Assembly (NCBI GenBank): GCA_038045825.1
Contig: JBBSXJ010000004.1
Location: forward strand, 95,301 to 159,300
Length of the DNA: 64,000 nt
Direction: 5' to 3'
DNA from: Nanobdellota archaeon
GTDB taxonomy: Archaea > Nanobdellota > Nanobdellia > Pacearchaeales > GW2011-AR1
In this document: piece by piece, positions 1-64,000 of the stretch
Layout: every line of letters begins with the position of its first letter
Position numbering within the stretch: position 1 is the stretch's first letter
Notes under the pieces: generated by a model
What the model was told of the DNA's origin: nothing
The model's input: only the letters and a program-made list of their open reading frames with translations
Databases searched by the model: none
Made by a program: the position numbers and the translations under genes

Positions 1-1074
1 AAAGAGATTATTGAATCAAATGATGAATATTACATAAAGACTGATAAGATTGCTTTGATAGTTCAAGAATATTTTAACTCTCTTAATGTTGATGAGAAGA
101 AAGAGTTTGAAAACTCCATTACAGAAGCTAACAAGAATTATTACATGGAAGTATCAAAAGAATATGAAAAGACAGTAATTCACAAAGTTGGAATAGATGG
201 TTTGGATATTTCTTATTCTGGGACTGCTGAAGTTCCTGGTTATGTTTTGAATCAATTCTCAATGGATGAATATAAGGGTAATTTTAGGATTGCAACAACC
301 ACTGGAAACAGTTTTGGAAATATTGATCACTCTCTTAATCACCTTTATATTTTGAATGAAGATTTGGAGATTATTGGCAGTGTTGAAAATCTTGCTTCTG
401 GTGAAAGGATATATTCTGCTCGTTTTGTTGGAGAGAAGGCTTATATGGTTACTTTCAGGCAAGTAGATCCATTATATGTTATTGATTTATCTGATGCTTC
501 AAATCCAGAGGTTTTAGGATTCTTGAAAGTTACAGGATTTTCTAACTATCTTCATCCTATCGGAAATGATCTCCTGCTTGGAATAGGCCGTGAAGCTACT
601 GAAGAAGGAAGAACTGAAGGTTTGAAAATATCTTTGTTTGATGTTTCTGATTTTGAGAATCCTATTGAACTTGATAAGTATGTTGTTGAAAGTGATTGGT
701 CTTATTCAGAGGCCGAATATGAACATAAAGCAGTATTATTTGATGATGCCCGTGATTTGCTTGTTATTCCCGTTACATATTCTCAGCAATTAGGAAATAG
801 TTGGGAATATTGGCAGGGAGCTTTTGCCTTTACTGTAACTGATGAGGATGTATCTTTGAAAGGAAAGATATCTCATGATATGAAGAAAGACAATGTTAAA
901 GAATATTATGGGGAATATGGTTATGTTCAAAGATCTTTGTTTATGGATGATGTTCTTTACACGGTATCTAATCGTATGGTGAAAGCTAATTCTATTAATA
1001 ATTTGACTTTCATCTCTGATGTTGACTTGCCTTTCGAAGAACCTATTTATTATGCAGTGGATGCAGTTAGATAA
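1..1074 (+). CDS. beta-propeller domain protein, C-terminal part (5' end lies outside the window; frame is open to position 1)
   Basis: ORF 55..1074 stays open upstream to window edge; sequence resembles archaeal beta-propeller (Beta_propel-like) secreted proteins (…YSARFVGEKAYMVTFRQVDPLYVIDLSD…). Confidence 0.45.
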   Translation, partial: KEIIESNDEYYIKTDKIALIVQEYFNSLNVDEKKEFENSITEANKNYYMEVSKEYEKTVIHKVGIDGLDISYSGTAEVPGYVLNQFSMDEYKGNFRIATTTGNSFGNIDHSLNHLYILNEDLEIIGSVENLASGERIYSARFVGEKAYMVTFRQVDPLYVIDLSDASNPEVLGFLKVTGFSNYLHPIGNDLLLGIGREATEEGRTEGLKISLFDVSDFENPIELDKYVVESDWSYSEAEYEHKAVLFDDARDLLVIPVTYSQQLGNSWEYWQGAFAFTVTDEDVSLKGKISHDMKKDNVKEYYGEYGYVQRSLFMDDVLYTVSNRMVKANSINNLTFISDVDLPFEEPIYYAVDAVR

Positions 1075-1302
1075 TTTGGCAACTATCTGTATGGAACATT
1101 CTTCCTAAAAGAAAGATTGTATGGTTGCTAAGAATCCTTGCAGATAGCAAAGAACCTCTCAAGATTATTATGGAGAGAATAAAATCTAAGAAGGTTATTA
1201 TATTCAATGAAATAGCTTGTGCTAGAGCCCACTTAAAGATGAATGAGAAGATAAAAAAAGCTTTTATTAAAACTTAAAAAGCTTGTTTTGTCTTGATTTT
1301 AT

Positions 1303-2346
1303 ATGTTAACTAAAAAACAATTATCTGAAATACGCGAACATCTTGAAAAGGCTCAAAATCCTATATTCTTATATGACAATGATGTTGATGGGCTTTCTAG
1401 TTATGTTCTTTTGAGAAGATTTATTGGTCGCGGTAAAGGTGTTGCTGTAAAATCTCATCCTATTATAGATGTTAATTATGCTAAGAGAGTTCAAGAACTT
1501 GGAGGAGATTATGTTTTTGTCTTGGATAGACATTCCCTTGGAGATAATTTTGTAAATGAAATATCTATGCTTCAAATTCCTATAGTTTGGATAGATCATC
1601 ATGATGTTTCCGAGGAAGAACACTCTTACTCGATGCTTTATAGATATAATCCTATGAAGAATAAAAAGAAAAGTTCAGAACCAACAACTTATTTATGCTA
1701 TAGTGCTACTAAACGTGCAGAGGATATTTGGCTTGTTTTGATAGGTTGTATTGCTGATCACTATCTTCCTGATTTTGTTAGTGAATTTGCAAACAACTAC
1801 GGCGTCTTGTGGGGTAAAGATATAAAAGAACCTTTTCAGGCGCTTTATTCTACTGGGATAGGGCGCCTAGCTCGTGCATTGAGTTTTGGTTTGAAAGATT
1901 CAATAAGCCATGTTGTTCAGTTACAGAACTTCTTGATTGCTTGTAAGAGTCCATATGATATAGGGCAGGAACTTGAAAGCAATAGTGCCTTTGCGATAAA
2001 ATATAAAGAGATATCTAAGAAGTATTCTGCTCTTCTTGATGATGCAAAGAAAAATGGAGAAGAAAAGTTAATATTTTATAATTACAGCGGTCAGTTGAGT
2101 ATAAGCTCTGATTTATCAAATGAGCTTTCTTACATTTATTCTAAGAGCTACATTTGTGTTTGCTATAGTTCTGGACCAATTACAAATATTTCTCTTAGGG
2201 GAAATAATGTGAAGAAGATTCTTGCAGAGATATTGCCATTGCTTGATGGTGCTACCGGAGGAGGACATAGAGATGCAGTTGGTGCCAGGATAAAAACTGA
2301 AAATTTGGAACGTTTTAGAAAAGAACTTGAATCTAGAATTAAGTAA
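1303..2346 (+). CDS. DHH/DHHA1 family phosphoesterase (NrnA-like nanoRNase / pAp phosphatase)
   Basis: DxDxDG motif (YDNDVDGLSS), DHH motif (WIDHHDV), C-terminal DHHA1 GGGH motif (ATGGGHRDAVGARI). Confidence 0.6.
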   Translation: MLTKKQLSEIREHLEKAQNPIFLYDNDVDGLSSYVLLRRFIGRGKGVAVKSHPIIDVNYAKRVQELGGDYVFVLDRHSLGDNFVNEISMLQIPIVWIDHHDVSEEEHSYSMLYRYNPMKNKKKSSEPTTYLCYSATKRAEDIWLVLIGCIADHYLPDFVSEFANNYGVLWGKDIKEPFQALYSTGIGRLARALSFGLKDSISHVVQLQNFLIACKSPYDIGQELESNSAFAIKYKEISKKYSALLDDAKKNGEEKLIFYNYSGQLSISSDLSNELSYIYSKSYICVCYSSGPITNISLRGNNVKKILAEILPLLDGATGGGHRDAVGARIKTENLERFRKELESRIK

Positions 2347-2462
2347 TTTTATAAATAATTTTAAACTCAGATTTTTATAATGAGATGCATCAGATATGTC
2401 AAGTGTTTTAAAAAAATGGAACTTACCGCTGGATTTAAAAACTAAATTCTTAACACTTTTTA

Positions 2463-3155
2463 ATGGATGATTTAAAAGCCCCATTACATTTGGCGATTAT
2501 CCCGGACGGTAATCGTAGATGGGCCGAATCTCAAGGATTAAGTGCAGTTAAGGGATACTCTAAAGTTGATTATAATCATTTAGAGGGTTTAATTCTAGAA
2601 GCTAAAAATCTTGGAGTGAAATATATGAGCTTATGGCTCTTCTCAACTGAAAACTGGAAGCGTTCTAAAACTGAGATAGATTTTTTATTTAATCATTTTT
2701 TAAAAAATAAAGATGCTCTTTTGGATGGTGCAATAAAAAATAATGTTAAATTGAAGCACCTAGGCAGAAAAGACAGGTTACCTAATAAAGTTATTCAAGC
2801 ATTAGATTTGCTTGAAAATCAGACCAAAGACAACAAAGAATTTACTGTCTTGATTTGTATGGATTATGGTGGAAGAGATGAAATTCTGAGAGCTATTAAT
2901 AATGCTTTGAAGTCAGGACAAAGCAGTATTAGTGAAAAAGAATTCAGGAACTATCTTGATTCTAAAGATGTTCCAGATCCTGATTTAATAATTAGAACCT
3001 CTGGAGAACAAAGATTAAGCGGATTTATGCCTTTTCAATCTGTTTATAGTGAGTTTTATTTTGCTGATATGCATTTCCCTGACTTTGTTGCTAGTGATTT
3101 GAAGACTGCTATTGAAGATTATTCTAAAAGAAAGAGAAGACTTGGTGGTAATTGA
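2463..3155 (+). CDS. uppS: cis-prenyltransferase / undecaprenyl-diphosphate synthase-type enzyme
   Basis: IIPDGNRRWA substrate-binding motif and overall UPPS-family sequence. Confidence 0.85.
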   Translation: MDDLKAPLHLAIIPDGNRRWAESQGLSAVKGYSKVDYNHLEGLILEAKNLGVKYMSLWLFSTENWKRSKTEIDFLFNHFLKNKDALLDGAIKNNVKLKHLGRKDRLPNKVIQALDLLENQTKDNKEFTVLICMDYGGRDEILRAINNALKSGQSSISEKEFRNYLDSKDVPDPDLIIRTSGEQRLSGFMPFQSVYSEFYFADMHFPDFVASDLKTAIEDYSKRKRRLGGN

Positions 3156-3694
3156 AGAGCCTGCATAATATTTATATGCTCTTCTTTCCTTTATCATTTA
3201 TGGCTATAAGGAGAGATCAATTTTTTCTTGGATTAATTAGGATATGTCTTGGATTTGTATTTCTATGGGCTTTTTTAGATAAAACTTTCGGATTGGGTTT
3301 TGCTACTGTTTCTGAGAAGGCGTGGCTTGCCGGCGGTTCTCCTACATCTGGTTTCTTACTTAATGGAACTCATGGACTATTTGCAGGATTTTATCAATCT
3401 CTTGCTAATATACTTTTAATTGACTGGATCTTTATGATTGGTTTGCTCTGCATAGGATTATCTCTTATACTTGGAATTGCAGTTAGGATCGCAGGATATA
3501 GTGGTGCTTTACTTATGCTTTTAATGTACACTGCAGCTATGCCACCATCAAATAATCCTTTAATTGATGACCATATTATCTATGCATTAATTTTGCTTTT
3601 GTTTGCTAATGTGAAGATGGTAGGGCACTGGTTTGGAATGGGGGGTCTTTGGTCTAAGACTTCTCTGGTAAAAAAATATAGATTTCTTGAATAA
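3152..3694 (+). CDS. DoxX-like integral membrane protein
   Basis: multiple TM helices; LIRICLGFVFLWAFLDK resembles DoxX motif; true start may be internal (MAIRR…). Confidence 0.4.
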   Translation: MKSLHNIYMLFFPLSFMAIRRDQFFLGLIRICLGFVFLWAFLDKTFGLGFATVSEKAWLAGGSPTSGFLLNGTHGLFAGFYQSLANILLIDWIFMIGLLCIGLSLILGIAVRIAGYSGALLMLLMYTAAMPPSNNPLIDDHIIYALILLLFANVKMVGHWFGMGGLWSKTSLVKKYRFLE

Positions 3695-3748
3695 TCCAAA
3701 TTAATCAAAGAGAATTTGATTAATTATTCTTTATTTGTCTTAAATTCT

Positions 3749-3925
3749 CTAATTGACAATTCTTGATGTCGATAGTCTCTCACACAAACTACACCCTTTA
3801 GGGTGTGTTCAAGACTTCGATCATCCAAAAATCGAGCACCAATCAAACCACACACTAAAGTGTGTGGTGGTGCATCGATTTTTTGATTTAACTCTTTATT
3901 AAAAAAGAGAGAATTGTCAATAACT
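3749..3925. other. structured intergenic element: 10-bp terminal inverted repeat (ttgacaattc … gaattgtcaa) enclosing two perfect tetraloop hairpins (acaccc-ttta-gggtgt; accacacac-taaa-gtgtgtggt)
   Basis: seen directly in sequence between DoxX-like gene and gatB; GC-richer than flanks. Confidence 0.3.
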
Positions 3926-3953
3926 TAATATATTCAGGTTTTTTGTTCTAAAT

Positions 3954-5321
3954 ATGGTTAAACTGAAATGCGGACTTGAGATACATACTTATATTTTAAC
4001 TAATGAAAAGCTTTTTTGCAGATGTAAAGCCTCTCGTGAGAGAGGACTTGAACCTAATACTTTGATTTGTCCAATATGCACTGGTCAGCCTGGAGCAAAA
4101 CCCATGGCTCCTAATTTAAATGCTGTTGAGAAAGCTGTACAAATTGCATCAATGCTTGGGTGTAAAATCAATAGTGAAATGCCTTGGATGAGAAAACATT
4201 ATGATTGGCCTGACTTGCCTAAAGGTTATCAAAATACTATGAGTGGGGCTCACGCTGTTCCACTAGGGGTGAATGGTAAGTTTGAAGGAGTAAATATTGA
4301 AAGTATGCATTTAGAAGAAGATCCTGCTGCGTGGGATCCAAAAACTGGAGAGGTTGATTATAACCGAAGTGGATTGCCTTTAGTTGAAATAGTAACTGCT
4401 CCTGAATTTAAATCTGCAGATGAAGTTTATCATTGGGTAAATAAGTTAATTCACGCTTTGAATTATCTTAAAGTTGTTGATTCTAACGCTGGTATTAAAG
4501 CCGATGTTAATGTTTCATTAATTGATGATAGTGGTAAACAGAGGACAGAGAGGGTTGAAATCAAAAACATTACATCTATTGATGCAATGAAATCAGCTAT
4601 TCTTTTTGAGTTTGAACGTCAGTCTAAAGAGGGAAGTGTCCGTGAGACTAGAAGATATGATGAATCCAAGGGTATTACAATGAGAATGAGGAGCAAGGAA
4701 AAACAGGATGATTATAGATTCATAGTTGATCCTGATTTAATGTCTGTTGCATTAAAAAAGAGTTTTATTGATAATCAGGAGAAACTAATTCCTGAATTAC
4801 CTAGCGTTAAACTTGAGAAGCTGATTAAGAAATATAAAATAGACTCTATGAACGCTCTTGTTCTTGCTAAGGATTTAGATATAGTTTCATTCTTTGAAAA
4901 TGTTGCTGAAAAGATTGATGGAAAATTTGCTCTACCTTGGATTACTGTTGAATTACTTAGGGTATTGAATTATAATAACAAGAAGTTAAGTGAAGTTTTT
5001 GTTTCAGTTGAACATTTTGTTAAACTTCTTCACTTGGTGAAAGAAAAGAAAATAACTGAATTGCAGGCAAAACAGATTTTGAATAAATTTGTTCCTCAAA
5101 GTTTTGATCCTTCTAAGACAGAGGGAAGGATTGAAAGCGAGAAGGAACTTGAACCTGTGATCAGAAAAGTTTTGAATGAACATAAGAAAGTTGTAATTGA
5201 TTATATTAATGGAGATGTTAAGTCATTCAATTATTTGATTGGGGAAGTTATGCGTGCGACAAACAGAAGGGCTGATTCTAATGCTGTTAGAAAATTGCTT
5301 GAAAAAATGATAAAGAAGTAG
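3954..5321 (+). CDS. gatB: Asp-tRNA(Asn)/Glu-tRNA(Gln) amidotransferase subunit B
   Basis: GLEIH motif near N-terminus, GatB/GatE catalytic domain, C-terminal GatB/YqeY domain; 455 aa. Confidence 0.8.
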   Translation: MVKLKCGLEIHTYILTNEKLFCRCKASRERGLEPNTLICPICTGQPGAKPMAPNLNAVEKAVQIASMLGCKINSEMPWMRKHYDWPDLPKGYQNTMSGAHAVPLGVNGKFEGVNIESMHLEEDPAAWDPKTGEVDYNRSGLPLVEIVTAPEFKSADEVYHWVNKLIHALNYLKVVDSNAGIKADVNVSLIDDSGKQRTERVEIKNITSIDAMKSAILFEFERQSKEGSVRETRRYDESKGITMRMRSKEKQDDYRFIVDPDLMSVALKKSFIDNQEKLIPELPSVKLEKLIKKYKIDSMNALVLAKDLDIVSFFENVAEKIDGKFALPWITVELLRVLNYNNKKLSEVFVSVEHFVKLLHLVKEKKITELQAKQILNKFVPQSFDPSKTEGRIESEKELEPVIRKVLNEHKKVVIDYINGDVKSFNYLIGEVMRATNRRADSNAVRKLLEKMIKK

Positions 5322-5364
5322 ATTTAGATAGTTTTATAAATATGTAAGTACATGTTAGAACATC

Positions 5365-5562
5365 ATGGCTGATAGGAAAAGAATGAAGAAACTGAGAGAG
5401 AAGAGAATTGAATCTGTAAAAGAACAGATAGAAAAGCATGAAGATAAAATCAAAACCCAGAAAGGAAGAAAAGATACGACTAAAGAGTATTGGCAGAAGG
5501 AAATTGATGAAAAATTTCTTAAACAACTTAAAGAAGATGCAGATTATTTAGGGAAACATTGA
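5365..5562 (+). CDS. hypothetical Lys/Glu-rich coiled-coil small protein
   Basis: 65-aa ORF in tight spacing upstream of 5567 gene; no recognisable domain. Confidence 0.3.
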   Translation: MADRKRMKKLREKRIESVKEQIEKHEDKIKTQKGRKDTTKEYWQKEIDEKFLKQLKEDADYLGKH

Positions 5563-5566
5563 TTAA

Positions 5567-6355
5567 ATGGAAATTGAAATAAAGAAAACAGTAAAAGCAG
5601 GTAATTCTTCAGCAGTCATACTACCGAGAGCGTGGCTCGATCAAGAAGTGCGTGTTGAACTTATCAAAAAAACTCCTCAAAAGATTCTTTATGAAACTTT
5701 GAGTATTGTTGGAAGATATATAGATACTAAAGAAATAATTGGAATTTACTTGGTTGGAAGCTATGCTCGCCAGGAGGATAGTGGAGAGAGTGATATAGAT
5801 ATTCTAATTGTTACCTCTAATGTGGATAAAGAGATGATTCACGATGGAATTTATAGTATATTAATTATTTCAGATGAATTATTAAGATGGAAACTGGAAA
5901 ATGACTTGCTTCCAATTGGACCTATGATTAAAGAGGCTATATCTTTGATAAATTCATCTTATTTGAATTCGATAAAAATAACTCCTACTGTGAATAATTT
6001 GAAATGGTATATAGAAACAACAAAAGATAAGCTAGGTTTGATAAGAAATGTTTTAGATATTACAAAAGAAAAAGTAAACGATAAAGTGGTTTATAGTCTT
6101 GTTTTAAGAATAAGAACTCTTTATACTATACTTAAACTGATTAATAATGAGAAATACTCAAAAAAAGAATTTGTAAGACTTATAGAAAAGATTTCAGGCA
6201 CTACTAAAGTTTATGATTCTTATGTTTTGGTAAAGAATAATTTAGAAAAAGATGCTGTTTGTACAAAAGAAGAAGCTGAAAAGCTATATACTTATTTAGC
6301 AAATCAATTAAAGAAGGTTATAATTTTACTTAAGAAAAATCTAAAACATAGGTAA
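5567..6355 (+). CDS. AbrB/SpoVT-like DNA-binding domain fused to Pol-beta-type nucleotidyltransferase (MNT-like) with helical C-terminal domain
   Basis: N-term KAGNSSAVILPRAWL (swapped-hairpin AbrB/MazE-like); GS…D-x-D NTase motif (YLVGSYARQEDSGESDIDILIV). Confidence 0.55.
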   Translation: MEIEIKKTVKAGNSSAVILPRAWLDQEVRVELIKKTPQKILYETLSIVGRYIDTKEIIGIYLVGSYARQEDSGESDIDILIVTSNVDKEMIHDGIYSILIISDELLRWKLENDLLPIGPMIKEAISLINSSYLNSIKITPTVNNLKWYIETTKDKLGLIRNVLDITKEKVNDKVVYSLVLRIRTLYTILKLINNEKYSKKEFVRLIEKISGTTKVYDSYVLVKNNLEKDAVCTKEEAEKLYTYLANQLKKVIILLKKNLKHR

Positions 6356-6453
6356 TGTCTTACAACTTTCTAAATTAAAAGCATTCTTGAGCAAATTGGT
6401 TTATTTTACAAAAAGGTGATATTTAAAATACCTCATTTTACTGGTTTAATAAA

Positions 6454-6526
6454 GACCCCATAGTTTAATGGATCAGAATACGGGACTTCGGATCCTGTGA
6501 TCGAGGTTCGATTCCTCGTGGGGTCA
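6454..6526 (+). tRNA. tRNA-Arg (anticodon TCG)
   Basis: 7-bp acceptor GACCCCA/TGGGGTC, anticodon stem CGGGA/TCCTG with loop CTTCGGA, T-arm CGAGG-TTCGATT-CCTCG, discriminator A, followed by T-run; TATA-like tttaaaata about 25 bp upstream. Confidence 0.8.
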
Positions 6527-6624
6527 TTTTCGGCTTGCATATCGTACATTTTATCAGCCTTTACGGCTCGTGCATATGGCTATATGATTCAAATCGTGTG
6601 AAGTAGCTCAATTATAAGAACTTT

Positions 6625-6951
6625 TCAATCATTGTTATGCGAATGAGGACCATATCCATAATTATAATGGAGCCTACCAATGTTATGATCTCCATCTTCT
6701 ACCAGACTAGGAAAACGTGGAATGGTTCTAATCTCATTATCTCTTCTGTCTCTCACAAAAATGAATTTATGATTTGCTTGTCTAACTGTAAATGCTTCAG
6801 ATCCTTGAGGAAGATCTTTTAGATCTCTTTTTCTTTTTACAGAGTAAACTCCAATTACTCTAGGGCTATGAGTATCGAGTCCAGCAATAGCTACATAAGT
6901 GGCTCCCTTTCTATTTGGACTAGGTCTACTGTAATTTACTACTTTTACCAT
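6625..6951 (-). CDS. hypothetical protein
   Basis: 108-aa ORF, no recognisable motif. Confidence 0.3.
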   Translation of the reverse strand: MVKVVNYSRPSPNRKGATYVAIAGLDTHSPRVIGVYSVKRKRDLKDLPQGSEAFTVRQANHKFIFVRDRRDNEIRTIPRFPSLVEDGDHNIGRLHYNYGYGPHSHNND

Positions 6952-6987
6952 AAAAATCTATCAAATGGTCAATTTTTAAATCTATGT

Positions 6988-9489
6988 TTAATAGTTCTTT
7001 AGAAATTCTCTATTCTTTTCAATGAACTTTAGGTTTAGATCTAGAATTTCAAGGGCATTTGCTTTTATCATTTCATAACGGAATTTGTTCTTTTCTAATA
7101 ATTCTTTTACTCCCTCTTTTGCTGATGTTGTGACTTGGCATATTACTAATGGGTCTACAAAATCTCTCATGATGTAATGGTTGTCTTGATGTTTATCGAA
7201 CTTGCTCCAGTTTTTTTTAGCCCAATCTAAAAGTATCCTTTGAGCTGCTGGATTTATCATAAGATTTCTTAACACATAGAGAAGATCTTGGGATCTTACT
7301 TTATCACTAATTGCATAGTCTAGAGTTTTTGAAAGTAATTTTGGATCAAAGAAACAACCTAACCCCCCTAACAACTTAACTTTTGACTCTAATTCTTTTG
7401 ATGATTCATATTTTGAGATCATATCTTTAAACAACTTTTCATCCCCATCTCTTGCAACTATGAAATAGATTGGATTTGCTATATCTAATTCGATATCTTC
7501 ACTAGCATAAATCTTTTTAGCTTGCTCTATTGTTTCTTTATCATATGCATAACCACAGAAACTAATGCATAAACTTCTCATTAATCTATCGTCTGAAGAA
7601 TCACTTTGTTTGTTTTTCCATCCTAGTTTGTTTAATTGTTTTTTATATGTTGGAAGTAACTTGTCCAATATTTTCTTTCTTGATTTTGGCCACCAACTTT
7701 CATAATAAAATAGTCTGTCTATTTTTCTAATTGCTGAGGAAACTTCTGCTAATGTAATGTAGTTATCTTCTTCCAAATAATTATCTAGTAAATTGAGATA
7801 GATCTTTAAGTCAACTTCACTAAAATTACACAAAGCCCATAAATCATTGTGGATACCCCACCTATCCTCTTTAGGTAATTTCTTTTCTTTAACAAGCTTA
7901 CTTAAATTATTTAGGATCTCTTCTGAATACTTTGTTCTATAAAACCCGAAATGTTTATGATTAAGTTTAGGTAGGTTGAAAGGGTGATTTTCTTCTTTTT
8001 TATCTAATAGTATCTTGCTCTCTTTTCCTTCTTCGTAAATTGAAATAGGCACCGGCCATAATTGGGAGCTATTTTTATTGAATCTTTTTTGTGATATTTT
8101 TACTCCAGCTTTTGATTTTTCTACAGAAACTAGAGGGTAACCTGGCTCTGAAATCCAGCTTTCCATCATTTCTTTTACTTTTTTATTGTGAGATACTTCT
8201 TTAAGACAGTCCCAGAAATCTGATGCACTTGCGTTACTATAAGAATACTTCTTTAAATAATTTGATACTCCTTTTCTGAATTGTTCTTCTCCTATAAAAT
8301 TCTCAAGCATTCTTAGTATGCTTCCACCTTTTTCATAACTTATTTCATCAAATATTTCTCCTATTTCATCTGGATTCTTCACTTCAACTTTTATAGGGTG
8401 GGTTGTTTTTAGAGAGTCTTTGAATAATCCTAATGCTAAAGCGCCAGATAAGTAGTCATCCCAGACATTCCATTCTGGATTGTAATTGTGAACTGCTTTG
8501 AATGCCATGTAATTTGCGAAACTTTCATTAAGCCAAAGATCTTCCCACCATTTCATTGTAACTAGATCTCCAGACCATTGATGCCATAATTCATGAGAAA
8601 TTACTTCAGCTGATAATTTTTTTCTTGCAGTAGAACTTTTTTCTAGATCTATTAGAAGAATTACTTCTCTAAATGCTATTGCTCCCCAATTTTCCATTCC
8701 TCCTACATTAAAGTCTGGTACAGCTATCAAGTCTAATTTTTCTAAAGGATATGGTACTTCGGAATACTTTTCAAAATATTCAAGATATTTTTTAGTTTTA
8801 TTAATTGCAAATGAAGCATTATTTGTTTTTCCCGGAGTAGTTACTATTCTTATTTTTACAGATTTGTAATTGTCTTCTAGAAACTCGAAATCCCCTATTC
8901 CTAAATAGAAAAGATAAGAAGACATTTTTGGACTTGTTTTGAAAGTTACTGTTTTTTTGTTGTTTTCTATTTTTTCTGATTTTGGTAATGTGTTGCTTAT
9001 TGCTTTGAGATTCTTTTCTATTATTGCTATTATGTCAAAAGTGGCTTTTTTTGCAGGTTCATCAAAACAAGGGAATATTCTTCTTGCATATGGTGCTTCG
9101 CACTGAGTTGTTATAATATGCTCTGTCTTTTCTTTGTGTTCGTATTTGCTTTTGTATATTCCTGCTAAATCTTCAGTTATTAAGCCATCAAATTCGATAT
9201 GTATTTCTATATCTCCTTTGATTTCTTTTTGGACTTCTAGTGTAATTGTTTCAGAATCTTTGTCTTCTTTTATTTTTGGAAGCAAACATTGAGTTCCTAT
9301 ACATATAGTTGCTGTCTTAATTTTAGAATTTTTTGAGTGAAGAATTATCTCTTTTGTTTGTTTTGATATATTTGCTTTTATTTGAACTGAACCTTTGTAA
9401 GAGTTCATATCTTTTGAAGGTTCTATTGATATTGTATAGTGTGATGGATTAACAAAATCTTGCAATCTTGCCATCTCTTTTTTACTCAT
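6988..9489 (-). CDS. pepN: M1-family zinc aminopeptidase (aminopeptidase N / tricorn-interacting factor F3-like)
   Basis: HELWHQW zinc-binding HEXXH motif followed by WLNESFA glutamate motif; 833 aa. Confidence 0.85.
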   Translation of the reverse strand: MSKKEMARLQDFVNPSHYTISIEPSKDMNSYKGSVQIKANISKQTKEIILHSKNSKIKTATICIGTQCLLPKIKEDKDSETITLEVQKEIKGDIEIHIEFDGLITEDLAGIYKSKYEHKEKTEHIITTQCEAPYARRIFPCFDEPAKKATFDIIAIIEKNLKAISNTLPKSEKIENNKKTVTFKTSPKMSSYLFYLGIGDFEFLEDNYKSVKIRIVTTPGKTNNASFAINKTKKYLEYFEKYSEVPYPLEKLDLIAVPDFNVGGMENWGAIAFREVILLIDLEKSSTARKKLSAEVISHELWHQWSGDLVTMKWWEDLWLNESFANYMAFKAVHNYNPEWNVWDDYLSGALALGLFKDSLKTTHPIKVEVKNPDEIGEIFDEISYEKGGSILRMLENFIGEEQFRKGVSNYLKKYSYSNASASDFWDCLKEVSHNKKVKEMMESWISEPGYPLVSVEKSKAGVKISQKRFNKNSSQLWPVPISIYEEGKESKILLDKKEENHPFNLPKLNHKHFGFYRTKYSEEILNNLSKLVKEKKLPKEDRWGIHNDLWALCNFSEVDLKIYLNLLDNYLEEDNYITLAEVSSAIRKIDRLFYYESWWPKSRKKILDKLLPTYKKQLNKLGWKNKQSDSSDDRLMRSLCISFCGYAYDKETIEQAKKIYASEDIELDIANPIYFIVARDGDEKLFKDMISKYESSKELESKVKLLGGLGCFFDPKLLSKTLDYAISDKVRSQDLLYVLRNLMINPAAQRILLDWAKKNWSKFDKHQDNHYIMRDFVDPLVICQVTTSAKEGVKELLEKNKFRYEMIKANALEILDLNLKFIEKNREFLKNY

Positions 9490-9538
9490 GTTATCTCTTG
9501 TAGATAAGGTTTAATAAGTATTATCCTTCTTTTTTTAT

Positions 9539-10978
9539 ATGGCTGATTCCAAAGGATTAACTGTTAAAAAGGATGAGAATTTTAGTGATTGGTTTACCGA
9601 AGTAGTTCAAAAAGCAGAACTTGCTGATATGAGGTTTAATGTTAAGGGTTTTTTAGTTTTTCAACCTTCTAGTGTTTTGGTTATGGAAAAAATGTATTCT
9701 TTCATGGAGAAGGCTTTGCAAAAGAAGGGACATAAACCTTATTGGTTTCCAACTTTGATACCTGAAAGTAATTTCAAAAAAGAAGCCAGTCATATTAGCG
9801 GATTTACTCCTGAAGTTTTTTGGGTTACACATGGCGGTGAAAAGGAATTTGAAGAAAAATTAGCTTTAAGACCGACTAGTGAAACTGCGTTCTACCAAAT
9901 GTTTGCTTTGTGGATAAGAAGCTACAAAGATCTGCCTTTCAAAACTTACCAAAGAGCTCAGGTTTTTAGATGCGAGACAAAAGCAACTAGGCCGTTTTTA
10001 AGAAGCCGTGAATTTCATTGGATTGAGACTCATTGTGCCTTTGCTACACAAGAAGATGCCTTGAAACAAGTTTATGAAGATATGGCTACTAGTAAAGAAG
10101 TTTTACATGATATCTATGGTTTGCCATTTATTATTTTTGAAAGACCTGCTTGGGATGTTTTTCCAGGAGCATCTAGAACTTTTGCTGCAGATGTTTTGAA
10201 TCCAGATGGGAAGGTTGTACAACAACCTTCAACTCATTTACTTAAGCATGATTTTGCAAAAGCTTTTGGAATTATGTATAAAGATAAAGATGGAGTTGAC
10301 AAATATGTTTACACTACTTGCTATGGTCCTGCTATTTCAAGAATTTTTGCAAGTGTTGTTATAGTCCATGGAGATGATAAGGGCTTGAGATTCCCTTGGG
10401 AAATTGCACCTTATCATGTTGTTATAGTGCCTATTGGGAATGATGATAAGTTACTTGCTAAAGCTCAAGAACTGAAAGAAAAGTTATCTGAGTTTGAGGT
10501 AATAGTTGATACTAGTGATAAGAGCCCAGGGGAGAAATTTAACACTTGGGAATTAAAGGGCATCCCTATTAGAATAGATTTAGGGGAAAAAGAATTAGAT
10601 GGTAAGAAGTTAAGCATATTTAGAAGAGATTTAAACAAAAAAGAGCATATTGCTGAAAAAGATTTGGTTAATTATATTGAAGAAATAAAAAAAGAGTTTA
10701 CTCCTAACTTGATTAAAGAAGCGGATAAAATATTTCATAATAGAATTGTTGATTCTAGAAATATTGAATCAATGAAGAAATCCATTGATGCTGGAAATAT
10801 TGTACGCTGTGGATTTTGTTCTACAGAAATGGATGGTAAGAAATGTGCTGAAATTATTAAGGAAAAAGTTGGTGCTGAAGTTCGTGGCACCAATCTAGAA
10901 GAAGAAAAAGCAGAAGGCAAATGTATTGTTTGTGATAAATCTGCTAAACATGTTGTTTATGTTGCAAGAAGCTACTAA
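9539..10978 (+). CDS. proS: prolyl-tRNA synthetase, archaeal/eukaryal type
   Basis: class II aaRS motifs, archaeal-type ProRS N-terminus and C-terminal zinc-binding domain; 479 aa. Confidence 0.85.
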   Translation: MADSKGLTVKKDENFSDWFTEVVQKAELADMRFNVKGFLVFQPSSVLVMEKMYSFMEKALQKKGHKPYWFPTLIPESNFKKEASHISGFTPEVFWVTHGGEKEFEEKLALRPTSETAFYQMFALWIRSYKDLPFKTYQRAQVFRCETKATRPFLRSREFHWIETHCAFATQEDALKQVYEDMATSKEVLHDIYGLPFIIFERPAWDVFPGASRTFAADVLNPDGKVVQQPSTHLLKHDFAKAFGIMYKDKDGVDKYVYTTCYGPAISRIFASVVIVHGDDKGLRFPWEIAPYHVVIVPIGNDDKLLAKAQELKEKLSEFEVIVDTSDKSPGEKFNTWELKGIPIRIDLGEKELDGKKLSIFRRDLNKKEHIAEKDLVNYIEEIKKEFTPNLIKEADKIFHNRIVDSRNIESMKKSIDAGNIVRCGFCSTEMDGKKCAEIIKEKVGAEVRGTNLEEEKAEGKCIVCDKSAKHVVYVARSY

Positions 10979-11830
10979 CTATCTTTTTACAAACATTTTT
11001 TCAATTGTATGATTATCATAAACCTTTGGCATCTTTCCTGTTTTAGCATATTGGTATAATGCTGCTTTTAAGATACCATTTACACTCGTAGAGACTACCA
11101 TTATCATTATTATTGCAATAACTAAAATAATTGCACTAGCAATTATGAAACTTATATTTTTACTCATTATTGCTAAAATCATTAAAACTATGAATGGCAA
11201 AGAAATAAGGAAGAATATGGCTCCTATGCTAAATTGTGCAGTAACATTTTCACCCCAGGTTTTTTTGAATAAATGGGTTGAGTGTTTAATACTTTGAATT
11301 GGCCCATATTTTTCAAATAATATTATTGGTATTGTAAAGAAGGTTATAAGATTCCATGCTGTGCCAAGCAGACCTGCACCTATTTGTGATCCAATAGCTA
11401 CTGTTTTAGAACGATTAGATCCTGATCTTTTTAATGCGGCTAAAATTGTTCCTACTAAGGCGCTTATGGCAGCCCATCCAAATAAAGAAAATATTCTTTT
11501 AGATGGACCTCTTAAACCATCTGCTAAAGTAGGATTTCTACCCGAGAATCTTATTGTTGCTGATGTAACAATTGCTGCTTGGAAGAAAACAGAGATAAAA
11601 TAAGCACATATTGTAATTATTGCTAGTAGAACAAGAGCCGAGAAATAACTTAGATTGCTACTGATTAGAGTTACTCCTAAGATTCCTAAAAAACTTAGAA
11701 CTGTTAAAATCCCTATAACTACAATGATGCTTATGGTTGCTAATATTGGATAGATTAATATTTCTTTATCATGTTTAATGACTTCAAAACTTTGTTTTGT
11801 TATTTTCCAGCCTGTTGCTATTTTACCCAT
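10979..11830 (-). CDS. polytopic membrane protein (hypothetical)
   Basis: several hydrophobic helices and glycine-zipper-like segments. Confidence 0.4.
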   Translation of the reverse strand: MGKIATGWKITKQSFEVIKHDKEILIYPILATISIIVVIGILTVLSFLGILGVTLISSNLSYFSALVLLAIITICAYFISVFFQAAIVTSATIRFSGRNPTLADGLRGPSKRIFSLFGWAAISALVGTILAALKRSGSNRSKTVAIGSQIGAGLLGTAWNLITFFTIPIILFEKYGPIQSIKHSTHLFKKTWGENVTAQFSIGAIFFLISLPFIVLMILAIMSKNISFIIASAIILVIAIIMIMVVSTSVNGILKAALYQYAKTGKMPKVYDNHTIEKMFVKR

Positions 11831-11893
11831 GTCATTATTTAGAATTAACCTTATTTAAATCATGTTAGAACGAAGATTTTTATATCTAAAATT

Positions 11894-13189
11894 GTGCTCT
11901 TACACATGGCTGAACTTAACTTTAAAGCAGGAGATATTGTTAGATTAAGACTTGCTCGTGAGGAGATTGAAGGGATAGTCTTGGAAAGTTATGATAATGA
12001 TGTTGTTTTGATTAAACTTAAGTCAGGATATAATATTGGAATTCCTAAAGAAAATGTATTGGATTTACATGTTATTGAAGAGTTTAAAGAAGTTAAGAAG
12101 AATGAAAAGAATGTTATCTCTAAAGATAAGAATAAGCCCTCTATTGGACTTGTGATTACTGGTGGAACTATTGCTGCTAAACTTGACCCTCGCACTGGCG
12201 GAGTTTCTTGGTTGACTGACACAAATGAATTTGCTAAATTCTATCCTAAGGTTTTTGAGAAAGCTAATGTGAAAAAGATTAGTGTGCCCTTTATGGTTGC
12301 TTCTGAAAATATGACTAGCGAGCACTGGATTACTATTGCAGAACATGTTAGAGAGATGCTTAATGATCCTGAAATTAAAGGTGTTATTGTAACTCATGGG
12401 ACTGATACTTTGCATTATACATCTAGTGCTTTGAGTTTCTTTTTACGTGATTTGAAGAAACCTGTTGTTTTGACTTTTTCACAGCGAAGTATTGATAGAG
12501 CATCTTCTGATGCCGAACTTAATTTAGAATGTGCTGTTGAAATGGCTCTTTCAAATTGTGCAGAAGTAATGCTTGTAGGACACGCAACTGAAAATGATGA
12601 TTATTGTTTAGCTTTGCGTGGGACTAAAGTTAGGAAGATGCATTCTTCTAGAAGAGATGCTTTCAAGGCTATAAATTGTGAACCCATTGCTAAAGTCTCT
12701 CCAGGCAAGATTGAGTTTTTATCTAAGTATAATGCTAGATCTGATGGATTGACTAAGATAGATACAGATTTTTCTGATAAGGTTGGTTTGATTCATTATT
12801 ATCCTGGTCAAGATCCTAGCATTTTGGATTATTATTTAGTTCAAGGATATAAGGGTCTAGTGATTGCTGCTACTGGTTTTGGTCATGTAGCTACAGGAGA
12901 TTCTGAACATTCATGGATTCCTAATTTAAAGAGAATGATTAAGCAAGGAGTTGCTGTTTGTTTTGCTCCTCAGACTCTTTATGGCAGATTGAATTCTAAA
13001 GTTTATTCTCCTGGTCGTGAATTGGAGAATCTTGGAGTAATATATTTGGATGATATGCTACCTGAAACTGCTATGGTAAAACTAGGTTATGTATTAGCTA
13101 AGACTAAGAAGCATAAAGATTTGGGAATAATAAAGAATATGATGCTAACTAATATTGCCGGCGAGTTGAACTCTCTACTTACTGAATGA
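11894..13189 (+). CDS. gatD: Glu-tRNA(Gln) amidotransferase subunit D (asparaginase-like)
   Basis: asparaginase motifs ITGGTIAAK and THGTDT; archaeal GatD N-terminal domain. Confidence 0.85.
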   Translation: MLLHMAELNFKAGDIVRLRLAREEIEGIVLESYDNDVVLIKLKSGYNIGIPKENVLDLHVIEEFKEVKKNEKNVISKDKNKPSIGLVITGGTIAAKLDPRTGGVSWLTDTNEFAKFYPKVFEKANVKKISVPFMVASENMTSEHWITIAEHVREMLNDPEIKGVIVTHGTDTLHYTSSALSFFLRDLKKPVVLTFSQRSIDRASSDAELNLECAVEMALSNCAEVMLVGHATENDDYCLALRGTKVRKMHSSRRDAFKAINCEPIAKVSPGKIEFLSKYNARSDGLTKIDTDFSDKVGLIHYYPGQDPSILDYYLVQGYKGLVIAATGFGHVATGDSEHSWIPNLKRMIKQGVAVCFAPQTLYGRLNSKVYSPGRELENLGVIYLDDMLPETAMVKLGYVLAKTKKHKDLGIIKNMMLTNIAGELNSLLTE

Positions 13190-13351
13190 TTTTATATGCT
13201 TTATAATTTTTTTAGTTACTTCTTTTCCCCACTCAACTTTATAATCTGTAAATATTATCTTTACTTTTTCATTAATACCTTTTATTATTTCTAATATGTA
13301 TTTTCCATTTTCCCATTTTTTATTAAGAATAATAAAAGAATTATCTGCCAT
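13175..13351 (-). CDS. possible small ORF / decayed gene (58 aa; upstream frame-shifted 26-aa piece)
   Basis: ATG at 13351, stop overlapping gatD 3' end by 15 nt; a second out-of-frame piece (MNPIKILNIYSKNLAGKIKESKNKID) lies upstream on the same strand. Confidence 0.2.
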   Translation of the reverse strand: MADNSFIILNKKWENGKYILEIIKGINEKVKIIFTDYKVEWGKEVTKKIIKHIKSFSK

Positions 13352-13690
13352 TTTATTTCTTACTAAATAATCTGCTTCTAAAATTCTTAATCTATTTTGT
13401 TTTTACTTTCCTTAATCTTTCCTGCAAGATTTTTACTATAGATATTAAGAATTTTGATAGGATTCATTTTTATTACCCCATCTATTTTTATCATTTAATT
13501 TAATATACTGTCTAATATATAAATATTATTAATGATGGGTTCTTGGCCACAAGAATTGGAAGACTTTAGTGCGTGAAAAGATGCTGGAGAATATTCGTGG
13601 AGAGTTTAATGATTTACTTACGGAGTAGTTGTAACTGTATAGAAGTTACAGATAGGAAGGTTTAAAAGGTATCATTTTTGTTTATTTTTT

Positions 13691-14794
13691 ATGAGTGTAC
13701 ATAGAAATAGAGAATTATATAATGCTTATCTTGACCGTTTAGATGGCTTAGCTAGTGGTAGAACTCCTGATGATCTGAAATCTATGACTAATAGAGTTTG
13801 GAATGTACTTATTGGTGATTATCCTGTTGATTTTGATGCATCTTTACTTAATGGACGTTCCGATTATGCTTCTAGAATAGCTACATTATTTACTACAGTA
13901 ACTCAACATCGTAAATCTCATAGAATACTAGAAGTTGGAGATGCTCATCGTGAAATGGCTACTGAACGTAGAGCCTACGATGCTTTAGATAAAAGTGTTG
14001 ACCTTCTTCAAGAATTTTTTATACCCAATGGACTTGTTGATACTCACCCTTTAAATGCTTTAGTTAAAGATGTATATCATCTTGCTATTGCATATGTTCA
14101 AACCGTTGTAAATATGGCTGTTGATGAGTACATTCCTTCTTCTAAAACTTTTGATGCTAAAATTAAATCCTCTCTTTTGGCAAGAAGAGCTTTTGAAGCT
14201 TATGCTTCTTATGATGGTACTCTTGAGAAGTTGGCAGGTGTGACAAATGTTAGACTTAATTTTGTTAGAAAATCTTTAGAAGATATAGGTAATGGCGATA
14301 AACTGAGAGATTTCGTACTTGTACAGGTTAAACCTAAAGATATTGCTCACAAGAAAAGGGCTATAACTCATTTACTTGAGACTATTCCTAGTGACTATTG
14401 CCCTGATTTTATAGTTCCTGTGGCTCAAGGAGGTATAGAATTAGGAGTTAGACTTGATTCTCATTATCATTCTTTAGGCCATAGACCTATTTCTTATCCA
14501 GTCATGTTTTCAGTTAAAACTCGTAGACAAATTAGACCTAGAATATTCCCTGATAAAGAATTTTTAGAACGATCATTTGATAAATCTCATCTTATTGCAG
14601 AAGATTGGATCACTACTGGAAAAACAATAGTAGGTTTGCTTGGGGAATTAACTGCTAGACAACCTAAAGATCTTAGAGTAGCTACTATAAAAAGAGATCC
14701 TGCAAATTTTGATAACAATATGTTGGGAAAGTATACAGTCTATTCTGGAGAAGTTATCAAATTTCAGAGTGGTGGAAGTCCAACAAGTAATTAA
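13691..14794 (+). CDS. hypothetical protein with C-terminal phosphoribosyltransferase (PRTase) domain
   Basis: PRPP-binding-type motif LIAEDWITTGKT in C-terminal third; N-terminal ~230 aa without match; amino-acid composition (Ala/Arg/Asp/Val-rich, few Lys/Ile/Asn) unlike neighbours. Confidence 0.5.
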   Translation: MSVHRNRELYNAYLDRLDGLASGRTPDDLKSMTNRVWNVLIGDYPVDFDASLLNGRSDYASRIATLFTTVTQHRKSHRILEVGDAHREMATERRAYDALDKSVDLLQEFFIPNGLVDTHPLNALVKDVYHLAIAYVQTVVNMAVDEYIPSSKTFDAKIKSSLLARRAFEAYASYDGTLEKLAGVTNVRLNFVRKSLEDIGNGDKLRDFVLVQVKPKDIAHKKRAITHLLETIPSDYCPDFIVPVAQGGIELGVRLDSHYHSLGHRPISYPVMFSVKTRRQIRPRIFPDKEFLERSFDKSHLIAEDWITTGKTIVGLLGELTARQPKDLRVATIKRDPANFDNNMLGKYTVYSGEVIKFQSGGSPTSN

Positions 14795-14845
14795 GATTGA
14801 TTTAAAATAGAAGATAATCTTTAATAATCCTGTTCTTGTTTTGGA

Positions 14846-16294
14846 TTGATGCATGATTATAAGAAACTAGGGTTTAAGGCAGGGCTTGAAATACATCAGC
14901 AGATAGATAGTCCTAAACTATTCTCTGGAGCTCCATCTTTTTTACGAAATGATGAACCTCATTATGTTATTGAAAGAAAGCTTCATGCTGTTGCTGGTGA
15001 GAGTGGTGGAGTTGATTCTGCTGTAAGTCATGAAGCTTCAATTGGAAAGACTTTTTTTTATGAAGGATATCGAGATACAATTTCGCTTGTTGAATTAGAT
15101 GAAGAACCTGCTCATGCAATTAATGAAGAGGCACTTAATACTGCTCTTACTGTTGCTTTGCTTCTTGATTGTGAAATATATCCTGTTACTCAGATTATGC
15201 GTAAAACTGTAATTGATGGATCTAATACTTCTGGATTTCAGCGAACTGTTTTACTAGCACATGATGGTAAGGTTGAAACTTCTTTTGGAGATTTAAGAAT
15301 TGCTAGTGTTTGTCTTGAAGAAGATTCTGCTCGTGTGATTTCTCGTGGGAGGGATAAGGTTGTTTATCGTTTAGATAGATTGGGAATTCCTCTTGTAGAG
15401 ATTGCAACTTATCCTGATTTACATAATCCTGAACAAGTTAAAGAATGCGCTTTGAAGCTTGGAGAAATATTGCGTGCTTGTAATGTTAAAAGGGGAATTG
15501 GAACTATACGTCAGGATGTTAATGTTTCAGTTAAAGGACATGATAGAGTAGAGATAAAAGGATTTCAGGATCCAAAAATGATGATTAAAACTATTGATAT
15601 TGAAATTGATAGGCAGCTTTTGAATGTTAAGAATAATAAAACTACTGGAGATGTTAGAAATGCTAAAGAAGATGGAACAAGCGAGTTTTTGAGACCAATG
15701 CCTGGCGCTGATAGGATGTATCCTGAAACTGATTTGGCTTTACTTAGGCTTGGAAGGCAGAGAATTGACCATTTGAAGAAACACTTGCCTAAGTTAAGGA
15801 CAGATATGCGCGCTGAACTTGAGAAGAAAGGAGTTTCTGAGGATTTAATTGAATTGGTTTTGGATGATTCTGAAATTTTGGATGAGTTTCATACTTTACT
15901 TGATATTTATCCAATGGATGCTAACTTAATTGCAAAAATGGTTACTTTATGGAGACAGGAATTTGCAACTAAGACAAAGAAAACTTTGATGCAAATCCGG
16001 TCTGTTTTAAATGAAAGTGTCTATGCTGAAGTATTAAGGGCACTTGCTGATGAGGATATTGTTTCTAGTGATGTTAAACCTGTTCTTGCAAAAGTGCTTG
16101 AAGGTTCTGATGTCAATGATGCTTTGAAAATTGAAAAAATTGATGATAATGAGATTGAGAAAGAAATTCGTTTATTAACCAAGGAAAAACCTGGAATGCG
16201 TGCTAATGCTTATATGGGAATGTTAATGGCTAAATTCAAAGGAAAATTAGATGCTAAGAAGGCTATGGAATTGATAAACGGAGTTATTGGTTAG
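14846..16294 (+). CDS. gatE: Glu-tRNA(Gln) amidotransferase subunit E
   Basis: GLEIHQQI motif, GatB/E catalytic core; archaea-specific partner of gatD; shorter (482 aa) than typical GatE. Confidence 0.75.
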   Translation: MMHDYKKLGFKAGLEIHQQIDSPKLFSGAPSFLRNDEPHYVIERKLHAVAGESGGVDSAVSHEASIGKTFFYEGYRDTISLVELDEEPAHAINEEALNTALTVALLLDCEIYPVTQIMRKTVIDGSNTSGFQRTVLLAHDGKVETSFGDLRIASVCLEEDSARVISRGRDKVVYRLDRLGIPLVEIATYPDLHNPEQVKECALKLGEILRACNVKRGIGTIRQDVNVSVKGHDRVEIKGFQDPKMMIKTIDIEIDRQLLNVKNNKTTGDVRNAKEDGTSEFLRPMPGADRMYPETDLALLRLGRQRIDHLKKHLPKLRTDMRAELEKKGVSEDLIELVLDDSEILDEFHTLLDIYPMDANLIAKMVTLWRQEFATKTKKTLMQIRSVLNESVYAEVLRALADEDIVSSDVKPVLAKVLEGSDVNDALKIEKIDDNEIEKEIRLLTKEKPGMRANAYMGMLMAKFKGKLDAKKAMELINGVIG

Positions 16295-16324
16295 TTTTTT
16301 AAATAGGGTTTTTGTGGTTTTTAT

Positions 16325-17386
16325 ATGGGTTCGATAATACATTCTGTTGGAACTTCTGCAGGAGAAAGATCTCTAACAAATAATGATTTGGAGAGGATAT
16401 TGAGGGCCAGTGGTCAAGAGACAAATGATGAGTGGATAGTTCAGAGAACCGGTATTAGAAACCGTATGGTTTCTCCTAATCAAGATATAGGACAATTAGC
16501 AGTTAGTGCTAGTCAAGGTGCAATTGAAAATTTATATCTAAATATTCGCCCAATACAGCATATTATTGTATCTACTAATACTCCAAGAAATGCTTTCCCT
16601 AATATTGCAGGCTATGTTCAAGACAAATTATCCTTCTCTCATCCATCGTTAATTGAAGATGGAGCATCGGGAGTTGATATTGGGGCAGGTTGCGGTGGTA
16701 TAAATTTTGCTCTTATGCATGCTGATAAGTTGATAGAAGGGCGACAGTTCAATACTGTTTTGGTTATAGGTGTTGAAAAACTTTCAAATGTTACTAATTA
16801 TGCAGATAGATCGACAGCCATATTATTTGGAGATGGAGCTTCCGCTTATATTTTAGGTGCTGGAGCTAATGAGGTGGGTTTTGTTGGTCATCACTCTAAG
16901 GGAAGTGGAAAAGACAGAAATTTGATTAAATGTTTGGATAAGCCTAAAGTTGATTTAGAAAGTGCTTTAGATATACTAGATAATGGGGCTAAGCCTAGAA
17001 TGGTGGTAGGTTCAGTTTTAGAAATGGATGGAAAAAGAGTTTTTACATATGTAATAAATCAATGGGAAGAACTTATATCTAAACTCAAAGATTTGAAGTT
17101 CAATCCACAAGGGATTTCTTATGATGAAATTTTTCATATTGCTCCTCATTTAGCTAACTTAAGGTGTTTAGAAAATGTTGATGAACGTTATCCTGGATTT
17201 TTACAAAAATGTAGACTAGTTACAGATACAGATTTGGCTAACTTTCATAATACTTCAACTGCTTCTCAGGGAAGAAGAGTTAAACAATTTGTAGAGGAGG
17301 CTGAGCCTGGAAGTTATTTGCTTAGTTTCGGTTATGGTGCAGGTTTACAATCTTGTGCAAATCTATATAGAAAACCATTTGCATAA
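16325..17386 (+). CDS. fabH: FabH-like 3-oxoacyl-ACP synthase III (thiolase-fold condensing enzyme)
   Basis: NDEWIVQRTGIRNR, catalytic Cys in GAGCGG, ILFGDGASA, His in APHLANLR, Asn in HNTSTAS. Confidence 0.65.
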   Translation: MGSIIHSVGTSAGERSLTNNDLERILRASGQETNDEWIVQRTGIRNRMVSPNQDIGQLAVSASQGAIENLYLNIRPIQHIIVSTNTPRNAFPNIAGYVQDKLSFSHPSLIEDGASGVDIGAGCGGINFALMHADKLIEGRQFNTVLVIGVEKLSNVTNYADRSTAILFGDGASAYILGAGANEVGFVGHHSKGSGKDRNLIKCLDKPKVDLESALDILDNGAKPRMVVGSVLEMDGKRVFTYVINQWEELISKLKDLKFNPQGISYDEIFHIAPHLANLRCLENVDERYPGFLQKCRLVTDTDLANFHNTSTASQGRRVKQFVEEAEPGSYLLSFGYGAGLQSCANLYRKPFA

Positions 17387-17408
17387 TGCTTAAAAAAGCA
17401 GTTTCTTA

Positions 17409-18728
17409 ATGTTTGATATGGATTATTGGAAGAAACTTGTTGAAAGGAAAATGATTTCTGATGTTGATGTTAAGACAACTAGCGCTGTTGTTGCAGGATG
17501 GGTTTATGATCAACGTGATCTTGGAAAAATTAGATTTCTTGTACTTAGGGACTTTTCTGGAGAGATGCAAATAATTGCTCATAAAGATAAAGCTTCTAAA
17601 GAAGTTTTTGATTTAATGCAGAAAGTTTCTCGTGAGAGTGTTGTATTAATTTCTGGTAAAGTTCAGAAGAGTGATAAAGCTCCAGGGGGGAGAGAACTTG
17701 TTGCAGAACATTTTGAAGTTTTAAGTGTCGCTGAGAGTCCTTTGCCTATCGATGTTTCTGACTTTTCCAAGACTGAATTACCTAAGAGACTTGATTATAG
17801 ATATGTTGATTTTCACAGAAGAAGAACTCAGGCTATTTTCAAGATACAAAGTACAATATCTATTGCTTTTAGGGATTTTTTCTCTAAAAATAGATATATT
17901 GAAATGCAACCTCCTTGCTTGATTGGAGTTGCTTCTGAAGGAGGAGCTGACGTTTTCAAAGTAAAATATTTTGAACGTGAAGCTTGTCTTGCTCAAAGTC
18001 CTCAATTGTATAAAGAAATGGTTGCTTGTTCGATGGAGAAGACTTTTATGATTACTCCTGTTTGGAGAGCTGAAAAACATAATACTATACGCCATATAAA
18101 TGAGATTCGTCAAATGGATATTGAATGTTCTTTTATGAATCAGATGGATGTAATGAAGATAGAAGAAGAATGTGTTAAACATGTTGTTTCTGAAATTATA
18201 AAGAAAAATAAATCTGAGATTGAATTGCTCGGATTGAAGTTAAAAGTTCCTAGTGCCAAATATGTTTCTTATGATGAGACTATATCTTTACTTAAGAAGA
18301 ATGGAATTAGTATTTCTTCTGGTGATGATTTAAATCCTGAAGCTGAAAAGAAACTTGGAGAGCTTTATCCTGATACTCTTGTTTTTGTACATTCATGGCC
18401 TTCATCTCTTAAGCCGTTTTATATAATGCCTAAAGATGGGAATGCTGATTCAGATTATTCTGAAGGATTTGATTGCGTTTATAGAGGATTGGAAATAACT
18501 TCTGGTGGGCAGAGAATTCACACTCCTGATTTATTACTAAAAAGAATAAAACATAAGGGAATGAAAACAGATGGTTTAATGGATTATGTTAATTCATTCA
18601 AGTATGGATCTCCTCCACACTCTGGCTGGTCAATTGGTCTAGAGAGATTTACAATGTTAATCTGTGAATTAGATAACGTTAGAGAGGCTACAATGTTCCC
18701 TCGCGATAGAGATAGATTGACGCCTTAA
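17409..18728 (+). CDS. aspS: aspartyl-tRNA synthetase, archaeal type (probably non-discriminating)
   Basis: N-terminal OB anticodon-binding domain, class IIb core, C-terminal FPRDRDRLTP. Confidence 0.85.
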   Translation: MFDMDYWKKLVERKMISDVDVKTTSAVVAGWVYDQRDLGKIRFLVLRDFSGEMQIIAHKDKASKEVFDLMQKVSRESVVLISGKVQKSDKAPGGRELVAEHFEVLSVAESPLPIDVSDFSKTELPKRLDYRYVDFHRRRTQAIFKIQSTISIAFRDFFSKNRYIEMQPPCLIGVASEGGADVFKVKYFEREACLAQSPQLYKEMVACSMEKTFMITPVWRAEKHNTIRHINEIRQMDIECSFMNQMDVMKIEEECVKHVVSEIIKKNKSEIELLGLKLKVPSAKYVSYDETISLLKKNGISISSGDDLNPEAEKKLGELYPDTLVFVHSWPSSLKPFYIMPKDGNADSDYSEGFDCVYRGLEITSGGQRIHTPDLLLKRIKHKGMKTDGLMDYVNSFKYGSPPHSGWSIGLERFTMLICELDNVREATMFPRDRDRLTP

Positions 18729-18729
18729 A

Positions 18730-18948
18730 ATGGAAAATGATAAAATAAAATCTGAAGCTCGCGAATTACTTGATAAATTTGGAAAAGATTTGAAAAATGT
18801 TAAGATTTCAAAATCTCTTAAGAATTCTGGTGATTTGAGAAATGAAAAAAGTGGTGAAAAATGTGATATCAAATTTAGAGCAATAATGTTTAAAAATGCT
18901 AAGCGCAAGAATGATTCGTACCTTTTGCTGGAAAAAGGTTCTTGGTAA
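18730..18948 (+). CDS. hypothetical small protein
   Basis: 72-aa ORF abutting aspS stop and overlapping next gene start; no domain recognised. Confidence 0.25.
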   Translation: MENDKIKSEARELLDKFGKDLKNVKISKSLKNSGDLRNEKSGEKCDIKFRAIMFKNAKRKNDSYLLLEKGSW

Positions 18949-19568
18949 TTAATATGAATCAAAACATAAATCATAACATTAATCATGTACACAATGGAAC
19001 TTTAGTTGGTAAGAAAGCTCCGGACTTTATGGCTCATGCTTATCATGATAACAAGTTTAAGGATATTAAGCTAAGTAATTTGAAAGGCAAATGGGTTGTT
19101 CTTGCTTTTTATCCAGGTGATTTTACTTTTGTATGTCCTACTGAATTGAGTAGATTTGCTGATTTACATGGAGAATTTAAGAAATTTAATGCTGAAATAT
19201 TAAGTGTAAGTACAGATAGCGAACATGTTCACAAAGCATGGGCTGACACTTCTCAATCTATCAAGAAAATACAATATCCAATGCTTGCAGATAATTCTGG
19301 AAAAATAGCTAAGTTATATGGAGTTTACATTGATTCTGGTGTGGATGAGGGTCGCTCTTTACGTGCAACTTTTATAATTGATCCTGATGGAATTATTAGA
19401 TCTGCTGATGTTCATGATAACTCTATTGGGAGAAGTGTTAAAGAAATATTGAGAAAGTTGCAGGCTGCTAACTATGTTAGACAACATGGCGGAGAAGTTT
19501 GTCCTGTTGAATGGGAAGTTGGTTCTAAGACTTTAAAACCTGGAATTAATCTTGTTGGAAAGATTTAA
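18942..19568 (+). CDS. ahpC: 2-Cys peroxiredoxin (AhpC/Prx1 type)
   Basis: FYPGDFTFVCPTEL peroxidatic Cys motif; resolving Cys in GEVCPVEW. Confidence 0.85.
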   Translation: MVINMNQNINHNINHVHNGTLVGKKAPDFMAHAYHDNKFKDIKLSNLKGKWVVLAFYPGDFTFVCPTELSRFADLHGEFKKFNAEILSVSTDSEHVHKAWADTSQSIKKIQYPMLADNSGKIAKLYGVYIDSGVDEGRSLRATFIIDPDGIIRSADVHDNSIGRSVKEILRKLQAANYVRQHGGEVCPVEWEVGSKTLKPGINLVGKI

Positions 19569-19576
19569 TTTTTATA

Positions 19577-20341
19577 ATGGATAAAAAAAGAGTTTTGATT
19601 ACTGGATTGACTGGTAAGAGATTGACGAGTATAGGTCCTAGTTTTTTAGAAGAATATAGTTCAAAATATTCTGATAAATATGATTTGACTGTTGGGATAA
19701 ATAAGACTCCTCTTGAAGGATATAAAACTATTAAAATAAATTTATCTGATTTAGATGAGCTGACTAAGATCTTTTCTGATTTTGATATTGTTGTTAATTT
19801 AGCTGGTATTTCTGATGAGAAGAATCCTAACTTTATGGAATTTATTGAACCTAATTTAATTGGAACTTACAATGTGCTTGAAGCTGCTAAACGTGCTGGA
19901 ATTAAACGTGTTATTATGGCAAGTAGCGTTCATTCTATTAGAGGATATCCGTTTGGAATGAATATAGGGATGAATGATGCACCTAAACCTTTGAATTATT
20001 ATGGTGCAACTAAGGCATTTATAGAGGCTATGTGTCACGTTTATTCTAAACATTTGAGCTGTTTTGCTATTCGTATTGGTGCATATATTTCAGATGAAGC
20101 TCTTAAGATTGCTTGTCCTACCAGGAGTAATTTTGATTATATTTTGTCTCAGAGGGACTTTGCTCAGCTTGTTTACAAATGCATTATTGCTTCTGATGAT
20201 TTGAGATATGCTATACTCGCTGGGACTTCAAATAATAAAAATAATTATATGGATTTAGAAGAAACTATGAAGTTGGTTGGGTATGAACCTAGTGACGATG
20301 GATATGAGATGTGTAAGCCTCATATCTTAGACAAAGTTTAA
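19577..20341 (+). CDS. NAD-dependent epimerase/dehydratase family (SDR) protein
   Basis: N-terminal Rossmann ITGLTGKRL…, YxxxK motif YYGATKA. Confidence 0.55.
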   Translation: MDKKRVLITGLTGKRLTSIGPSFLEEYSSKYSDKYDLTVGINKTPLEGYKTIKINLSDLDELTKIFSDFDIVVNLAGISDEKNPNFMEFIEPNLIGTYNVLEAAKRAGIKRVIMASSVHSIRGYPFGMNIGMNDAPKPLNYYGATKAFIEAMCHVYSKHLSCFAIRIGAYISDEALKIACPTRSNFDYILSQRDFAQLVYKCIIASDDLRYAILAGTSNNKNNYMDLEETMKLVGYEPSDDGYEMCKPHILDKV

Positions 20342-20366
20342 ACAAAGTTGACTGATATCAACATGC

Positions 20367-20417
20367 TTAAATCTTGTACCTGAGCAAGATTTAAATACTA
20401 ATTATACAATGTATAAT
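20367..20417. promoter_or_regulatory. two palindromes upstream of vapB-1: ttaaatcttg-N8-caagatttaa (20367..20394) and attatacaatgtataat (20401..20417, 2 nt before ATG)
   Basis: perfect 10-bp IR doubles as hairpin after the epimerase gene stop; second palindrome overlaps promoter/RBS region of the AbrB-type antitoxin gene. Confidence 0.4.
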
Positions 20418-20418
20418 T

Positions 20419-20649
20419 ATGGAAATTATTGAAACTAGATTAAAGAAATGGGGAAATTCTTTTGGAGTAGTTATTCCTGTGGAACTTATTAATAAAGAAA
20501 GGATGAAGGAAAATGAGCATGTTAAAATTATTCTTGTTAAAGACTCTAGAGATGCACTTAGAAAGACATTCGGAATTGGAAAAGGAAGGTTAAAAAAAAC
20601 AGGACAAGAGTTTAAAGATGAAGTTAGGAGAGAGCTTTACAACGATTGA
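20419..20649 (+). CDS. vapB: AbrB/SpoVT-family antitoxin (VapB-like)
   Basis: MEIIETRLKKWGNSFGVVIPVELI swapped-hairpin motif; immediately precedes PIN gene. Confidence 0.6.
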   Translation: MEIIETRLKKWGNSFGVVIPVELINKERMKENEHVKIILVKDSRDALRKTFGIGKGRLKKTGQEFKDEVRRELYND

Positions 20650-21025
20650 ACAAGAACTGTCAAGATGTTTCTTTTTTGATACATATGCTTTTTATGAGAT
20701 AATTAAAGAGAATAAAAGCTACGAACCTTATCTAGATTCAATAATTATAACCACAAAACTTAATATTTTTGAATTATATCATAGATTTCTTAAATATAAT
20801 GATAAAGACTTAGCAGATATTAGTTTTGAAGAATATTATCCCTTTGCTATTGAATTTAATGAAGAAGTTATAAAAGAAGCTGCAAAGCTTAAAGTTCTTT
20901 TAAATAAACGTGATGTTTCGATGACTGATTGTATAGGTTATTGTCTTGCTAAGCAGTTAGGGGTAAAGTTTCTTACAGGAGATGAACAGTTCGAGAAGAT
21001 GGAACATGTAGAATATGTTAAATAA
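20618..21025 (+). CDS. vapC: PIN-domain ribonuclease toxin (VapC-like)
   Basis: acidic PIN residues in FFFDTYAF, MTDCIGY, LTGDEQF; overlaps antitoxin 3' end. Confidence 0.65.
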   Translation: MKLGESFTTIEQELSRCFFFDTYAFYEIIKENKSYEPYLDSIIITTKLNIFELYHRFLKYNDKDLADISFEEYYPFAIEFNEEVIKEAAKLKVLLNKRDVSMTDCIGYCLAKQLGVKFLTGDEQFEKMEHVEYVK

Positions 21026-21059
21026 TTAAAGGAATGTTTAAAAACAAAAAATAATCTCT

Positions 21060-21335
21060 ATGGACATGAATATAACAAAACAATCCAAACCTATTGGAAA
21101 TTTGAAGAAAGGAGATTTTGTTACTGTTAATGGAAAGAAGCTTGAAGTAGATGCTCAATATGTTTTTGAGGATTATAAGACTACAAAGGAGATGTTAATT
21201 GAATTATTTGATTCTAAAACGGATAAAGACTATCAAATAAGATATTTTGATGATCAAGTAAAAGAGACATTGAAGTTTTATGAATTAAAGGAAATAGTTT
21301 ATGATGAAGTTGATGTTGAGAAGATAGAGTGGTAG
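21060..21335 (+). CDS. hypothetical protein
   Basis: 91-aa ORF, no motif. Confidence 0.3.
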   Translation: MDMNITKQSKPIGNLKKGDFVTVNGKKLEVDAQYVFEDYKTTKEMLIELFDSKTDKDYQIRYFDDQVKETLKFYELKEIVYDEVDVEKIEW

Positions 21336-21725
21336 TTATTTTAAAATTTGAGTATTCTTTAAACCTCTGAAATCGTTGTCTTTTGTTATCAATATAGAAT
21401 TTATGGATATTGCCGAAGCATAAATTAAAGAATCTATTGAGGGTATTTTATTCTTATAAGAATTTTCACAAGCATCATCTGCTATTTTATTGTTTATCTC
21501 AATAGAAACTGTTTTTTCTTTAATAAATTTAATTTTTTCTATAACTTGGTCACGAGGAATATTCTTTTGTAATAACTTTAATTTAACTTCAAAAATTATT
21601 AGTGGAGAAGTATATATTATGCTTTCATTCTTATCTATTAATTCTGCATATTTTCCTTCTAATAAATATGATAACCAAACAGATGAGTCTATAAATTTAG
21701 ATTCTTGTACTTTTTCTTCTATCAT
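21336..21725 (-). CDS. vapC: PIN-domain toxin (VapC-like)
   Basis: PIN-like acidic positions (FIDSSVW…, IDSLIYASAI, ITKDNDF). Confidence 0.55.
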   Translation of the reverse strand: MIEEKVQESKFIDSSVWLSYLLEGKYAELIDKNESIIYTSPLIIFEVKLKLLQKNIPRDQVIEKIKFIKEKTVSIEINNKIADDACENSYKNKIPSIDSLIYASAISINSILITKDNDFRGLKNTQILK

Positions 21726-21927
21726 TTTGAACTTCTTTTATAATCTCTTCTGCTTTTTGATTGCCTTTAAGATATTTTCTTAAAGAACCTGCCATTGACT
21801 CCTTAACTTTTGTTCTTTGATTTGCTACTTTAACTATTGCCTCTTCGTAAGAACTTGCCTGTAATTCTTCTTTGAGCTTTTTTAGTAATAAAAGAGTCCT
21901 TTCATTTACTTGTATAGTTGTTACCAT
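21697..21927 (-). CDS. putative antitoxin partner of the downstream PIN toxin
   Basis: 76-aa ORF overlapping PIN gene start by 29 nt; helical/basic. Confidence 0.4.
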   Translation of the reverse strand: MVTTIQVNERTLLLLKKLKEELQASSYEEAIVKVANQRTKVKESMAGSLRKYLKGNQKAEEIIKEVQNDRRKSTRI

Positions 21928-21956
21928 AAAACTATATAACTATAGACTATATAAAT

Positions 21957-22511
21957 TTATTGATTTCTAAAACAATTTACTGAATGATCATTGACTAGGC
22001 CTGCTGCTTGCATAAACGCATAGCATATTGTTGAACCTACGAATTTGAAACCTTTTTCTTTTAAGTCTTTGCTCATACTGTCTGACTCTTTAGTTTTTGA
22101 TTGATAATCTTTGATTGTTTCTATTTTGTTTTTAATGGGTTTGTTATTTACAAAAGACCATATATAATTACTGAAGGATATTGTTTCTTTTAATTTTAAG
22201 AATGCTTTTGCGTTTATTATTGCTGATTCTATTTTCAATTTGTTTCTAATTATTCCTGCGTCTTGCATTAAACGCTCTTTATCTTTTTCTGTGTAATTTG
22301 ATATTTTATTTGCATTGAAGTTGTCAAATGCTTTTATAAAATTCTTTCTTTTGTTTATTATTGTGTTCCAACTTAAACCCGCTTGAAATGCATCAAGAAT
22401 TAGGAATTCGAAGAGTTTATTTTCTTCTTTTAGAGGGCTGCCCCATTCTTCATCATGATATTTAATCATTAAAGGATTATCATTTACCCATGGGCATCTT
22501 TTCTTTTCCAT
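21957..22511 (-). CDS. tag: DNA-3-methyladenine glycosylase I
   Basis: N-terminal CPWVNDNPLMIKYHDEEWG and overall Tag-family sequence. Confidence 0.8.
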   Translation of the reverse strand: MEKKRCPWVNDNPLMIKYHDEEWGSPLKEENKLFEFLILDAFQAGLSWNTIINKRKNFIKAFDNFNANKISNYTEKDKERLMQDAGIIRNKLKIESAIINAKAFLKLKETISFSNYIWSFVNNKPIKNKIETIKDYQSKTKESDSMSKDLKEKGFKFVGSTICYAFMQAAGLVNDHSVNCFRNQ

Positions 22512-22547
22512 GGTAAGATATTTAACGGTGGTTTTTTATTTCTTTCT

Positions 22548-23852
22548 ATGGGTATAGTTGAAGATAAGGTAAGAACATATTTAGATAATATAAAGAAATA
22601 TAACAAAACTATTAATGCTTTTTTAGAAGTTAGAAATGAGAAAGAGCTTCTTGCTGAAGCTAAGGAACTTGATTCTAAGAGTAAAAAAGGAAGGCTTTAT
22701 GGATATGTTATTGGAGTCAAGAGCAATATTTGCGTTAAGGGTCTACATGCTTCTTGCGCTTCTAAGACTCTCGAGGAATATGAGGCTCCATATGATGCTA
22801 CTGTTATTTCTAGAATTAAATCTGAGGATGGCTTGATAATTGGAATGCTTAACTGTGATGAGTTTGCATGTGGTTGGACTGGAGAGACTTCAGCTTTTGG
22901 CAAGACTGATAATCCTGCTGTTCCTGGACATATTTCTGGTGGAAGTAGCTCTGGAAGTGCTGCATCAGTTGCTGCTGGTTTTTGTGATGTTAGTTTGGGG
23001 AGTGATACTGGAGGAAGTATACGTGTTCCTGCTTCATTTTGCGGAGTAGTTGGAGTAAAACCTTCTTATGGATCTGTTTCTAGATATGGGTTAATTGATT
23101 TGTCAATGTCTCTTGATCAGATTGGACCTATTGCAAAAAATGTTAGTGATGCTGCTCTTGTTTTAGATGTCATTAAAGGCAAAGATGAATTTGATAATAG
23201 CACTTTTGAATCTAAACCAATTAAGATTGAAAAAACTGATAAAATGAAATTTGGTTTTGTTAGTGTTCCTGAAGTCGATGTAAGAATAATAAATATGGCT
23301 GGTTCTGTAATGGCAAGGGCTTCTGAAAGATTAAAGTGGTCTGAGAAGAAAGTGACTTTAAAGAATATAGATTTAGCTATACAGACTTATCATCCTCTTG
23401 TTTGGACTGAATTCTTTTCAGCCACTAGGAGAATGGATGGAAGACGTTTTGGTAAGAAAATTGAAGACTCAGCAGGAGATGAAGTTTTGAGAAGACTTGC
23501 TGGAGGTAGTGAAATATCTAAAGCAGAGTTCGAAGGGCAATATTATCATAAGGCTCTTGCAGTTAAGGAATTAATTAAGAAGGAATTTGAAAGAGTTTTG
23601 GGAGATGTTGATTTTATAGTAATGCCTACAACTCCTTTTTTGCCTTGGAAATTTGGAACAAAGGTAAGTCTTGAAAAATTGTATGCAATTGATGCTTTAA
23701 CAATTCCAGGAAATCTTGCAGAAATTTGCGCTATTTCTCTTCCTATTGGTAAAATTGATGGGAAACCTGTTGGAATGCAGATAGCTTGTGCTAAGGGGTA
23801 TGAAAGCAGGATGTTTAGTATTGCTAAAGAGATTGAACTGATTTTATCTTAA
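22548..23852 (+). CDS. gatA: amidotransferase subunit A (amidase signature family)
   Basis: amidase signature GGSSSGSAASVAAG…GSDTGGSIR with catalytic Ser/Lys. Confidence 0.85.
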   Translation: MGIVEDKVRTYLDNIKKYNKTINAFLEVRNEKELLAEAKELDSKSKKGRLYGYVIGVKSNICVKGLHASCASKTLEEYEAPYDATVISRIKSEDGLIIGMLNCDEFACGWTGETSAFGKTDNPAVPGHISGGSSSGSAASVAAGFCDVSLGSDTGGSIRVPASFCGVVGVKPSYGSVSRYGLIDLSMSLDQIGPIAKNVSDAALVLDVIKGKDEFDNSTFESKPIKIEKTDKMKFGFVSVPEVDVRIINMAGSVMARASERLKWSEKKVTLKNIDLAIQTYHPLVWTEFFSATRRMDGRRFGKKIEDSAGDEVLRRLAGGSEISKAEFEGQYYHKALAVKELIKKEFERVLGDVDFIVMPTTPFLPWKFGTKVSLEKLYAIDALTIPGNLAEICAISLPIGKIDGKPVGMQIACAKGYESRMFSIAKEIELILS

Positions 23853-23909
23853 AAATTCTTGAGTATTCTTTACGGCTATGCTTATAAACTGTTTTTGTCT
23901 TTATTTTTG

Positions 23910-26900
23910 ATGAGGTTGAAATATAAATTATTCTTTCTTTTTCTCTTTCTTTTGTTTATTTTTCTATTTAATTTTTTTAAACATCCTCCTACTTTTTCTC
24001 CAGAATCTCTTACAATTCCAGCAGATCTCTTTGTTTTACCTTTGAATTCTTCAGCTTTAAGATTAACTTGGAATGATAATGAAAGTACTTCTATGGGTTT
24101 TATTATTGAAAAAAGATCTTCATTATCAGATCCGTTTTCAATGATCGCATATGTTCCAAATTCAAATTATGCTTTAGAAACCTTTGTAGATAGCAGTCTG
24201 CCTCCTAACTCTTCTTTTGAATATCGTGTAATGTCTATAGAGGGTAATAATTTATCTGATCCTTCAAATATTTTTAGTGCTGCTACTGGGATCAGAGACA
24301 ATAAATTGATTTTTATCCCTAATTTTGGAACTTTAGATTTTTTAAACCTCTTTACAGATTCTCAGTCTTGGCAGTATGTGAAGTCTAATATTGATGGCTT
24401 TGGTTTTTTTAATCACAATCTTAAAACAAATCCTTCTTGCCCTTTTTCGGTTTGCCGCAATGTAAATTATAGTAATCTGGTAAATGTAGATGCTTTTTCT
24501 ATTTTAAAGAATTCTGGAATTAAAGTTTCTATAGAAGTTGATGCTCTTAAATGGCATAGTTGTGTCACTCTGGATCGAACAGTTCCAGTTACTAGGCAGT
24601 TAATTCTAAATATAGAAAATGCAGGAGGAGAGGTAGACTCTTTATTTATGGATCAACCACTTAATGGAGGTCAGGAAACTTTATGCCAAAGTTCAACTGG
24701 TGCTAGAATAGTCAACTCTTGTAGTGAGTGTAGTACTGGAGAGACTTGTAGGACATGTGGATATAATATGCAGCAGTCTGCTTTTCAAACCGCTCAATAT
24801 ATTAAGGCTATAAAAAAATTTAGACCTGAAATAAAAATCGGAGATACAGAACCTTACTCTAAATTTAGTTATAATCAAATCAGAGATTGGACTTTAGCTT
24901 TGAAGGCAGAAAACGTAACTCTTGATTCTTTTAGGTCTGATGTAGGTTCTAGACAAAGTAGTGATATCGTAAATCTTCGTCAAATAAAAGACTTCTTTGT
25001 TCAGCAGAATATACCATATGGGATTATTTACTGGTCTTACGTTCCATCTACTTTCATAGATAATTCGGCAAGAGATAGAGAATTCTTTACTAGGACTTTT
25101 AATTGGGTTAATATGGTGAATAACAATAATTTAGATGGTTCAATACAGAGTTTTGAAAGTTGGGATACCAGTCCTTCTAATTCTCCTTATCCTGGACAGA
25201 CAGTACCTATAAATTTGCCTGAAGTCAGCTCCTCAATTTATAGCCATACTCGTCTAATAATAGAGAGTCTTGGTCTTTTGATAGATAATGATGCGAGATT
25301 TGTAAATCAGCAGGTTCCTCTTAATATCATCGCAGGACATACTTACCAGGTCAATTTAACTTTCTTAAATAATGGTTCTCAACCATGGGAAGAAGATAGG
25401 TTTTATTCTCTTGGATCTGTTAATCCTATAGATAATAATATTTGGGGTTTTGGAAGAGTTATGATGAATGACGAAGAAATAATTTATCCGGGGCAAGAGA
25501 GAAAATTTAGTTTTTTTGTGACTGCTCCTTTGAATACAGGAGTTTATAATTTTCAATGGCAGATGCTTCATGAGCCAGTAGAAAGATTTGGTTCTTTAAG
25601 CGATAATCTCCAAATAAATGTAATGGCTCCAACTTTACCAAACGCGCCTTCTAACTTGCTTGTTACCCCTCTTAGTAATTTTCAATTAAGGATTAATTGG
25701 CAAGACAATAGCAATAATGAAATGAGCTTTAGAATAGAGAGAAGGCAGTTACCAAATGGGAATTTTGCACCTCTTTCTACTGCTTTAAATCTTCCAATTA
25801 ATACTGTTAATTTTACAGATAATGGTTTACCTGCAGGTGCTTCTTTTGAATATAGGGTTTTTGCAGTAAATACAATAGGAAATTCTCCAAGTTCGAATAA
25901 TGCTGGAGGGACTACTTTTCAGAACATTCCTAATACTCCAACTAATTTGATCGCTTCTACTCAATCTTCATCATCTATAAAATTGGATTGGCAGGATAAT
26001 AGTAATGATGAATATAATTTTATTCTCTCTAGGAGATCTATATCTAATGGTAATCCAAATCCTTGGTTTAATATTTCTATTCCTTTTAATCTCAGGACTT
26101 ACATAAATAATAATTTAAATCCTAACGTATTATATGAATTTAGGATTTTAGCAAATAATTCAGGTGGGCAATCTTCATGGTCAAATTCTGCTTTGAATAC
26201 TACTTTTATTTGTGATAGTGGTCAAATGAGACTCTGTCCAAATCAGAATGGTGTTTGTGTTGGCGCACAAGAAACTTGCGCCCAGGGAATGTGGCTGGGC
26301 TGTACTACTTCTAATTATCAATCTCATAGTGCTAATTATCAAGTTTCAGAGACTTCTTGCAATGATGATTTAGATAATGATTGCGATGTTGAATTTGATT
26401 ATGATGGTGCTTTAGCTGTTAAGGGAGACCCTAGTTGTCCTGTTAGAGTTAGTGGAATAAATTCTCCTACTCCTGTTACTGTTTCAAGTCCATTTACTCT
26501 TACTTGTACTTCGACTGCTCCGAATGTTAGGAGTATAAATGGTTTAGTTGATAGTGGGTCTTGTAATTTTGTCAATTGGCAGGGTAGTGATGCTTTGTTT
26601 AGCTGTCAGAGCAATATTGCTGGAAGTACTTTAGCTAGATGTAATGTTAATACTGCTTATTCTTATCAGACGGGAAATAATTTGAATCAATCCATAACTG
26701 TTCAAACAGGAATTTGTTCAGCTATTACTCAGATGGGTGATTGCAATAATAATCTTAATTGTGATTGGTGTGAAGATTGTTTGGGTTCAAGTTTGCAGTT
26801 CTCAAGTGGAGGAGTTGATAGATGTGTTAATACTGGAACTTGTCCATCTGCTCCGTTGCCTAATAGCGTTTATATGTGCAGAGCTACTGGTTCTGTTACT

Positions 26901-28232
26901 TGCGGAGCTCAATGCGACGGAACAATTAACGGATGTAGCTCTTCTCAAGAATGTAACTTGAATACTTGCGGATGCGATGAACTAGATCCTTCAATAAGCA
27001 ATATTGTTGTTGATAATTCTGAATGGAGTTCTAGTAGTCTTGTAACTATTAATGGGCAATACTTTTCAATTAATCCTAAGTCCAGGCTTTTTGTGAATGG
27101 ATTTGAAATTAATTCAAATAGATTAACTGTTACAGAAAGTACTATTAGGTTTACTAAAAATTCTGAAGAGTTTTTCGGAGGACAAAATAGCTTTGTTGTT
27201 ACAAATCCTTCAGGGCTTAACTCAGTTTCTACAATTGTTGCTTTGACAACCAGCCCATTTATTACTTCAATAACTCCTAGTCTTGTTTTGAATGATGAGC
27301 TTAATACTATTTCACTTTTTGGAAGCGGGTTTGATCCTCTTGCACAGGTTTATACTAATGTTGCGGGTTCATTATATAATTTAGGATTGCAGCTTCCTTA
27401 CTCTAATTCAGGAACATTGGCTTTTGTTCTTCCCCCAACATTCCCATTTGCAGGAGATGTTTCAATTTATATTGTTGGAGGAGATGGTACTCAATCTGCA
27501 GTTCAGAATCTTAGAATAAATCATAGGTTTAATTATGCATTAATACTTGCAAATCCCCAGGCATCTGTTAATTCTGGAGATACGATAAGTGATATTATTC
27601 AAGTTGGAAGTGAGTTTTATATGACTCAGGAAGATGTTGCTTTGACTGTTACTGCACCTGTTGGCGTTACTGCGACTATAAATGCAACGTCTTGCACTCC
27701 TATTTATGTTTCTGCTCTTGGATATTCTACTTGTGAAGTTAGTTATAGTGTGGAAACTACAGGATTACCCCCTGGGCAGTATATAGTTATGTTCACTGCT
27801 GATTCTGTTATTAGCAATGTTACTAAACAGATAAATTTAGTTGTTAATATTAATAGTCCTTTTCAGCCTACTGGCTCTAGTTCTGGATCTGGAAGCAGTA
27901 GTGGAACTGGGGGGCCTAGGCCTGTTTTAGTTGTAAAATACCAATGTAATGATGGGCTTGATAATGATAATGATGGTTTTAGTGACTTCGAAGAAGATAT
28001 GGGTTGTTCAACTGAAAATGATAACAGTGAGTTTGATCCTACGGAATTAGTTGAATCTGATATTCCTGTAAATGAAGAAGATCCTTTGAATTTGAAAGGA
28101 GAGGAAAAAGATGTTGAAGTAAGATTGGTGTTCTTACTTACTGTTTCTATCTTGATATTTGCTATATCTATTGTTGTTTTGATGATAATTCGGTCAATTA
28201 TTTTTAGAAGAATTAATATGAAAAGTTTTTAA
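23910..28232 (+). CDS. giant cell-surface protein A (FN3 modules, Cys-rich DNDCD repeats, C-terminal TM anchor). The ORF track starts at a TTG at 23859; the ATG at 23910 gives a MRLKYKLFFLF signal anchor
   Basis: N-terminal hydrophobic anchor; three FN3-like modules (…LRINWQDNSNNEMSFRIERRQLPNG…); C-x-DG-x-DNDCD motifs; C-term CNDGLDNDNDG + acidic linker + TM + basic tail. Confidence 0.7.
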   Translation: MRLKYKLFFLFLFLLFIFLFNFFKHPPTFSPESLTIPADLFVLPLNSSALRLTWNDNESTSMGFIIEKRSSLSDPFSMIAYVPNSNYALETFVDSSLPPNSSFEYRVMSIEGNNLSDPSNIFSAATGIRDNKLIFIPNFGTLDFLNLFTDSQSWQYVKSNIDGFGFFNHNLKTNPSCPFSVCRNVNYSNLVNVDAFSILKNSGIKVSIEVDALKWHSCVTLDRTVPVTRQLILNIENAGGEVDSLFMDQPLNGGQETLCQSSTGARIVNSCSECSTGETCRTCGYNMQQSAFQTAQYIKAIKKFRPEIKIGDTEPYSKFSYNQIRDWTLALKAENVTLDSFRSDVGSRQSSDIVNLRQIKDFFVQQNIPYGIIYWSYVPSTFIDNSARDREFFTRTFNWVNMVNNNNLDGSIQSFESWDTSPSNSPYPGQTVPINLPEVSSSIYSHTRLIIESLGLLIDNDARFVNQQVPLNIIAGHTYQVNLTFLNNGSQPWEEDRFYSLGSVNPIDNNIWGFGRVMMNDEEIIYPGQERKFSFFVTAPLNTGVYNFQWQMLHEPVERFGSLSDNLQINVMAPTLPNAPSNLLVTPLSNFQLRINWQDNSNNEMSFRIERRQLPNGNFAPLSTALNLPINTVNFTDNGLPAGASFEYRVFAVNTIGNSPSSNNAGGTTFQNIPNTPTNLIASTQSSSSIKLDWQDNSNDEYNFILSRRSISNGNPNPWFNISIPFNLRTYINNNLNPNVLYEFRILANNSGGQSSWSNSALNTTFICDSGQMRLCPNQNGVCVGAQETCAQGMWLGCTTSNYQSHSANYQVSETSCNDDLDNDCDVEFDYDGALAVKGDPSCPVRVSGINSPTPVTVSSPFTLTCTSTAPNVRSINGLVDSGSCNFVNWQGSDALFSCQSNIAGSTLARCNVNTAYSYQTGNNLNQSITVQTGICSAITQMGDCNNNLNCDWCEDCLGSSLQFSSGGVDRCVNTGTCPSAPLPNSVYMCRATGSVTCGAQCDGTINGCSSSQECNLNTCGCDELDPSISNIVVDNSEWSSSSLVTINGQYFSINPKSRLFVNGFEINSNRLTVTESTIRFTKNSEEFFGGQNSFVVTNPSGLNSVSTIVALTTSPFITSITPSLVLNDELNTISLFGSGFDPLAQVYTNVAGSLYNLGLQLPYSNSGTLAFVLPPTFPFAGDVSIYIVGGDGTQSAVQNLRINHRFNYALILANPQASVNSGDTISDIIQVGSEFYMTQEDVALTVTAPVGVTATINATSCTPIYVSALGYSTCEVSYSVETTGLPPGQYIVMFTADSVISNVTKQINLVVNINSPFQPTGSSSGSGSSSGTGGPRPVLVVKYQCNDGLDNDNDGFSDFEEDMGCSTENDNSEFDPTELVESDIPVNEEDPLNLKGEEKDVEVRLVFLLTVSILIFAISIVVLMIIRSIIFRRINMKSF

Positions 28233-28323
28233 CTTAGTCTGATGACTATTTTTGACTTTTATTTGAAAGTTTACAGCTTACTTATTCAGATAAAATTAAA
28301 AACTTTTCATTTATAATCATATT

Positions 28324-28989
28324 ATGGATATTGGATCTGCTCAAATTGATTTCTTAGGACATTCTGGTTTCATTTTGAGGTTTAGGGGTAAGATAATTGC
28401 TGTTGATCCTTACAGAATATCAGATAATATTCCTAAAGCTGATGTTGTTTTAATTAGCCATAGTCATAATGATCATTGTAGCATAAGAGATATTCAAAAG
28501 ATTTCTAAAAATGGAACTGTTGTTTTATGTCCTGTTGATTGTCAGAGCGCTTTGATGAAAGTAAAGAATGTTGATATTAATATTGTCGAAAAGAAAGATA
28601 TTCTTGACTTTAGAAGTTTTAAAATTGAATGTGTTTCTGCTTACACTAACAATAAACATCATCATCAAAATGAGGGGTGGTTAGGTTATTTGATTAAATT
28701 TGGAAATAATGTGGTTTACTTTGCTAGTGATACTGATTTGACTTCTGAATTGAAGACTCTTAGTGGATATGGTAAGAAGGGAAATAATTTTGTCGCTGTT
28801 TTGCCTGTTTCTGGAACAGTTGCAATGGATGCTATTGTTGCTGCACAAACTGCTAAAATTTTAAACTCTACTCTTGCTATCCCTCATGGATACGGTGCTG
28901 GAGTTTATGGAACAATAGAAGATGCTAAGAAATTTGTTGAGCTTTGTGGGCAGAATGGGATTAAAGCATTGATTTTAGATAAGATATAA
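28324..28989 (+). CDS. MBL-fold metal-dependent hydrolase
   Basis: FLGHSGFIL…VDPY and HSHNDH metal-binding motifs. Confidence 0.7.
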   Translation: MDIGSAQIDFLGHSGFILRFRGKIIAVDPYRISDNIPKADVVLISHSHNDHCSIRDIQKISKNGTVVLCPVDCQSALMKVKNVDINIVEKKDILDFRSFKIECVSAYTNNKHHHQNEGWLGYLIKFGNNVVYFASDTDLTSELKTLSGYGKKGNNFVAVLPVSGTVAMDAIVAAQTAKILNSTLAIPHGYGAGVYGTIEDAKKFVELCGQNGIKALILDKI

Positions 28990-29027
28990 ATGGATACTCT
29001 TAAAAAGGAAGTTTTTGACTTTTTATA

Positions 29028-30011
29028 ATGAATAATGAAGATGTTGCAAGAAAGAATCTACTTCGTGATAGCTTTGAGCCTGAAGGATTGAGTGTTAGGG
29101 GACCCGATTTTAATTTAGGAGTTAATTACAAGAGTATAATTGATTCTTTTGCTACGAGTGGATTTCAAGCCACTCATTTGAGTAAGGCTATTGAAATAAC
29201 TAATAATATGGTTGATGATGAAGCATTTGTTTTCTTAGGGTACACTTCAAATATGGTTTCTTCCGGACTGCGTGATGTAATTAGCTATCTTGTACAAAAT
29301 AAAAAAGTAAATGTTTTAGTTACAACTTGTGGAGGGATTGAAGAAGATATAATCAAATGTTTGGGAAGTTTCAAACTCGGAGAATTTAATGCTGATGGTG
29401 CTCACTTGAGAGAAAAAGGAATTAATAGAATTGGAAATATTTTTGTTCCTAATTCTAGATATGTTATGTTTGAAAAGTTTGTTCAGCCTATTCTTGAAGG
29501 ACTTTACCAAGAATCTAAGAAGACTGGAAAAGCAGTTACAGGAAACGAACTAATTTGGAAACTTGGAGAAAAAATTAAAGATGAAAATAGCATTTATTAC
29601 TGGGCCTGGAAAAATCAGATACCTGTTTATTGTCCTGCATTGCTGGATGGAGCACTTGGAGATAATATTTATTTCTTTAAATTTAAGAGACCAGAGTTTA
29701 CTATTGACTGCACTGAGGATGTTGTTTGGTTCAACAATACTACTATTGGTTTAAAGAAATCTGGTGCTATTATTTTGGGAGCTGGAGTTGTTAAACATGC
29801 AATACTAAATGCGAATATGTTGCGTAATGGCCTAGATTATTGTGTTTATATTAATACTAGCCAAGAATTTGATGGTTCTGATTCTGGTGCTTTGCCTTCT
29901 GAGGCAATTTCATGGGGAAAGATATTACCTGATGCACAAAGTGTAAAGGTTTTTGCTGATGCAACTATTGTTTTTCCGATCTTAGTTGCCGAAAGTTTTG
30001 CTAAAAATTAG
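29028..30011 (+). CDS. dys: deoxyhypusine synthase
   Basis: DHS-family sequence along the whole 327 aa (…GPDFNLG…, …AGVVKHAILNANMLRNGLDYCVYINT…). Confidence 0.75.
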   Translation: MNNEDVARKNLLRDSFEPEGLSVRGPDFNLGVNYKSIIDSFATSGFQATHLSKAIEITNNMVDDEAFVFLGYTSNMVSSGLRDVISYLVQNKKVNVLVTTCGGIEEDIIKCLGSFKLGEFNADGAHLREKGINRIGNIFVPNSRYVMFEKFVQPILEGLYQESKKTGKAVTGNELIWKLGEKIKDENSIYYWAWKNQIPVYCPALLDGALGDNIYFFKFKRPEFTIDCTEDVVWFNNTTIGLKKSGAIILGAGVVKHAILNANMLRNGLDYCVYINTSQEFDGSDSGALPSEAISWGKILPDAQSVKVFADATIVFPILVAESFAKN

Positions 30012-30144
30012 ATTTTAATTTGAAGAATAAGTTTAATAATCCTGTAAAAGTTGCTTCAAGTTCAAAGAATTTCAGCATAGATATAGTCGGCAGTTAGATT
30101 TGATTTATAATAAACCTTATAAATCATCTTATTCTTTTTTCTTT

Positions 30145-33100
30145 ATGAGGCAGAGTGTAGACTTTTTTATATTTGTTTTTTTTGTTGCTTTTTGTTCTTT
30201 TGTTTTATTTTTTGGGTCGAACAAAACTCATAGCTTCTTTGATGTTGATGGGACGATCACAGGCAAAGTTATTGAAGAAGATTTTCTTCTTAATATCTCA
30301 GATCTTAGAACTTTCCCTAAAATATATATTGGCTCATCGTGTAAAATTGAAAAAATTTCATCTAGTGTTAATTCTGTTCGGATTGGAGATGTTGTTCATT
30401 TTGAGGTTTTAGGGAAAAATTGCGATGGTTATAGAGTAGATTTTGAGATTTTTGAAAAAGATATTTTATTTGATGATCATATAATTGATCTTCAAAGTGG
30501 TTTTGAAAATGGTGTTGCTTCATTTGACTGGAAAGTTACTGATGAAGTTTTAATTTTATCTGATGAGTCTATAGAAGACTCCAGACTTGAAATTTATTCC
30601 ATTGTCCATCTTAGCTCTTCTCCTATTTATTCTAATAATTTGGTTTCTGAGAAAATTTATCTTTTTTATGATGGCTATATACCTTTATCTCCATCTGGCG
30701 GGTCTGGGCCCGAAAGTGTTCAATGTTCTTCAATTACTAGACATGGTATTACATGGACTTTTTCACAACCTAGGGAATGTGGACAATTTGTTAATGGAGA
30801 TTGGTGGGTTCTTGGTCCTGTGACTATTACTTCAGTTTCACCTGGACAAATATCGGGTAGGCATGGCTCATGGTTGAATCCACTTGCTAATCTTCCCAGT
30901 CCAGGTGGATACAGACACCCGTTTGATGATCGTGCTGCACAGTATGATCCTTCATTGAGGCCAACATTTCCTTTGACAGTTACACAACCAGGATCTTTAC
31001 TTTCTACTGCTAGTCATACAACCCCTAATAATTGTCCTTCTTGCTTTTTGCCTGATCCCCCTACAGCTTGCTCTGATCTTCTCTATGATACTAGCGAGGC
31101 TACGGTGCTTGATACTTGCAGTAAAACCACTTTACGTACTGCTGCAGTATTAACTATTCTTACTCAAGTACCTCCGGCAGATAGTTTTAGGCCAACTTAC
31201 TTTAGCACAGATAAAACTATTCGTTATAATAAAAATCAATTAGATTATTCTTTTTTTGGTAATTTGACTCCAACTCCATTAACACCTCCTTTGATTGAAG
31301 TTGAAAGATCTTTTGAAAGAGTAAATGTTCAAGTTATTCACTGGCCTACAGAATCGATTCAACCGTCTGAAAATGCAGTTGGATATGGCAGAGATTTTGC
31401 TGATGAAGTTAGCATTGCAGCTCTGTCTTTGAATTTGAATTATACTCAAGCACAAAAAGAAACTTTAGCGATACGTTTAGTTCAATTGGGTATTGATTTT
31501 AATGGTGCATTAGAATTGGGTATGGAATGGAATCCAAATGGAGGACATGGTAATGGGCGTTTTTTCCCTATTCTTCTTGCAGGACTTATGTTAAATGATT
31601 CAAGACTTTTGAATGCTACAACTTATCATCCTAGGTTTTTTAGTGAAAAAGGTCAAACATTTGCTGTAACTAATTATCCTCCAAATACTCCCTCTTCAGT
31701 TATTCCTCAATGTTCAGCTGGAGGTGTTAACTGCGGTCATGGAGGATATACTTCTGCAGATATAGGACTTCCTGACTTTGGGTTTTCTCACTGGACAGGT
31801 CCTATTGTTGATGCGAAAGATTGGTTTGGTGATTCTTATCGTCGTTGTTGTACTGCCAATGGATGGAATGGGTATATTTTAGCTTCGCATATAATGGGAG
31901 TTACTGATAGCTGGAATTATGATGTTCTTTTCCCTTATACTGATCGTTATATGGAAAATCCTTTGACTGCAGGATGGAGAAGCTGGCATCCTTGGCTTGA
32001 AGAAATGTGGGATACTTATCGTGCTAATTATAATCGAGAGTGGAATCCTAATGATCTTTGCACGGAAGGAACTAGGAGAAGTTGTGAAGAACAGAGAGGT
32101 GTTTGTTTTCAATCTCAAGAGACTTGCAAGTTTAAGAATTGGTGGGGATGCAGTGCGCCTACTTATTCTCCTACTACTTATATGACTCACAACTCAAATT
32201 ATCAGGTAACTGAAAATAGTTGTGATGGACTGGATAATGATTGTGATGGTCAAACTGATGAAGGGTGTGTACCTGGAAGTCCGCCTAACCCGCCTAGTGA
32301 TTTGAACGTTACTCCGGTAAGTTCTATACAATTAAGGCTGAATTGGAAAGACAATAGCAACAACGAAGATAAATTTGTTGTTCAAAGAAGGCAGTTACCT
32401 AATGGACTCTTTGCTAATTTATCTACTGCTTCTAACCTGCCTGCTAATACAGTTACATTTACTGATAATGGTTTGCCTGCAAGTACATCATTTGAATATA
32501 GAGTCTTGGCTGAGAATAGCATCGGAGTTTCAACTTGGTCTAATTCTGCGAGCAATACTACTAATCAAAGTGCTCCTAACACTCCTAGCGGATTAACTGT
32601 TATTCCAATTAACAGTTCTAGTTTGAGAATTAATTGGAATGATGTTGTAAATGAAAATGGATATACTTTACAATTTAAACTAGCGTCTGCTTCTATTTTT
32701 GTAAATGTTTTTGGAGCTGGAAGTTTGTCAGCTAACACAGTTAGCTTTACTCATAATGGACTCTTAAATAATACTTCTTACAATTACCAGATTCTTGCAT
32801 TTAATAGTGGAGGTAATTCTTCATTTTCTCAAATAGCTACTGGCACTACAAATCAAAGTGCTCCACTTGACTTTATAATTTCTAGAAACCCTATATCTGG
32901 ATCTGTACAAAGAGGGAATTCTGTTTCTACTACAGTTACTGCGACTTATACTTCTGGAGTTTCATCTGCTGTGGCATTTACTGCTACTAACTTATCTGCT
33001 GGAATTTCTGCATTGTTTAGTCCAATAAGCTGCACTCCTTCCAGCGGAAGTCCTTGCTCTTCTACTCTTACACTATCTGCTTCTTCTAGCGCTGCTTTGG

Positions 33101-34278
33101 TTTCTAATCAAAGTGTTATAATTACTGGGACAAGCGGAGCAGTTGTTAGAAATGTGAATTATAACTTGACTGTTTTGAGTGTACCTGTTTGCACTAATGG
33201 ACAGGTTAGAAATTGTCAAGAACAGAGAGGAGTTTGTCTGAATTCATTTGAGACCTGTACTCTAAATAACTGGCCTGGATGCAATTACAATTCTATTCCA
33301 GGATATGCTTCTGTTGAAACTGGAGTTGAATTGTGTCGTGATGGACTTGATAATGATTGCGATGGAACACAAGATATTGGCGGAGATTCTGGATGCCCTA
33401 TACCTCGTTACTCTAGATTTAATAATAATATTACAACTAATCTTTCTAATGTAAGTGATCTAACTAGAGTTGTTAACTTCTCTGTTGGAATTCCAAGTAT
33501 TGGTAGAATACAATATTTGAGCCAAGAGGTTTCTTTATGGAGACTTGTTAATGGAGTTTACCAGGCACTAGATCTTGATAATGCTATTGCTATTGCAAGA
33601 AATATAGTTGGAGTATATAGTGAAAGTTATAGTGAATTGAATCAAACTGCTAGAGTTACTTTCTATAACCTGAGTTATACTGATGCTCCTGTTCCTACTA
33701 TTCAAACATCTAATGGATTTAGTATATGCTCTTCATCTAGATGTTTGCCTTTGTCTTATTCCAATGGTGAATTTGTAATGACTACTGTTGGATTCTCTAA
33801 CTATAGTACTCAAGTTTCAACTTGTGGAGATTCATATTGTCATGTGTTAACTGAGACTTGTTCTTCTTGTAGTTCTGATTGTGGATCGTGTGGGACTGGT
33901 TCTAGTTCTGGAGGATCATCTGGTGGTAGTTCTGGAGGAAGCGGTGGACCTCCTAGCAGATCTAGTACTTTAGTTACTCAATGCAATGATGGAGTTGATA
34001 ATGATGGTGATGACTTAGTTGACTATCCTGCTGATTTAGGCTGCTTGAATGCTAATGATAATATAGAACTTGATGAAATTATATTGGAATCTGAAGACTT
34101 CTCTGAAGAACCAGAGACCTTAACTCTTAGACCCAGAGATATAGGAATAGGATTTGTATTTTGGGTTGTTTTAATAGTTTTAATTTTGGGGATAATAGTT
34201 GTCGGAATAATAATAGCTAGTCATGTTCATAAGAGAAAGAAGTTTAGTGAATATATTAAGACAATAAATAAAAATTAG
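30145..34278 (+). CDS. giant cell-surface protein B, paralog of A and C. The ORF track starts at 30100; the internal ATG at 30145 gives a MRQSVDFFIFVFFVAF signal anchor
   Basis: TM anchor; ~450-aa N-terminal globular region; Cys-rich repeats (CEEQRGVCFQSQETCKFKNWWGC…CDGLDNDCDGQTDEGC); three FN3 modules; shared C-terminal module STLVTQCNDGVDNDGDDLVDYPADLGC + TM + KRKKF tail. Confidence 0.7.
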   Translation: MRQSVDFFIFVFFVAFCSFVLFFGSNKTHSFFDVDGTITGKVIEEDFLLNISDLRTFPKIYIGSSCKIEKISSSVNSVRIGDVVHFEVLGKNCDGYRVDFEIFEKDILFDDHIIDLQSGFENGVASFDWKVTDEVLILSDESIEDSRLEIYSIVHLSSSPIYSNNLVSEKIYLFYDGYIPLSPSGGSGPESVQCSSITRHGITWTFSQPRECGQFVNGDWWVLGPVTITSVSPGQISGRHGSWLNPLANLPSPGGYRHPFDDRAAQYDPSLRPTFPLTVTQPGSLLSTASHTTPNNCPSCFLPDPPTACSDLLYDTSEATVLDTCSKTTLRTAAVLTILTQVPPADSFRPTYFSTDKTIRYNKNQLDYSFFGNLTPTPLTPPLIEVERSFERVNVQVIHWPTESIQPSENAVGYGRDFADEVSIAALSLNLNYTQAQKETLAIRLVQLGIDFNGALELGMEWNPNGGHGNGRFFPILLAGLMLNDSRLLNATTYHPRFFSEKGQTFAVTNYPPNTPSSVIPQCSAGGVNCGHGGYTSADIGLPDFGFSHWTGPIVDAKDWFGDSYRRCCTANGWNGYILASHIMGVTDSWNYDVLFPYTDRYMENPLTAGWRSWHPWLEEMWDTYRANYNREWNPNDLCTEGTRRSCEEQRGVCFQSQETCKFKNWWGCSAPTYSPTTYMTHNSNYQVTENSCDGLDNDCDGQTDEGCVPGSPPNPPSDLNVTPVSSIQLRLNWKDNSNNEDKFVVQRRQLPNGLFANLSTASNLPANTVTFTDNGLPASTSFEYRVLAENSIGVSTWSNSASNTTNQSAPNTPSGLTVIPINSSSLRINWNDVVNENGYTLQFKLASASIFVNVFGAGSLSANTVSFTHNGLLNNTSYNYQILAFNSGGNSSFSQIATGTTNQSAPLDFIISRNPISGSVQRGNSVSTTVTATYTSGVSSAVAFTATNLSAGISALFSPISCTPSSGSPCSSTLTLSASSSAALVSNQSVIITGTSGAVVRNVNYNLTVLSVPVCTNGQVRNCQEQRGVCLNSFETCTLNNWPGCNYNSIPGYASVETGVELCRDGLDNDCDGTQDIGGDSGCPIPRYSRFNNNITTNLSNVSDLTRVVNFSVGIPSIGRIQYLSQEVSLWRLVNGVYQALDLDNAIAIARNIVGVYSESYSELNQTARVTFYNLSYTDAPVPTIQTSNGFSICSSSRCLPLSYSNGEFVMTTVGFSNYSTQVSTCGDSYCHVLTETCSSCSSDCGSCGTGSSSGGSSGGSSGGSGGPPSRSSTLVTQCNDGVDNDGDDLVDYPADLGCLNANDNIELDEIILESEDFSEEPETLTLRPRDIGIGFVFWVVLIVLILGIIVVGIIIASHVHKRKKFSEYIKTINKN

Positions 34279-34459
34279 ATTTTAGTGTTTCTAATCCTTT
34301 CTGCTATTCTAGACTTTTCTTCTTCTGAAATATCTTCTCTGAAAGGAACTCTTTCGTATTCAGATATTAAATGTCTTAGACTTCCTTTGCTAGGAAGAAC
34401 ATGAATATGTACATGTTCTTGAGTACTATTTGCTCCACTATTAATATGTATATTTGGAG
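34275..34459 (-). pseudogene. relic of a HIT-family (histidine triad) gene, C-terminal 61 codons only
   Basis: translates to …NSGANSTQEHVHIHVLPSKGSLRHLISEY… (HxHxHxx triad) but is preceded by an in-frame stop and has no start. Confidence 0.45.
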
Positions 34460-34524
34460 AGTCAGGATGTTAAAGAATCTGGAAAATTAGTCGGAGTTAT
34501 AACAAAAGCAGATGTTATTAAGTG
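34456..34524 (+). pseudogene. relic of a CBS-domain gene (C-terminal ~25 codons)
   Basis: …QDVKESGKLVGVITKADVIKCLK* typical CBS-domain C-terminus with no upstream gene body; abuts the HIT relic. Confidence 0.35.
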
Positions 34525-34567
34525 CTTGAAGTAAAAGTTTAAATACTACTTAATACTACCTAGTAGT

Positions 34568-34795
34568 ATGGAAAACATTAGCCTAAAACTTGAAAGAAAC
34601 TTTTTGGATGCTATAACAAAGGTGATGAAGAGGCATAATTATACTACTAAGACTGAATTTATTAGAGAATCTATTCGCGATAAAATAAGAAGACTTGAGG
34701 AAAAAGAAATACTTGAGGATAAAGATATGATGGCACAAATCAGGGCTAGTGAGAGGAACATGAAGAAAGGTAAAGTTAAAAAATTTATTTATTAA
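34568..34795 (+). CDS. ribbon-helix-helix (CopG-like) antitoxin-type small protein
   Basis: 75 aa; N-terminal beta-strand followed by helices (KLERNFLDAITKVMKRHNYTTKTEFIRESIRDKI). Confidence 0.45.
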   Translation: MENISLKLERNFLDAITKVMKRHNYTTKTEFIRESIRDKIRRLEEKEILEDKDMMAQIRASERNMKKGKVKKFIY

Positions 34796-35049
34796 TAAAT
34801 TTTATGGGTTCCTACTGCTTGTATGACTATATATTTTAATTCTTCTTTGATAACATAAACTGTTCGTATATTTGAGCCTAACCAGCATGCCCATTTGCCC
34901 TTTAAATCTCCATGAAGTTGGTGAGCTCCATTTGCTCTTCTTGGATTTTCTTTTAGTCTATCTAACTTGTAAGTTATGTCATTTCTTAGGGCCATATATT
35001 TTTGTAATTTTTTCTCCACTTTTGAGTTCGCAGTTGCTATTTCGTACAT
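34792..35049 (-). CDS. relE: RelE/ParE-family toxin (mRNA interferase)
   Basis: …GAHQLHGDLKGKWACWLGSNIRTVYVIKEE…IVIQAVGTHKIY RelE/YoeB-type core; convergent with the RHH gene, overlapping by 4 nt. Confidence 0.65.
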   Translation of the reverse strand: MYEIATANSKVEKKLQKYMALRNDITYKLDRLKENPRRANGAHQLHGDLKGKWACWLGSNIRTVYVIKEELKYIVIQAVGTHKIY

Positions 35050-35174
35050 TTTTGTTTAGATTTATGAGTTAATTGGCTTAAACTACTTTTTTGTTACGCT
35101 TATTTTGTTACGAAAATATAATTTTATGACACACACAATTATTTAAAGTGAAAATACAATAAGAAATCAATTAT

Positions 35175-36293
35175 TTGAAAGGAGGTATGAAAAAAGAACG
35201 AATGGTTTTAGATTTTGCAAAAGAAGCAATTGCAAATGCGTCCACACATAGCATCAATTTTGATGAACTTAGGGCTGGAAAAGCTAACATAAAAGTTTTT
35301 GGAGCTGGTGGTGCTGGTTGTAATACAATTACTTGGTTATTTAACAAAGGAATTAATGGAGCTACAATTTATGGCACTAACACAGACGCTCTTCACTTAA
35401 GCATTACAAAGGCTGATGAGAAAATCTTGATGGGAAAAGAGATTACTCGAGGTCTTGGTTGCGGAGGATGGCCTCAAAAGGGAAGAGAAGCTGCTAAGGA
35501 ATCTTTATCTGAACTTAAGAAATCAGTCAGCAATGCTGATATGGTATTCATTTGTGCTGGTATGGGTGGTGGAACAGGTACTGGATCTGCTCCAGTTATT
35601 GGTCAACTCGCAAAAGAGGCTGGCGCTGTAGTTATTGCAGTGGTCACAATGCCTTTTGAATGTGAGAAGGCTAGAATTGACAAAGCAGAATTTGGTTTAC
35701 AAGAGTTAAGAGAGGTTGTTGATACCGTCATAGTTATTGACAACAACAGACTTGTCGATATTGCTGGTAACTTGCCAATGGAACAAGCTTTCGCAGTTGC
35801 GAACGAGCTAGTAAGTACAATGATAAAAGGTATAGTGGAGACTATTACTTTGCCTTCATTGATCAACTTAGACTATGCTGACGTTTCAGCAATTATGAAG
35901 GGTGGTGACGTTGCAGTTATTGGAGTAGGTGAGTCTGATAGTAGCATGAGAGTTGAAGAGGCTGTAAGACAGGCTCTTACACATCCATTATTGGATGTAG
36001 ACTATCGTGGTGCCACAGGAGCTCTTATCCACATCACATGCGGACCTGACTTTAAGCTTGAGGAATTCTCTGGCGTAGGAAACTTAGTCACAGAAAACTT
36101 AAGCAGTGAAGCTCAAGTTATCATTGGTGCTAGAATTAACAAGGAATTCGGTTCTAAAGTGCGCGTCATTACAATTATGACAGGAGTTAAATCTCCATAT
36201 GTACTTGGAAAGGAAATATCCTCATCTGTTAATCAAGGACGCAATGCAGGAAAATCTGAAATGTCTGATTTAGGCATTGAGATATTCCGTTAA
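35175..36293 (+). CDS. ftsZ: cell division GTPase FtsZ
   Basis: tubulin signature GMGGGTGTGSAPVI, GAGGAGCN nucleotide-binding loop. Confidence 0.85.
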   Translation: MKGGMKKERMVLDFAKEAIANASTHSINFDELRAGKANIKVFGAGGAGCNTITWLFNKGINGATIYGTNTDALHLSITKADEKILMGKEITRGLGCGGWPQKGREAAKESLSELKKSVSNADMVFICAGMGGGTGTGSAPVIGQLAKEAGAVVIAVVTMPFECEKARIDKAEFGLQELREVVDTVIVIDNNRLVDIAGNLPMEQAFAVANELVSTMIKGIVETITLPSLINLDYADVSAIMKGGDVAVIGVGESDSSMRVEEAVRQALTHPLLDVDYRGATGALIHITCGPDFKLEEFSGVGNLVTENLSSEAQVIIGARINKEFGSKVRVITIMTGVKSPYVLGKEISSSVNQGRNAGKSEMSDLGIEIFR

Positions 36294-36330
36294 TTGAGTA
36301 GATTTTATTTTTTTATTTTTTTATTCTTTT

Positions 36331-37308
36331 TTATAGAAGCCCATTTGGGAAAGGGGTAAATTTTATTTGATCTCTTTGAATATAGTATTTCATGTCTTTT
36401 ATTTTACCTTTAAACTTTTCCTGGATTCTTTTTAAAAAACTGTCCAATTCATCTATTGATTTGTATATGCAGTTAAATACTATTGAAAGTGAGTTTGCAC
36501 TTGTAAATGCATAAGTTATATTTTCATTATTCTTGATTAGATCTTCTACTGCATCAAAACCTAGTTTTGAGATGTTTTGGAAAGTTATTTTCCCAATGAA
36601 GGGCATATAGCCTAGTTTCTTATAATTTAGCATAGGGTGGTATTTTCTTATAATTAGGTTATTTTCTAGTGATTTCATTCTATATCTTACTACATCCCAT
36701 GTACTATCTACTCTTTCTGCTAATTCTATTAAGGAGATATTAGAATCTTTAGTTAATTCATAGATTATCTTTTTATCTAATTGGTCTAATTTAATATTTT
36801 TTGTATCTGGTTTTGAGAAGCTTTTGCCTTTTTCCAGGTTATTTTTGTTAAGGTCTTTAATCAAATGATTTATTCTAACCATTTTTGCAAAAATATCTAT
36901 TTCATAGAAATTTAGTCTTTCTCCAAAATATTCTCTTATTTGAAGTATTATTTTCTCCATGCTGAAGAAACCTTCTGCTATAAACTCTGCAAGGATATCA
37001 TATTCTCCTGAAATGGTTACAGCCCACATACAGAAGGGGTGATTTTTGAAATAGTCTGAGATCTCTGCATTTTTTGATAGGTCTTCATTGAACTTGAAAA
37101 GTACTGTAAATGTGTTAAAACCTAATTTTTCAAGATTAACATTACAAGTGAATGCTGAGATAATTTCCTTTTCTAAGAATTTTTTTATTTTATTATTGAC
37201 TGTATCCTTACTTACTGCTAATTTCTTTGCTAGTTGGCTATTCGACATTCTACTATCTAGATAGAGTAATTCTAGTAAATTCTCATCTTTCTTGTCTAAA
37301 ATCTCCAT
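36331..37308 (-). CDS. transcriptional regulator with two tandem Lrp/AsnC-like HTH modules
   Basis: two repeats of HTH + RAM-like halves (…NSQLAKKLAVSKDTVNNKIKK… and …LIELAERVDSTWDVVRYRMKSLE…). Confidence 0.45.
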   Translation of the reverse strand: MEILDKKDENLLELLYLDSRMSNSQLAKKLAVSKDTVNNKIKKFLEKEIISAFTCNVNLEKLGFNTFTVLFKFNEDLSKNAEISDYFKNHPFCMWAVTISGEYDILAEFIAEGFFSMEKIILQIREYFGERLNFYEIDIFAKMVRINHLIKDLNKNNLEKGKSFSKPDTKNIKLDQLDKKIIYELTKDSNISLIELAERVDSTWDVVRYRMKSLENNLIIRKYHPMLNYKKLGYMPFIGKITFQNISKLGFDAVEDLIKNNENITYAFTSANSLSIVFNCIYKSIDELDSFLKRIQEKFKGKIKDMKYYIQRDQIKFTPFPNGLL

Positions 37309-37432
37309 TATTTATCTTTATATTAAATAATATATAAATATTTCTATATATTGCTAATAATTTCAAACAAAGTTTTAGATATATATTATCGTTACTACTT
37401 TTAAGGAACTGTCTTTACAGACAACAAAAAAC

Positions 37433-38347
37433 ATGGCTAAAAAAACAGAAAAAACAGAAAGAAAATACCAGTTACTTGGAGCTAGAGTAGTAGAAACTCC
37501 AATAATTGGACCATTAAGGTACGATGAAGTTGGAAGACCTCTTCTAGAGAGTCTTAACCTTCAATTTGGACATGTAAGCGGATTGAGAGATTCCAAAAAG
37601 TATAATCCAGGAGATGTTTTAGAAGGCAATTTTTTGAGGGCAGTTTTTTATGCTAGAGAATTAAGAAAAACTCAAGAAGGTGAAAAAGATCTTGGTTTGC
37701 GAGTTGCAACGGATGAAGACCTTGCTTTATATGGTTCACTTTTAGAACAAGAGGGTAAGGATTGGGATGCGCTGGCTTTCTCAAGCTCTGTAGTTGCTTA
37801 TCCCAATGCTGGGGTAGAGGATGAATCTTTCAGAAGAGACTTGTTAAGGATGAGAGAAAGTAAACTTCCGATGATAATTAGGAATCCTGAATTACAAGAC
37901 GTTCGCAGATCTTTAGGATATGGGAATAGGGTTATTATATTAAAGAGCGGTCCTGCTACAACTTTTACTGAAGCTTCTTGGATGGCTGTTCCACTAAGGG
38001 TGGCTGAATCAAGAGTATTTTTTGTGAATTATGATTCTGTTTTAAGAGAATATACTACCATGCCGGAGGCGAAAAGGGAATTTGCAGATGCAGTAGTAGA
38101 AGTAAACCAAGAACTTGAGGGCTTTTGTCCAATTACTCAATTTTACGATTGTGATGAAAACAGATTATTTGCTAGGGAGACTCCTCATTCTAAAGGGATA
38201 GTACCTATTATTCAAACACCTATTGATGATAGTCTTGATAAGATCCTTAAAGATATTCAATCTAAAAGAAAAAAACAAATTGAAGAAATTAAATCTCGTT
38301 GTGATAAGGCCATAAATTACATACATTCCGGAGAGAGAATATTTTAA
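37433..38347 (+). CDS. hypothetical protein (Arg/Glu-rich, composition atypical for the window)
   Basis: 304-aa ORF, no domain recognised; higher GC codons than neighbours. Confidence 0.4.
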   Translation: MAKKTEKTERKYQLLGARVVETPIIGPLRYDEVGRPLLESLNLQFGHVSGLRDSKKYNPGDVLEGNFLRAVFYARELRKTQEGEKDLGLRVATDEDLALYGSLLEQEGKDWDALAFSSSVVAYPNAGVEDESFRRDLLRMRESKLPMIIRNPELQDVRRSLGYGNRVIILKSGPATTFTEASWMAVPLRVAESRVFFVNYDSVLREYTTMPEAKREFADAVVEVNQELEGFCPITQFYDCDENRLFARETPHSKGIVPIIQTPIDDSLDKILKDIQSKRKKQIEEIKSRCDKAINYIHSGERIF

Positions 38348-38417
38348 AATGAAAAACGCAAATAATTTCGCGAAAAAATCTCTCTTACATATAGATATGA
38401 AAGGAGGTAAAAGATAG

Positions 38418-38780
38418 ATGGATAGAAATAAAGATTTTGAAGATCCCGTAACACTAGTAACTTTAATACCTGCTGCTCTTATGGGGTTAGGTGCGATGGC
38501 TACCGGAGCATACTTAGGATATCAAAGGGCAGGATATCACACTTTTGATGATCCTCTTACTGGAACTTTGTTAAAGTTCCTACCTGCAGCTATCGGATCA
38601 GTTGTATGTGGTGCTGCGAATGGTTTGTGTTCATTAGTTGACTCTTTAAGGGGAAAGAATAAAAAAGGTTTAAGAAATGCTCTAGAATCTTCTTTAATCG
38701 AAACAGCTAAAGGAGCTATCTTGGGAGGTGCAGTAGGTGGTATAGGAACCTACATTGGATATCGTATGGGTACTTTGTAG
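38418..38780 (+). CDS. glycine-zipper membrane protein
   Basis: GxxxG-rich TM segments (GLGAMATGAYLGY, GAILGGAVGGIGTYIGY); strong SD aaggaggt 8 nt upstream. Confidence 0.4.
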   Translation: MDRNKDFEDPVTLVTLIPAALMGLGAMATGAYLGYQRAGYHTFDDPLTGTLLKFLPAAIGSVVCGAANGLCSLVDSLRGKNKKGLRNALESSLIETAKGAILGGAVGGIGTYIGYRMGTL

Positions 38781-38805
38781 GATAAACATTTTATTCTTTA
38801 TTTTT

Positions 38806-39444
38806 CTAGAATTGATGGGTCTTTCCATCTTCTAGAATTTGGAATTTAATTCCTTTAGGTTCGAGAATTGTTGCAGGTATTCTATGTACTGGTCCTGGTT
38901 GCTTTAGTATGCCTTCATGGACTGGAAAAGCTATTTTTGGTTTAAGTTCTAAAGCATAATCTATTGCTTCTTCTAGTTTCATCCATGGACCTGCTACAGG
39001 AAGAGCTAAAATTTCTACGTGCTTTTTTGGATTATGTAAAGAATCTCCAGGGTAAAATAATCTGTTTGCAATAAGGAAACCTGTATTGATACAAGGAACT
39101 GTTTTATACATAAGAGCATGGTCGTGGCCTATTGCTTCTATGGGTAGTCCTTTGAAGTCCATTTTATTTCCATCTTCTAATAAGTGGTAAACTGGTATAT
39201 TATTTGCTTCTAATTGTTTTCCTACTCCTTTATTTGTAATAATTACTAGACCTTTATCTTTTTTATTTGCTATAAGTTTCTTGACTGAGTCTATATGCAA
39301 ATGATCCATATGTTCATGTGTAATAATTACTGCATCTACTTCTAGATTTTCAAAACCAGAGGAGAAAGAACCAGGATCTGTTAGTAGTTTTACTCCCTTT
39401 TCTTCAATTAAGAGGCAACAATGTCCGTACTTTGTTATTTTCAT
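38806..39444 (-). CDS. MBL-fold metallo-hydrolase
   Basis: ITHEHMDHLH metal-binding motif. Confidence 0.7.
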   Translation of the reverse strand: MKITKYGHCCLLIEEKGVKLLTDPGSFSSGFENLEVDAVIITHEHMDHLHIDSVKKLIANKKDKGLVIITNKGVGKQLEANNIPVYHLLEDGNKMDFKGLPIEAIGHDHALMYKTVPCINTGFLIANRLFYPGDSLHNPKKHVEILALPVAGPWMKLEEAIDYALELKPKIAFPVHEGILKQPGPVHRIPATILEPKGIKFQILEDGKTHQF

Positions 39445-39481
39445 TAAAACTTAATTCTTGTATTGTTTAATAGTTTTTGTA

Positions 39482-40051
39482 TTAATTAGTAGAAGGATCT
39501 TTATGCGGGTATGTTAGGGGTTTCTTCTTTTGGTCCCATTTTTCCCAGAATACTTTTGTTTCTAATTCATTTTTTCTTGCTTGTTTTTGTTTCTTGCTTT
39601 TAGAGTATCCTATTGGAATTATTGCTTCTATTTGCCATGATTCTGGTATTTTGAACTTTGTTTTGATTTCTCTTTCAGAGAAAGCTCCGACCCAACAAGC
39701 TCCTAAGCCCTGTTCTGTTATTGACAAAAGAAAGTTCTGAATTGCTGCTCCTGCCTGTTGTTTTCCATACATTTCTCCTCTATCTTGATATAATTGTTCA
39801 AGTCTTTTTGATTCTGAACAGATTATTACAACCCATTGAGATTCATTTATCCAATATTGTTGAGCGAATTCTGCAATATAATTTTTGTTTTCTTTTGTTT
39901 CTACTATAATAAATTTTAAATGGTTAATATTTCCAGCAAATGGTGCTTGATTTGCAGCATCTATTGCTTCTAATACTTGACCAAATTTAACTGGTTTATT
40001 TGAGAATTCTCTTACTGATGCCCTTTTTTCTATTGCTTCTTGTGTTTTCAT
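39482..40051 (-). CDS. nitroreductase-family protein
   Basis: RASVREF… FMN-binding N-terminus and nitroreductase fold. Confidence 0.7.
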   Translation of the reverse strand: MKTQEAIEKRASVREFSNKPVKFGQVLEAIDAANQAPFAGNINHLKFIIVETKENKNYIAEFAQQYWINESQWVVIICSESKRLEQLYQDRGEMYGKQQAGAAIQNFLLSITEQGLGACWVGAFSEREIKTKFKIPESWQIEAIIPIGYSKSKKQKQARKNELETKVFWEKWDQKKKPLTYPHKDPSTN

Positions 40052-40085
40052 GTATTTATATCCAGTTTAATGTATAAAAAGATTG

Positions 40086-40409
40086 TTAATAAACAAATCC
40101 TACTGGAAGCATTGCTTCTAGATCTGCTCTTGTTTTATCTGGTGATTTTCTATAAGTTCTTTTGTTACCTTCGCTTGAAGAATATGTGTCATTAAATTCA
40201 ATAAAACCGTTACTCCTTAAAAAATCTAATTTTAATTCTTGACTAAATGTACTTGGACTTCTTAAATAGAAAAGTATCCTTTTGAGAAGACCTTTAGGTG
40301 CAGTACTTGGTAAACCTCTTGCACTAGCTATTCTTCTTGTTAATTCATCTTCTGTTATGCTGTTATAATCTAGACAATCGTATACTTCAGTTAGTTTTAC
40401 TCTTGACAT
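40086..40409 (-). CDS. hypothetical protein
   Basis: 107-aa ORF without motif. Confidence 0.3.
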   Translation of the reverse strand: MSRVKLTEVYDCLDYNSITEDELTRRIASARGLPSTAPKGLLKRILFYLRSPSTFSQELKLDFLRSNGFIEFNDTYSSSEGNKRTYRKSPDKTRADLEAMLPVGFVY

Positions 40410-40441
40410 ATTTTAATCATTTATTATCTGTTTTTAAATAT

Positions 40442-41518
40442 TTAGTAATTTATTTCTCCGCCACCTAACATAATTCTTTGTTTTGTGTAAATTACTGCTG
40501 ATTGACCCTCTGCTAGACCTTCTATTGGTTTGTTTAGAGTTATTTTGTTGCCTTTAATTGTTGCTCTGTTTAATTCTCCTAAGTGTCTTATTCTAACTAA
40601 AACATTGCTGTGTTTTGGTTTGCCCGAAATATAATTTATTTTTTTTATTTTGAATTCTTTTCTTTTTAGAATTGGATGATTTTTTGGCGCTATTGTTAAG
40701 ATGTTGTTTTTGATGTCTTTTTTTGCGATGTATAGTTTTGATTTTACCTGGTTTCTATATTCATTAGTTATTTTGACATTTTCGTTTTCTCCTAATCTTT
40801 CTCCAATTGTATAAAACATCATTCCATTATGCTCTCCTACAATATTTCCTTCTGGATCTTTTACTTTGCCTGGTTTATTTTTTATTCTTTGTTTTAGGAA
40901 GTCTTTTACATCTATATTTCCTACAAAACATAATCCTCTTGTTCCTTTTCTATCCCAGTTATGAAGGTTGTTTTGTTTTGCTATATCTCTTACTTCTCTT
41001 TTTGTGTAATCTCCTATTGGGAATAAAGTATGTTTAAGGTCTTCTTGACTTAAACCATAAAGGAAATAAGATTGGTCTTTTGATTTGTCTTTAGGTATTT
41101 TGATATAGAATTTATTGTTTTTTTCTATTTTTTTGATGTAGTGCCCTGTTGCTATATAATTGCAATTGTGTTTTTTTGCCTCTTTCCATAAATATGGGAA
41201 TTTTATTATTGTGTTGCAAGCTGAGTCTGGGTTAGGGGTTAATCCTTTCGCATAACTTTCGAACATTGGTTTGATTACTTGGTTTGAATATTCTTTTTCA
41301 TAGTTTATTGTTATTAATTTTATTCCTAATTTCGATGCTATTTTTTGAGCACTCTTTCTATCTTCAATCCACGGACATTCTCCAGTTATTTTGTTTTTTT
41401 CTCCTGAGAAACATTTCATGAATGCTCCTATAACTTCATAGCCTTGTTTTTGCAAAAGCATGGCTGCGACTGCTGAATCTACTCCTCCTGACAGGCCCAA
41501 TAGTACTTTTTGTTTCAT
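40442..41518 (-). CDS. mnmA: tRNA-specific 2-thiouridylase
   Basis: PP-loop SGGVDSAV right after the Met at 41518 (MKQKVLLGLSGGVDS); the longer ORF starting at 41662 adds 48 non-conserved residues and overlaps the divergent gene. Confidence 0.75.
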   Translation of the reverse strand: MKQKVLLGLSGGVDSAVAAMLLQKQGYEVIGAFMKCFSGEKNKITGECPWIEDRKSAQKIASKLGIKLITINYEKEYSNQVIKPMFESYAKGLTPNPDSACNTIIKFPYLWKEAKKHNCNYIATGHYIKKIEKNNKFYIKIPKDKSKDQSYFLYGLSQEDLKHTLFPIGDYTKREVRDIAKQNNLHNWDRKGTRGLCFVGNIDVKDFLKQRIKNKPGKVKDPEGNIVGEHNGMMFYTIGERLGENENVKITNEYRNQVKSKLYIAKKDIKNNILTIAPKNHPILKRKEFKIKKINYISGKPKHSNVLVRIRHLGELNRATIKGNKITLNKPIEGLAEGQSAVIYTKQRIMLGGGEINY

Positions 41519-41610
41519 GTTTCTTATAGTATTTTTTACTTTATAAAATGTAGAAAAACGTCCTTGAATGCATATAGATAAATATATAAATAACAAACTT
41601 TTATTCTCAT

Positions 41611-42705
41611 ATGTTAAAAATTCCAAAAAAATGGAGAGAGTTACCTTTAGAGGAGAGAACAAATAAAATAGTTGAATTATTTGGGATTTCTAAAAAGACT
41701 ATTAACAAAATTAGAAATATTAGAGATAAAAAAATTAAATTAATAGCTTCTGCAAAAATCCAATATCAAATGTTCGGTGAGATTCATAGTTACTTGACTT
41801 GTTGGATTGCTGGTTACGGTAGTGACGTAGAAGTAAGAAATGTTTTTGGATCTACACATGCTTTAAGGTCTATTTTTATAAAGTTTGCAAGAGTTAAGGG
41901 AATAGAATATTCTTGGCAAGACATTAAAAGAGGAGTAAAAATTCCTGAAAAAATTACTCCTTTATTAGCAGAGGAAACAGGAATACATTTAGGAGATGGG
42001 TGTCTTTATTTATATATAGATAATAATGGTTATAAGTCATATAGATATTCTATTACTGGAAATCTTATAGATGAAGAGCCATATCACACAAATTATATTG
42101 CAAAAATTTTGTTTCAGCTTTATAATTTAAAACCTAGATTTCTAATAAGACCTAATCAGAATAGCATAGATACTACTGTTGGTTCTAAGGCAATATTTCA
42201 GTTTAAATCTAAGATTCTTGGTTTACCTTCTGGCAGTAAAAAGTATGCTAGCATACCTCTAGCTATTTTACAAAATAATGAACTTAGTAAAAGATGTTTG
42301 GTCGGTATATTTGATACTGATTTTAATATTACAGAACATCTAGCTATTAGTGGTAAGATTCACAGTATTAATGTGACTAGACAAATTCATGAAATTCTTT
42401 TAAGAAATAATATTAAGCACATCTATAAAGAATATGAGGATTATGGTAGATTTTATATTAGCAAGAATTATGCAAAAATTATTGTTAAAGAATGGGAAAT
42501 GCATAACCTAAAACATTTGACAAAGTTTGAGGTCTTTGAAAAATTTGGGAAATTTATTCCATTTACAACTACACCAGAAAGAATTTCTTTATTAAACGGA
42601 AGTCTTTCTTTGGAGGAATTAGAGAAAATTAGCGAAAAAAGAAAAAATATCAACGACTCTGCGAGGACTCGAACCTCGGACCCCACGGTTTCTTTGAATC
42701 CTTAA
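41611..42705 (+). CDS. hypothetical protein with N-terminal HTH and degenerate LAGLIDADG-like motifs (possible free-standing homing-endonuclease-like protein)
   Basis: KIVELFGISKKTINKIRN (HTH-like); IAGYGSDVEV, GIHLGDGCLYLY, LVGIFDTDFN resemble LAGLIDADG blocks; 3' end reads through ~50 nt of the opposite-strand tRNA. Confidence 0.35.
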   Translation: MLKIPKKWRELPLEERTNKIVELFGISKKTINKIRNIRDKKIKLIASAKIQYQMFGEIHSYLTCWIAGYGSDVEVRNVFGSTHALRSIFIKFARVKGIEYSWQDIKRGVKIPEKITPLLAEETGIHLGDGCLYLYIDNNGYKSYRYSITGNLIDEEPYHTNYIAKILFQLYNLKPRFLIRPNQNSIDTTVGSKAIFQFKSKILGLPSGSKKYASIPLAILQNNELSKRCLVGIFDTDFNITEHLAISGKIHSINVTRQIHEILLRNNIKHIYKEYEDYGRFYISKNYAKIIVKEWEMHNLKHLTKFEVFEKFGKFIPFTTTPERISLLNGSLSLEELEKISEKRKNINDSARTRTSDPTVSLNP

Positions 42706-42749
42706 TGAATCCTAACAGCCGTGTGCTCTACCTGCTGAGCTACAGAGTC
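42654..42749 (-). tRNA. intron-containing tRNA, probably tRNA-Asn (anticodon GTT) with a 23-nt intron at canonical 37/38
   Basis: acceptor GACTCTG/CAGAGTC, D-arm GCTC-AGCAGGTA-GAGC, anticodon stem CACGG/CCGTG separated by 30 nt (CTGTTA|23 nt|A), T-arm CGAGG-TTCGAGT-CCTCG, discriminator G as in tRNA-Asn. Confidence 0.7.
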
Positions 42750-42837
42750 TTATAGAGGAGAGCATTTTAATGTTATTTAAATCTTAGTTTTAATCTATTT
42801 TTTTAGATATTATGCAAATTCTTTTAAACTCAATAAT

Positions 42838-43920
42838 TTGATTGTTTTCATGCCTCAAAATGATCATTTAGGAATTCTTGCTTGCCCTGATTGTAATTCT
42901 GGATTTTCTGTTAATTCTTTAGGGGCTTATGTTTGTTCTAGAATGGGAGAAGAGTATTTTCCTATTGGAGATGCTCCAAACTTTTTACCCTTTAAATTGA
43001 GAGAAGAAAATAGTTTTAGATTTAATGGAATCCCTAAAAAAACGGTGGAAGTTAAATCTGGAGGATTAAGAAAAAGGATTAGTACTGGAGAATTGACTTC
43101 TTTTTTGTTAAATGCTGGATTAGGAAATAGTAGAGGCGTTTTAAGTTACATTAGAGAAGTTATAGATGACCTTCCTAATGAATGTTATGATGGTGAAAAA
43201 CTTACTATTCAAGGAGTTAAATTGGTTTCTGGTTTATTTAATCAAATTCTTGTAAAATATGAAGATCACGGAGATGATTATATGAAGCGTCAGTTGGTTG
43301 GAGCTTCTCATCAGGCTAGATATGAAGCAGAGTTGGAATCTTTAAGAGATTATCCTGGAAATTTTAAGTTGCCTCTTGCTTTAAGAGGAATGCTTCCCCG
43401 AAAAGGTAATGTCTTAGAGGTAGCTATGGGTAATGGAACTAATTTGCAGGAGCTTGTTGAGGAAGGAGAATTTGAAAATTCGATAGGTTTGGATTATTCT
43501 TATGGTATGGTTCGTGCGGCTAGAGAACGTGATGAATCTTCTTCCATCTTTTATGCAATTGCAGATGCTCACCATTTACCTATTGCGGACAAATCTATGG
43601 ATTTGGTTTTAATGTTTAATGCTCTTGATAGAGTTAGCTCTCCACCAGAAGTTTTAGCTGAAATTGAAAGAGTTTCTAGACCTGGCAGTACAATTGTTTT
43701 AGGCCAGTGTATGCCGTTTCAATATGATGTTCAATTTGGCAAGACAAGGATTGGAAGTATTTCTAAAGATCAAAGACTTAAAGATTTGGAAGACGCAGTA
43801 AACAGAGTTAACGGGGCTCAGATAGTTAGTCATTCTACAGGCAATGTTTGGCATCCTGAAACAGTTACTCAAGGCGTTGAAACTTTATATGTTGATATAG
43901 TTGTAGCTAAAGTTGCTTAA
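42838..43920 (+). CDS. class I SAM-dependent methyltransferase with N-terminal Trm112-like zinc ribbon
   Basis: CPDCNSG…C N-terminus; LEVAMGNGTN (motif I) and ADAHHLPIADKSMDLVL (motif II/III region). Confidence 0.65.
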   Translation: MIVFMPQNDHLGILACPDCNSGFSVNSLGAYVCSRMGEEYFPIGDAPNFLPFKLREENSFRFNGIPKKTVEVKSGGLRKRISTGELTSFLLNAGLGNSRGVLSYIREVIDDLPNECYDGEKLTIQGVKLVSGLFNQILVKYEDHGDDYMKRQLVGASHQARYEAELESLRDYPGNFKLPLALRGMLPRKGNVLEVAMGNGTNLQELVEEGEFENSIGLDYSYGMVRAARERDESSSIFYAIADAHHLPIADKSMDLVLMFNALDRVSSPPEVLAEIERVSRPGSTIVLGQCMPFQYDVQFGKTRIGSISKDQRLKDLEDAVNRVNGAQIVSHSTGNVWHPETVTQGVETLYVDIVVAKVA

Positions 43921-44065
43921 CTTTATTTTTAATAATTTTTACCTTTATTTTTTCTCGACGGTAAATATTTTGTCTAAAAAATAAAAATTATTCTTTTCTA
44001 AAAAATTGGCAAGGTTTTAAATACAAGTTTGTATTTTTTATTTTAAAGAGGTATATGATAGAGTG

Positions 44066-44143
44066 ATGAAGAAAAAAGCTAAGAAATCTGCAAGCAGGTC
44101 TTCTGCAAGAAAATCTTCCAGAAGTAAAGCTAAACGCAGATAA
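44066..44143 (+). CDS. tiny (25 aa) highly basic Lys/Ser/Arg-rich peptide
   Basis: MKKKAKKSASRSSARKSSRSKAKRR; agaggt SD-like element ~12 nt upstream; palindromic TATA-like ttttaaatacaagtttgtattt ~45 nt upstream. Confidence 0.25.
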   Translation: MKKKAKKSASRSSARKSSRSKAKRR

Positions 44144-44193
44144 TTTCTGAGCTTTAATTTTATTTAATTTTTATTTCTTTATTTTCTTCTTTA

Positions 44194-44751
44194 TTAAATA
44201 TCTGAGTCTTCTTCAGAGTCGAAGTCTTCAGATTCTTCTTTTCTAACTATTTTTTTATGATTTTCTTTTACACCTTTTTTCTGAGTGTTTATTCTTTCTA
44301 AGTATTTGTAAGCATTTGCTTGTTTTGTTCCTTTTATGATATTTGTTACAGCTGTTAATGCTCTTTCTGTAACTTCTGCGTGGCCTATTATTCCTACTTG
44401 ATTATCATGAATTGCTATATCGCATTTAGTTATTTCTTCTATTGTTTTCTTTGTTTTTCCATGAGTTCCAATTAACCTGCTTCTTACAACTTCTAAGTTT
44501 TTAGTGTTTGCATGATCTTTTATATTTATTTTAATGAAATCATTTTCTTCATCTAGAACTCTTAAGGCTTTTTCTACTGAAAATCCTAGATTTATAGCAT
44601 CAAATACTCTTTGAGCTTCGTATTCATTGAACGGATCTGTATCTATAGTAATTATTTTGTCTTTTATGTTTATTTTACAGTTTAGTTTTTGTTCTAGTTT
44701 TTCTTTATTTCTTAGAACCTCTCTTCTTCTAGATATTTCTATATTAATCAT
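44194..44751 (-). CDS. KH-domain RNA-binding protein (Dim2/Pno1-like)
   Basis: two KH-like modules, GxxG loop IGTHGKTKK; acidic C-terminal tail. Confidence 0.6.
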   Translation of the reverse strand: MINIEISRRREVLRNKEKLEQKLNCKINIKDKIITIDTDPFNEYEAQRVFDAINLGFSVEKALRVLDEENDFIKINIKDHANTKNLEVVRSRLIGTHGKTKKTIEEITKCDIAIHDNQVGIIGHAEVTERALTAVTNIIKGTKQANAYKYLERINTQKKGVKENHKKIVRKEESEDFDSEEDSDI

Positions 44752-45125
44752 TAGAATTCTTGGCTCAAGGAATTTAGAAGCCCTTTCTTCTTTAGTTGAG
44801 TGACTTCATTAGGTTTGTATTTGTAAATAATATCTCCTTTGTCTTTGTCAAATTCCCAAAGCTTTACTAAGACTATATCTCTAGGTCTTAACCATAATTG
44901 TCTCTTGTATTTTCCAGGGACTCTACAATTTCTTGTTTTACCATCTGTTGTTAGAACTTCCATTCTATTACCTCCATATCTTTGTACAATTGTACCTATA
45001 ATTTCTCCATTCTTTGGCCATCTAGCTCTTACGAATCCTTCTGGCTGTTGTTCTTCTTGTGGTTCTTCTTGAGTTCCATCTAAAATTTCTTCAAAATCTC
45101 CAAATTCATTATCTTCTTCTTGCAT
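44751..45125 (-). CDS. eif1a: translation initiation factor 1A
   Basis: S1-like OB fold core (…RVPGKYKRQLWLRPRDIVLV…) typical of e/aIF-1A. Confidence 0.85.
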   Translation of the reverse strand: MQEEDNEFGDFEEILDGTQEEPQEEQQPEGFVRARWPKNGEIIGTIVQRYGGNRMEVLTTDGKTRNCRVPGKYKRQLWLRPRDIVLVKLWEFDKDKGDIIYKYKPNEVTQLKKKGLLNSLSQEF

Positions 45126-45164
45126 AAATTTCTTAGGATAATGGGGCTTTTAAAAGCTATTGGT

Positions 45165-45524
45165 TTAATTAATTATCAAGGTAAAAGGTATATTTTTTAT
45201 TTTACTTTCTGATTCTTTGTCTATTATTCCAGCTTCTACTGCTGTTTGAATTGATTCTTTTCCTACTATATTGAATGTAGAACCTTCTTTGAATTCATAT
45301 TTCATAATACTAATCACTTCACTTTTTGAGTGTTTTTCTCCTTTGAAGAATGATTCTGTTACATCTAACTGCTTAATTCCTTCTAAGAACTTCTTACCTA
45401 TTAGATTTTCATCGCATACAGCGACTATTGCTCTTGAGGATCTGTGGATTTTTACCCACATGTGGAATTCATGACTTTCTGAATTCTTTGTATGATCAAA
45501 GTTTTCTCCAACAAACTTTGACAT
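45165..45524 (-). CDS. DUF424-like archaeal protein
   Basis: HMWVKIHRSSRAIVAVCDENLIGKKF resembles DUF424 family often linked to aIF2 beta. Confidence 0.4.
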   Translation of the reverse strand: MSKFVGENFDHTKNSESHEFHMWVKIHRSSRAIVAVCDENLIGKKFLEGIKQLDVTESFFKGEKHSKSEVISIMKYEFKEGSTFNIVGKESIQTAVEAGIIDKESESKIKNIPFTLIIN

Positions 45525-45563
45525 AATATAATAAAAAGGATATAAAAATTAAAATTTAGTTGA

Positions 45564-45737
45564 TTACTTCAGCTTAGCTGCAGCATCTTTTCCTACTACT
45601 CTCCAGCATTCGTGTGTGCCAGTAGGTGATTTTGCAACAATGAAGAATCTTCCGCTTCTTTCTACGAGCTTGTAGTTGTCAGTTGTAAATTTGCTTTTTG
45701 ATTTGACATCATAAAACTCTTGTTTCGGTTTAGCCAT
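45564..45737 (-). CDS. unannotated 57-aa basic protein, beta-rich (possible small SH3-like nucleic-acid-binding protein)
   Basis: not in ORF track (below size cut); perfect SD aaggaggtc 5 nt upstream of ATG; MAKPKQEFYDVKSKSKFTTDNYKLVERSGRFFIVAKSPTGTHECWRVVGKDAAAKLK. Confidence 0.45.
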   Translation of the reverse strand: MAKPKQEFYDVKSKSKFTTDNYKLVERSGRFFIVAKSPTGTHECWRVVGKDAAAKLK

Positions 45738-45813
45738 TTTGACCTCCTTAACTCATAAATTTAGGGCTATTTTAAATGTTTTGTTCAAAACATTTGAGTA
45801 TTTTTGGCTATTT

Positions 45814-46224
45814 TTATAAATTATATCTGATTGGAGATTTAGCTCCGCAAGCTAAGCAGTGTTTGAACTTAATGCCTTTTTCTATTATAACTTCTGTATC
45901 TGGTTTTTTACATTCTGTACAGAGAACGAATTCTTTTACATATAATTCAACTTTTTCATTTACTTTTGCTGAATTTAACATTGTTTTAAGCATAAGTCTA
46001 TCTTTTTCTAAAACACCAGCTACTGCAAGCTCTTTTTGAAGGAATTTTGCTAAATGTTCAACCGGTCTTCTGATATGTGAAGCTATTTCATTAATATTTG
46101 TGATAAATGTATTCTTACCTGAGACTTGACCTTTTACTTTGGGTATTTCGAATCTGTCAGATGATGTTTGAACTACTTTAATCTTCTTGTAAGCAGAGTC
46201 AAGCATTTGTTCGTATGAATCCAT
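45814..46224 (-). CDS. eif2b: translation initiation factor 2 beta subunit
   Basis: conserved N-terminal region and C-terminal C4 zinc ribbon (CTECKKPDT…CLACGA). Confidence 0.8.
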   Translation of the reverse strand: MDSYEQMLDSAYKKIKVVQTSSDRFEIPKVKGQVSGKNTFITNINEIASHIRRPVEHLAKFLQKELAVAGVLEKDRLMLKTMLNSAKVNEKVELYVKEFVLCTECKKPDTEVIIEKGIKFKHCLACGAKSPIRYNL

Positions 46225-46275
46225 TTAATTTGAACGCTTATGAAGGTTTATAAATTTGAGCTGGTATGATTTGCT

Positions 46276-46857
46276 ATGAAATTTAAGAATTTTATATTAG
46301 GTTTGGGTATATTCATAGTATTTGCTTTATCTCTTTTTCAGGGATTAGAGACATTTTATCCGACCCCTCAGTGGGACGATTATTGTACTAATCATGCTGG
46401 ACCTATAGGTTTGAGAGAGCCTGCTTCATGTCCTCCTGTTCCTTCTGATTTGCAAAGAAGAGCTGAACAATGTTGGGATTCAAAGGGCCAATTTGTATAT
46501 GAGTATGATTCAAACAGTTGCCCTACTGGAGGATATTGTGATGATTGCAGTATAGATTATGAAAATGCTCTCGATAAACATTCACAGAGAGTCTTTATAA
46601 TTGCTATATTGGTAGGTATTTTGGTATTTGTAGCTGGTTTATTCTTACTTTCTACTGAGCCTGTCGGAAGCGCATTAATGGCTTCTGGAATATGGTCTGT
46701 GTTTTATGGGGTTGTAAAGAACTGGAGAAATTTCACAGATTCATGGAGATTTTTGTTGTTGTTTGTTCTGCTTATAGTTTTGATATGGGTGGCTCTTAGA
46801 TTTAACAAAAAACATGAAGGAATTGTTTCTAAGATTAAACATAAGTTGAGAAGATAG
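46276..46857 (+). CDS. membrane protein with extracytoplasmic Cys-rich domain (hypothetical)
   Basis: signal/TM, 8 Cys in the N-terminal domain, three C-terminal TM helices. Confidence 0.4.
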   Translation: MKFKNFILGLGIFIVFALSLFQGLETFYPTPQWDDYCTNHAGPIGLREPASCPPVPSDLQRRAEQCWDSKGQFVYEYDSNSCPTGGYCDDCSIDYENALDKHSQRVFIIAILVGILVFVAGLFLLSTEPVGSALMASGIWSVFYGVVKNWRNFTDSWRFLLLFVLLIVLIWVALRFNKKHEGIVSKIKHKLRR

Positions 46858-46900
46858 TTATTATCTAAATGTTTAAGTAGAATTATTTATTTTAATTTTT

Positions 46901-48007
46901 ATGGATGAAAAGAGTGTTGATTTAACAGAGTTATATAAAAAACAGATTTCCTTGACGGAATGGTTTGCTAATATAAAACATTCTAAGACTGAAGAGTTGA
47001 GACTTGAAGATAATAATAAACGCGATAGATTGGCTGTTTTAAATTTGATAATTGGTTTGCCTTTTGATAAACCTCATCAATTTAGTGCAATTGATATCTA
47101 TAATCAAACTGATGATTTTAAGAAATTTTTAGTTGAACATGGTGAAGATTCTTGTGCTTTAAGACTCATACCATTTGATCCTAGTTTGCCTAAATTGAGA
47201 ATGCGCGGTCAAAGAGTAAAAGATGTTGTTGCAGGTTGGTTTAAAGAACAAAAAATAGATTATTCAAAATATAAAGCTGACTTTGTACCAAATCCAATTA
47301 ACACTAAATTTTCCAGCATATTTATTGTTAATAGAAAAGGAATATTTGGAGAAATCATTCGTGGAGGGCATAACCAATTGACACAGGGTTTTCATGATGG
47401 TGAAAAACCAATTAACTTTTCATATGATTTTAACGAGTGGAAATTTAGTTTGAATGATGAATTAGTTATGAAACATGCTAAAGAAATTATCAACTCAATT
47501 AAAGTAGAGGATCTTAATAAAAGATCTTATTTAACAGATAAATTAGGATCTATTTTCATTAATAATTATTTATATGGATATTTTGAAAGCGTTGATTCAA
47601 AAGATTTTGGTCTTTGGTTTATAGATTATAATGTGACTTTGGCAGATATGTACAAAGAAATTATGCCTGTTATTGAAAGGAAAGAAACTCTTATTGCTGG
47701 ACAACCTGCAAGTTTAGGGAAAGTGCAAGGAAGAGTTAAAATTATAATGTATCAGAACTTGGAAAATAGTACAATCAATTCTGATGAAATTTTGGTTTGT
47801 CATGTTACAACACCAGATTATTTTAATTTGATGCAAAAATCTTTGGGAATTATTACTAATGGTGGTGGTGTTTTAAGTCATGCTGGGATTGTTGCTAGAG
47901 AGCTTGGTAAACCTTGTATTATTGGAACAGGAAACGCAACAGAAGTTTTGAGAGATGGAGATTTAATAGAACTTGATGCAACTAACGGAATTGTTAGAAA
48001 ATTGTAA
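46901..48007 (+). CDS. PEP-utilising-enzyme mobile (phosphohistidine swivel) domain protein
   Basis: C-terminal GGGVLSHAGIVARELGKPCIIG phosphohistidine motif; N-terminal 270 aa unassigned. Confidence 0.55.
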   Translation: MDEKSVDLTELYKKQISLTEWFANIKHSKTEELRLEDNNKRDRLAVLNLIIGLPFDKPHQFSAIDIYNQTDDFKKFLVEHGEDSCALRLIPFDPSLPKLRMRGQRVKDVVAGWFKEQKIDYSKYKADFVPNPINTKFSSIFIVNRKGIFGEIIRGGHNQLTQGFHDGEKPINFSYDFNEWKFSLNDELVMKHAKEIINSIKVEDLNKRSYLTDKLGSIFINNYLYGYFESVDSKDFGLWFIDYNVTLADMYKEIMPVIERKETLIAGQPASLGKVQGRVKIIMYQNLENSTINSDEILVCHVTTPDYFNLMQKSLGIITNGGGVLSHAGIVARELGKPCIIGTGNATEVLRDGDLIELDATNGIVRKL

Positions 48008-48457
48008 CTAACCTTGATAATTATAAGATAAGGAATTGTATTCTTCTGTTAGGTATTCTTTTATTCCATTTTCATGTAATAATATGAAATATTTTATTCC
48101 TGCGTCAAGAGCCATTTTACTGCAAATTGTACAATATGGATTTCTTGCTATCTTTTTTTGATCATTTCTATCAAGCCTTATGAAATATAATTTTGAATCT
48201 TTTAGCTTTGTTGGATTATTTTTTAATGCATCCATTATTGCTCTTTGTTCTGCGTGCATACAACAAGTTTTATCAGTTACTTTTTTATGGTATTCATCTT
48301 TATTATTGTTACATCTTCTTTGAGACTCTAAATTATTCGAGGGTGAATTATATCCTTGACCAATAATTTCATTGTCTTTTACTATGGCTGAACCACACCT
48401 CCATCTTTCACAAGTTGATTGTTTTGCTATTTTTACTGCTTCTTCTATAAAATCCAT
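48008..48457 (-). CDS. dCMP/cytidine deaminase family protein
   Basis: zinc-binding HAE…PCxxC (CMHAEQRAI, PYCTICSKM). Confidence 0.75.
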   Translation of the reverse strand: MDFIEEAVKIAKQSTCERWRCGSAIVKDNEIIGQGYNSPSNNLESQRRCNNNKDEYHKKVTDKTCCMHAEQRAIMDALKNNPTKLKDSKLYFIRLDRNDQKKIARNPYCTICSKMALDAGIKYFILLHENGIKEYLTEEYNSLSYNYQG

Positions 48458-48458
48458 T

Positions 48459-49070
48459 TTAACCTAAATATCTCACTTTACCCGGGCGAGGTTCGTAAAT
48501 TGTCCCTTCTTCTAACAACTTGCGAATTTCTTGGTTTACTACTTCTGGTTTTGATTGGAGTTCTTCTGTTAATTTCTTTATATCTGCTCCGCCGTTTTGT
48601 TCTTCTCGTTTGATTATTGTTATTATTTTATCTTTGAGGTCTATTGATTGTTTTTTGTCTGACTCTGAAGGTTTGTTTCTTTCATTTTCTAATTTCCTTA
48701 ATAGAAGATATTCTGCTTCTTTCTTCTTTATTATTTCAGGAGTTACATATATTTCTTTATTCCATTCTCTTATCATTCCTATTGCGAGAACAGTATCTCC
48801 TTGTTCAAATGGTTTTAATTTCTCTATATCTTCTCCGAATGTTTTTAATTTTATTTGACCTGATGCATCATCTAAAGTTACTGATGCAAACTTCTTTTCA
48901 TCATCTTGAATGAATTTATCAACAACATTTGCAATCAAATTAACTCTTGCTACATTCTTTCCACTTGTTTCTATGAATTTTAATTTCTCTCCGTCTGTTA
49001 TTTGGTTTCCTGAAAGTATGTCTCCAATCTTTAGTTTGAATGCTGTATGCCTCTTGAATTCTTCTGCCAT
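48459..49070 (-). CDS. OB-fold nucleic-acid-binding protein with C-terminal winged-helix (RPA2-like?)
   Basis: OB-fold-like central region (VARVNLIANVVDKF…GDTVLAIGMIREWNKEIYV) plus C-terminal helical wH-like segment. Confidence 0.4.
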   Translation of the reverse strand: MAEEFKRHTAFKLKIGDILSGNQITDGEKLKFIETSGKNVARVNLIANVVDKFIQDDEKKFASVTLDDASGQIKLKTFGEDIEKLKPFEQGDTVLAIGMIREWNKEIYVTPEIIKKKEAEYLLLRKLENERNKPSESDKKQSIDLKDKIITIIKREEQNGGADIKKLTEELQSKPEVVNQEIRKLLEEGTIYEPRPGKVRYLG

Positions 49071-49390
49071 TTTTTATTTTATTATGTTCTTTATTTAAGT
49101 ATTGTTATAGTTTTTATTCCATTATTTTAAATATTGATTTGTTATTATAATTTTTATTCAAGTAAAAGAATAAGATCTGAACAAGCTATTGTTGCTAAAA
49201 GAATTGTTGCAGAATATGCATCAAGTCAGAGGGGTCATGATAATTGCCACTGGCATCCTGAATTATGGGAGAAATTGATGAAATTGTTTAATGTTTAATA
49301 TCTTGCAGACAGACAACTTCCTCTAAGGGGTGAGTTTAGAGCTAGATGTCAAAGATATGAATCTGAACTTTATGAAAAAAGAAGTTAAAA

Positions 49391-49765
49391 CTATTTCTTC
49401 TTGAATTCTACATTAATTAGATGTTCAAATTCTTTGTCACCTGTAACAAATTTATAATTGTTTTTTAATGAGAAAATGTAGCCAACTGCATCAAAGAAAG
49501 ATATGTTTTTACTTTTGTTTTGATGCCTGAACTTAATTGCTTCTATTAATGTTTCTTTATTTACTGAAATGCAGTATGCTTCTAATCTTTTAAACCAATA
49601 ATCTGCTACCTTTTCTCCTTCTTCTCTTAATAATACAAGATAGAATTCAGCTATTGTTGGATCTGTTATTATAAAGTCTGAGATTAAGTACCTTTCAAAT
49701 TCTTTATTGCTTTTTGATATCTCTACAAGAGCATATGTGTCCAAACATTTAGTTATCTCATCCAT
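49391..49765 (-). CDS. vapC: PIN-domain toxin (VapC-like)
   Basis: LDTYALVE, SFFDAVGY, VTGDKEFE acidic PIN positions. Confidence 0.6.
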   Translation of the reverse strand: MDEITKCLDTYALVEISKSNKEFERYLISDFIITDPTIAEFYLVLLREEGEKVADYWFKRLEAYCISVNKETLIEAIKFRHQNKSKNISFFDAVGYIFSLKNNYKFVTGDKEFEHLINVEFKKK

Positions 49766-49980
49766 TTGCTTTCAAGCTCTTTTCTTGCCTCTTGAATCAT
49801 CTGCTTTGCGCTTTTTTTTGATTTTAATATGCCAAACATTTCTTTTAATACGTTTGTCTTTCTTTCGATTTGTATTACTATCCTTTCTTCAGGTTTTATC
49901 CTTAGTTTTTCAATTGTTTCACTGGGTATGATTATTCCTATGGAATTTCCCCATTTTTTTGTTTTTACTTCTATTGCCAT
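49753..49980 (-). CDS. vapB: AbrB/SpoVT-family antitoxin (VapB-like)
   Basis: MAIEVKTKKWGNSIGIIIPSETI swapped-hairpin motif; overlaps PIN gene start; IR tataac-N14-gttata at 49983..50008 upstream. Confidence 0.6.
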   Translation of the reverse strand: MAIEVKTKKWGNSIGIIIPSETIEKLRIKPEERIVIQIERKTNVLKEMFGILKSKKSAKQMIQEARKELESKWMR

Positions 49981-50026
49981 TGTATAACTATTAGGTCTAA
50001 CTGTTATATAAATGTTTGTTTGTGAT

Positions 50027-53000
50027 TTATAATTTCTGAATGAAACCTGCCTTTGGCTTGAAAATGTCTCCTGATTTTGATAATTGATTTATTGCATCTT
50101 CTATTTCTTCTTTTGTTAGTTTTTCTCCCAATTCTTTTTCTAGTTCTGCTGTGGGGATTAGTTTTCCTAGACTTTGTTCTAACTTAGATATTGTTTCTCT
50201 TACTATTATGATTTTATTTCTTTTTGATGCAGGAATTCCAGTTGTTATTCTATCTACATCAAATGTTTGAGTTTCTTCATCAAATCCTACTTGCATCATC
50301 GAATATTTTAGTAATTTTATTGCTCTTCTTGCGTCTTCAACACCCACATAACTACTCAATCTTATTTTTGCACATGCTTCTGAAAGTCTTACTATTGCCT
50401 CTAATTGTCTAGCAGTTATTGGAATTGCTTTTATTTCTGAATTTCCAGATAATGTTCTATTTCTTATTGAAATATAGAATTCTTTTATTTCTTCTGCCGC
50501 TTCGTCTGTTAATTTTGGTTTTATTTTTCTTGCAAATGCGACATACTTTCTTAATAGTTTTGGATCTATTACATCTCTTTCAACTGTTTGTTTGTGTTCT
50601 TCTAAGACATGAGATGCAATTGCTTCATCCTGGACTCTGTTTGGTATGTCTCTTAATACAAAGATAACATCAAATCTACTTAATAATGCTGGAGAGATAT
50701 TGATTTGCTGAGGAATAGGAATTACTGGATCAAATCTTCCTAATTTTGGGTTGCCAGCTGCTAGAACTGAAGTTTCTGATCTTAGTGTTGCTTGGATATT
50801 TGCTTTGGAGATTGTAACAGTATTATGAAGAATTGCTGCTTGGGAAACAAACGCATGGTTTGGTTCAATAGTTACATCGTAAACCCATTCTTCATCTTCA
50901 TTGTCCATTACTTCAACACCCCTTACTTTTTCCCACCCAATATCTCCCGTTAATATTTCTAAGAACTCCTTGTTTTTTTCATTTTTAACTTGGAGCAGTA
51001 AATTTTTCAAGAAATCTGCTGAAAATGAAAACTTGTCATTTCTAACTTGATGATCATAAATTATGTCATATTGCTTATATTTGCCTACTTGAGTTATATT
51101 CTCTTCTTTAATTATTGCGATTATTGATTCGTTAAAATCTAAAGGAAGCCTGTTTTTTACATATCTCCTTATCTTTTTTTCTTTAAGATAATTATTTATT
51201 ATTTGATTCTTTCTCTCTGTTACAAATCCAATATTTTCAGAGAATCTTTGAATATTTTGATAATCTGTTATTCCTACCTTGTAAAATCCTTTATGCTCTG
51301 TTACTGAACTTCTTATTTTAAACCTAAGCAGCAAGTCTTGTATTTGCTCTGCTAGTCTTTTACTTTTTGTTGAATATCCTATCCTTATTGTTCTCTTTTT
51401 TATTGAAGCATAACCATCTCCTTCAAATAAACAGGAGATCATTGCTGCAATATTTTCTTTTTCACCTTTCATCGCAAATTTTGGTATTTCTTTCTCTCCT
51501 GCATATCTAATCATTTCATGCATATTCTTTAAAATAAAATTACTTAGCTCTCTAGAAATATAACGGCAGAAATACATTGGGCCTGTCGGATCTATTCTTA
51601 TCTGTTTATATGGTTTAAGATTAAATGTCTTTTTCATACATTCTTCAAAATCTTTTATGACAATTTCATCTTTATTCGCAAAACTTATCCTGATTAATTT
51701 ACCTCTATTTCTTTCCTTTGATCCCTCTGAAACAATATATCCTACTATCTTGAATAGCTCTCTGCAATTAGATGTAGGAATAGTTGGATGTTGTTTTATT
51801 CTTTGGTCCAAGCTTACCCCCATCTTTTCAAATACTTGTTTCTTTCCACTTATTGGCATACTTAATGGAATTGGGATTGGATCTTCTAGTTGGATATTAT
51901 CTGCTCTTTTTGTTATTATTTTTCCATCTTTTACAGTGAATACGGGATGTTCCGGGGTAACTATTATTTCTCTCCCATGAGATAATTTTATTTTAATAAA
52001 TTTTTTAAAAGCTTTATGCTTGCTTATGCGAGTAGCTTTTATTGGAGAGATATTTTTCCAATCTGTTGTAAGTAGTTCTAAATCATTAACATGAAGTATT
52101 AAACAGTCTTTTCCTTGAATTATTTTTTCTTTATTTTTTTCTAGAAGACTCTCAACTAATTCTCCTATTTTTACTTCTTGACCATCTGCTAGACTAATTA
52201 TTGTATCTTTGTGATAACATTGTTGCTCCATGCTTTCATGCATCGTTGATCTATCATGTTCGTCCATTTTTTCTATTTCATCTATACAAACTGTTCCTTT
52301 ATTTGATAGAACCATTGCTCCTGCTTCTAGAGACCATCCTTTCAAAAATTCATCTTTTACAACTGCTGCTGTAAGGCCTGCTCCTGTTGCTGCTTTTCCA
52401 GAAACATAACGTCCTTTAGGAGCTACACGAGATACAAATTTTAGAGTTACCGATTTTGCTACTCCAGGATCTCCTACTAAAAGAACGTGAATGTCTCCTC
52501 TTGTGTTCCCACCATCTGAACGTTTTTTCTTTACACCTGAAAATAACTGAAGAAGTATAGCTTCTTTTACTTCTTTGAAACCATATACGCTTGGAGCTAT
52601 ACTGCTTGCAAGTCTTTCAAATGCTTTTGGATCTGTAGCTATTTTTTTTATTTGTTCTTCGTCTTTTTCATTTACTTCCAGATCATCAAATGTTTCTTCT
52701 AAAGGTATTGCATTATTTGCTTCAATTGCTAAATCGAATCTTGTAGAAATAGAACCTTGCTGAAGAGGTACAGGAACTTCCTTTAGAACACCTATTATTC
52801 TTACTTTACTTCCAGGAGTCGTTCTATCTTCCATTCTAGGATCTACCAAATCTTCTTTCAGAAAGACATTCATTCTTCTTGGCTGCTCTCCTCCTTCTAA
52901 TGAATCTGGAGATTCTTCAATTACAAGACGTTGAGCATCAACCAGTTCTTTTGAAAGTAGTTTGAATAATCCCTTTCTTCCGCATGAACATCTACTTGGT

Positions 53001-53434
53001 TCTCTGAATTTTCTGTCTATTTGAAGAACTGATAAAATTGCTCCACATGTTGGACATTCAAATCTGGCATTAACAACTTGAGGTCTTACATCTGACGCTT
53101 GACGAACTATTCCTTCAATTGTTATGAATTGATCTAAATGTTTTGCCCTAATTTCTTTTATTTTTATTTTGACTGAATCTGGGAGAGATGTGAATCTTAT
53201 TCTTGGAGGTTTTGGAAGGTATGCTTGTTCTTCCAGGCAAAGTTCTAATAAGGCAATTATTTCTTCTGGAGTCTCTAAAAGTTTTTCTGATAACATTGGA
53301 GAAAATTTAGATAAGTGATAAAAGTCTAAAGGAACAACTTGGTCATTTTTTACAGATCTTATTATCTCCTTCTTGCTGTTTTGGAAGAATTCTTTTGCTT
53401 CTTTTTCAAGTTCCTGCTTTTTTCCTAGTTCCAT
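50027..53434 (-). CDS. mcm: MCM replicative helicase, interrupted in-frame by an intein
   Basis: zinc finger CPTC…CSC, Walker A GDPGVAKS, Walker B CIDEIEKM, HESMEQQ|intein|TVTISKANIQ, arginine finger SRFDVIF; extein 669 aa. Confidence 0.9.
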   Translation of the reverse strand: MELGKKQELEKEAKEFFQNSKKEIIRSVKNDQVVPLDFYHLSKFSPMLSEKLLETPEEIIALLELCLEEQAYLPKPPRIRFTSLPDSVKIKIKEIRAKHLDQFITIEGIVRQASDVRPQVVNARFECPTCGAILSVLQIDRKFREPSRCSCGRKGLFKLLSKELVDAQRLVIEESPDSLEGGEQPRRMNVFLKEDLVDPRMEDRTTPGSKVRIIGVLKEVPVPLQQGSISTRFDLAIEANNAIPLEETFDDLEVNEKDEEQIKKIATDPKAFERLASSIAPSVYGFKEVKEAILLQLFSGVKKKRSDGGNTRGDIHVLLVGDPGVAKSVTLKFVSRVAPKGRYVSGKAATGAGLTAAVVKDEFLKGWSLEAGAMVLSNKGTVCIDEIEKMDEHDRSTMHESMEQQCYHKDTIISLADGQEVKIGELVESLLEKNKEKIIQGKDCLILHVNDLELLTTDWKNISPIKATRISKHKAFKKFIKIKLSHGREIIVTPEHPVFTVKDGKIITKRADNIQLEDPIPIPLSMPISGKKQVFEKMGVSLDQRIKQHPTIPTSNCRELFKIVGYIVSEGSKERNRGKLIRISFANKDEIVIKDFEECMKKTFNLKPYKQIRIDPTGPMYFCRYISRELSNFILKNMHEMIRYAGEKEIPKFAMKGEKENIAAMISCLFEGDGYASIKKRTIRIGYSTKSKRLAEQIQDLLLRFKIRSSVTEHKGFYKVGITDYQNIQRFSENIGFVTERKNQIINNYLKEKKIRRYVKNRLPLDFNESIIAIIKEENITQVGKYKQYDIIYDHQVRNDKFSFSADFLKNLLLQVKNEKNKEFLEILTGDIGWEKVRGVEVMDNEDEEWVYDVTIEPNHAFVSQAAILHNTVTISKANIQATLRSETSVLAAGNPKLGRFDPVIPIPQQINISPALLSRFDVIFVLRDIPNRVQDEAIASHVLEEHKQTVERDVIDPKLLRKYVAFARKIKPKLTDEAAEEIKEFYISIRNRTLSGNSEIKAIPITARQLEAIVRLSEACAKIRLSSYVGVEDARRAIKLLKYSMMQVGFDEETQTFDVDRITTGIPASKRNKIIIVRETISKLEQSLGKLIPTAELEKELGEKLTKEEIEDAINQLSKSGDIFKPKAGFIQKL
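50822..52219 (-). mobile_element. MCM intein (466 aa) with LAGLIDADG homing-endonuclease domain
   Basis: starts with Cys right after MEQQ (CYHKDTIISL), ends …AAILHN followed by Thr; LAGLIDADG-like blocks IVGYIVSEGS and ISCLFEGDGYAS. Confidence 0.8.
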
Positions 53435-53564
53435 TGGAAGTAGGGGTTGTGTTTGCTTTAAATTGTTTATTGCTATCTTAGCATATGTTTGTTTATTGTT
53501 AATACTTCAGGGTTTTGCTATATGGTTCTTCATTTACAGTTGTTGTTCTTGCGATCATCTCTAG

Positions 53565-53687
53565 ATTTGCATTTTGGATTGTTTTAGTAATTTTGATTTT
53601 AAGAAAATAGTTGCTGGAATAATAACAGCAAGTCATATTCATAAGAGAAAGAAGTTTAAAAACTCATTATGGATTTGTGATTTTTAG
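53565..53687 (+). pseudogene. relic 3' end of a fourth giant-surface-protein paralog (TM helix + KRKKF tail), degraded by a stop
   Basis: ~85% nt identity to 34169..34250 (C-terminal TM/tail of protein B); translates to …IVAGIITASHIHKRKKF… with internal TAA. Confidence 0.45.
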
Positions 53688-53738
53688 TTGTTGAATTCTA
53701 GAACAAACTTTATAAATGACTTTTGTATACTTATTGTA

Positions 53739-56700
53739 ATGAAAAGAGATGGTTTTTTATTTGTAGTTATTGCTTTTGCCATTCTCTCTGCTTTTGTTTT
53801 TTATTTTGATTACTCTAAAGAATGTGGTTCCGTTGTTTGTATAGCAACATTTGTTTCCACTGGAGAGACTTCGGCTTCCGAATATAAGTTAGATGATTCT
53901 GTTTTATCTAAAATTATTTATCCTTTCGTTAATCCTGTTGAAGGTGTTCTTTTACAGCCTGCTGATGATCCAACTGAACCACCTTTGCCACCTAGTGATT
54001 TAAATGCTACACCTTTAAGTTTTTCCTCTATGAGATTGGATTGGAAAGATAATAGTAATACTGCAAATAATGGTGAGGAAGGATTTATTTTGCAGTATAA
54101 ATTATCTTCTGCTCCTGCATCTGCTTGGGCGGATGCTCCTGGTGCTAATGGTTTGCCTCCAAACACAGAATCATTTATACATAATAATCTCATGCCAAGC
54201 ACTTCTTATGATTATAGAGTGCTTGCTTATAATATAATTGATTCTTCTCCTTGGTCAAATACTGCTACTGGAATTACTCTATCTGATGCGCCTATTATTA
54301 ATTCATTTAGTCCTAATCCTGTTTATAATCATGTTTCAACTAATGTTTCAATACTAGGAGATAATCTTCCAGTTAATTTTGCTATTTTGTTTAAACCTCA
54401 AGGACAAGCTAGTTATGATCCTTATTGTTCTTTTGCTACTGCTGGCTGTTCTAGAATTAGCTCTAATGAAATTAGATTTCCTATACAGAGAAATGCTATC
54501 GCAGATGTTTATGATATTAAAGTTGTTAATTTAGATAATTCTCGAGAATCTCAACCTCAGCAGCTTACTATTAGAAATGCACCTGTTCCAATAATTAGTA
54601 CATTAACTCCTGGAACTGTAAGACATAATATTGCAAGGACGATTACAATTAATGGATCTAATTTGATGCCAGAGTATGCTATTTTTGCAAGAGATACACT
54701 TACTCAAACGACTCTGAGTATTTGTAATTATCTTACTGGAAGTAATTATAATTGTAATTGGGTTAATAGCAATACATTCACTTTTGTGATTCCTCAAGGA
54801 CAGGATACAGGGTCTTTTGAGTATCAATATGCTAATGTAATAGATGCTAATACTGGTTTCTTTCAGTATTCAGTTAATTGGTTGCCTTTGACTATAGAGC
54901 CTACGACTTGTCTTGATGGTGTCGATACTACTCCTTGTAGTAACCAACAAGGTGTTTGTCAAGGTTCTGTTGCTAGATGTGTTGATGGAGAGTTTGAAGT
55001 TTGCAATTCTGCAACTTATTCTACTCATAGTCTAAATTATGCTTCTGTTGAAACTGGCTCTGTTTTATGTGCTGATGGTAGCGATAATGATTGTGACGAG
55101 CTTAATATTGCTACTGGTGGAAGAGATTATGTTGGAAGTGGAAATGGTGCTATTAAAGGAGATACTGGCTGTCCTATTCAAATTACAAATATAAATGCAC
55201 CTTCTAGTGTTAATACAGGCACTAATTTTAATTTAGTTTGCACATCAAATCCTGGAAGTGTTTCTGTTGCATTAGATGGATTTATTGACTCTTCTTCTTG
55301 CGCTTTATCTAGTTCTAGTGGAAATACCGCTACTTTTAGCTGTGTTAGTTCTTCTACTCCTGGGATAACTCAAATTGCAAAGTGCGACGTTGATTCTTCT
55401 ATATCTTATAGGAGTGGAAATGCTTTGACATCTAATGTACAAATAACTGCTAGTTCTTGTTCTGGATATAGTGAAAGTACAAGTTGCAATGCTGCACCTG
55501 GTAATATTTGTCAATGGTGTCTTGGATGTGCTGGTACCAGCGGGACTAAATCTAGCGGGGGTCCAGATAGATGTGTAGATGCAGGTACTTGTTCTGGATC
55601 TTATCAATGTAGAATTAATCAATGTGGTGCTACGTGTGAGGGAACTTCTAGTGGTTGTTCTCAATCACAGAGTTGTAATGCTAACTCTTGCGGTTGTGTT
55701 GATCAGAGCCCGGTTATAAATAATATAAATAATCTTCCTAGTCCTACATTTTCATGGGGATCTAACAATGCTTTAACTGTTAATGGACAATATTTTGCTT
55801 CTAATGCTGAATTAAGAATTGATGGAGTTCCTTGTTCTACACGATGTCAGAATTTAGTTATTACTGGAAATAGTATCTCTTTTAATATTGGGGCTGGAGC
55901 ATTTGGAGTTGGAACTCATACTATTGTTGTTAGAAACCCAACTCCTTCTCCTGGATTGAATTCTAGCTCTTTAACTTTCACTTTAAGATCTAATCCTGTA
56001 ATAAACTCTGTTTCCCCTAATATTATTGTTAATAATGTTAATAATGTGATTAATATAACTGGAAATGATTTTGATCCTTTAGCAATTGTTACTGCTAATG
56101 GAATAGCTGTAACTCCTTTGATAGTTGTTGTTAATTCTAATTTAATACAATTACCTTTACCTCCTGGAATATTGGGGACTTTAGTAGGGGACTTTGCAAT
56201 TAGAGTTATAAGTGGAGATGGTGTTGTTTCTTCTCCTCCGCAAAATCTTAGAGTTAATTACCCATTTAGTTATCTTTCTACATTGAATCCTTCTATTGTT
56301 CCTGTTGTTTCTGGATCTTCATTTAATGTCCTGGTTGAATTAGAAAGTCTTGTTGAAATGACTCAAGAAGAAGTTATTATTTCTGCTCAGTCTATTCCTG
56401 AAGCTTCTGTTAGCTTTGTTGGATTAGATAGATGCACTCCTAGTGCTGGAAACCCTAATCCTACTTGTAATGTGACTCTTGATGTAGATGTTGGAAATGT
56501 AGTTGAACAAGATTATAATATTACTATTACTGCAACATCTCAAACTACCAACATTGTCCGTCGGGTTACGTTAATTTTGCAAGGGGAGATAGGAACTCTT
56601 GCTGAATGTAGAAATGGTATTCAAGATACTCATGAAACTTGTGTAGATGGCGGAGGTCCTATCTGCGCACCTGCTGGTATTTTATGTGGCTTTGGAGAGT

Positions 56701-57806
56701 CTTGTTTATTAAATTCTGATTGTGTTGTTGCTGGCTCTGCATATACTGCTGGATTGTGTTATAGCAATAATATTTGTAGTATAGATAATGATGGAGATAG
56801 TGTTCCTGATGGACCAATTCCCAATAATTTAGATTTATGTCTTAATACTCCTATATCTACAATTGTTAGTACTTTGAATGGGTGTCCTGTTCCTTCTGTT
56901 TCTAGATTTGTATCTCCGTTAACTACTAATTTCTTTGCAGTTCCTGATTTGAGCAATGTTCAAGATATGTCTCTGGCGGTTTCTGGGGCAGGAAGAATAC
57001 AATATTTAGGGCAAAGAGTTTCTGTTTTGAGAAATGCTACAGGGGTTCATCAGGCTTTGAATTTAGATAATGCCGTAAATATAGAAAGCAATTTGATTGG
57101 GGTTGATGCTTTGGGTAATCCTGAACTTGATCAAACTGCTGTTTTGACATTTGAAGGTTTATCTTACTCTGAAGCGCCTACTCCTGTTGTTTCAAGTTCT
57201 ACAGGATATATTGTTTGTCCTTCTACTTTATGCCAGAGTTTGTCTTATGTTAATGGAGTATTCAGCGTGAATGTTGCTGGATTTAGTAATTATAGTACTC
57301 AAAATTCTACCTGTGGAGATACTTATTGTAGTTTGAGTGAGACTTGTTCTTCTTGTGGTTCTGATTGCGGAGTATGTACTTCTTCTAGTGCAAGTGGATC
57401 TGGTAGTGGTAGTTCTGGAGGATCAGGAGGATCTAGTGGGGGACCTCCTAGAAGATCTAGTACTTTAGTTACTCAATGCAATGATAGAATTGATAATGAT
57501 GGAGATGGAAGGATAGATTATCCTGCAGATACTGGATGTACAAATGTTCAAGATAATCTGGAATTGTTTGTAGAACCTCTTATTGATACAGACGAAGAAG
57601 AAACAGGAGAGGAGATTTCTCTTGAAAGAATATTTGAAGTAAGGGTTGTATTTTGGATAGTTCTTCTTGCTTTGATTGGAGGAATAGTTGTTGTATCTAC
57701 AGTAATACTTAGAGATTTGATGGGAAGAAAGAAATTTAATCAGCTTTCTAAAGCAATTAATCCAACCCAATCTTCAACGCGGAGTTCTCCTCCTGTAGGC
57801 ATATAA
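53739..57806 (+). CDS. giant cell-surface protein C, paralog of A and B. The ORF track starts at a TTG at 53688; the ATG at 53739 gives a MKRDGFLFVVIAFAIL signal anchor
   Basis: N-terminal anchor, FN3 module, Cys-rich modules homologous to protein A (25-30 Cys), C-terminal region homologous to protein B (…STLVTQCNDRIDNDGDGRIDYPADTGC…), acidic linker, TM, basic tail. Confidence 0.7.
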   Translation: MKRDGFLFVVIAFAILSAFVFYFDYSKECGSVVCIATFVSTGETSASEYKLDDSVLSKIIYPFVNPVEGVLLQPADDPTEPPLPPSDLNATPLSFSSMRLDWKDNSNTANNGEEGFILQYKLSSAPASAWADAPGANGLPPNTESFIHNNLMPSTSYDYRVLAYNIIDSSPWSNTATGITLSDAPIINSFSPNPVYNHVSTNVSILGDNLPVNFAILFKPQGQASYDPYCSFATAGCSRISSNEIRFPIQRNAIADVYDIKVVNLDNSRESQPQQLTIRNAPVPIISTLTPGTVRHNIARTITINGSNLMPEYAIFARDTLTQTTLSICNYLTGSNYNCNWVNSNTFTFVIPQGQDTGSFEYQYANVIDANTGFFQYSVNWLPLTIEPTTCLDGVDTTPCSNQQGVCQGSVARCVDGEFEVCNSATYSTHSLNYASVETGSVLCADGSDNDCDELNIATGGRDYVGSGNGAIKGDTGCPIQITNINAPSSVNTGTNFNLVCTSNPGSVSVALDGFIDSSSCALSSSSGNTATFSCVSSSTPGITQIAKCDVDSSISYRSGNALTSNVQITASSCSGYSESTSCNAAPGNICQWCLGCAGTSGTKSSGGPDRCVDAGTCSGSYQCRINQCGATCEGTSSGCSQSQSCNANSCGCVDQSPVINNINNLPSPTFSWGSNNALTVNGQYFASNAELRIDGVPCSTRCQNLVITGNSISFNIGAGAFGVGTHTIVVRNPTPSPGLNSSSLTFTLRSNPVINSVSPNIIVNNVNNVINITGNDFDPLAIVTANGIAVTPLIVVVNSNLIQLPLPPGILGTLVGDFAIRVISGDGVVSSPPQNLRVNYPFSYLSTLNPSIVPVVSGSSFNVLVELESLVEMTQEEVIISAQSIPEASVSFVGLDRCTPSAGNPNPTCNVTLDVDVGNVVEQDYNITITATSQTTNIVRRVTLILQGEIGTLAECRNGIQDTHETCVDGGGPICAPAGILCGFGESCLLNSDCVVAGSAYTAGLCYSNNICSIDNDGDSVPDGPIPNNLDLCLNTPISTIVSTLNGCPVPSVSRFVSPLTTNFFAVPDLSNVQDMSLAVSGAGRIQYLGQRVSVLRNATGVHQALNLDNAVNIESNLIGVDALGNPELDQTAVLTFEGLSYSEAPTPVVSSSTGYIVCPSTLCQSLSYVNGVFSVNVAGFSNYSTQNSTCGDTYCSLSETCSSCGSDCGVCTSSSASGSGSGSSGGSGGSSGGPPRRSSTLVTQCNDRIDNDGDGRIDYPADTGCTNVQDNLELFVEPLIDTDEEETGEEISLERIFEVRVVFWIVLLALIGGIVVVSTVILRDLMGRKKFNQLSKAINPTQSSTRSSPPVGI

Positions 57807-58901
57807 CTACTCTATTTGGAATCTTAAAATTGCTCCAAAACCCTTTGTAATATTGAAGAACTGTTCTCCTTCTTGAGTTTCATTTGAAATAAGAATTACT
57901 TCTGAGCCCATATCTAGAGCCAGTCTTTCGAACTCGGCTATCTTGCTCTTTTCTAACTTACTTGATAATAATAATTTGTATACTGCTCCTCTTTCTAGAG
58001 CTACTCTTGTTTTATCTTCTCCATATGCAGCTTTTTCAGGGTATTTTCCTAGAGTCATGAAAAATTCTTCTATGATCTTTTTTTCTTTTATTATTTCTTG
58101 TTCGGCTATATCTTCTTGAGATGCTTCAACTAATAGTTTTAATCCATGTTCATCAACATAACCTATATCTTTTACTGCAATTACTTTTTCTTTTAATTTT
58201 GTAACTAGATTTCCATCTTCTAAGAATTCTTCTTTAGTTGGGATTGGACCACCTACTAAAAGACCTTTCAATCTTGGAAGTTCGAAGAATAATTCTTTTG
58301 CTGCTTCACTAGTTCTTCTAAAGAACTCTTTGGCTAGGCCTTCTGTAATTCTATGGAATCTTTGTGCTGATTGACCACCAGCCCTTACTTTAGATGGAAC
58401 ACCCGAAGTTAAATGTCTTAAAACTTTAATTTGCTTTCCTTCTAGTAATCCTAGTGTTGCTTCTTGCCTATCGATTACTATTAATCCATAGACTTCATCT
58501 GTTTGCAACATCTCCCTTAAGGGTTCTGTTACAAATACTTGATCGCAACGATACATTCTTACACGTAGAGGTTTAGGCGGTTCTATTGCCCATAATTTAA
58601 TATCTGATATTCCTTCTTTTTCAGAAATATTTCCTGCGTAAAGAGCTAGACCATTTGGAGGAGTTTGTTTTGTACCTTTAAGGAAACGTACTATCATATC
58701 TATAGAGTCGGTTACTGCTGATCTCGTTGCTTTAGACTTAATGTTGTCTGCAGTGGATCTTTCAGCTTCTAATTGTTTTGTTACGCTATGGATATTAAAA
58801 TCAACTGGAATCATCACTGTTACTAGTTCTGTATGTCTGCCTCTTACAGCTTCTAGTTCTTCAATCTGTTCTTCTAATTGTAATTTCTGTTTGTCGTTCA
58901 T
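57807..58901 (-). CDS. prf1: peptide chain release factor aRF1
   Basis: NIKS stop-codon-recognition motif (TADNIKSKATR) and GGQ peptidyl-hydrolysis motif (RAGGQSAQRF). Confidence 0.8.
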   Translation of the reverse strand: MNDKQKLQLEEQIEELEAVRGRHTELVTVMIPVDFNIHSVTKQLEAERSTADNIKSKATRSAVTDSIDMIVRFLKGTKQTPPNGLALYAGNISEKEGISDIKLWAIEPPKPLRVRMYRCDQVFVTEPLREMLQTDEVYGLIVIDRQEATLGLLEGKQIKVLRHLTSGVPSKVRAGGQSAQRFHRITEGLAKEFFRRTSEAAKELFFELPRLKGLLVGGPIPTKEEFLEDGNLVTKLKEKVIAVKDIGYVDEHGLKLLVEASQEDIAEQEIIKEKKIIEEFFMTLGKYPEKAAYGEDKTRVALERGAVYKLLLSSKLEKSKIAEFERLALDMGSEVILISNETQEGEQFFNITKGFGAILRFQIE

Positions 58902-58994
58902 AATTATGATTGTGAGAATTGTGTTTTAAACATTGCTAATTGAAATTATCGGGCTTAAAATTATAAGCTTTGAGATAATTTTAAAGATTGCATA

Positions 58995-59378
58995 TTACAA
59001 CATAATAGCTTCTTTAAGGTCTCTGAAATGTGAATCTTTCGTTATTATTTTTGCACTTATTGATTTTGCTGCACAGATAATCAATGTATCTGCTAGAGAT
59101 ATTGTTGACTTATTCATTCTTTTTTCTGCATGAAGAGCTCCTGCTTCTTTTGAGATTCTTGGTGTTAATTTAAAGATTTTTGCTCTTTTTATCATTGATT
59201 CGTATGCTGTTTCTATATTTTTATCTTTTCTTTTTAGAAAACTAACTACTTCTCCTATGTTTATATTTAGAATAAATATTTCATTATCCTCTTGTAAAAT
59301 ATCATTGACTTTTTCCCCTGATGAGCTTCCTTCAAAATATTCTATCCAAGCAGATGAGTCAACAAAATATTTCATCAA
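58995..59378 (-). CDS. vapC: PIN-domain toxin (VapC-like)
   Basis: YFVDSSAWIEY, …ISLADTLIICAA…, ITKDSHF PIN acidic positions. Confidence 0.6.
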   Translation of the reverse strand: MMKYFVDSSAWIEYFEGSSSGEKVNDILQEDNEIFILNINIGEVVSFLKRKDKNIETAYESMIKRAKIFKLTPRISKEAGALHAEKRMNKSTISLADTLIICAAKSISAKIITKDSHFRDLKEAIML

Positions 59379-59584
59379 AAACGATCTTTCATACGATCTT
59401 TAGTTGTGAAATGATTTACTCCCTTTAATGCTCCAAAGTAACTTTTTCTCGATTTTTTTACTGAAATCTCAACTACTTGATTTTCTTCAAGTTGCTCTTC
59501 CTTTACTATTTCTATAGGTATAGTTACAACTAGAGAACCTCCTATTCTTCTTGTTGTTGCTAGTGTCTTTAATTCTGTTTCCAT
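59375..59584 (-). CDS. vapB: AbrB/SpoVT-family antitoxin (VapB-like)
   Basis: RRIGGSLVVTIPIEIV swapped-hairpin motif; 4-nt overlap with PIN gene. Confidence 0.6.
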   Translation of the reverse strand: METELKTLATTRRIGGSLVVTIPIEIVKEEQLEENQVVEISVKKSRKSYFGALKGVNHFTTKDRMKDRF

Positions 59585-59625
59585 ATTATACTTTAAGTAT
59601 AATAAAATATAACTTAATGTTATAT
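59585..59625. promoter_or_regulatory. two palindromes upstream of vapB-4: attatac-tttaa-gtataat (59585..59603) and atataac-ttaat-gttatat (59607..59625)
   Basis: first palindrome shares the ATTATAC…GTATAAT half-sites with the palindrome upstream of vapB-1 (20401..20417). Confidence 0.4.
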
Positions 59626-59696
59626 ATAAATGTTTTGAATGGTCTAGACTTACATATATTGGGTAGTGGTTTTAGACAGTTTCAGTCAATTTATTT

Positions 59697-62066
59697 TCAT
59701 TCTAAATTATGGCAAGCTATTAGATCTTTCTCAAATTCTTTTAATGATTGAGGTATTTTTATTCCACTTATAGATTCCTTTAGTGAAATACTTTGTTCTT
59801 TCTTTTGTTTCCAGACTTCACTATTGAAGGCCATTATTTGTTCTATTAATTTTATCGGATTTTCTTTTTTCTTTATTTTTGGAAATTCTTCTTTATGTAG
59901 TTGCAGTCCTAACTCATTTCCTATAACTGATGTTATTTGAGGGATTATTGGGTAAAGAAGAGTTATCATTCTTTCCAACAAATAATGTAATGTATATTTT
60001 GCCGACTCACTTTCTTCTTTGCTGAAATTGTTTGATTCATTATAGGTTCTACTTTTTATCATTTCAGCATAATGTGATGCAAAAATATCCCAAAGGAATC
60101 TTCTTAATATTTCTGCAGGTTTATGGAAATCGTATTCTTCATAGTTTTTATCTATATTTACTGTTTCTGCGTCGATATAATCAATGAATAGTTTATCTAA
60201 TTGAGTTATTTTTATTTTACTTGGCTTTTTGAATTGAGTTACGAACCTTGCAAGATTTAGTAGTTTGTTTATTGTTTTTGTTTCTGCTCCTATTCTATCC
60301 ATAGAACACTTTAAGTCTTGTTCTGCTAGGTTTCCTTCTAATGCTGCCCAGAATCTAAACGATTCTGATCCATGCAATTTTATTATTTCTTTTGGATCAA
60401 TCACATTACCTACAGACTTTGACATTTTTCTTCCTTGAGCATCTACAATATGTTGATGTATCCAGACATTCTCAAAAGGAACTTTACCTGTTTCTAAATA
60501 GCCTCTTAGTAAGGTGTAGTATAACCATGTTCTAACTATTTCTTTTCCTTGGGGTCTTAATGAAATAGGGTAGGCTTTCTTTGCAAATGCAGATGGGTAT
60601 TGTATTATGTTTAGCTCTGAAATTGAAGAATCAAACCATGTGTCAAATACTTTTTCTTCTCCTTTCCATACATTATCTTTGAAATTAGATACTTTTCCTA
60701 TTACTTTTCCATTATCTATAACTGTTGCATCTTTTGGGACATTCTCTTTTATTGGTTCATAGTATTTTCCTTTTGAAGGGATTGCCATTAAATGTCCTGA
60801 GCGCCATATTGGTATTGGAGTTGCATAAAATCTTCTTCTTGAAATTGGCCAGTCTATAGATATTGAGTCAATCCACTTTGTTAAAATTTCTTTTGAGTTT
60901 TCTGGGTAGAAATTGATTTTACTTAATTCTTTTTTTAATTTTGAAAGGAAATCTAATTGTTTAAGATAATATTCAGGCATTTGAATAAATTCTATCTCTG
61001 CTCCTGATCTTTCTGAGACTGGAGTTCTATGTACTATATTCTCTTGTTTTATGATTAGATTTTGTTTTTGTAAATCTTCTATTATTCTTTCTCTTGCTTC
61101 TTTTATTTTTAATCCTTGATATGGTCTTGCTATTTCATTCATTCTGCCTTCTTTTGTTATTGCTATTTTTGGTTTAATTTTCATTTCTCTAAAGAATTGA
61201 ATATCTGTTACATCTCCAGCTGAACACATCATCACTAAACCAGTTCCTTTATCTATTTGAGCAAATGGGTGTTCTTGTATTGGAACTATATGATTGAATA
61301 TAGGAACTATAGCTTTTTTCCCATTAAGATGTTTATATCTTTTATCCTCTGGGTTGTAGATAACCATTGCGCAAGTAGATAATAATTCAGGTCTTGTTGT
61401 TGCAATTAGTATTTTTTCTTTAGAGTCTTCTAATTTCCACTCTATATGGCTAAATTTTGATGGAATTTCTTTATAGTCTATTTCTGAATCTGCTACAGTT
61501 GTTTGAAGTTTAGTATCCCAATTGTTTATTCTTTCATCTTCATAGACTAGACCTTTAAGACATAAATCAATGAATGTATCTTGAGTTGTTTGTCTATATT
61601 CTGGAGAATCTGTTAAATATATTTCTCCTAATTTATTTCCTTTCTTATATGATGAATATGAATGTCCTAATCTTGCAAATGATTCTATTGACTCTTCTGA
61701 TGCAGATTCTAGAAGTTTCTTACACGCTTCAATAAATTCTTCTTTAGTTACTTTGAAAGGGGATATATTGAATTTCTTTTCTGCTGCCAATTCTATTGGA
61801 AGGCCATTTCTATCAAGACCTAAAGGGAATAGAACTTCAAAACCTTTCATTCTTTTATATCTAGCAAAGAAGTCCATGTAAGTATAAGTTGTTGCGTGAC
61901 CTATATGTACAGGGGTGTTAACATATGGAGGAGGAGTATCTATTGAATATATTTTCTTTTTAGTATTTGGGTTGAAAGCAAATATGTCTCTATTTTTCCA
62001 TTCTTTAGTTATTTTGTCTTCTATTTCTATATTCCAGGATTTTATCTCTGATAGTTTAGGTTCCAT
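59697..62066 (-). CDS. valS: class I aminoacyl-tRNA synthetase, most likely valyl-tRNA synthetase
   Basis: TPPPYVNTPVHIGHATTY (PPP-x-x-G-x-HIGH), KMSKSVGN; 789 aa fits compact ValRS. Confidence 0.65.
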   Translation of the reverse strand: MEPKLSEIKSWNIEIEDKITKEWKNRDIFAFNPNTKKKIYSIDTPPPYVNTPVHIGHATTYTYMDFFARYKRMKGFEVLFPLGLDRNGLPIELAAEKKFNISPFKVTKEEFIEACKKLLESASEESIESFARLGHSYSSYKKGNKLGEIYLTDSPEYRQTTQDTFIDLCLKGLVYEDERINNWDTKLQTTVADSEIDYKEIPSKFSHIEWKLEDSKEKILIATTRPELLSTCAMVIYNPEDKRYKHLNGKKAIVPIFNHIVPIQEHPFAQIDKGTGLVMMCSAGDVTDIQFFREMKIKPKIAITKEGRMNEIARPYQGLKIKEARERIIEDLQKQNLIIKQENIVHRTPVSERSGAEIEFIQMPEYYLKQLDFLSKLKKELSKINFYPENSKEILTKWIDSISIDWPISRRRFYATPIPIWRSGHLMAIPSKGKYYEPIKENVPKDATVIDNGKVIGKVSNFKDNVWKGEEKVFDTWFDSSISELNIIQYPSAFAKKAYPISLRPQGKEIVRTWLYYTLLRGYLETGKVPFENVWIHQHIVDAQGRKMSKSVGNVIDPKEIIKLHGSESFRFWAALEGNLAEQDLKCSMDRIGAETKTINKLLNLARFVTQFKKPSKIKITQLDKLFIDYIDAETVNIDKNYEEYDFHKPAEILRRFLWDIFASHYAEMIKSRTYNESNNFSKEESESAKYTLHYLLERMITLLYPIIPQITSVIGNELGLQLHKEEFPKIKKKENPIKLIEQIMAFNSEVWKQKKEQSISLKESISGIKIPQSLKEFEKDLIACHNLE

Positions 62067-62115
62067 ACTTATGGACAGGAGAAACCTATTTTAAGACTTT
62101 TCTTTTCTGTTATAT

Positions 62116-62727
62116 ATGGAATTAAAGAGAGCTTTAAGACAACTTTCTGAGCTAAAAAGGCTTGGAGGGAATATGAGACTTGCTGCTGAAGCATGGGGGG
62201 CTGAATGGAAATGTCTTATTGCAACTATTATGTCTGCTCAGTCTAGAGATGAGACTACTATTCCTATTGCGGAAGATCTTTTCTCTAAATATGATTCTCT
62301 TGATAAATTGTCTAAAGCTTCTTATAGTGATGTTTTACAAATATTTAGAAGTTTGAACCTCAATAAAGGCAAGGCTAAGAATGTTATTGCTTGTGCATCT
62401 GAGTTAATTGAAAAATATAATGGTAAAATTCCTCACGATTTGGATAAGTTAATTGAGCTTTCCGGAGTGGGTAGAAAGACTGCAAATGTGTTTTTGTCTG
62501 AACATGGCAAGGAAGGTCTTGCTGTAGATACTCATGTTTATCAGATTGCTCGTAAATTACATTGGAGTAATAGTAAGAACCATCATATTGTTGAAAGAGA
62601 TTTGAAAAAACTATTTCCTTCTAAATATTGGTCTGAGGTTAATCCTACTCTTGTTAAGTTTGGGAAGAAATATACTTCTCGAAAGAAAAAGAATGAACTT
62701 CTTGATGAAATTGGAGATATAAAATGA
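62116..62727 (+). CDS. nth: HhH-GPD (endonuclease III-like) DNA glycosylase lacking the Fe-S cluster cysteines
   Basis: helix-hairpin-helix LIELSGVGRKTANVFL, catalytic Asp in VDTHV; no Cys in C-terminal 60 aa. Confidence 0.65.
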   Translation: MELKRALRQLSELKRLGGNMRLAAEAWGAEWKCLIATIMSAQSRDETTIPIAEDLFSKYDSLDKLSKASYSDVLQIFRSLNLNKGKAKNVIACASELIEKYNGKIPHDLDKLIELSGVGRKTANVFLSEHGKEGLAVDTHVYQIARKLHWSNSKNHHIVERDLKKLFPSKYWSEVNPTLVKFGKKYTSRKKKNELLDEIGDIK

Positions 62728-63269
62728 TTTTTATGACTATTTTTTGGATTTTATTTGTTATTATTCTTTTATTTGAACTACGAATACTATTTAGGAATAA
62801 AAGAAGTTCTTATGATAAAGGTTCATTGCAATTATTCACAATCATTGGATACGGGTTAATAATCTTTATTTTCCTACTTCATTATTTAGATATAGGCTCT
62901 TTTAATATAGTTTTTTTATCTTATTTTGGTTTGCTAATTTTACTATCAGGATTTGTACTCCGTCAATGGAGCATTCATGTGTTAGGATCATTTTTTATTC
63001 CAGTAGTTAATATACAGAAAAAGCAGATAGTTATTAATAAAGGTCCATATCGTCATTTGAGACATCCTTCTTACACAGGATTGTTTTTTGAATTATTTGG
63101 ACTTTCTTTTGTTTTGCTAAACTGGGCAGGTCTAATTGCAATATTTGCTTTGTTTCTACCAGTCATTTTATATAGAATTAAACTCGAAGAAGAATTTCTT
63201 TCTAAAAACTTAAAAGGCTATAAAGAATATATGAAAAAAACTTGGAAGATAATTCCATTTGTTTACTAA
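62724..63269 (+). CDS. isoprenylcysteine carboxyl methyltransferase (ICMT/PEMT) family membrane methyltransferase
   Basis: NKGPYRHLRHPSYTGLFFELFG family motif, 4-5 TM helices. Confidence 0.6.
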   Translation: MIFMTIFWILFVIILLFELRILFRNKRSSYDKGSLQLFTIIGYGLIIFIFLLHYLDIGSFNIVFLSYFGLLILLSGFVLRQWSIHVLGSFFIPVVNIQKKQIVINKGPYRHLRHPSYTGLFFELFGLSFVLLNWAGLIAIFALFLPVILYRIKLEEEFLSKNLKGYKEYMKKTWKIIPFVY

Positions 63270-63286
63270 AACCATTAGATTTTTAA

Positions 63287-63949
63287 TTGAAGACTATTAG
63301 AGTTGTTATGATTAAAGGAATTATTTTTGACAAAGACGGAGTTTTATTTGATTCTGAACCTGTTTATGCTAAGATAATTATTGATAGTCTAAGAAAGTTT
63401 GGACATGAATTTACAGAAGAACAATATTTTGAACATTGGACTCGTAATGGCGGAAACATGGAAGAATTTTTTCATATTAATAATATTAAGATAGATACAA
63501 CTGAATTTAGAAGAATGATTGATAAATCTCTTAATAATGAGTTTAGAACAAATTTGTCAATAATAAAAGGTGTTCCTGAAGCATTAGAGGTTCTTAACAA
63601 ATTATATCCTCTGGCTTTGGCTACAGCTTCTGATAGATTATCTACTGATTTGAAACTTGGACTTTCTGGGTTTGGTAAATTTTTTAAACATATTGTCACT
63701 AAGGAAGATGTTGTAAAACGTAAACCTGATCCTGAATGCTTTTTACTAGCTGCTAAGAAATTGGAAATTAAACCTTCAAATTTAGTGGTTATAGAGGATG
63801 CTGAAAAAGGAGTAATTGCAGCACATAGAGCTGGAATGAAATGTGTTGCAATACCTACAAGACATACAGTCAATCATGATTTTTCACTGGCCCAGCATGT
63901 TCTTAAAGATATTAATCAACTTACGCCTTCTTTGATTAAGGCTTTATGA
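63287..63949 (+). CDS. HAD-superfamily hydrolase, subfamily IA (beta-phosphoglucomutase-like)
   Basis: motif I IIFDKDGVLFDS, motif II LATAS, motif III/IV K…IEDAEKGVIAAHRAG. Confidence 0.7.
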   Translation: MKTIRVVMIKGIIFDKDGVLFDSEPVYAKIIIDSLRKFGHEFTEEQYFEHWTRNGGNMEEFFHINNIKIDTTEFRRMIDKSLNNEFRTNLSIIKGVPEALEVLNKLYPLALATASDRLSTDLKLGLSGFGKFFKHIVTKEDVVKRKPDPECFLLAAKKLEIKPSNLVVIEDAEKGVIAAHRAGMKCVAIPTRHTVNHDFSLAQHVLKDINQLTPSLIKAL

Positions 63950-64000
63950 GAAGATTTTTATACTGAAATTTATACTGATAAACATGGCTCAACAACAAAA

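Follow-up and report, generated by a model that had tools for sequence, protein, structure and literature searches.

A PRTase-like gene between gatD and gatE of a Nanobdellota archaeon, a candidate occupant of a lineage-wide cargo slot

The described proteins most similar to the gene product studied here are the archaeal purine PRTases, such as PH0095 of P. horikoshii (1vdm) and HGXPRT of S. solfataricus (4z1o/4zfn). PRTase domains also act in conflict systems. ShosT, the toxin of ShosTA, is a two-domain PRTase that binds PRPP, has no identified base substrate and carries a Rossmann-fold pyrophosphatase as N-domain (PMC11961720), and a PRTase-like domain serves as conflict effector in type III retrons, e.g. 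Retron-Eco11 (PMC12746101). As to exchangeable genes, integron cassettes are promoterless and carry a 3' attC, and their array has the integrase IntI and attI beside it. Autoregulated toxin-antitoxin promoters have an inverted repeat just upstream of the promoter.

Here we describe a 367-aa PRTase-like protein (PRTL) encoded between gatD and gatE in a 64,000-nucleotide stretch of DNA (the window) from a Nanobdellota archaeon. PRTL shares the type I fold of the archaeal purine PRTases, and its PPi loop (GG), mobile loop and acidic-pair/TG.T loop align with theirs. It differs from them by an additional helical N-domain of about 205 residues, by a Thr in place of the catalytic Asp, by an invariant Trp in the PRPP loop, by the lack of a conserved Arg in the PPi loop, and by a sporadic rather than universal occurrence. 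Like ShosT, it has two domains with the PRTase domain at the C-terminus and is sporadic and apparently accessory, but its N-domain is predicted to be an all-helical bundle plus one hairpin, no DprA-like ShosA ORF is present between gatD and gatE, and the window protein did not match the ShosT model. It also differs from the retrons: positions 13190-14845 contain no RT-sized ORF, Rfam detected no ncRNA or anything else relevant in 13000-15000, the host is an archaeon and PADLOC gave no match. PyrR was one of the top structural matches and PRTL is basic and Arg-rich, which recalls the PyrR/PurR-type regulators; however, the conserved repeat upstream of the gene persists in loci without PRTL, and PRTL therefore cannot be its dedicated binder.

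The interval itself resembles variable hotspots and integron cassettes in that unrelated single genes are swapped at a fixed site (the slot), each with a short inverted repeat, and in that one locus (L014) has two such modules in tandem. In contrast with integrons, the repeat stands at the 5' end, fused to a putative promoter with fixed spacing, no integrase-like gene was found in any surveyed slot, and the flanks are essential archaeal translation genes. AbiE abortive-infection systems, in which the nucleotidyltransferase toxin AbiEii is paired with AbiEi, a repressor that binds the operator, come to mind because some of the alternative occupants are weakly AbiEii-like and an inverted repeat directly precedes the putative promoter, but the slot has no AbiEi-like gene, the AbiEii matches are sub-threshold and the common repeat serves unrelated cargo. 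The features of the region are as follows.

11894..13189, plus strand: gatD, Glu-tRNA(Gln) amidotransferase subunit D (NCBIfam NF003217, 461 bits; Pfam GatD_N, Asparaginase and Asparaginase_C).
13088..13535, no strand: 448 bp inserted into the gatD 3' end; nucleotide homology with four close relatives stops at 13080-13097, varying with the relative, and returns at 13534-13538.
13175..13351, minus strand: 58-aa ORF within the insertion (ORF list and six-frame translation), convergent with gatD, with a 15-nt overlap.
13536..13628, plus strand: native gatD 3' end, displaced and now a non-coding remnant, WVLGHKNWKTLVREKMLENIRGEFNDLLTE followed by a stop; the gatD tails of four relatives (L015, L057, L017, L031) are ~80% identical to it in nucleotide sequence.
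13629..13650, plus strand: inverted repeat TTGTAAC-N9-GTTACA, left edge of the slot; no second copy in the 64 kb, where chance alone would give 0.08.
13657..13669, plus strand: BRE/TATA-like putative promoter element AAGGTTTAAAAGG, kept in all 36 aligned modules.
13691..14794, plus strand: PRTL, the cargo gene, encoding the 367-aa PRTase-like protein (AF2 model; Foldseek and HMM matches to 1vdm and HGXPRT).
14423..14440, plus strand: PPi loop A245-E250 (AQGGIE), aligned to ARGGL of 1vdm; G247 and E250 invariant in 25 members.
14510..14524, plus strand: flexible loop S274-R278 (SVKTR); S274 and K276 invariant; low pLDDT, as expected for a mobile catalytic loop.
14591..14626, plus strand: PRPP-binding loop L301-T312, LIAEDWITTGKT; D305, W306 and T312 invariant in 25 members, E304 and G310 nearly so.
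14815..14827, plus strand: putative promoter element of gatE itself, TAATCTTTAATAA, right edge of the slot; homology to relatives returns at 14811-14815; single copy in the window.
14846..16294, plus strand: gatE, short form of 481-482 aa (TIGR00134, 383 bits, in two stretches against a model of 622-630 positions).

Fold and conserved loops of PRTL

In the AF2 model of PRTL (pLDDT 86.9, pTM 0.88), residues 1 to ~205 formed a helical bundle with a beta-hairpin at 78-91, and residues ~210-355 a type I PRTase domain; the pTM suggests that the two domains pack as one unit. The N-domain found no matching fold in the PDB (best E 0.34). By contrast, Foldseek matched the PRTase fold with a probability of 1.0 to 1vdm (top match), HGXPRT, HGPRTs and PyrR (TM(target) 0.5-0.65), and comparison of the model with solved PRTases showed the Rossmann-like five-stranded core of the type I enzymes. 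The window protein matched PF00156 over residues 222-337 with 21.5 bits, below the gathering cut-off of 26.3, while 9 of 9 PRTL family members matched it (best E 6.3e-11) and the family profile retrieved 1vdm with an E-value of 4.7e-7. The PRPP-binding motif that had been read from the letters in the C-terminal third of this ORF was confirmed.

Over 25 members, with identities down to 18%, the invariant residues were G247, E250, S274, K276, D288, D305, W306, T312 and K334. The PRPP loop displayed the superfamily pattern of a hydrophobic run, an acidic pair and T/S-G-x-T. The alignment indicates strong purifying selection on all three PRPP-binding loops, from which we infer that PRTL is an active PRPP-dependent (or 5-phosphoribosyl-binding) transferase. 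Its acceptor would not be a standard 6-oxopurine.

These relationships raise the question of whether PRTL could be a housekeeping enzyme, i.e. a lineage-specific hypoxanthine/guanine/xanthine-type PRTase that serves purine salvage in a DPANN cell without de novo nucleotide synthesis and that lies near aminoacyl-tRNA genes by inherited gene order. Its nearest relatives in sequence and structure are indeed archaeal purine PRTases (1vdm, as above, and the S. solfataricus enzyme), all PRPP-binding loops are intact and invariant, and the gene has a native composition and diverges in step with GatE (see below). Furthermore, K334 is aligned in the strand that bears the 6-oxo-binding Lys of HGPRTs, which is K165 in human HGPRT. 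Against this, TIGR01203 scored only 22.4 bits (cut-off 150), with a match limited to residues 293-351. Where 6-oxopurine PRTases have their catalytic Asp in the PRPP loop (in 1vdm the loop reads SDTGKT; in human HGPRT the residue is D137), PRTL has T308, and the family members have Thr, Ser or Asn at this site. An orphan N-domain of 205 residues is not accounted for either, and the family is tiny, with 27 strong matches (E < 1e-30) among 1.84 billion representatives. Finally, PRTL was absent from 65 of 65 relatives selected through GatE (metagenome loci picked by GatE peptides, not complete genomes), including those whose GatE is 83-88% identical and that carry unrelated genes instead. We consider a role in salvage unlikely.

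Anatomy of the interval between gatD and gatE

The coordinates of gatD and gatE were upheld by the NCBIfam and TIGR00134 matches listed above. The true start of gatD is likely ATG 11906, since relatives open with MAELNF, and that of gatE is likely ATG 14849, which gives 481 aa as in the NCBI protein AABW71_02515, to which it is 100% identical. This GatE is a short form without the AspRS-like insertion domain, and the best 120 GatE homologues are all 468-501 aa long. The sequence-only reading had assumed that gatD and gatE are normally adjacent. This does not hold in this lineage: in 45 related loci with both genes on the same strand, the gap was 27 bp once and 336-5409 bp elsewhere, and the gaps together contained at least 48 ORF clusters. 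Abutting gatD and gatE are almost never seen in Pace-/Woesearchaeota (DPANN). We found no report in the literature on GatDE in Woesearchaeota or on the gatD-gatE slot.

The gatD tail is duplicated in the window. One copy, at 13088-13189, is a divergent in-frame replacement (YVLAKTKK...LLTE and stop) brought by the insertion; it matched no sampled lineage (best score 75, versus 163 for itself). After it comes AT-rich DNA with a decayed ORF on the minus strand. The other copy is the remnant at 13536-13628, whose translation agrees with the GatD C-termini of relatives. Since this native remnant and the conserved module stand downstream of the scar at 13088-13535, PRTL is not part of it. The spacer is AT-rich, as had been noted (GC 0.23 at 13200-13599), but it is not featureless, as it holds the gatD remnant and the repeat/promoter module. 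The small opposite-strand ORF is also present, with pieces in other frames that extend upstream to ~13467, and is probably a gene remnant. Neither the 58-aa ORF nor a frameshift-repaired 98-aa version had a match in Pfam; the ORF had no relative across 85 loci and is unrelated to the small genes found after gatD in other loci. A 34-nt pairing of this ORF with the module (71% complementary) was judged to be due to chance in AT-rich DNA.

The left edge of the slot is formed by the inverted repeat, which precedes the cargo gene in the 36 modules that were aligned; its arms are invariant. Its degenerate form is TTGTAACT-N7-RGTTACA followed by the TATA element, the general form of the BRE/TATA element being AAAGGTTTAAA. 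The resemblance of the latter to the archaeal BRE/TATA consensus suggests that it acts as a promoter, and the presence of the cargo ATG 24 nt past the TATA would imply a leaderless transcript. The distance from the start of the repeat to the ATG was 60-62 nt, fixed in the 36 aligned modules and in nearly all of the total of 39, which precede 12 unrelated cargo families. In ~772 kb of loci, the repeat was found essentially only upstream of slot cargo (one other match, near gatE, lacked a TATA), and it stays with the cargo promoter even where other genes separate it from gatD. We interpret it as an operator-like or recombination-site-like element. An RNA hairpin or terminator was rejected, as there were no compensatory pairs in 36 sequences, covariation did not exceed that of shuffled alignments, the repeat keeps to the cargo promoter and Rfam gave no match. 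Neither a recombinase nor a transcription factor was identified for the repeat, and the module had no copy in IMG/VR viral contigs. At the right edge, the cargo stop codon of relatives abuts or overlaps the gatE promoter motif, the empty site measuring 27 bp.

Alternative occupants and distribution of PRTL

The same frame contained at least 12 unrelated gene families, including PRTL, Fic proteins, a GT4 glycosyltransferase, nucleotidyltransferases with a weak AbiEii or MNT resemblance, and proteins of unknown kind. Relatives with a GatE 83-88% identical to that of the window had a Fic (GatE 88% identical), GT4 or nucleotidyltransferase-like gene at exactly the position of PRTL, and the slot edges are exactly where nucleotide homology to them broke off. 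The GatE tree placed the window in a nested position among loci with Fic, nucleotidyltransferase-like, GT4 or unknown cargo. The Fic slot-mates matched the SoFic model of PADLOC (5e-13 to 5e-19), three separate cargo families gave weak, sub-threshold matches to AbiEii models (E 0.001-0.005), and matches of slot-mates to MNT/Pol-beta nucleotidyltransferases were also sub-threshold. Several alternative occupants resemble toxin or abortive-infection enzymes. Other cargo (GT4, an epimerase, a DUF1003 membrane protein) is not obviously conflict-related, and four or more slot-mates, like PRTL, lack an assigned family. Cargo family 3, with its IDEVVSG motif, looked by eye like another PRTase; this was not retained, as hhalign against PRTL gave a probability of 0.1% and a PDB profile search yielded no PRTase.

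PRTL adjoined gatD and/or gatE in 14 other loci, with identities down to 29% (loci with this arrangement: L001-L014 and L084). It was directly upstream of gatE in 10 loci and beside gatD in 3 more (GatE identities 52-65%); in L004 and L006 it was beside gatD with gatE elsewhere. A distant member in L086 adjoins the ribosomal protein uL1. In L084, a 52%-identical PRTL is flanked by an 81%-identical GatE, indicating that there are other PRTL carriers within the same clade. GatD and a short-form GatE were present in all surveyed loci, PRTL only in loci fetched through PRTL itself, and a search of 185,579 species genomes revealed 6 PRTL loci. Pairwise identities of PRTL and GatE were correlated (r = 0.67, n = 55 pairs), with the window on the trend. 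A housekeeping gene specific to the lineage and often lost would likewise be expected to co-diverge with GatE and to keep to one locus. The gene does lie between gatD and gatE in distant relatives, one half of what the sequence-only reading had named as speaking against an inserted module, but it lacks the other half, a housekeeping identity (TIGR01203, 22 versus 150 bits).

That reading had also described the composition of the protein (rich in Ala, Arg, Asp and Val) as unlike the surrounding proteome. We found instead that, by distance in amino-acid composition, it comes 20th among 41 ORFs, with only Arg standing out (z 2.55), that its GC content is 0.34 against 0.329 +/- 0.028, and that its codon log-likelihood ranks 33rd of 41, i.e. 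more typical than average, with a GC3 below rather than above average.

A recent insertion of a horizontally acquired defence module, with a PRTase effector, between gatD and gatE could be suspected from the absence of PRTL in the nearest relatives, from the scar directly upstream in the gatD tail, and from the PRTase effectors known in ShosTA and type III retrons (PMC11961720, PMC12746101). Yet the scar excludes PRTL, no integrase, repeat pair or tRNA target was found around the gene, its GC and codon use are native, its identity to other carriers follows the vertical trend, and the L084 carrier belongs to the same clade. Nor was there any PRTL relative in IMG/VR viral contigs, any match in PHROGs phage families, any ShosA-like or RT partner, or any PADLOC defence model for the window protein. 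We regard such an event as quite improbable. What stands of the proposed inserted module is that the interval holds accessory cargo, for which relatives substitute unrelated genes; what does not is a one-off, recent foreign insertion. The hint at a defence effector agrees with the toxin-like character of several slot-mates but finds no PADLOC or PHROGs counterpart for the window protein. One PRTL relative gave a weak match to ShosT (PADLOC, E 0.004), over the PRPP loop.

It is more doubtful still that PRTL is an accessory subunit or regulator of short-form GatDE, e.g. compensating for the missing AspRS-like domain or acting on tRNA(Gln): its frequent place next to gatE or gatD, its Arg-richness and the RNA binding of the PRTase fold in PyrR would agree with this, but short-form GatE is universal in a lineage from which PRTL is nearly always missing, Fic replaces it where GatE is 88% identical, gatE has its own promoter element past the cargo stop codon, and PRTL occurs with gatE elsewhere (L004, L006) or beside uL1 (L086).

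A proposed slot for exchangeable genes and its possible role

We lean, with somewhat better than even confidence, towards the view that the 1.65-kb interval represents, in this genome, a cargo slot for single genes that exists throughout the lineage, and that PRTL is its dispensable, probably conflict-related occupant, foreign to GatDE function. As relatives hold at least 12 unrelated genes behind a common promoter module at this place, PRTL would be an exchangeable accessory gene and not a part of tRNA amidation. The slot would be delimited by the repeat/BRE/TATA module on the left and the gatE promoter on the right, with genomes placing unrelated ORFs within. PRTL itself would be a strain-variable enzyme expressed from a promoter regulated through the repeat, and an old occupant, which this lineage has kept and sister lineages have replaced. 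Replacement may have proceeded by recombination anchored in the conserved flanks, of which we count the 448-bp scar in the gatD tail as physical evidence. Because of the character of its slot-mates, a conflict-related role (toxin, defence or effector-like) appears most likely for PRTL by analogy, although no antitoxin, sensor or partner gene was evident beside it.

More tentatively, the slot could be a plug-and-play device, in which one operator-promoter module, with its regulator encoded elsewhere, drives any effector that is plugged in. In that case PRTL might be a toxin or defence effector of a new archaeal type, which transfers phosphoribosyl groups and whose built-in helical domain has a sensor or regulatory function. 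The whole would be an integron-like cassette system of new design in episymbiotic archaea, with a repeat plus promoter at the 5' end and with ORF-precise replacement.

The genomes of DPANN archaea are tiny, and the variation and defence of these organisms are poorly understood. If real, the slot would be a compact and easily recognised marker of strain-variable functions and a route to new effector families. The finding also corrects an annotation trap, in that the gene between gatD and gatE is not to be taken for one of tRNA amidation or purine salvage.

A variable slot between gatD and gatE

Profile matches confirmed gatD and gatE where the sequence-only reading had placed them, and the PRPP-loop motif that it had seen in the intervening gene, coding for a PRTase-like protein (PRTL), was present.

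11894-13189, plus strand: GatD (NCBIfam NF003217, 461 bits; Pfam GatD_N and both asparaginase domains)
13175-13351, minus strand: small ORF, 58 aa, convergent with gatD
13536-13628, out of frame, non-coding: remnant of the native gatD tail, WVLGHKNWKTLVREKMLENIRGEFNDLLTE*
13629-13650: left-edge repeat, TTGTAAC-N9-GTTACA
13657-13669: left-edge promoter-like element, AAAGGTTTAAAAG; cargo ATG at 13691
13691-14794, plus strand: PRTL, 367 aa, with LIAEDWITTGKT at residues 301-312
14815-14827: right edge, gatE's own promoter-like element, TAATCTTTAATAA
14846-16294, plus strand: GatE (TIGR00134, 383 bits; two stretches matched of a model about 625 positions long)

The same reading had taken adjacent gatD and gatE as the norm, and the gene between them as foreign in composition. 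Neither view held. The two genes abutted in 1 of 45 same-strand loci from relatives (L026, 27 bp); the other gaps measured 336-5409 bp and contained at least 48 ORF clusters. Compared with 40 other window ORFs of at least 150 aa, the PRTL ORF had a GC of 0.34 (window background 0.329 ± 0.028) and ranked 20th of 41 in amino-acid composition distance, Arg being the sole outlying residue (z 2.55). In the codon-adaptation check that had been suggested, its log-likelihood ranked 33rd of 41, more typical than average. Its GC3 was 0.13 versus 0.21 for the window, indicating, if anything, a stronger than usual adaptation to the AT-rich bias.

The closest relatives did not carry PRTL. In its position we found a 316-aa Fic protein (L015, GatE 88% identical to that of the window), a 276-aa nucleotidyltransferase-like gene (L057, 86%) and a GT4 glycosyltransferase (L017/L018, 83%), and PRTL was found in none of the 65 loci from a GatE metagenome scan. 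In a neighbor-joining tree of GatE, PRTL carriers were scattered and the window was nested among carriers of Fic, nucleotidyltransferase-like, GT4 and unknown genes. With one exception, PRTL adjoined gatD and/or gatE in every locus with enough flank (L001, L002/3, L004, L005, L006/7, L008-L014 and L084), usually 30-100 nt upstream of gatE and separated from gatD by 0-3 variable genes. Pairwise identities of PRTL and GatE were correlated (r = 0.67, 55 pairs), and the window values fitted the trend. L084, with a PRTL 52% identical and a flanking GatE N-terminus 81% identical to those of the window, indicates that further carriers exist inside the window's own clade. Taken together, the placement elsewhere, the co-divergence with GatE and L084 argue against a recent transfer of PRTL from afar.

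Slot edges, gatD tail and gene row

At the nucleotide level, homology of the window to four close relatives ended about 40 nt past the native gatD stop and resumed 31-35 nt upstream of the gatE ATG. The left edge is formed by a module with the consensus TTGTAACT-N7-RGTTACA, then AAAGGTTTAAA, then ATG (window 13629-13669; L001-L085). We found 39 modules ahead of 12 unrelated cargo families just upstream of gatE, with 60-62 nt from repeat to ATG in nearly all of them. The repeat occurred once in the 64-kb window (0.08 expected by chance) and, across the fetched loci (about 772 kb), was confined essentially to sites upstream of slot cargo. Each locus had one module except L014, with two in tandem. 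At the right edge, the cargo stop codons of relatives abutted or overlapped the gatE promoter-like element. In 36 sequences the repeat arms were invariant, the spacer was free and no compensatory changes were found; we therefore rejected an RNA hairpin and read the repeat as a putative DNA site bound by a protein, either an operator or a site of recombination.

Between PRTL and gatE of L014 (7175-9126), the second module preceded an ORF of 269 aa, weakly similar to AbiEii/DUF6036, and behind this lay a metallophosphoesterase and a small MNT-like ORF; the arrangement looks like a small cassette array. In L086, a distant PRTL (P0027, 26% identical) lay beside ribosomal protein uL1 rather than gatDE, and its upstream region (150-310) contained a degenerate repeat and a TATA element, again spaced 40 nt from the ATG. 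This copy is a hint that the module is able to move together with the gene, or that it originated as PRTL's own promoter.

The AT-rich stretch between gatD and PRTL had a GC of 0.23. GatD of the window ended in ...VKLG-YVLAKTKKHKDLGIIKNMMLTNIAGELNSLLTE, while all close relatives ended in ...VKLG-WVLGHKNWKGLVREKMLENISGEFNDLLTE. The native tail remnant shared about 80% DNA identity with the gatD tails of the relatives and was directly followed by the repeat. Its survival indicates that a segment of 448 bp (13088-13535) entered gatD 30 codons upstream of the native stop and supplied a divergent but recognisable GatD tail (the last 30 codons) as well as the convergent small ORF. The replacement tail resembled none of the sampled lineages, among which no donor was found, and the search for relatives of the small ORF found none. 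The scar may have arisen by recombination with a divergent gatD-flanked donor, and we read it as direct evidence of DNA exchange through conserved flanks in this neighborhood. As PRTL lies downstream of the remnant, it was not part of this segment. The small ORF that the sequence-only reading called decayed belongs to an insertion event separate from PRTL.

A DUF6159 membrane-protein gene (10979-11830, minus strand) lay between ProRS and gatD, as in L031, while in L015 and L017 gatD directly followed ProRS; this is a second variable junction of the same gene row. Downstream of gatE came a KAS III-like gene (16325-17386) and AspRS (17409-18728), an order seen in many relatives. The L015 row had an amino-acid permease and a HIT-family gene interleaved, indicating several variable junctions along the whole ProRS-gatD-gatE-AspRS row.

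The window GatE had 100% identity with a protein from a MAG named 'Nanoarchaeota archaeon'; its best homologues bore the names Pacearchaeota or Nanoarchaeota, and genomes with PRTL were titled Woesearchaeota or Nanoarchaeota. The source is a Pace-/Woesearchaeota-type DPANN archaeon. Like all 120 best homologues, this GatE was of the short form (481 aa), without the AspRS-like insertion domain. GatE matches spanning about 1.8 kb in a few related metagenome loci (L075-L077) suggest a long form in neighboring lineages. ARAGORN reported a tRNA-like gene of 96 nt with an unusual anticodon of 4 bases (42654-42749, minus strand), probably an intron-containing archaeal tRNA.

The PRTase-like protein

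The PRTL family is very small: 9 homologues came from a search of 5.8 billion proteins, 27 matches at E < 1e-30 from 1.84 billion representatives searched with a profile, 6 loci from 185,579 species genomes, and none from viral contigs. An AlphaFold model from the family alignment (pLDDT 86.9, pTM 0.88) showed residues 3-199 as a helical bundle plus a single hairpin, and residues ~210-355 as a PRTase fold. The N-domain, folded alone (pLDDT 90.4), had no significant fold match in the PDB (best E 0.34) and was found in no other architecture in the profile search of the 1.84 billion representatives. The closest relatives of the C-domain were archaeal purine PRTases; the family profile matched 1vdm (E 4.7e-7), and Foldseek gave probability 1.0 to 1vdm, S. 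solfataricus HGXPRT, HGPRTs and PyrR. Over 25 family members, with identity down to 18%, invariant residues were G247 and E250 in the PPi loop, S274 and K276 in the mobile loop, D305, W306 and T312 in the PRPP loop, and K334 in the strand after it. Because they cluster as in an active site under selection, we infer that PRTL is a working PRPP-dependent transferase.

It is not a standard 6-oxopurine PRTase, since it scored 22 bits with TIGR01203 (cut-off 150) and Thr308 stands where enzymes of that clade have their catalytic Asp (SDTGKT in 1vdm). Nor was it a known defense PRTase: PADLOC gave no match for the window PRTL, and neither the Rossmann pyrophosphatase N-domain nor the ShosA partner of ShosT (PMC11961720) was found with it. 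Within the PRTase superfamily PRTL is a new variant: its architecture is new and its active site altered. A role in salvage, favored by its closest homologues, is unlikely in view of the missing Asp, the extra domain, its rarity and its replacement by unrelated genes in near relatives.

Slot cargo and the role of PRTL

Cargo immediately behind the module consisted mostly of nucleotide-, phosphoribosyl- or sugar-transferring enzymes. Assignment was solid for Fic (PF02661, 2e-10; PADLOC SoFic, 5e-13 to 5e-19) and GT4 (Pfam glycosyltransferase domains). It was weak for three nucleotidyltransferase-like families (common GG..Q..R.T.D.D motif, or AbiEii-model matches at E 0.001-0.005) and for two small proteins (MNT/Pol-beta matches below threshold); four families had no assignment. 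Farther from gatE, the slot can contain an epimerase, a DUF1003 membrane protein encoded on the minus strand, or a small membrane protein. Cargo family 3 (L036, L039, L043, L044, L047 and L082; 275-316 aa, invariant P..G..PFID and IDE.V.G.S) resembled PRTases by eye, which neither profile comparison with PRTL nor a PDB search supported. In one Fic-bearing clade (L024, L025, L028 and L030), a 96-101-aa ORF without any family match preceded the module and Fic, overlapping the gatD stop (TAAtATG) and occupying about 300 nt after it; it might act as a partner or antitoxin of Fic.

Transfer of nucleotide, phosphoribosyl or sugar groups is chemistry typical of toxins and abortive-infection effectors. 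By analogy with its slot-mates, and from weak matches, a conflict-related role of PRTL is favored. The best fit, which we consider somewhat probable, is that PRTL is a long-resident, dispensable occupant of a variable, promoter-equipped slot, and an active PRTase-fold transferase, probably conflict-related. That it is a recent mobile defense insertion is improbable, given its native composition, its co-divergence with GatE, the lack of mobility genes and the position of the scar. A GatDE subunit or regulator is very improbable, as short GatE, unlike PRTL, is universal in the lineage, gatE has a promoter of its own, and PRTL can sit apart from gatE.

We found no earlier description of the slot in the literature. 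In outcome it is like core-gene hotspots and integron cassettes, but it differs from both in design. The slot, in DPANN archaea, combines an inverted repeat at the 5' end, fused to a promoter from which its distance is fixed, with replacement that is precise to the ORF and with flanks made up of essential genes.

Follow-up and report, generated by a model that had tools for sequence, protein, structure and literature searches.

RESULTS

The window encodes three giant paralogs with extracellular-type composition

The window (the whole 64,000-nucleotide stretch of DNA that we analyzed) contains three giant genes, all on the plus strand, which we call A (positions 23910..28232), B (30145..34278), and C (53739..57806). 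As in a first-pass annotation of this DNA, their open reading frames translate into proteins of 1440, 1377, and 1355 amino acids (aa), respectively; the ATG starts agree with those of that annotation, and each open frame runs a few codons farther 5', up to a TTG. BLAST aligned A and C at 33% identity over 584 aa (E = 8e-93), B and C at 34% over 660 aa (E = 7e-94), and A and B at 51% over 189 aa (E = 2e-48), so that at the level of sequence the paralogy of these proteins is far above chance. The aligned block differs for every pair, and thus the earlier description of mosaics sharing different modules pairwise holds. DNA identity among the three genes is only 68-72%, which gives no sign of recent gene conversion. 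Domain exchange within this family may be rapid, and the one ortholog that we found is non-syntenic, which in this single comparison is compatible with turnover.

The genes are scattered among archaeal housekeeping genes, a context that offers no hint of their function. This context, a GC content of about 32%, and the origin of the nearest relative of A (a homolog with 67% identity in a "Nanoarchaeota archaeon" metagenome-assembled genome [MAG]) agree with the proposal that the organism is DPANN-like. Compared to neighbouring genes, A, B, and C encode proteins with more Ser plus Thr (19-21% versus about 11%), fewer charged residues (12-15% versus 25-30%), and more Cys (2.6-4.1% versus about 1%), a composition of the extracellular type; N-glycosylation sequons are clearly enriched in B only. 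Composition and modules together support the earlier view of these proteins as Cys-rich, mosaic, membrane anchored, and predicted to be extracellular.

Both ends of each protein carry the hydrophobic segments that had been noted previously. The N-terminal segment is 17-19 aa long in A (23928..23978; a signal peptide or signal anchor by sequence reading and Kyte-Doolittle windows of >1.8), B (30163..30219), and C (53751..53807). Given their length and the lack of an evident cleavage site, these segments could act as second anchors, holding each protein in the membrane at its N terminus as well. A single C-terminal transmembrane (TM) helix is found at aa 1406-1427 of A (28125..28190), 1333-1359 of B (34141..34221), and 1303-1324 of C (57645..57710), and is followed by a basic tail, with lengths spanning 13 aa in A to 31 aa in C; the tail of B reads HVHKRKKFSEYIKTINKN.

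An acidic Cys unit and four Cys-rich modules resemble known families

Ahead of the TM helix, all three proteins have the predicted succession of a Gly/Ser linker (A, 27873..27914; B, 33898..33957; C, 57381..57443), a CNDGxDNDxD...GC unit, and an acidic stretch. The acidic Cys unit (CNDGLDNDNDG...GC in A, 27945..28007; CNDGVDNDGDDLVDYPADLGC in B, 33982..34044; and 57477..57539 in C) had been described as a conserved STLVTQCND...YPAD.GC module, which fits B and C, while A is more divergent there. The nearest model is the acidic double-disulfide repeat NF033662, whose core is matched by the family pattern CNDGxDNDGDxxxDYPADxGC and which aligns over profile positions 4-28 of 32. With one copy per protein, the scores (19-23 bits; E = 6e-4 for A and 4e-5 for B) stay below the curated whole-protein cutoff, which at >41 bits implies tandem repeats. 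In secreted proteins of Myxococcota, CPR, and DPANN, this unit is abundant and in tandem, whereas in A, B, and C it is single and lies just before the membrane anchor. An archaeosortase signal had also been suggested; no PGF-CTERM, PEF-CTERM, or other sorting-signal model in NCBIfam matched the C-terminal 70-83 aa of the three proteins at an E value of ≤10, and no PGF or PEF motif precedes the TM helix.

Motif scans recovered the Cys-rich modules as described, each a four-Cys unit (C-x..G-x-C-x6-C-x4-W-x-C) followed by C-x-DG-x-DNDCD. There are four copies, all with the core motif CxDxDNDCD, at aa 768-826 of A (within 26211..26444), aa 639-701 and 1016-1073 of B (within 32059..32268 and 33190..33396), and aa 391-453 of C (within 54909..55193). 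Their likeness to the Myxococcus-type repeat was not borne out: TIGR02232 gave no match at an E value of ≤0.1 with the whole proteins or of ≤10 with the Cys-rich segments. The CxDGxDNDCDG motif instead matches the core of PF11617, the Cu-binding_MopE-like metal-binding motif, at scores below its cutoff of 27 bits (for B, 21.4 bits with the whole protein and 23.2 bits with the segment; E = 8e-5 for the second module).

Beta-sandwich modules make up most of each protein

An adhesion-type stalk accounts for roughly two thirds of each protein. Fibronectin type III (FN3) modules, which the first-pass annotation had proposed, score above the Pfam gathering cutoff of 25 bits for PF00041 in A (72.1 bits), B (64.9 bits), and C (29.3 bits), and the PDB sequence matches of the three proteins are exclusively FN3 arrays. 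In A, a first FN3 module (approximately aa 37-130; 24018..24299) aligns to those of B and C, and modules 2 and 3 (aa 577-760; 25638..26189; 72 bits) are 51% identical to the FN3 pair of B (aa 714-900; 32284..32844); C has one FN3 module at aa 84-177 (53988..54269). IPT/TIG modules (PF01833, gathering cutoff of 20.9 bits) were found in four stretches of C (42.1 bits) and in a segment of A (25.6 bits), with no match of this model in B. Two of those in C lie at aa 186-385 (54294..54893; E = 2.7e-11). The second pair lies within a block (55194..56579) that is colinear with 26445..27845 of A and consists of an Ig-like module (Cys-containing in A), a Cys-rich module, two IPT/TIG modules, and another Ig-like module (A aa 756-1312 versus C aa 380-947 in the BLAST alignment cited above; best TIG stretch in C, aa 658-748). 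Whole-protein C also matches the NCBIfam model CoaZ_rpt_PGGG (E = 1e-17), with its best stretch (aa 667-748) on this second TIG pair.

An NBR1/FW-type Ig-like domain at aa 474-562 of A (25329..25595) matches PF16158 below cutoff (E = 6e-4) and is 50% identical to tandem copies in the proteins P0122 and P0123, which carry PF16158. An Ig-like module of B (approximately aa 905-1010; 32857..33174) lies inside the B-C alignment and has a weak He_PIG match only, and a Cys-rich region of C containing DNDGDSVPD (56601..56858), recognized by sequence reading, matches no family.

Such proteins could be structural parts of the envelope, either S-layer subunits or subunits anchoring an S-layer, in which the Ig-like arrays form a lattice or stalk. 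Large size, an abundance of Ig-like folds, frequent C-terminal anchoring, and strong sequence divergence characterize the S-layer proteins of archaea, and the Ser/Thr-rich, low-charge composition seen here would suit them; DPANN have no experimentally determined S-layer protein (10.1101/2023.10.27.564410). We nevertheless consider a structural role quite unlikely, since the window has three divergent paralogs with different heads, of an enzyme type common to secreted bacterial proteins (see below), the many disulfide modules and long flexible Gly/Ser linker are ill-suited to a rigid lattice, and Pfam and NCBIfam searches linked the proteins to none of the named S-layer families.

Proteins A and B carry enzyme-like heads

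Two enzyme-like head domains had been overlooked. In A, aa 131-470 (24300..25319) fold as a TIM barrel, in a structural model of moderate confidence only (pLDDT of 70), and the nearest structural neighbours are glycosidases. The fold recalls GH20, GH53, and other (beta/alpha)8 hydrolases of the clan GH-A or GH-K type, as well as catalytically dead relatives such as the GH18 chitinase-like lectins; the head itself has no sequence match in Pfam, NCBIfam, or PDB and falls into no defined GH family. At the end of strand 4, where the consensus of the head family reads MDEP, A has Gln in place of Glu (aa 249), and at aa 342 it has Arg in place of the consensus His. By analogy, the missing Glu may be the catalytic one. 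The head of A is probably a glycan binder rather than an enzyme.

The head of B (aa 186 to about 632; 30700..32040) consists of a beta-sandwich followed by a helical domain. It is preceded by a region without Pfam match (aa 26-185; 30220..30699), of which aa 64-174 share 26% identity with a 222-aa open reading frame on a contig of a related MAG. This head of approximately 450 aa belongs to an unclassified family of >1,200 mostly bacterial proteins that has neither a Pfam model nor a solved structural neighbour, and, as for A, CAZy family assignment by sequence failed. Bacterial homologs lie in gene clusters for polysaccharide synthesis and degradation, with a CAZyme-cluster context in Anaerolineae. 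The head of B probably serves to cleave or bind glycans. Protein C consists of adhesion-type modules only, with no enzyme-like domain.

These heads raise the question of whether A, B, and C are cell-tethered catabolic enzymes that feed the cell with polysaccharides scavenged from the environment and take no part in cell-cell contact. Such a role would fit the GH-like barrel of A, the CAZyme clusters around the Anaerolineae homologs of the B head, and the secreted, stand-alone nature of bacterial members of the head family. It sits poorly with the loss of both consensus residues (Glu and His) in A, the lack of any enzyme-like domain in C, and the large share of each protein that is adhesion-type stalk, and we regard it as rather unlikely.

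A Nup98-type domain precedes the membrane anchor of B and C

Another feature missed previously is an autopeptidase-type domain next to the membrane in B (33394..33810) and C (56883..57299; 53% identity to that of B). The B domain matches PF04096 with an E value of 2e-4 and 22 bits, below the Pfam gathering cutoff of 28.4 bits, and a PF04096 search of the domain family matched two of five members, also below cutoff (best E value, 2.1e-5). Profile-profile comparison by hhalign aligned the family to the Nup98/Nup145 autoproteolytic domain over 102 columns (95.6%; E = 1.2e-8), while shuffled controls did not exceed 1% and other modules did not exceed 13%, and all of the top 15 PDB profile matches were Nup98, Nup145N, or Nup116 (best E value, 0.0015). 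At the profile level, therefore, this juxtamembrane domain is homologous, over about 110 residues, to the Nup98/Nup145N/Nup116 domain (MEROPS S59; ZU5 superfamily sensu Zhang et al. 2012). The known members act at the nuclear pore, and in Nup98 the domain is followed by Nup96; the domain of B and C is predicted to be archaeal, extracellular, and juxtamembrane and is followed by a Cys knot (B, 33823..33891, CGDxxC...ETCSSCxxDCGxC, invariant in 16 relatives; C, 57312..57377).

The C-terminal strand of this domain (F-S-x-Y) contains the motif G-F-S-N-Y at 33790..33804 in B and 57279..57293 in C, and that of B aligns with the HF|SKY cleavage site of Nup98. The Phe is invariant, and the position of the nucleophile is Ser in 15 of the 16 relatives and Thr in the other. 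Both B and C have Gly where HFS has its His, which is kept in 3 of 16 relatives; Nup98 orthologs without HFS stay uncleaved (PMC4483485). The domain may cleave its protein at F|S, or its kinship with Nup98 may be structural only.

A cassette of Nup98-type domain, Cys knot, Gly-rich linker, and TM helix with basic tail recurs in giant metagenomic open reading frames of 730 to over 2000 aa. B and C are thereby members of a broader family of giant surface proteins of archaea, seen in metagenomes of groundwater and sediment. We tentatively suggest, as a possibility about which we remain doubtful, that their domain is functional, with the ectodomain cleaved at F|S and retained by non-covalent contacts on a stub that comprises the Cys knot, linker, and TM helix.

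In bacteria, autopeptidases of the ZU5 superfamily are a typical component of polymorphic toxins and are also found in large surface proteins that have adhesion and enzymatic domains (PMC3482391), an embedding that B and C share. Together with the large, mosaic, and variable nature of the three genes, this could point to contact-dependent effectors in which the ZU5-like domain frees a toxic C-terminal module. Such a function is most improbable: the C terminus consists of the TM anchor and a short basic tail and has no toxin domain, the proteins lack RHS and filamentous-haemagglutinin repeats, no immunity-like gene is adjacent to these genes among their housekeeping neighbours, and the domain is membrane proximal, whereas the bacterial ZU5 autopeptidases are N terminal. 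The Pfam ZU5 model (PF00791) itself gave no match.

DISCUSSION

We somewhat favor a model in which A, B, and C are C-terminally anchored surface proteins of a DPANN-type archaeon whose role is to bind the glycans of a partner cell or a matrix, and perhaps to trim them. Each protein would be exported via its N-terminal hydrophobic signal and held in the membrane by its single C-terminal TM helix, with the short basic tail remaining cytoplasmic and the flexible Gly/Ser linker, the Cys-bridged unit, and the acidic stretch lying just outside. The ectodomain would be a long beta-sandwich stalk of FN3, IPT/TIG, and NBR1-type Ig modules, stiffened by the disulfide-rich modules, that in A and B presents the GH-like barrel or the unclassified-family domain as a membrane-distal head and in C has adhesion-type modules only. 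In B and C, the Nup98/ZU5-type domain directly before the anchor may cut at F|S. Our analysis establishes the architecture and paralogy of the proteins, the folds of the two heads, and the homology of the juxtamembrane domain; the topology of the proteins, their glycan specificity and catalytic state, any cleavage, and a role in host contact are inferred. A function as glycan-directed surface adhesins or enzymes is most likely, and host attachment is a plausible candidate role.

In architecture, these proteins resemble the multidomain surface proteins of DPANN and CPR organisms such as Nanobdella aerobiophila, which are likewise giant, signal bearing, and Ser/Thr rich, combine beta-sandwich (Ig/PKD-fold) arrays with carbohydrate-type (lectin-like and lyase-like) domains, and are encoded by small symbiont-type genomes. 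For DPANN, a part in recognizing the host has been put forward for surface proteins whose folds are Ig-like, lectin-like, and lyase-like (10.1101/2023.10.27.564410). The accounts of those proteins that we consulted mention neither the heads of A and B nor the Nup98-like anchoring cassette.

The position of the Nup98-type domain, directly outside the one TM helix that anchors a large ectodomain of the adhesion type, is also that of SEA, GAIN, and bacterial SEAL domains, which belong to a different fold family and are related to it by analogy only. In those domains, cis-autoproteolysis at x|S/T leaves non-covalently associated fragments, and the same could occur in B and C. If the domain of B and C is functional, archaea would have an extracellular relative of the Nup98 autopeptidase of the nuclear pore and a counterpart to cleaved adhesion receptors of the SEA/GAIN type, and during episymbiosis cleavage at F|S would permit shedding or signalling that depends on force or contact.

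Organization and paralogy of the three giant genes

The three largest open reading frames in the window, referred to here as A, B, and C, lie at 23910..28232, 30145..34278, and 53739..57806 on the forward strand, as placed by the first-pass annotation, with ATG starts at 23910, 30145, and 53739, and encode proteins of 1440, 1377, and 1355 amino acids (aa), respectively. The proposal that they are paralogs built from exchanged modules was borne out by all-against-all BLASTP, which found strong similarity and a separate shared block for each pair. A 756-1312 matches C 380-947 (33% over 584 aa; E, 8e-93), the C-terminal halves of B and C match each other (34% over 660 aa; E, 7e-94), and A and B share a pair of fibronectin type III (FN3) modules (51% identity; E, 2e-48). 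The paralogs are no more than 72% identical at the DNA level, so recent gene conversion among them was rejected, and the mosaic is attributed to old shuffling.

At the N terminus of all three proteins, a short stretch of charged residues precedes a hydrophobic segment of 17 to 19 aa; at the C terminus, an acidic stretch is followed by a single transmembrane (TM) helix and a 13- to 31-aa basic tail. Their serine-plus-threonine content is 19 to 21%, compared to ~11% in the other ~50 open reading frames of the window; charged residues make up 12 to 15%, compared to 25 to 30%, and cysteine makes up 2.6 to 4.1%, compared to ~1%. This composition fits that expected of exported, disulfide-bonded proteins. 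A clear enrichment of N-glycosylation sequons is seen in B only.

Genomic setting and relatives

The neighboring genes in the window, which has a GC content of ~32%, are archaeal housekeeping genes, encoding an amidase, deoxyhypusine synthase, FtsZ, aRF1, a class I aminoacyl-tRNA synthetase, and the MCM replicative helicase, and the best hits make the earlier DPANN-like assignment a reasonable one. The MCM gene (50027..53434, reverse strand) contains an intein that carries a LAGLIDADG homing-endonuclease domain (MCM, 282 bits; Intein_splicing, 86 bits; LAGLIDADG_3, 73 bits). Adjoining FtsZ is a gene for a 325-aa regulator with two AsnC/Lrp-type helix-turn-helix domains (36331..37308, reverse strand; HTH_24 in two stretches). 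A 96-nucleotide tRNA at 42654..42749 on the reverse strand (Rfam, 58.5 bits) overlaps the 3' end of the open reading frame at 41611..42705; ARAGORN assigns it a four-base "ttag" anticodon, and this archaeal tRNA probably contains an intron.

A has its closest homolog, at 67% identity and with the same N-terminal architecture, in a "Nanoarchaeota archaeon" metagenome-assembled genome (MAG), GCA_038045705.1, where the homolog follows GrpE-DnaK-DnaJ and shows no synteny with the window. In a tblastx comparison, which was dominated by matches of the acidic Cys repeat, the only features common to the window and the related Nanoarchaeota contig L001 were the ortholog of A and a small open reading frame (L001, 146-814). 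The latter encodes 222 aa with 26% identity to B aa 64-174, so the unassigned N-terminal region of B also occurs as a small stand-alone protein. When contigs of species representatives were scanned with the C-terminal alignment, matches to the short acidic Cys repeat swamped the results, and no close relative over the full length emerged. In another Nanoarchaeota MAG, H43-bin078_1, a 1477-aa open frame (contig L052, 5761-10191) has a single acidic repeat close to the N terminus and ends in a Gly-rich linker, TM helix, and basic tail, but nothing else in it detectably resembles A, B, or C. Giant proteins anchored in this way thus seem common in the group.

Stalk modules and cysteine repeats

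FN3 domains score over the Pfam cutoff in A, B, and C, as do IPT/TIG domains in C and A, and FN3 arrays were the sole matches when the full-length proteins were compared with PDB sequences. A also contains an NBR1/FW-type Ig-like domain (aa 474-562), which falls below the Pfam cutoff but shares 50% identity with domains repeated in tandem in proteins that carry the PF16158 annotation.

Two cysteine motifs had been described in the first-pass annotation, one of them as resembling the Myxococcus-type repeat. Both are present, and they form one composite module, a four-Cys unit followed by CxDGxDNDCD, with four copies across A, B, and C. The nearest model is PF11617 (MopE-like), below cutoff, and the likeness to the Myxococcus-type repeat did not hold up, as TIGR02232 of NCBIfam has no match in the three proteins. 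The C-terminal unit CNDGxDNDGDxxxDYPADxGC is present once per protein and matches NCBIfam NF033662 below cutoff; repeats of this type form long tandem arrays in secreted proteins of Myxococcota, Patescibacteria/CPR, DPANN, and others.

An archaeosortase signal of the PGF-CTERM type, raised earlier as something to look for, was not found in A, B, or C: neither PGF-CTERM nor PEF-CTERM type models match, nor is the motif itself present. In two Archaeoglobaceae MAGs (contigs L007, 5302-6198, and L048, 2247-3095), a single acidic CNDGIDNDGDGLIDYPNDPGC repeat directly precedes a PEF-CTERM-like signal (..PEFP, TM helix, RKR/RRR), which is an alternative anchoring of the same acidic repeat module.

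A conserved anchoring cassette with a Nup98-like domain

B and C end in a cassette that also occurs in metagenomic relatives, which are open frames of 730 to >2000 aa. It starts with a Nup98-like domain and a knot of the form CGDxxC...E[TS]CSxCxxDCGxC, in which the cysteines are invariant. Next comes a linker rich in Gly, after which an acidic repeat or other small modules may be inserted; an acidic stretch, the TM helix, and the basic tail complete the cassette. In A, where the Nup98-like domain and the knot are both missing, an Ig-like module passes straight into the linker. The TM helix often begins ..[IV]FW[IV][IV]L.., with a G further on, and the tail often includes K[RK]KKFxx[LY] or K[RK]KKF[SNQ]x[YL]. 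This conservation of the B and C helix and cytoplasmic tail (34141..34275 and 57645..57803) across metagenomic relatives (loci L084 and L086-L088) hints that cassettes of this type may have a specific intramembrane or cytoplasmic partner.

The Nup98-like domain spans ~140 aa ahead of the knot (B 1084-1222; C ~1049-1187) and matches PF04096 (Nup98-96 autopeptidase S59) weakly (E, 2e-4; 22 bits against a cutoff of 28.4). When a profile of five sequences was compared with all PDB sequences, Nup98 autoproteolytic domains ranked top (best E, 0.02), and hhalign of this profile against the human Nup98 domain gave 94.6%. A metagenome scan returned 58 loci, many from groundwater, of which ~16 span the full domain. 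With 16 sequences in the profile, the top 15 PDB matches were all Nup98, Nup145N, or Nup116 (best E, 0.0015), and hhalign gave 95.6% (E, 1.2e-8; 102 columns), compared to at most 1% for reversed Nup98 and 40 Nup98 shuffles and at most 13% for seven other modules of A, B, and C. The C-terminal motif of the family, x-F-S/T-x-Y/F, aligns onto the Nup98 scissile site HF|SKY, with Phe in 16 of 16 sequences and Ser in 15, the remaining one having Thr. Together, the profile scores, controls, and motif alignment make homology to the Nup98 autopeptidase well supported.

Cleavage by B and C is doubtful, and we consider competence rather improbable. The His of HFS is Gly in both proteins and is kept in only 3 of the 16 relatives. 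Nup98 orthologs without HFS remain uncleaved (PMC4483485); GAIN domains use the His as general base, yet its presence does not suffice for cleavage (PMC13062082). Aravind and co-workers have assigned the Nup96/98 domain to the ZU5 superfamily.

The heads of A and B

The head of A (aa 131-470) resembles a TIM-barrel glycoside hydrolase in a structure model of moderate confidence. No Pfam model covers this barrel, and a profile of its family found no useful match among PDB sequences. A word-indexed search returned 5 homologs, and an exhaustive profile search returned 251 cluster representatives at E of ≤1e-30, mostly ~330-aa domains, some of them in proteins bearing T9SS tails, beta-helix, or Ig domains. 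In a 129-member alignment, the near-invariant polar residues are D248, E249, E314, D344, H342, and E209 (A numbering), of which A retains D248, E314, D344, and E209. In A, Gln replaces the Glu of the "MDEP" motif (Glu in 112 of 129 members), which lies where strand 4 ends, and Arg replaces a consensus His (105 of 129); the nanoarchaeal ortholog of A likewise has "MDQP" and "FRSD." GH20, GH18, and clan GH-A enzymes carry their acid/base Glu on strand 4. By analogy with these enzymes, the A barrel may bind glycans rather than hydrolyze them.

The head of B (aa 186 to ~632) belongs to a family of 1276 homologs at E of ≤1e-3 (~40% identity). Nearly all of these are bacterial proteins of ~570 aa that are secreted and stand alone, and Planctomycetota supply most of them. 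B retains all 39 of the 39 invariant family residues. The region contains no Pfam domain in the homologs, and the family (>1200 proteins) has no structural neighbor in the PDB; an AF2 model confidently predicts a beta-sandwich followed by a helical domain (pLDDT, 85; pTM, 0.88). Additional domains in family members are BACON, PKD, He_PIG, Big_9, or InlB-B-repeat. In two Planctomycetes (L140, 5474-9806; L141, 5482-9782), the homolog adjoins exopolysaccharide synthesis genes (GT2 glycosyltransferases, a Bac_transf sugar transferase, and a polysaccharide deacetylase) and a conserved gene pair (~545 and ~221 aa) of no known function; in one Anaerolineae (L142, 8001-9689), it lies within a CAZyme cluster, between GH130, GH44, a Pel9A-like lyase, and GH123. 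By guilt by association, these neighborhoods point to a carbohydrate-active function and possibly to a new family. As the top hits are all bacterial, horizontal acquisition of the B head is suggested.

Proposed architecture and role

From fold, conservation, and context, we infer that A, B, and C would be held at the surface by the C-terminal TM helix, with a stalk of beta-sandwich and disulfide modules that would present glycan-directed heads in A and B and adhesion modules alone in C. The earlier cell-surface call agrees with this stalk-and-head architecture and is refined by it: two of the three proteins (A and B) are enzyme-like at the tip, and two (B and C) have an autopeptidase-type domain at the base. 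A C-terminally anchored, glycan-directed surface-protein family is the best-supported reading, and host attachment is compatible with it. Roles in an S-layer or in nutrition alone are weaker readings, as is toxin delivery; a polymorphic-toxin system was rejected, as we found neither a toxin domain nor an immunity gene.

Giant adhesin-like proteins are a known theme in DPANN genomes, so the overall kind of A, B, and C is not new, but the cassette and both heads belong to no curated family. How DPANN archaea recognize and attach to other cells is largely unexplained, and the candidate molecules are mostly unannotated giant proteins. The present analysis resolves three of these into defined parts that can be tested. 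These are two different glycan-type heads, of which that of A resembles an enzyme turned binder and that of B could by itself represent a new carbohydrate-active family; a membrane-anchoring cassette conserved in many giant metagenomic proteins; and, close to the membrane, the relative of the Nup98 autopeptidase. If the Nup98-like domain cleaves, archaea would have cleaved, noncovalently tethered adhesion receptors, and the domain would provide an archaeal data point for the proposal that the autopeptidase of the nuclear pore arose from surface proteins of prokaryotes.

Follow-up and report, generated by a model that had tools for sequence, protein, structure and literature searches.

A probable class-1 intein with a nested LAGLIDADG endonuclease at the MCM-c site of a groundwater DPANN archaeon

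The MCM precursor gene

The window (the whole 64-kb stretch of DNA analysed) contains an MCM gene in which the N-extein, the intein and the C-extein form a single open frame of 1135 amino acids; the coordinates of all features are presented in Table 1. Based on Pfam, the precursor comprises MCM_OB, a split MCM P-loop domain, MCM_lid and MCM_WH_arc. The N-extein ends in ...MHESMEQQ (HESMEQQ being precursor residues 399–405) and is followed by an insert whose first residues are CYHKDT and whose last are ILHN. Thr comes next, the +1 nucleophile with which the C-extein opens (TVTISKANIQATL, the presensor-1 hairpin strand), and sensor-1, the arginine finger SRFD, the lid and the winged helix lie downstream. 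The initial annotation had described this arrangement (a 1135-aa ORF, HESMEQQ directly followed by Cys, 466 residues, and HN before Thr) and it proved exact, coordinates included.

It had also stated that a normal MCM is left when the insert is removed. The remaining 669 amino acids match an intein-free archaeal MCM structure (8x7t) over residues 9–667 (1.3e-135) without a gap at the junction; GDPGVAKS, IDEIE and SRFD are all present, and the archaeal MCM domain order is colinear after splicing. No second MCM was found among the ORFs of the 64-kb window scanned with Pfam, and no further intein was detected in the window outside 50.7–52.3 kb (tblastn, 75 intein queries). The gene is the one MCM of the window and is presumed to be essential.

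Table 1. Positions of the MCM precursor, its exteins and the parts of the intein in the window
Feature	Position	Strand	Evidence or location
MCM precursor gene, 1135 codons and stop	50027..53434	(-)	ORF list and Pfam
N-extein, MCM aa 1-405 (N-terminal/OB domain and first part of AAA+)	52220..53434	(-)	
Walker A, GDPGVAKS	52451-52474		N-extein
Walker B, IDEIE	52271-52285		N-extein
Intein, 466 aa, precursor aa 406-871, Cys1 to His465-Asn466	50822..52219	(-)	
N-terminal splicing (HINT) region, intein 1-125, block A Cys1 and block B VTPEHP	51845..52219	(-)	
Block B T88/H91	51947-51958	(-)	
LAGLIDADG homing endonuclease core, intein about 150-332	51224..51772	(-)	Pfam, model, Foldseek
LAGLIDADG motif 1, KIVGYIVSEGS (position of IVGYIVSEGS)	51719-51748		
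Catalytic E165, motif 1	51725-51727		
LAGLIDADG motif 2, CLFEGDGYAS (position of LFEGDGYAS)	51404-51430		
Catalytic D268, motif 2	51416-51418		
Alpha-helical extension, intein about 333-425, five helices	50945..51223	(-)	Model, block pLDDT 71-95
C-terminal splicing region, intein 426-466, block F WVYDVTIEPNHAFV (D448) and block G ILHN	50822..50944	(-)	
C-extein, spliced-MCM aa 406-669 and stop codon	50027..50821	(-)	

Splicing domains and endonuclease

Two Pfam domains lie between the halves of the MCM P-loop domain: Intein_splicing (PF14890; 85.8 bits, cutoff 35.8, E 3.6e-24) and LAGLIDADG_3 (PF14528; 73 bits, cutoff 22.5, E 2.4e-20). Together with phmmer and structure matches they bear out the initial reading of the insert as an intein with a LAGLIDADG endonuclease; splicing blocks A, B, F and G, named there as a check, are all found, as are both LAGLIDADG-like blocks that it had quoted (IVGYIVSEGS and LFEGDGYAS). 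No variation is seen across the full-length allelic inteins (53/53) at T88, P89, E90 or H91 of block B, nor at D448 of block F (WVYDVTIEP), H465 or N466.

In searches against the PDB with phmmer, the HINT region aligns to the PhoCDC21-1 and PabCDC21-1 inteins, and PI-PkoII is also matched. The AF2 model of the intein (pLDDT 88.2, pTM 0.88) has as its top Foldseek matches 7qss, 2cw7, 1dq3 and 7qst, all endonuclease-bearing inteins (E 5e-25 to 2e-19, TM 0.6–0.7), and superposes on mini-intein structures with an rmsd of 1.4–2.2 Å.

The endonuclease is nested between blocks B and F, the canonical site for a homing endonuclease (HEN) in a HINT domain. The modelled secondary structure of residues 153–330 repeats an alpha-beta-beta-alpha-beta-beta-alpha pattern (pseudo-dimeric fold), and the Foldseek matches include I-DmoI, I-Tsp061I, PI-PfuI and PI-PkoII. 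The LAGLIDADG glycines and both catalytic acids are intact, each of the two LAGLIDADG helices ending in its acid followed by Gly (IVGYIVSE165G and CLFEGD268G). E165 aligns with an acidic residue in 47 of 53 allelic inteins (38 E, 9 D), and D268 is kept in 49. In the five closest inteins the HEN core is 59–67% identical without indels and the splicing regions are 68–76% identical. This conservation of the core indicates that the endonuclease is not decaying. Between the core and block F lies the alpha-helical extension, which shows 58–61% identity and no indels in the same five inteins and about 21% identity in the next clade; it probably serves as an accessory region for DNA binding or as a linker.

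Insertion site and its occupancy across archaea

The insertion point is EQQ↓T(V/I)(S/T)ISKA (the arrow marks the junction), directly ahead of the presensor-1 hairpin and 14 residues past the Walker-B-proximal site d. Judged from the sequence, it is the known MCM-c/CDC21-c site, the letter 'c' being given by elimination and description and not from InBase itself. In haloarchaeal multi-intein MCMs the site is distinct from both a (GDPGTGK↓C) and d (DELDKMR↓C..HN↓SEDRS), lying 14 aa after d. The Hfx. volcanii MCM site at residue 415 matches it, with 401 versus 415 for d and c (PMC3972481), and the description of 'point c, right before PS1BH' (PMC4760082) agrees with it. The lettering of the sites is inconsistent between papers and was settled by direct inspection of the haloarchaeal multi-intein MCMs.

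MCM is the commonest archaeal intein host, with 116 inteins (PMC4760082). By a junction-pattern scan, MCM-c carries an intein in at least 119 species genomes; these represent most archaeal phyla and take in many Asgard lineages, and the junction is identical in the 119 census loci listed. In 2014 one halobacterial case was on the list for the site (PMC4071816), a far narrower range. Each of the 74 census inteins that have both junctions is a homologue of the window intein (blastp E 1e-10 to 0); 61 of them start with Ser1, Cys1 being specific to the Woese/Nano clade, and 17 are mini-inteins of 164–250 aa.

Comparison with known inteins

The closest counterparts are inteins of Woese-, Pace- and Nanoarchaeota MAGs (P0107/L111, P0136/L029, P0001/L011, P0002, L039, L102), which share the site, Cys1 and the domain order. 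They are 464–466 aa long and 62–66% identical to the window intein over the full length; their hosts are different species, with exteins 72–75% identical. With identities of only 62–66% to these nearest relatives, no recent donor was found among the inteins sampled. As to a viral vector, no viral contig was found with a relative of the intein or with a match to the junction pattern.

Haloarchaeal MCM-c inteins (Natronomonas, Haloquadratum walsbyi) occupy the same point, HE.(M/L)EQQ↓(S/T)(I/V)(S/T)(I/V)(A/S)KA, and have homologous splicing and endonuclease domains with the same block B, F and G residues. However, they are only 24–29% identical to the window intein and longer (about 504–572 aa vs 466 aa), and they have Ser1 and Ser+1, whereas the window intein has Cys1 and Thr+1; most other phyla also have Ser1.

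The same HINT and double-motif LAGLIDADG architecture, with the endonuclease at the canonical site, is seen in PI-PkoII (Tko Pol-2, 2cw7), TliVMA (7qss) and PI-PfuI (1dq3), with Foldseek E of 5e-25 to 8.5e-22 and TM of 0.60–0.69 (phmmer 4e-15 for PI-PkoII). These differ in host (DNA polymerase, V-ATPase and ribonucleotide reductase, respectively), in accessory regions and in sequence (16–20% identity). The Pyrococcus CDC21-1 mini-inteins (6rpp, 6rpq; PMC6801210) have an MCM host and a HINT core near that of the window intein (phmmer 1.5e-14; rmsd 1.4–1.7 Å, 121 columns), but their site is MCM-a, in the P-loop, and not c; they lack an endonuclease and are 164–168 aa long.

Intein-free relatives and groundwater alleles

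Among the 120 closest MCM clusters, 117 lack the 466 aa (lengths 625–679 aa) and only three bear the intein, a patchy pattern as expected of a homing element. The intein-free clusters include the allele of a sister species (P0017/L001; roughly 90% ANI between the lineages), which is 669 aa long and 98% identical in protein, and lacks exactly aa 406–871; its empty site is identical at the protein level and its DNA reads TCAACAATGCATGAAAGCATGGAACAGCAG↓ACTGTAACAATTTCTAAAGCAAACATTCAA. The window extein differs from it by 11 aa and by 206/2010 nt, so that strong purifying selection on the extein is indicated.

The reading of the 466 aa as an MCM-internal accessory domain, for which only the in-frame position of the insert speaks, was already refuted by these intein-free homologues and is virtually untenable, given the 98%-identical MCM precisely without the insert, the complete intein blocks, Pfam and structure matches to inteins and homing endonucleases, and the gap-free alignment of the spliced sequence with solved MCMs.

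Three further intact intein-positive alleles are found in independent groundwater assemblies, so that the ORF is intact in four assemblies in total; the Hainich groundwater assemblies contain alleles that are 99.7% identical, from which a groundwater source is presumed for the window (a record of its own precursor was not found), and intein-positive strains are present in several Hainich aquifer assemblies. Compared with a conspecific intein-positive allele (L125), the window shows five synonymous differences at −7 to +14 of the junction (22 nt) and about 0.3% difference elsewhere. L125, L126 and L127, all from Hainich, agree at the junction and the window alone differs; the junction differences therefore represent one lineage contrast. 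A second patch, at +755 to +779, shows that ordinary recombination patches also occur.

Co-conversion of the extein flanks was assessed by comparing the window allele with the intein-free L001. The near/far divergence ratio is 1.3–1.5 (p 0.016–0.15; 0.65–1.09 in free-versus-free controls), a signal too weak for a claim of co-conversion.

Discussion

With high confidence, the locus is read as an intein of class 1 at the MCM-c site, in which a double-motif LAGLIDADG endonuclease, probably active, is nested. The host is a low-GC DPANN archaeon of groundwater (Pacearchaeota/'Nanoarchaeota'), and the whole gene would be translated into the 1135-aa precursor. Cys1 would then undergo an N-S acyl shift aided by block B Thr88 and His91, as their conservation suggests; the thioester would be transferred to the side chain of Thr+1; cyclisation of Asn466, with help from His465 and block F Asp448, would release the intein; and an O-N shift would restore the peptide bond ...MEQQ-TVTISKAN... 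of a normal 669-aa MCM. Splicing is needed because Walker A and B lie on one side of the intein and the presensor-1 hairpin, sensor-1 and arginine finger on the other. We infer autocatalytic excision and ligation from the intact catalytic residues and the purifying selection on the extein. The uninterrupted DNA (in the sister species about ...GAACAGCAG↓ACTGTAACA...) would be recognised and cut by the excised 466-aa protein, after which repair off the intein-bearing allele would copy the intein into the empty site. DNA cleavage is likewise predicted from the motifs, catalytic acids alone being no proof of activity.

A different history, possible though rather unlikely, is that of a resident intein which still splices but whose endonuclease no longer homes, inherited vertically and heading towards a mini-intein. 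Endonuclease loss is common at MCM-c (the 17/74 mini-inteins), the sister species still has an empty, protein-identical site, and intein divergence is roughly proportional to extein divergence between the three intein-bearing lineages (66%/74% and 64%/72.5%). This parallel may also fit old residence followed by many losses. However, E165 and D268 are retained, as are the LAGLIDADG glycines, the core is conserved almost like the splicing regions and indel-free in the five closest relatives, and the length is constant in that clade (464–466 aa). Moreover, with 117/120 close MCM clusters intein-free, pure vertical descent would require many precise deletions.

At the other extreme, the intein may be actively homing and circulating among close groundwater Pacearchaeota, and the junction patch could then be a footprint of repeated homing or repair. 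The intein-positive strains of several Hainich assemblies and the empty, protein-identical target of the sister lineage would fit this reading. We regard it as distinctly unlikely; if true, it would offer a natural system for intein invasion dynamics in DPANN archaea.

It is very unlikely that the intein is, beyond its selfishness, a conditional-splicing switch (e.g. redox or metal via Cys1) that gates maturation of the helicase. Only precedent and position speak for such a role, which has been proposed for RadA and DnaB inteins: those of Pho RadA (PMC4513877) and mycobacterial DnaB (PMC6195587, PMC7360933) are reported to splice conditionally, the insertion site is within the ATPase/DNA-translocation core (PMC10643990), and Cys1 is limited to one clade where 61/74 allelic inteins have Ser1. 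Against it, no regulatory feature is evident in the sequence, and close relatives live without the intein, which is thus not required.

That this MCM copy has been inactivated as a non-splicing, pseudogene-like precursor, with another MCM elsewhere doing the work, is extremely improbable. A survey of one 64-kb window leaves room for a second MCM, but purifying selection acts strongly on the exteins (11 aa for 206 nt vs L001), four independent assemblies have an intact ORF, the nucleophiles and assisting residues are all canonical, and the window has neither another intein nor a second MCM by the searches described above.

The class-1 intein of the window is thus a genuine but ordinary case of a well-known selfish element, at a site already known and widely occupied. 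Its significance beyond correct annotation is small, as MCM is already the top archaeal intein host. For work on homing-endonuclease specificity, suitable substrates are at hand in the two sister alleles, one with and one without the intein. The orthologous precursors MEK6925128.1 and MEK6894122.1 are named 'LAGLIDADG family homing endonuclease' at NCBI, so that in these genomes the replicative helicase is hidden under the name of its parasite, which can skew completeness estimates and metabolic or replication inventories of DPANN MAGs.

Structure of the MCM gene and its insert

Judged from its sequence and predicted fold, the insert in the MCM ORF is an ordinary, well-formed homing intein in an archaeal MCM helicase. 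The motif HESMEQQ (precursor aa 399–405) is directly followed by Cys406, the insert closes with His-Asn before Thr872 (TVTISKANIQATL), and 669 aa remain once aa 406–871 are removed. An intein with a LAGLIDADG endonuclease had been proposed in the initial annotation; its coordinates, 466-aa length, Cys start, HN|Thr end and 669-aa remainder match the ORF exactly, and both LAGLIDADG-like blocks were located.

Features of the window discussed in the text
Feature	Window coordinates	Strand	Details
MCM precursor ORF	50027–53434	minus	1135 aa
Intein	50822–52219	minus	precursor aa 406–871, 466 aa
LAGLIDADG-like blocks	51719–51748; 51404–51430		
Five-helix region			intein about 333–425, between endonuclease core and block F
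AbrB/MazE-like ORF	49753–49980	minus	75 aa; KKWGNSIGIIIP
PIN-domain ORF	49391–49765	minus	124 aa; overlaps AbrB/MazE-like ORF; Pfam PIN 4.9e-7
Three putative surface proteins	53688–57806; 23859–28232; 30100–34278	plus	fn3/TIG domains, Cys/Ser/Thr-rich, 1372–1457 aa
aRF1/eRF1 gene	57807–58901	minus	364 aa, intein-free
ARAGORN 'tRNA-???'	42654–42749	minus	96 nt, 4-base anticodon (ttag)

According to Pfam, the MCM P-loop domain is in two pieces (the first at aa 258–406), between which lie Intein_splicing (PF14890, 85.8 bits, cutoff 35.8) and LAGLIDADG_3 (PF14528, 73 bits, cutoff 22.5); MCM_OB, MCM_lid and the archaeal winged helix are found on either side. The protein spliced in silico aligns over residues 9–667 to the intein-free archaeal MCM structure 8x7t (1.3e-135), colinear and without a gap at the junction (...HEsMEQQT-vtISKAnI... 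/ ...HEALEQQT-ISISKAGI...).

The nearest solved sequence relatives of the insert are also inteins: PI-PkoII (4e-15) and the Pyrococcus CDC21-1 mini-inteins (1.5e-14), which likewise reside in MCM. A confident AlphaFold2 model (pLDDT 88.2, pTM 0.88) was obtained from an alignment of 17 family sequences, and its top PDB matches are all endonuclease-bearing inteins, namely TliVMA (7qss, 5e-25), PI-PkoII (2cw7), PI-PfuI (1dq3) and PhoVMA (7qst). The HINT part by itself superposes on mini-inteins at 1.4–2.2 Å, and the middle part matches stand-alone LAGLIDADG enzymes, I-DmoI and I-Tsp061I among them. The domain profiles, the solved relatives and the model matches thus bear out the proposed reading.

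Conserved residues and the proposed splicing and homing

When the intein is aligned with 52 full-length inteins inserted at this site, all 53 sequences share T88-P-E-H91 in block B, D448 in block F and H465-N466 in block G, and position 1 is always Cys or Ser; the splicing blocks expected of an intein are therefore all conserved. The acids closing the two LAGLIDADG helices, E165 and D268, are both present, an acid being kept in 47/53 and 49/53 sequences, respectively. Identity to the five closest inteins is 59–67% in the endonuclease core, which has zero indels, and 68–76% in the two splicing regions. An inactive endonuclease seems rather unlikely, since this near-equal conservation without indels argues against decay. 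The five-helix region is confidently modelled and is kept in the close clade.

Going by the conserved residues and by what is known of intein chemistry, splicing would proceed by an N–S acyl shift at Cys1, trans-esterification onto Thr+1, cyclisation of Asn466 and an O–N shift yielding the 669-aa helicase. Once free, the intein would cut empty alleles as a LAGLIDADG endonuclease, and repair would copy it into them. The intein separates the Walker A/B motifs from the presensor-1 hairpin, sensor-1 and arginine finger, so a functional helicase should require splicing.

Insertion site and its distribution across archaea

The insertion site lies 78 residues past the Walker A lysine and 17 past the Walker B DEIE (aa 385–388), immediately before the strand forming the presensor-1 hairpin. 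Haloarchaeal multi-intein MCMs have this site besides sites a (GDPGTGK|C) and d (DELDKMR|C...HN|SEDRS; the R|S site of PMC10643990). The window site is separate from both and is found 14 residues after d, matching positions 401 and 415 of Hfx. volcanii MCM (PMC3972481); it is therefore MCM-c/CDC21-c, the letter being assigned by elimination and description. This site is already known and very widely used, and MCM is the commonest archaeal intein host (PMC4760082).

For the census we used a degenerate DNA pattern of the C-terminal junction, HN|[TSC][IV][ST][IV][AS]KA[GN][IV]xAxL, which no intein-free MCM can match. It gives one match in the window (0 expected) and at least 119 stretches in GTDB species genomes, with block G (...LHN) joined to the MCM C-extein in all 119 listed. 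Hosts include many Asgard lineages, Thermococci, Desulfurococcales, Thermofilum, Methanothrix and other Methanosarcinales, Methanocella, Thermoplasmata, Theionarchaea, Hydrothermarchaeota, Altarchaeum, Micrarchaeota, Aenigmatarchaeota, Nitrososphaerota, Woese-/Nanoarchaeota and Halobacteria.

Among the 74 listed matches with the N-junction inside the stored locus, this junction is HE.(M/L)EQQ|, the inteins are 164–572 aa long (17 are mini-inteins of ≤250 aa), and homology to the window intein is detectable in all. The first residue is Ser in 61 and Cys in 13; the latter all belong to the Woese-/Nano-/Pacearchaeota-type clade, one contaminated bin included, so the splicing nucleophile is clade-specific. 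That bin, a 'Bdellovibrionales bacterium' MAG (CAXPJQ010000052.1, match 6478–6521, minus), holds an archaeal MCM whose MCM-c site is occupied by a 473-aa Cys1 intein and whose C-extein is of the DPANN type (TVSIAKANIRATLR), probably contamination from a 0.2-µm-fraction DPANN archaeon.

Two further relatives were seen. In a 384-aa ENA ORF (P0014, 7.5-kb contig), ~96 unrelated N-terminal residues are fused to the last ~30 residues of an intein of this family (blocks F/G), with the full MCM C-extein behind them; candidate explanations are gene rearrangement or truncation, a chimeric assembly and a split arrangement. A distant relative (P0013, 28% identity) lies inside another archaeon's aRF1 homologue.

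Intein-free alleles and divergence around the site

The spliced-extein search listed 120 MCM clusters (71–100% identity), the close homologues labelled Candidatus Pacearchaeota or Nanoarchaeota. Only three, P0018, P0107 and P0136, are 1135 aa long with intein domains, and the others are 625–679 aa; the distribution among close MCMs is patchy. P0018 is essentially the window allele, and the alleles nearly identical to it were recovered from Hainich aquifer metagenomes. The 669-aa intein-free P0017 has 11 amino-acid differences from the window extein. Its DNA (L001, GCA_053535335.1; empty site ...GAACAGCAG|ACTGTAACA...) differs at 206/2010 positions and hence derives from a sister species rather than from the same population; 11 amino-acid against 206 nucleotide changes indicates strong purifying selection on the exteins.

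P0107 is 74% identical to the window in the extein and 66% in the intein, and P0136 72.5% and 64%; in these comparisons the intein evolves more quickly than the host protein, the usual situation (PMC4071816). At such identities, no recent donor was found among the sampled relatives. The intein is slightly more AT-rich overall (GC 0.298 vs 0.339 in the exteins) and has a third-position GC of 0.204 vs 0.155, with no clear foreign signal in either measure.

Between the window and the intein-free sister allele, the sequence near the site (±30 to ±150 nt) is 1.3–1.5 times as divergent as elsewhere (p 0.016–0.15), whereas free-versus-free controls give near/far ratios of 0.65–1.09; the excess hints only weakly at a co-conversion tract. 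The conspecific intein-positive alleles of Hainich groundwater (L125:5001–8408, L126, L127) differ from the window at 5–8/1398 intein and 18–21/2010 extein positions. In this single lineage contrast, five differences, all synonymous, straddle the site (-7, +2, +5, +11, +14), i.e. five in 22 nt at the junction (50822/50821, 52219/52220) vs ~0.2 expected. For this patch, simple co-conversion predicts the opposite pattern. Another eight differences form a second patch in the C-extein, between +755 and +779. Searches for relatives of the intein and for the junction pattern found neither on viral contigs.

Genomic neighbourhood and annotation

At GC 0.325, the window covers a housekeeping part of a DPANN genome and encodes ProRS, AspRS/AsnRS-type and class I synthetases, GatB, an amidase, FtsZ, aRF1, an M1 peptidase and large fn3/TIG surface proteins; it contains no inteins besides that of MCM. 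The toxin–antitoxin-like pair directly 3' of MCM (49391–49980) is present in conspecific L125 and L126 and absent from sister-species L001, L123 and L124, where ~35 nt separate MCM from the OB-fold gene behind it. The stretch between MCM and this gene varies, with an additional 80-aa ORF in L125 and a 244-aa one in L126/L127. The surface-protein gene divergent from MCM varies in length and content (1372 aa in the window, 1355 aa in L125, 172 + 1890 aa in L001). The ARAGORN call, which overlaps the end of ORF 41611–42705, could represent an archaeal tRNA with an intron or could be spurious.

Orthologous 1135-aa precursors (P0137/P0138, NCBI MEK6925128.1 and MEK6894122.1; L126:3001–6408) bear the NCBI name 'LAGLIDADG family homing endonuclease [Nanoarchaeota archaeon]', so that the replicative helicase of these MAGs is annotated under the name of its intein. 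This misnaming, the breadth of the MCM-c census and a pair of occupied and empty alleles ready for experiments are useful by-products of the analysis.

Follow-up and report, generated by a model that had tools for sequence, protein, structure and literature searches.

A short stretch upstream of gene C is probably the collapsed remnant of a further giant surface-protein gene in a DPANN archaeon

What is the short stretch of DNA that immediately precedes gene C, one of three giant surface-protein genes (A, B and C) in the 64,000-nucleotide stretch of genome analysed here (the window; GC content 32%)? The host is a DPANN archaeon of the Woesearchaeota/Nanoarchaeota type, and related contigs are labelled as Woesearchaeota/Nanoarchaeota MAGs, many of them from Hainich groundwater. 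The A, B and C proteins contain 1,355-1,440 residues; each starts with a signal peptide and ends with one C-terminal TM helix and a basic tail, with fn3/TIG domains and then an acidic Cys-rich linker in between. Gene B runs from an ATG at 30145 to a stop at 34278 (forward strand). Gene C begins with the ATG whose first base is 53739, not with the TTG at 53688 at which a mechanical list of open reading frames starts it. Between gene C and the gene for the archaeal MCM helicase (50027..53434, reverse strand, containing a LAGLIDADG intein) lies a spacer of 304 bp (53435..53738). A reading of this DNA from its letters alone (the sequence-only reading) had proposed that the spacer holds a degraded copy, about 85% identical, of the C-terminal TM helix and KRKKF tail of protein B, i.e., the footprint of a deleted or recombined paralog.

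When the 305-bp intergenic region before gene C was compared by blastn with the whole window, 53564..53658 (forward strand) aligned with the 3' end of gene B (34151..34246, forward strand) at 82 of 96 positions (85.4%), with one gap and an E value of 7e-26, whereas every other non-self match had an E value of at least 0.05. The similarity is thus well above the background for AT-rich sequence, and the identity that had been claimed proved correct. The 18-mer CATAAGAGAAAGAAGTTT occurs at only two sites in the window, i.e., in the remnant and in the 3' end of gene B. Translation of the remnant yields RFAFWIVLVILIL and, after a frame shift, IVAGIITASHIHKRKKF, where the counterpart in gene B reads GFVFWVVLIVLILGIIVVGIIIASHVHKRKKF; by tblastn, residues 1352-1383 of protein B were matched by the remnant in two frames (FAFWIVLVILIL plus IVAGIITASHIHKRKKF). 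By both methods, the core of the remnant is a degraded B-type C-terminal TM helix and KRKKF motif, with significant homology to the giant fn3/TIG family (genes A, B and C), and its closest relative is the corresponding coding end of the intact gene B.

The sequence-only reading had the frame interrupted by an in-frame TAA. No such codon was found; the lesion is instead a 1-bp deletion within 53600..53607 (forward strand), the exact site of which is ambiguous in the alignments, beside a GGG-to-AGA change (Gly to Arg). The deletion shifts the frame, the upstream frame terminating at TAG 53608..53610, while the downstream frame reads through KNSLWICDF to the TAG at 53685..53687. With this frameshift and premature stop, no more than about 55 codons are left out of some 1,350. 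The 13 substitutions that separate the remnant from gene B comprise 12 transitions and one transversion, or 11 and two, depending on gap placement; the transitions are silent or exchanges among V, I, A and T, and keep the helix hydrophobic. Against a transition fraction of 0.65 between strains, this excess has a P value of about 0.03, a weak hint that the sequence may have spent time as a functional anchor under selection. The same remnant, with the same 1-bp deletion and two SNPs in 401 bp, is present in L083 and L084, which are independent assemblies of another strain, and is therefore not an artefact of assembly or sequencing.

On the right, the homology to gene B ends abruptly at 53658 (34246 in gene B), 30 bp short of the stop codon of B. 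As read from the translation, the remnant then continues into a tail of its own, KNSLWICDF, and the stop TAG at 53685..53687 (53659..53687 in all, forward strand). These last nine codons are unrelated to the last ten of gene B (SEYIKTINKN and the stop). A K/N-x-L pattern after the basic motif is recurrent in the tails of the family, and is found in the tail of the remnant as well. The stop codon lies 51 bp upstream of the ATG of gene C; in L082, where a C gene and a B gene stand in tandem, the spacing between them is 58 bp. A family-typical tail and stop at this distance from gene C agree with the proposed footprint of a paralog.

On the left, the core is preceded by 41 bp (53522..53562, forward strand; junction at 53563/53564) that encode YGSSFTVVVLAIIS and are identical at 31 of 41 positions (76%) to the signal-peptide region of gene C (53749..53789, encoding DGFLFVVIAFAILS). 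They share their reading frame with the TM remnant, the translation running from YGSSFTVVVLAIIS directly into RFAFW. The match is short and T-rich. Its Smith-Waterman score was equalled in 1.3% of shuffles, and in a blastn search of 1 Mb the match to gene C (about 30-31 bits, E = 0.045) was tied for second to fourth place among non-self matches, two unrelated matches having an equal score and the equivalents in L049 and L002 appearing in the top dozen. A profile of four C-family 5' regions, run with nhmmer against 1 Mb, gave E = 0.043 for 53522..53562, which ranked right after the 5' ends of the giants in L003 and L017 and before that of L052. On these similarities, the 41 bp are probably a fragment of a C-type signal peptide and, if so, the gene would have collapsed by one internal deletion that joined codon ~18 to the start of the TM helix.

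Other origins of this left end were considered and rejected. A derivation from the gene for a small secreted 'PNPGH' protein, which stands next to MCM in some relatives, was not supported, as a profile of small-gene 5' ends gave no match. A tandem duplication of the segment from FtsZ through MCM together with gene B, followed by random loss, was rejected in favour of a C-type head; the B-type head that it predicts is contradicted by the 5' region of B, which scored below the shuffle mean (Smith-Waterman) left of the remnant. The microhomology TTTGTnTTTT, which encodes F-V-F-aromatic in both the signal peptide and the TM helix, was considered as the deletion joint. However, the codon at the joint, AGA, is of B type (GGA) and not of C type (GCT), which places the joint just before the shared motif, so that use of the microhomology is not supported.

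The remainder of the spacer flanks the remnant on both sides. The MCM-proximal part (53435..53521) carries the MCM promoter block TTTGCTTTAAATTGTTT at 53452..53468, conserved in L002, L004 and L049, with which it was compared; beyond this block it runs collinear with the sequence between MCM and C in relatives, but contains no TATA box recognisable as that of a giant gene. On the other side, the promoter and leader of gene C (53696..53738, forward strand) consist of TAGAACAAAC and then TTTATAAAT at 53709..53717, and are likewise conserved in L002, L004 and L049. The giants share a promoter pattern, (T/C)TTATAAAT, about 25-30 bp upstream of the ATG, which is found at 53709 for gene C (ATG at 53739) and at 30116 for gene B (ATG at 30145). 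With the MCM block at 53452..53468 and the C promoter at 53709, the remnant is positioned between two divergent core promoters. A decayed C promoter at 53466..53521 was rejected as a candidate because the similarity was not above that of shuffles (p = 0.6); MAFFT places this segment collinearly, which we did not count as evidence.

Related genomes were collected by a scan with the MCM N-terminus, which gave 80 loci (designated by L numbers), and five more were added by look-ups; the ORFs of the window were mapped onto these loci by tblastn. A scan of genome contigs with C gave one distant locus only (L001, cut at the contig end), and an exact look-up of the MCM protein of the window matched no recorded entry. 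The conserved backbone comprises the genes for an MBL-fold protein, deoxyhypusine synthase (DHS) and FtsZ and, further on, MCM, then a variable slot, then aRF1 and a class I aminoacyl-tRNA synthetase. Depending on the relative, the slot between MCM and aRF1 holds zero, one or two giants. There is none in L007-L010 and L018, where about 0.5-0.65 kb separate MCM from aRF1. L003 and L017 have the small PNPGH gene plus one giant; L049, with 97% MCM identity, has the small gene plus a C-headed giant that is 37% identical to C; and L004 has a C-like giant directly beside MCM, with an 85-bp spacer. In L002/L082, a C ortholog (81%) is beside MCM with a 115-bp spacer, and a B ortholog (66-73%; P0001) follows 58 bp later. 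A tandem array of these genes, as the sequence-only reading had envisaged, therefore does exist in a relative.

An intact paralog upstream of gene C had been expected in related genomes. We looked for one, and no intact giant lies between MCM and a C-type gene among the sampled relatives, C being next to MCM in L002 and L004, and the small gene being there in L049, L003 and L017. The remnant is absent from the loci of sister genomes; when it and the 3' end of gene B were searched by blastn against the 80 related loci, no homolog was found outside the species, so that the remnant is not traceable to a donor. The tail of the L002 B ortholog is only about 44% identical in protein to that of B in the window. 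Since the remnant is 85% identical to B in DNA, the L002 tail about 44% in protein, and the 3' end of B without a match in relatives, the split between remnant and B was probably recent and within the lineage. Third-codon identity between the window and its closest sister, L049, is 62-83%, and the copy event probably postdates the split from L049, as judged from these comparisons.

Several further features of the slot and its neighbours are recorded here as observations in their own right. The PNPGH gene encodes a secreted, Cys-rich protein of about 170-250 aa with the motif after the signal peptide, and lies between MCM and the giant in L049, L003, L017, L052 and L053 (in L049 at 3472..3996 of the locus, upstream coordinates 78..602); no trace of it was found in the window. 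Upstream coordinates 600..1400 of L049 correspond to 53690..54500 of the window, with promoter, leader and the first ~70 codons as in gene C. The rest of the L049 giant is only about 37% identical to C, as if a conserved head had been kept while the body behind it was exchanged. In a database protein of 983 aa, P0002, the signal peptide and N-terminus are of C type and the central domain is of B type, which shows that heads, bodies and tails of the family are shuffled between genes. The MCM intein (about 430 aa, with a LAGLIDADG endonuclease, at residues ~413-871) is present in the same-species L083 and absent from L049, L002/L082 (where MCM has 670 aa), L003, L004 and most others; the MCM proteins of L017 and L052 have apparent insertions at other positions. 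At the far end of the slot, the stop codon of gene C ends at 57806 and that of the convergent aRF1 gene begins at 57807, with zero intergenic bases and no room for a terminator.

Within the species, the loci L083/L085 (on a 514,524-bp contig), L084 and L086 are collinear with the window and 98-99.7% identical to it. Gene B is in the same place in these strains, and its 3' end is identical in L085 and L086. Because the remnant and the B tail are both fixed while being 15% apart, they are not being homogenised. The spacer diverges between strains at 6.6 differences per kb, compared with 6.7 for MCM; with only two SNPs in 304 bp, this similarity speaks neither for nor against neutrality of the remnant. 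Gene C has 29 differences per kb, clustered in a 1.5-kb block (55739..57238) with about 7% divergence, and the middle of gene B (30882..32845) is a divergent allele with about 80% identity, indels and one fn3 unit fewer. This mosaic pattern suggests recombination among surface-protein alleles, and the apparently replaced segments of B and C amount to population-level turnover. Together with the varying number of giants per slot, and the absence of gene B from its present site in L049, L004 and L018, it upholds the earlier suggestion that turnover of these genes is ongoing.

The locus of gene B carries a reciprocal trace. Wedged between the DHS stop codon and the promoter of B (CTTATAAAT at 30116) are the post-TM tail and stop of a C-type giant (30008..30097, forward strand; LDFNLKNKFNNPVKVASSSKNFSIDIVGS and a stop), recognised by comparison with L082. 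In L082/L002 the B ortholog stands directly behind a C ortholog, and the tail of this C ortholog (in L082, GKNRFNNLAKVASSSSNSPPLGI and a stop) matches positions 30008..30071 with 83.3% identity over 66 bp (E = 1.3e-11 in a search of 1.1 Mb). This trace was found only through the C-to-B junction of L082, as it is too diverged from C of the window; when A, B and C were compared by tblastn with the remainder of the window, the only giant-gene remnant detected was the B tail before C. A C-to-B junction at the B locus and a B-to-C junction at the C locus imply that a tandem array of at least C-type, B-type and C once existed. The order in L082 is C and then B, so that an extra copy of C must be assumed.

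In L049 and L004, DHS lies about 100 bp from FtsZ, and in comparison gene B and the 0.9 kb of gene fragments form an insertion in the window; L018 has a different insert, of 1.4 kb, at the same site. The last ten codons of B (34247..34278) are not homologous to the tail of the remnant or to other family tails, and were probably created at the junction formed by the copying of B to its present site. The 0.9 kb after B (34279..35130) look like an insertion hotspot, with a HIT-domain C-terminal fragment (~34290..34470, reverse strand; weak, E = 0.068), a CBS-domain 3' fragment (~34458..34532, forward strand; E = 0.0015) and an RHH/VapB-like ORF (34568..34795) that overlaps a YafQ/RelE-like ORF (34792..35049, reverse strand) as a toxin-antitoxin-like pair. 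This segment has no homologs in the loci outside the species.

We conclude that 53522..53687 is probably a collapsed pseudogene without function, all that is left of an additional giant surface-protein gene of the fn3/TIG family, which we call X. Its B-type membrane anchor, i.e., the TM helix, KRKKF, a short tail and a stop codon, is demonstrated by alignment and translation; a position of X head-to-tail before gene C, within the variable slot that separates MCM from aRF1, is supported; and a C-type signal peptide is probable. The intact X would have had a C-type head and a tail ending KRKKFKNSLWICDF / ...HKRKKFKNSLWICDF and a stop. In the history that we propose, the slot of this lineage would have held a tandem array of at least C-type, B-type and C. 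A piece extending from the C-type tail through the B-type KRKKF would have been copied into the spacer between DHS and FtsZ, where it would have become the present gene B, with the C-tail remnant in front and ten new codons at its end. The copy left in the slot, now redundant, would have been removed by one large internal deletion joining the signal-peptide region to the TM helix, and would have decayed further by the 1-bp deletion, the Gly-to-Arg change and the loss of the start codon and TATA box. That the copying came before the deletion is inferred. Today the remnant is likely to be inert spacer DNA, its sole effect being to have lengthened the MCM-to-C spacer from about 85-115 bp to 304 bp. 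A whole-gene origin at this site has the 3' end, the stop and the 51-bp spacing in its favour. Against it, an intact giant between MCM and a C-type gene is lacking in all sampled relatives, the putative promoter region is not significantly like the C promoter and none is recognisable, and the 5' fragment is short and T-rich (E about 0.04), with a blastn score equalled by two unrelated matches in 1 Mb.

The same weaknesses give room to a different and rather unlikely explanation, according to which about 95-125 bp of the 3' end of B were copied as a patch into the spacer between MCM and C, no full-length gene ever having stood there. Filler DNA in double-strand-break repair, template switching or ectopic conversion are examples of the routes that it could have taken, and the 41 signal-peptide-like bp would then be a chance match between T-rich sequences coding for hydrophobic residues. 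The lack of any relative with an intact gene at the site, the sharp ends of the B homology on both sides, a 5' match that merely reaches the background blastn score, and the unrecognisable giant-gene promoter would all follow naturally from such a patch. However, it fits poorly with the different, family-like tail with its own stop beyond the B homology, at tandem-gene spacing from the ATG of C, and with a correctly oriented, in-frame 5' match that only the C-family profile recovers. From the reciprocal C tail in front of B it is evident that real gene-to-gene junctions were involved, and the 11-12 transitions among 13 substitutions, which keep the helix hydrophobic, are a weak hint of time spent under selection (P about 0.03).

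That the stretch is instead a functional element, encoding a small membrane peptide or serving the divergent promoters of MCM and C as an RNA or a regulatory spacer, is very unlikely. Short ORFs with TTG starts do exist in it (53515..53610, 31 aa, and 53574..53687, 37 aa), its sequence is nearly identical between strains, and the distance between the two promoters has been tripled. However, TTG is the only start available and no TATA box lies upstream, the conservation between strains matches that of its surroundings (6.6 differences per kb, with 6.7 in MCM), and of the two strain SNPs one alters a codon in the 31-aa ORF. The element is missing from every sister genome, and the repaired peptide matches no protein family. 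It thus lacks the plausible start and promoter, the conservation beyond the species and the family match of a small-protein gene. It likewise lacks the Rfam match or unusually stable fold of a known structured RNA: an Rfam search returned only a plant miRNA model (E = 0.86, far below the gathering score), and the fold of the stretch was no better than that of shuffles (z-score = -0.16).

The two copies of the B-type anchor (34151..34246 and 53564..53658) also constitute 95-bp direct repeats, 85% identical, that bracket a 19.4-kb segment from FtsZ through MCM. A still less probable suggestion is that the reciprocal remnants are retained homology patches for exchanging or re-arraying cassettes between the B and C loci, or that the 95-bp repeats serve excision or amplification of the 19.4-kb segment. 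Were either true, this would be a primitive recombination-based surface-variation system in a DPANN archaeon; among the available strains, there was no evidence of recombination between the repeats. Chance similarity of AT-rich sequence or an assembly artefact is scarcely conceivable, for although the genome has 32% GC and TM-helix codons are T-rich and repetitive, the E value of 7e-26 stands against at least 0.05 elsewhere, the exact 18-mer is confined to two sites, and independent assemblies of another strain show the same structure.

If the remnant is what it appears to be, it is a concrete and datable footprint of the reshuffling of giant surface proteins, which are a likely interface with hosts or viruses, in an ultra-small and probably host-dependent archaeon. 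The footprints at the two loci would record tandem arrays, duplicative relocation and the collapse of a redundant copy, all after the divergence from a sister lineage with 97% protein identity in the N-terminal region of MCM. For annotation, the remnant should not be called a small gene, and the odd C-terminal tail of B finds an explanation.

Among known systems, PGF-CTERM/archaeosortase sorting signals share the layout of the anchor: in both, secreted proteins end in an acidic linker followed by a hydrophobic helix and a basic tail. However, the remnant and the giants have no PGF or similar motif, the PGF motif being absent from the family tails, and neither A, B and C nor the repaired remnant peptide matched the PGF-CTERM-type NCBIfam models at E <= 0.1. 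The anchor therefore looks like an ordinary TM anchor and does not correspond to a known sorting signal. In bacterial pilin or vlp-type systems, surface variation is generated from silent cassettes by segmental gene conversion, and there too partial copies of a surface-protein gene lie near expressed ones. Here, by contrast, there is one fragment per locus, 15% diverged, with both copies fixed and unchanged across strains, and the remnant covers the membrane anchor only and not an exposed variable region. With no homogenisation and only the anchor copied, this is not a cassette-conversion system.

Closer is the general phenomenon of prokaryotic pseudogene remnants left by the deletional decay of redundant paralogs, familiar from the literature on 'deletional bias'. 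The likeness lies in a short, frame-disrupted family fragment in an intergenic spacer, produced by a large deletion and then small lesions, and fixed within the species while absent in sister species. It differs in that both ends of the lost gene may survive here, joined in frame, and in that the reciprocal remnant at the new locus of the paralog makes part of the history readable. The remnant is thus a case of ordinary turnover in a fast-changing surface-protein family, and no new element or mechanism is involved.

The cell-surface proteins of Nanoarchaeota are reported to be highly variable at the SNP level (PMC6142677), and here too the giant secreted fn3/TIG genes are the most variable in an otherwise collinear neighbourhood. 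Whereas that variation consists of point differences, the turnover seen here is structural, i.e., copying, moving, deletion and allelic replacement of internal segments, and to population-genomic work on how such proteins turn over in DPANN archaea the locus contributes a rearrangement history that can be read cleanly.
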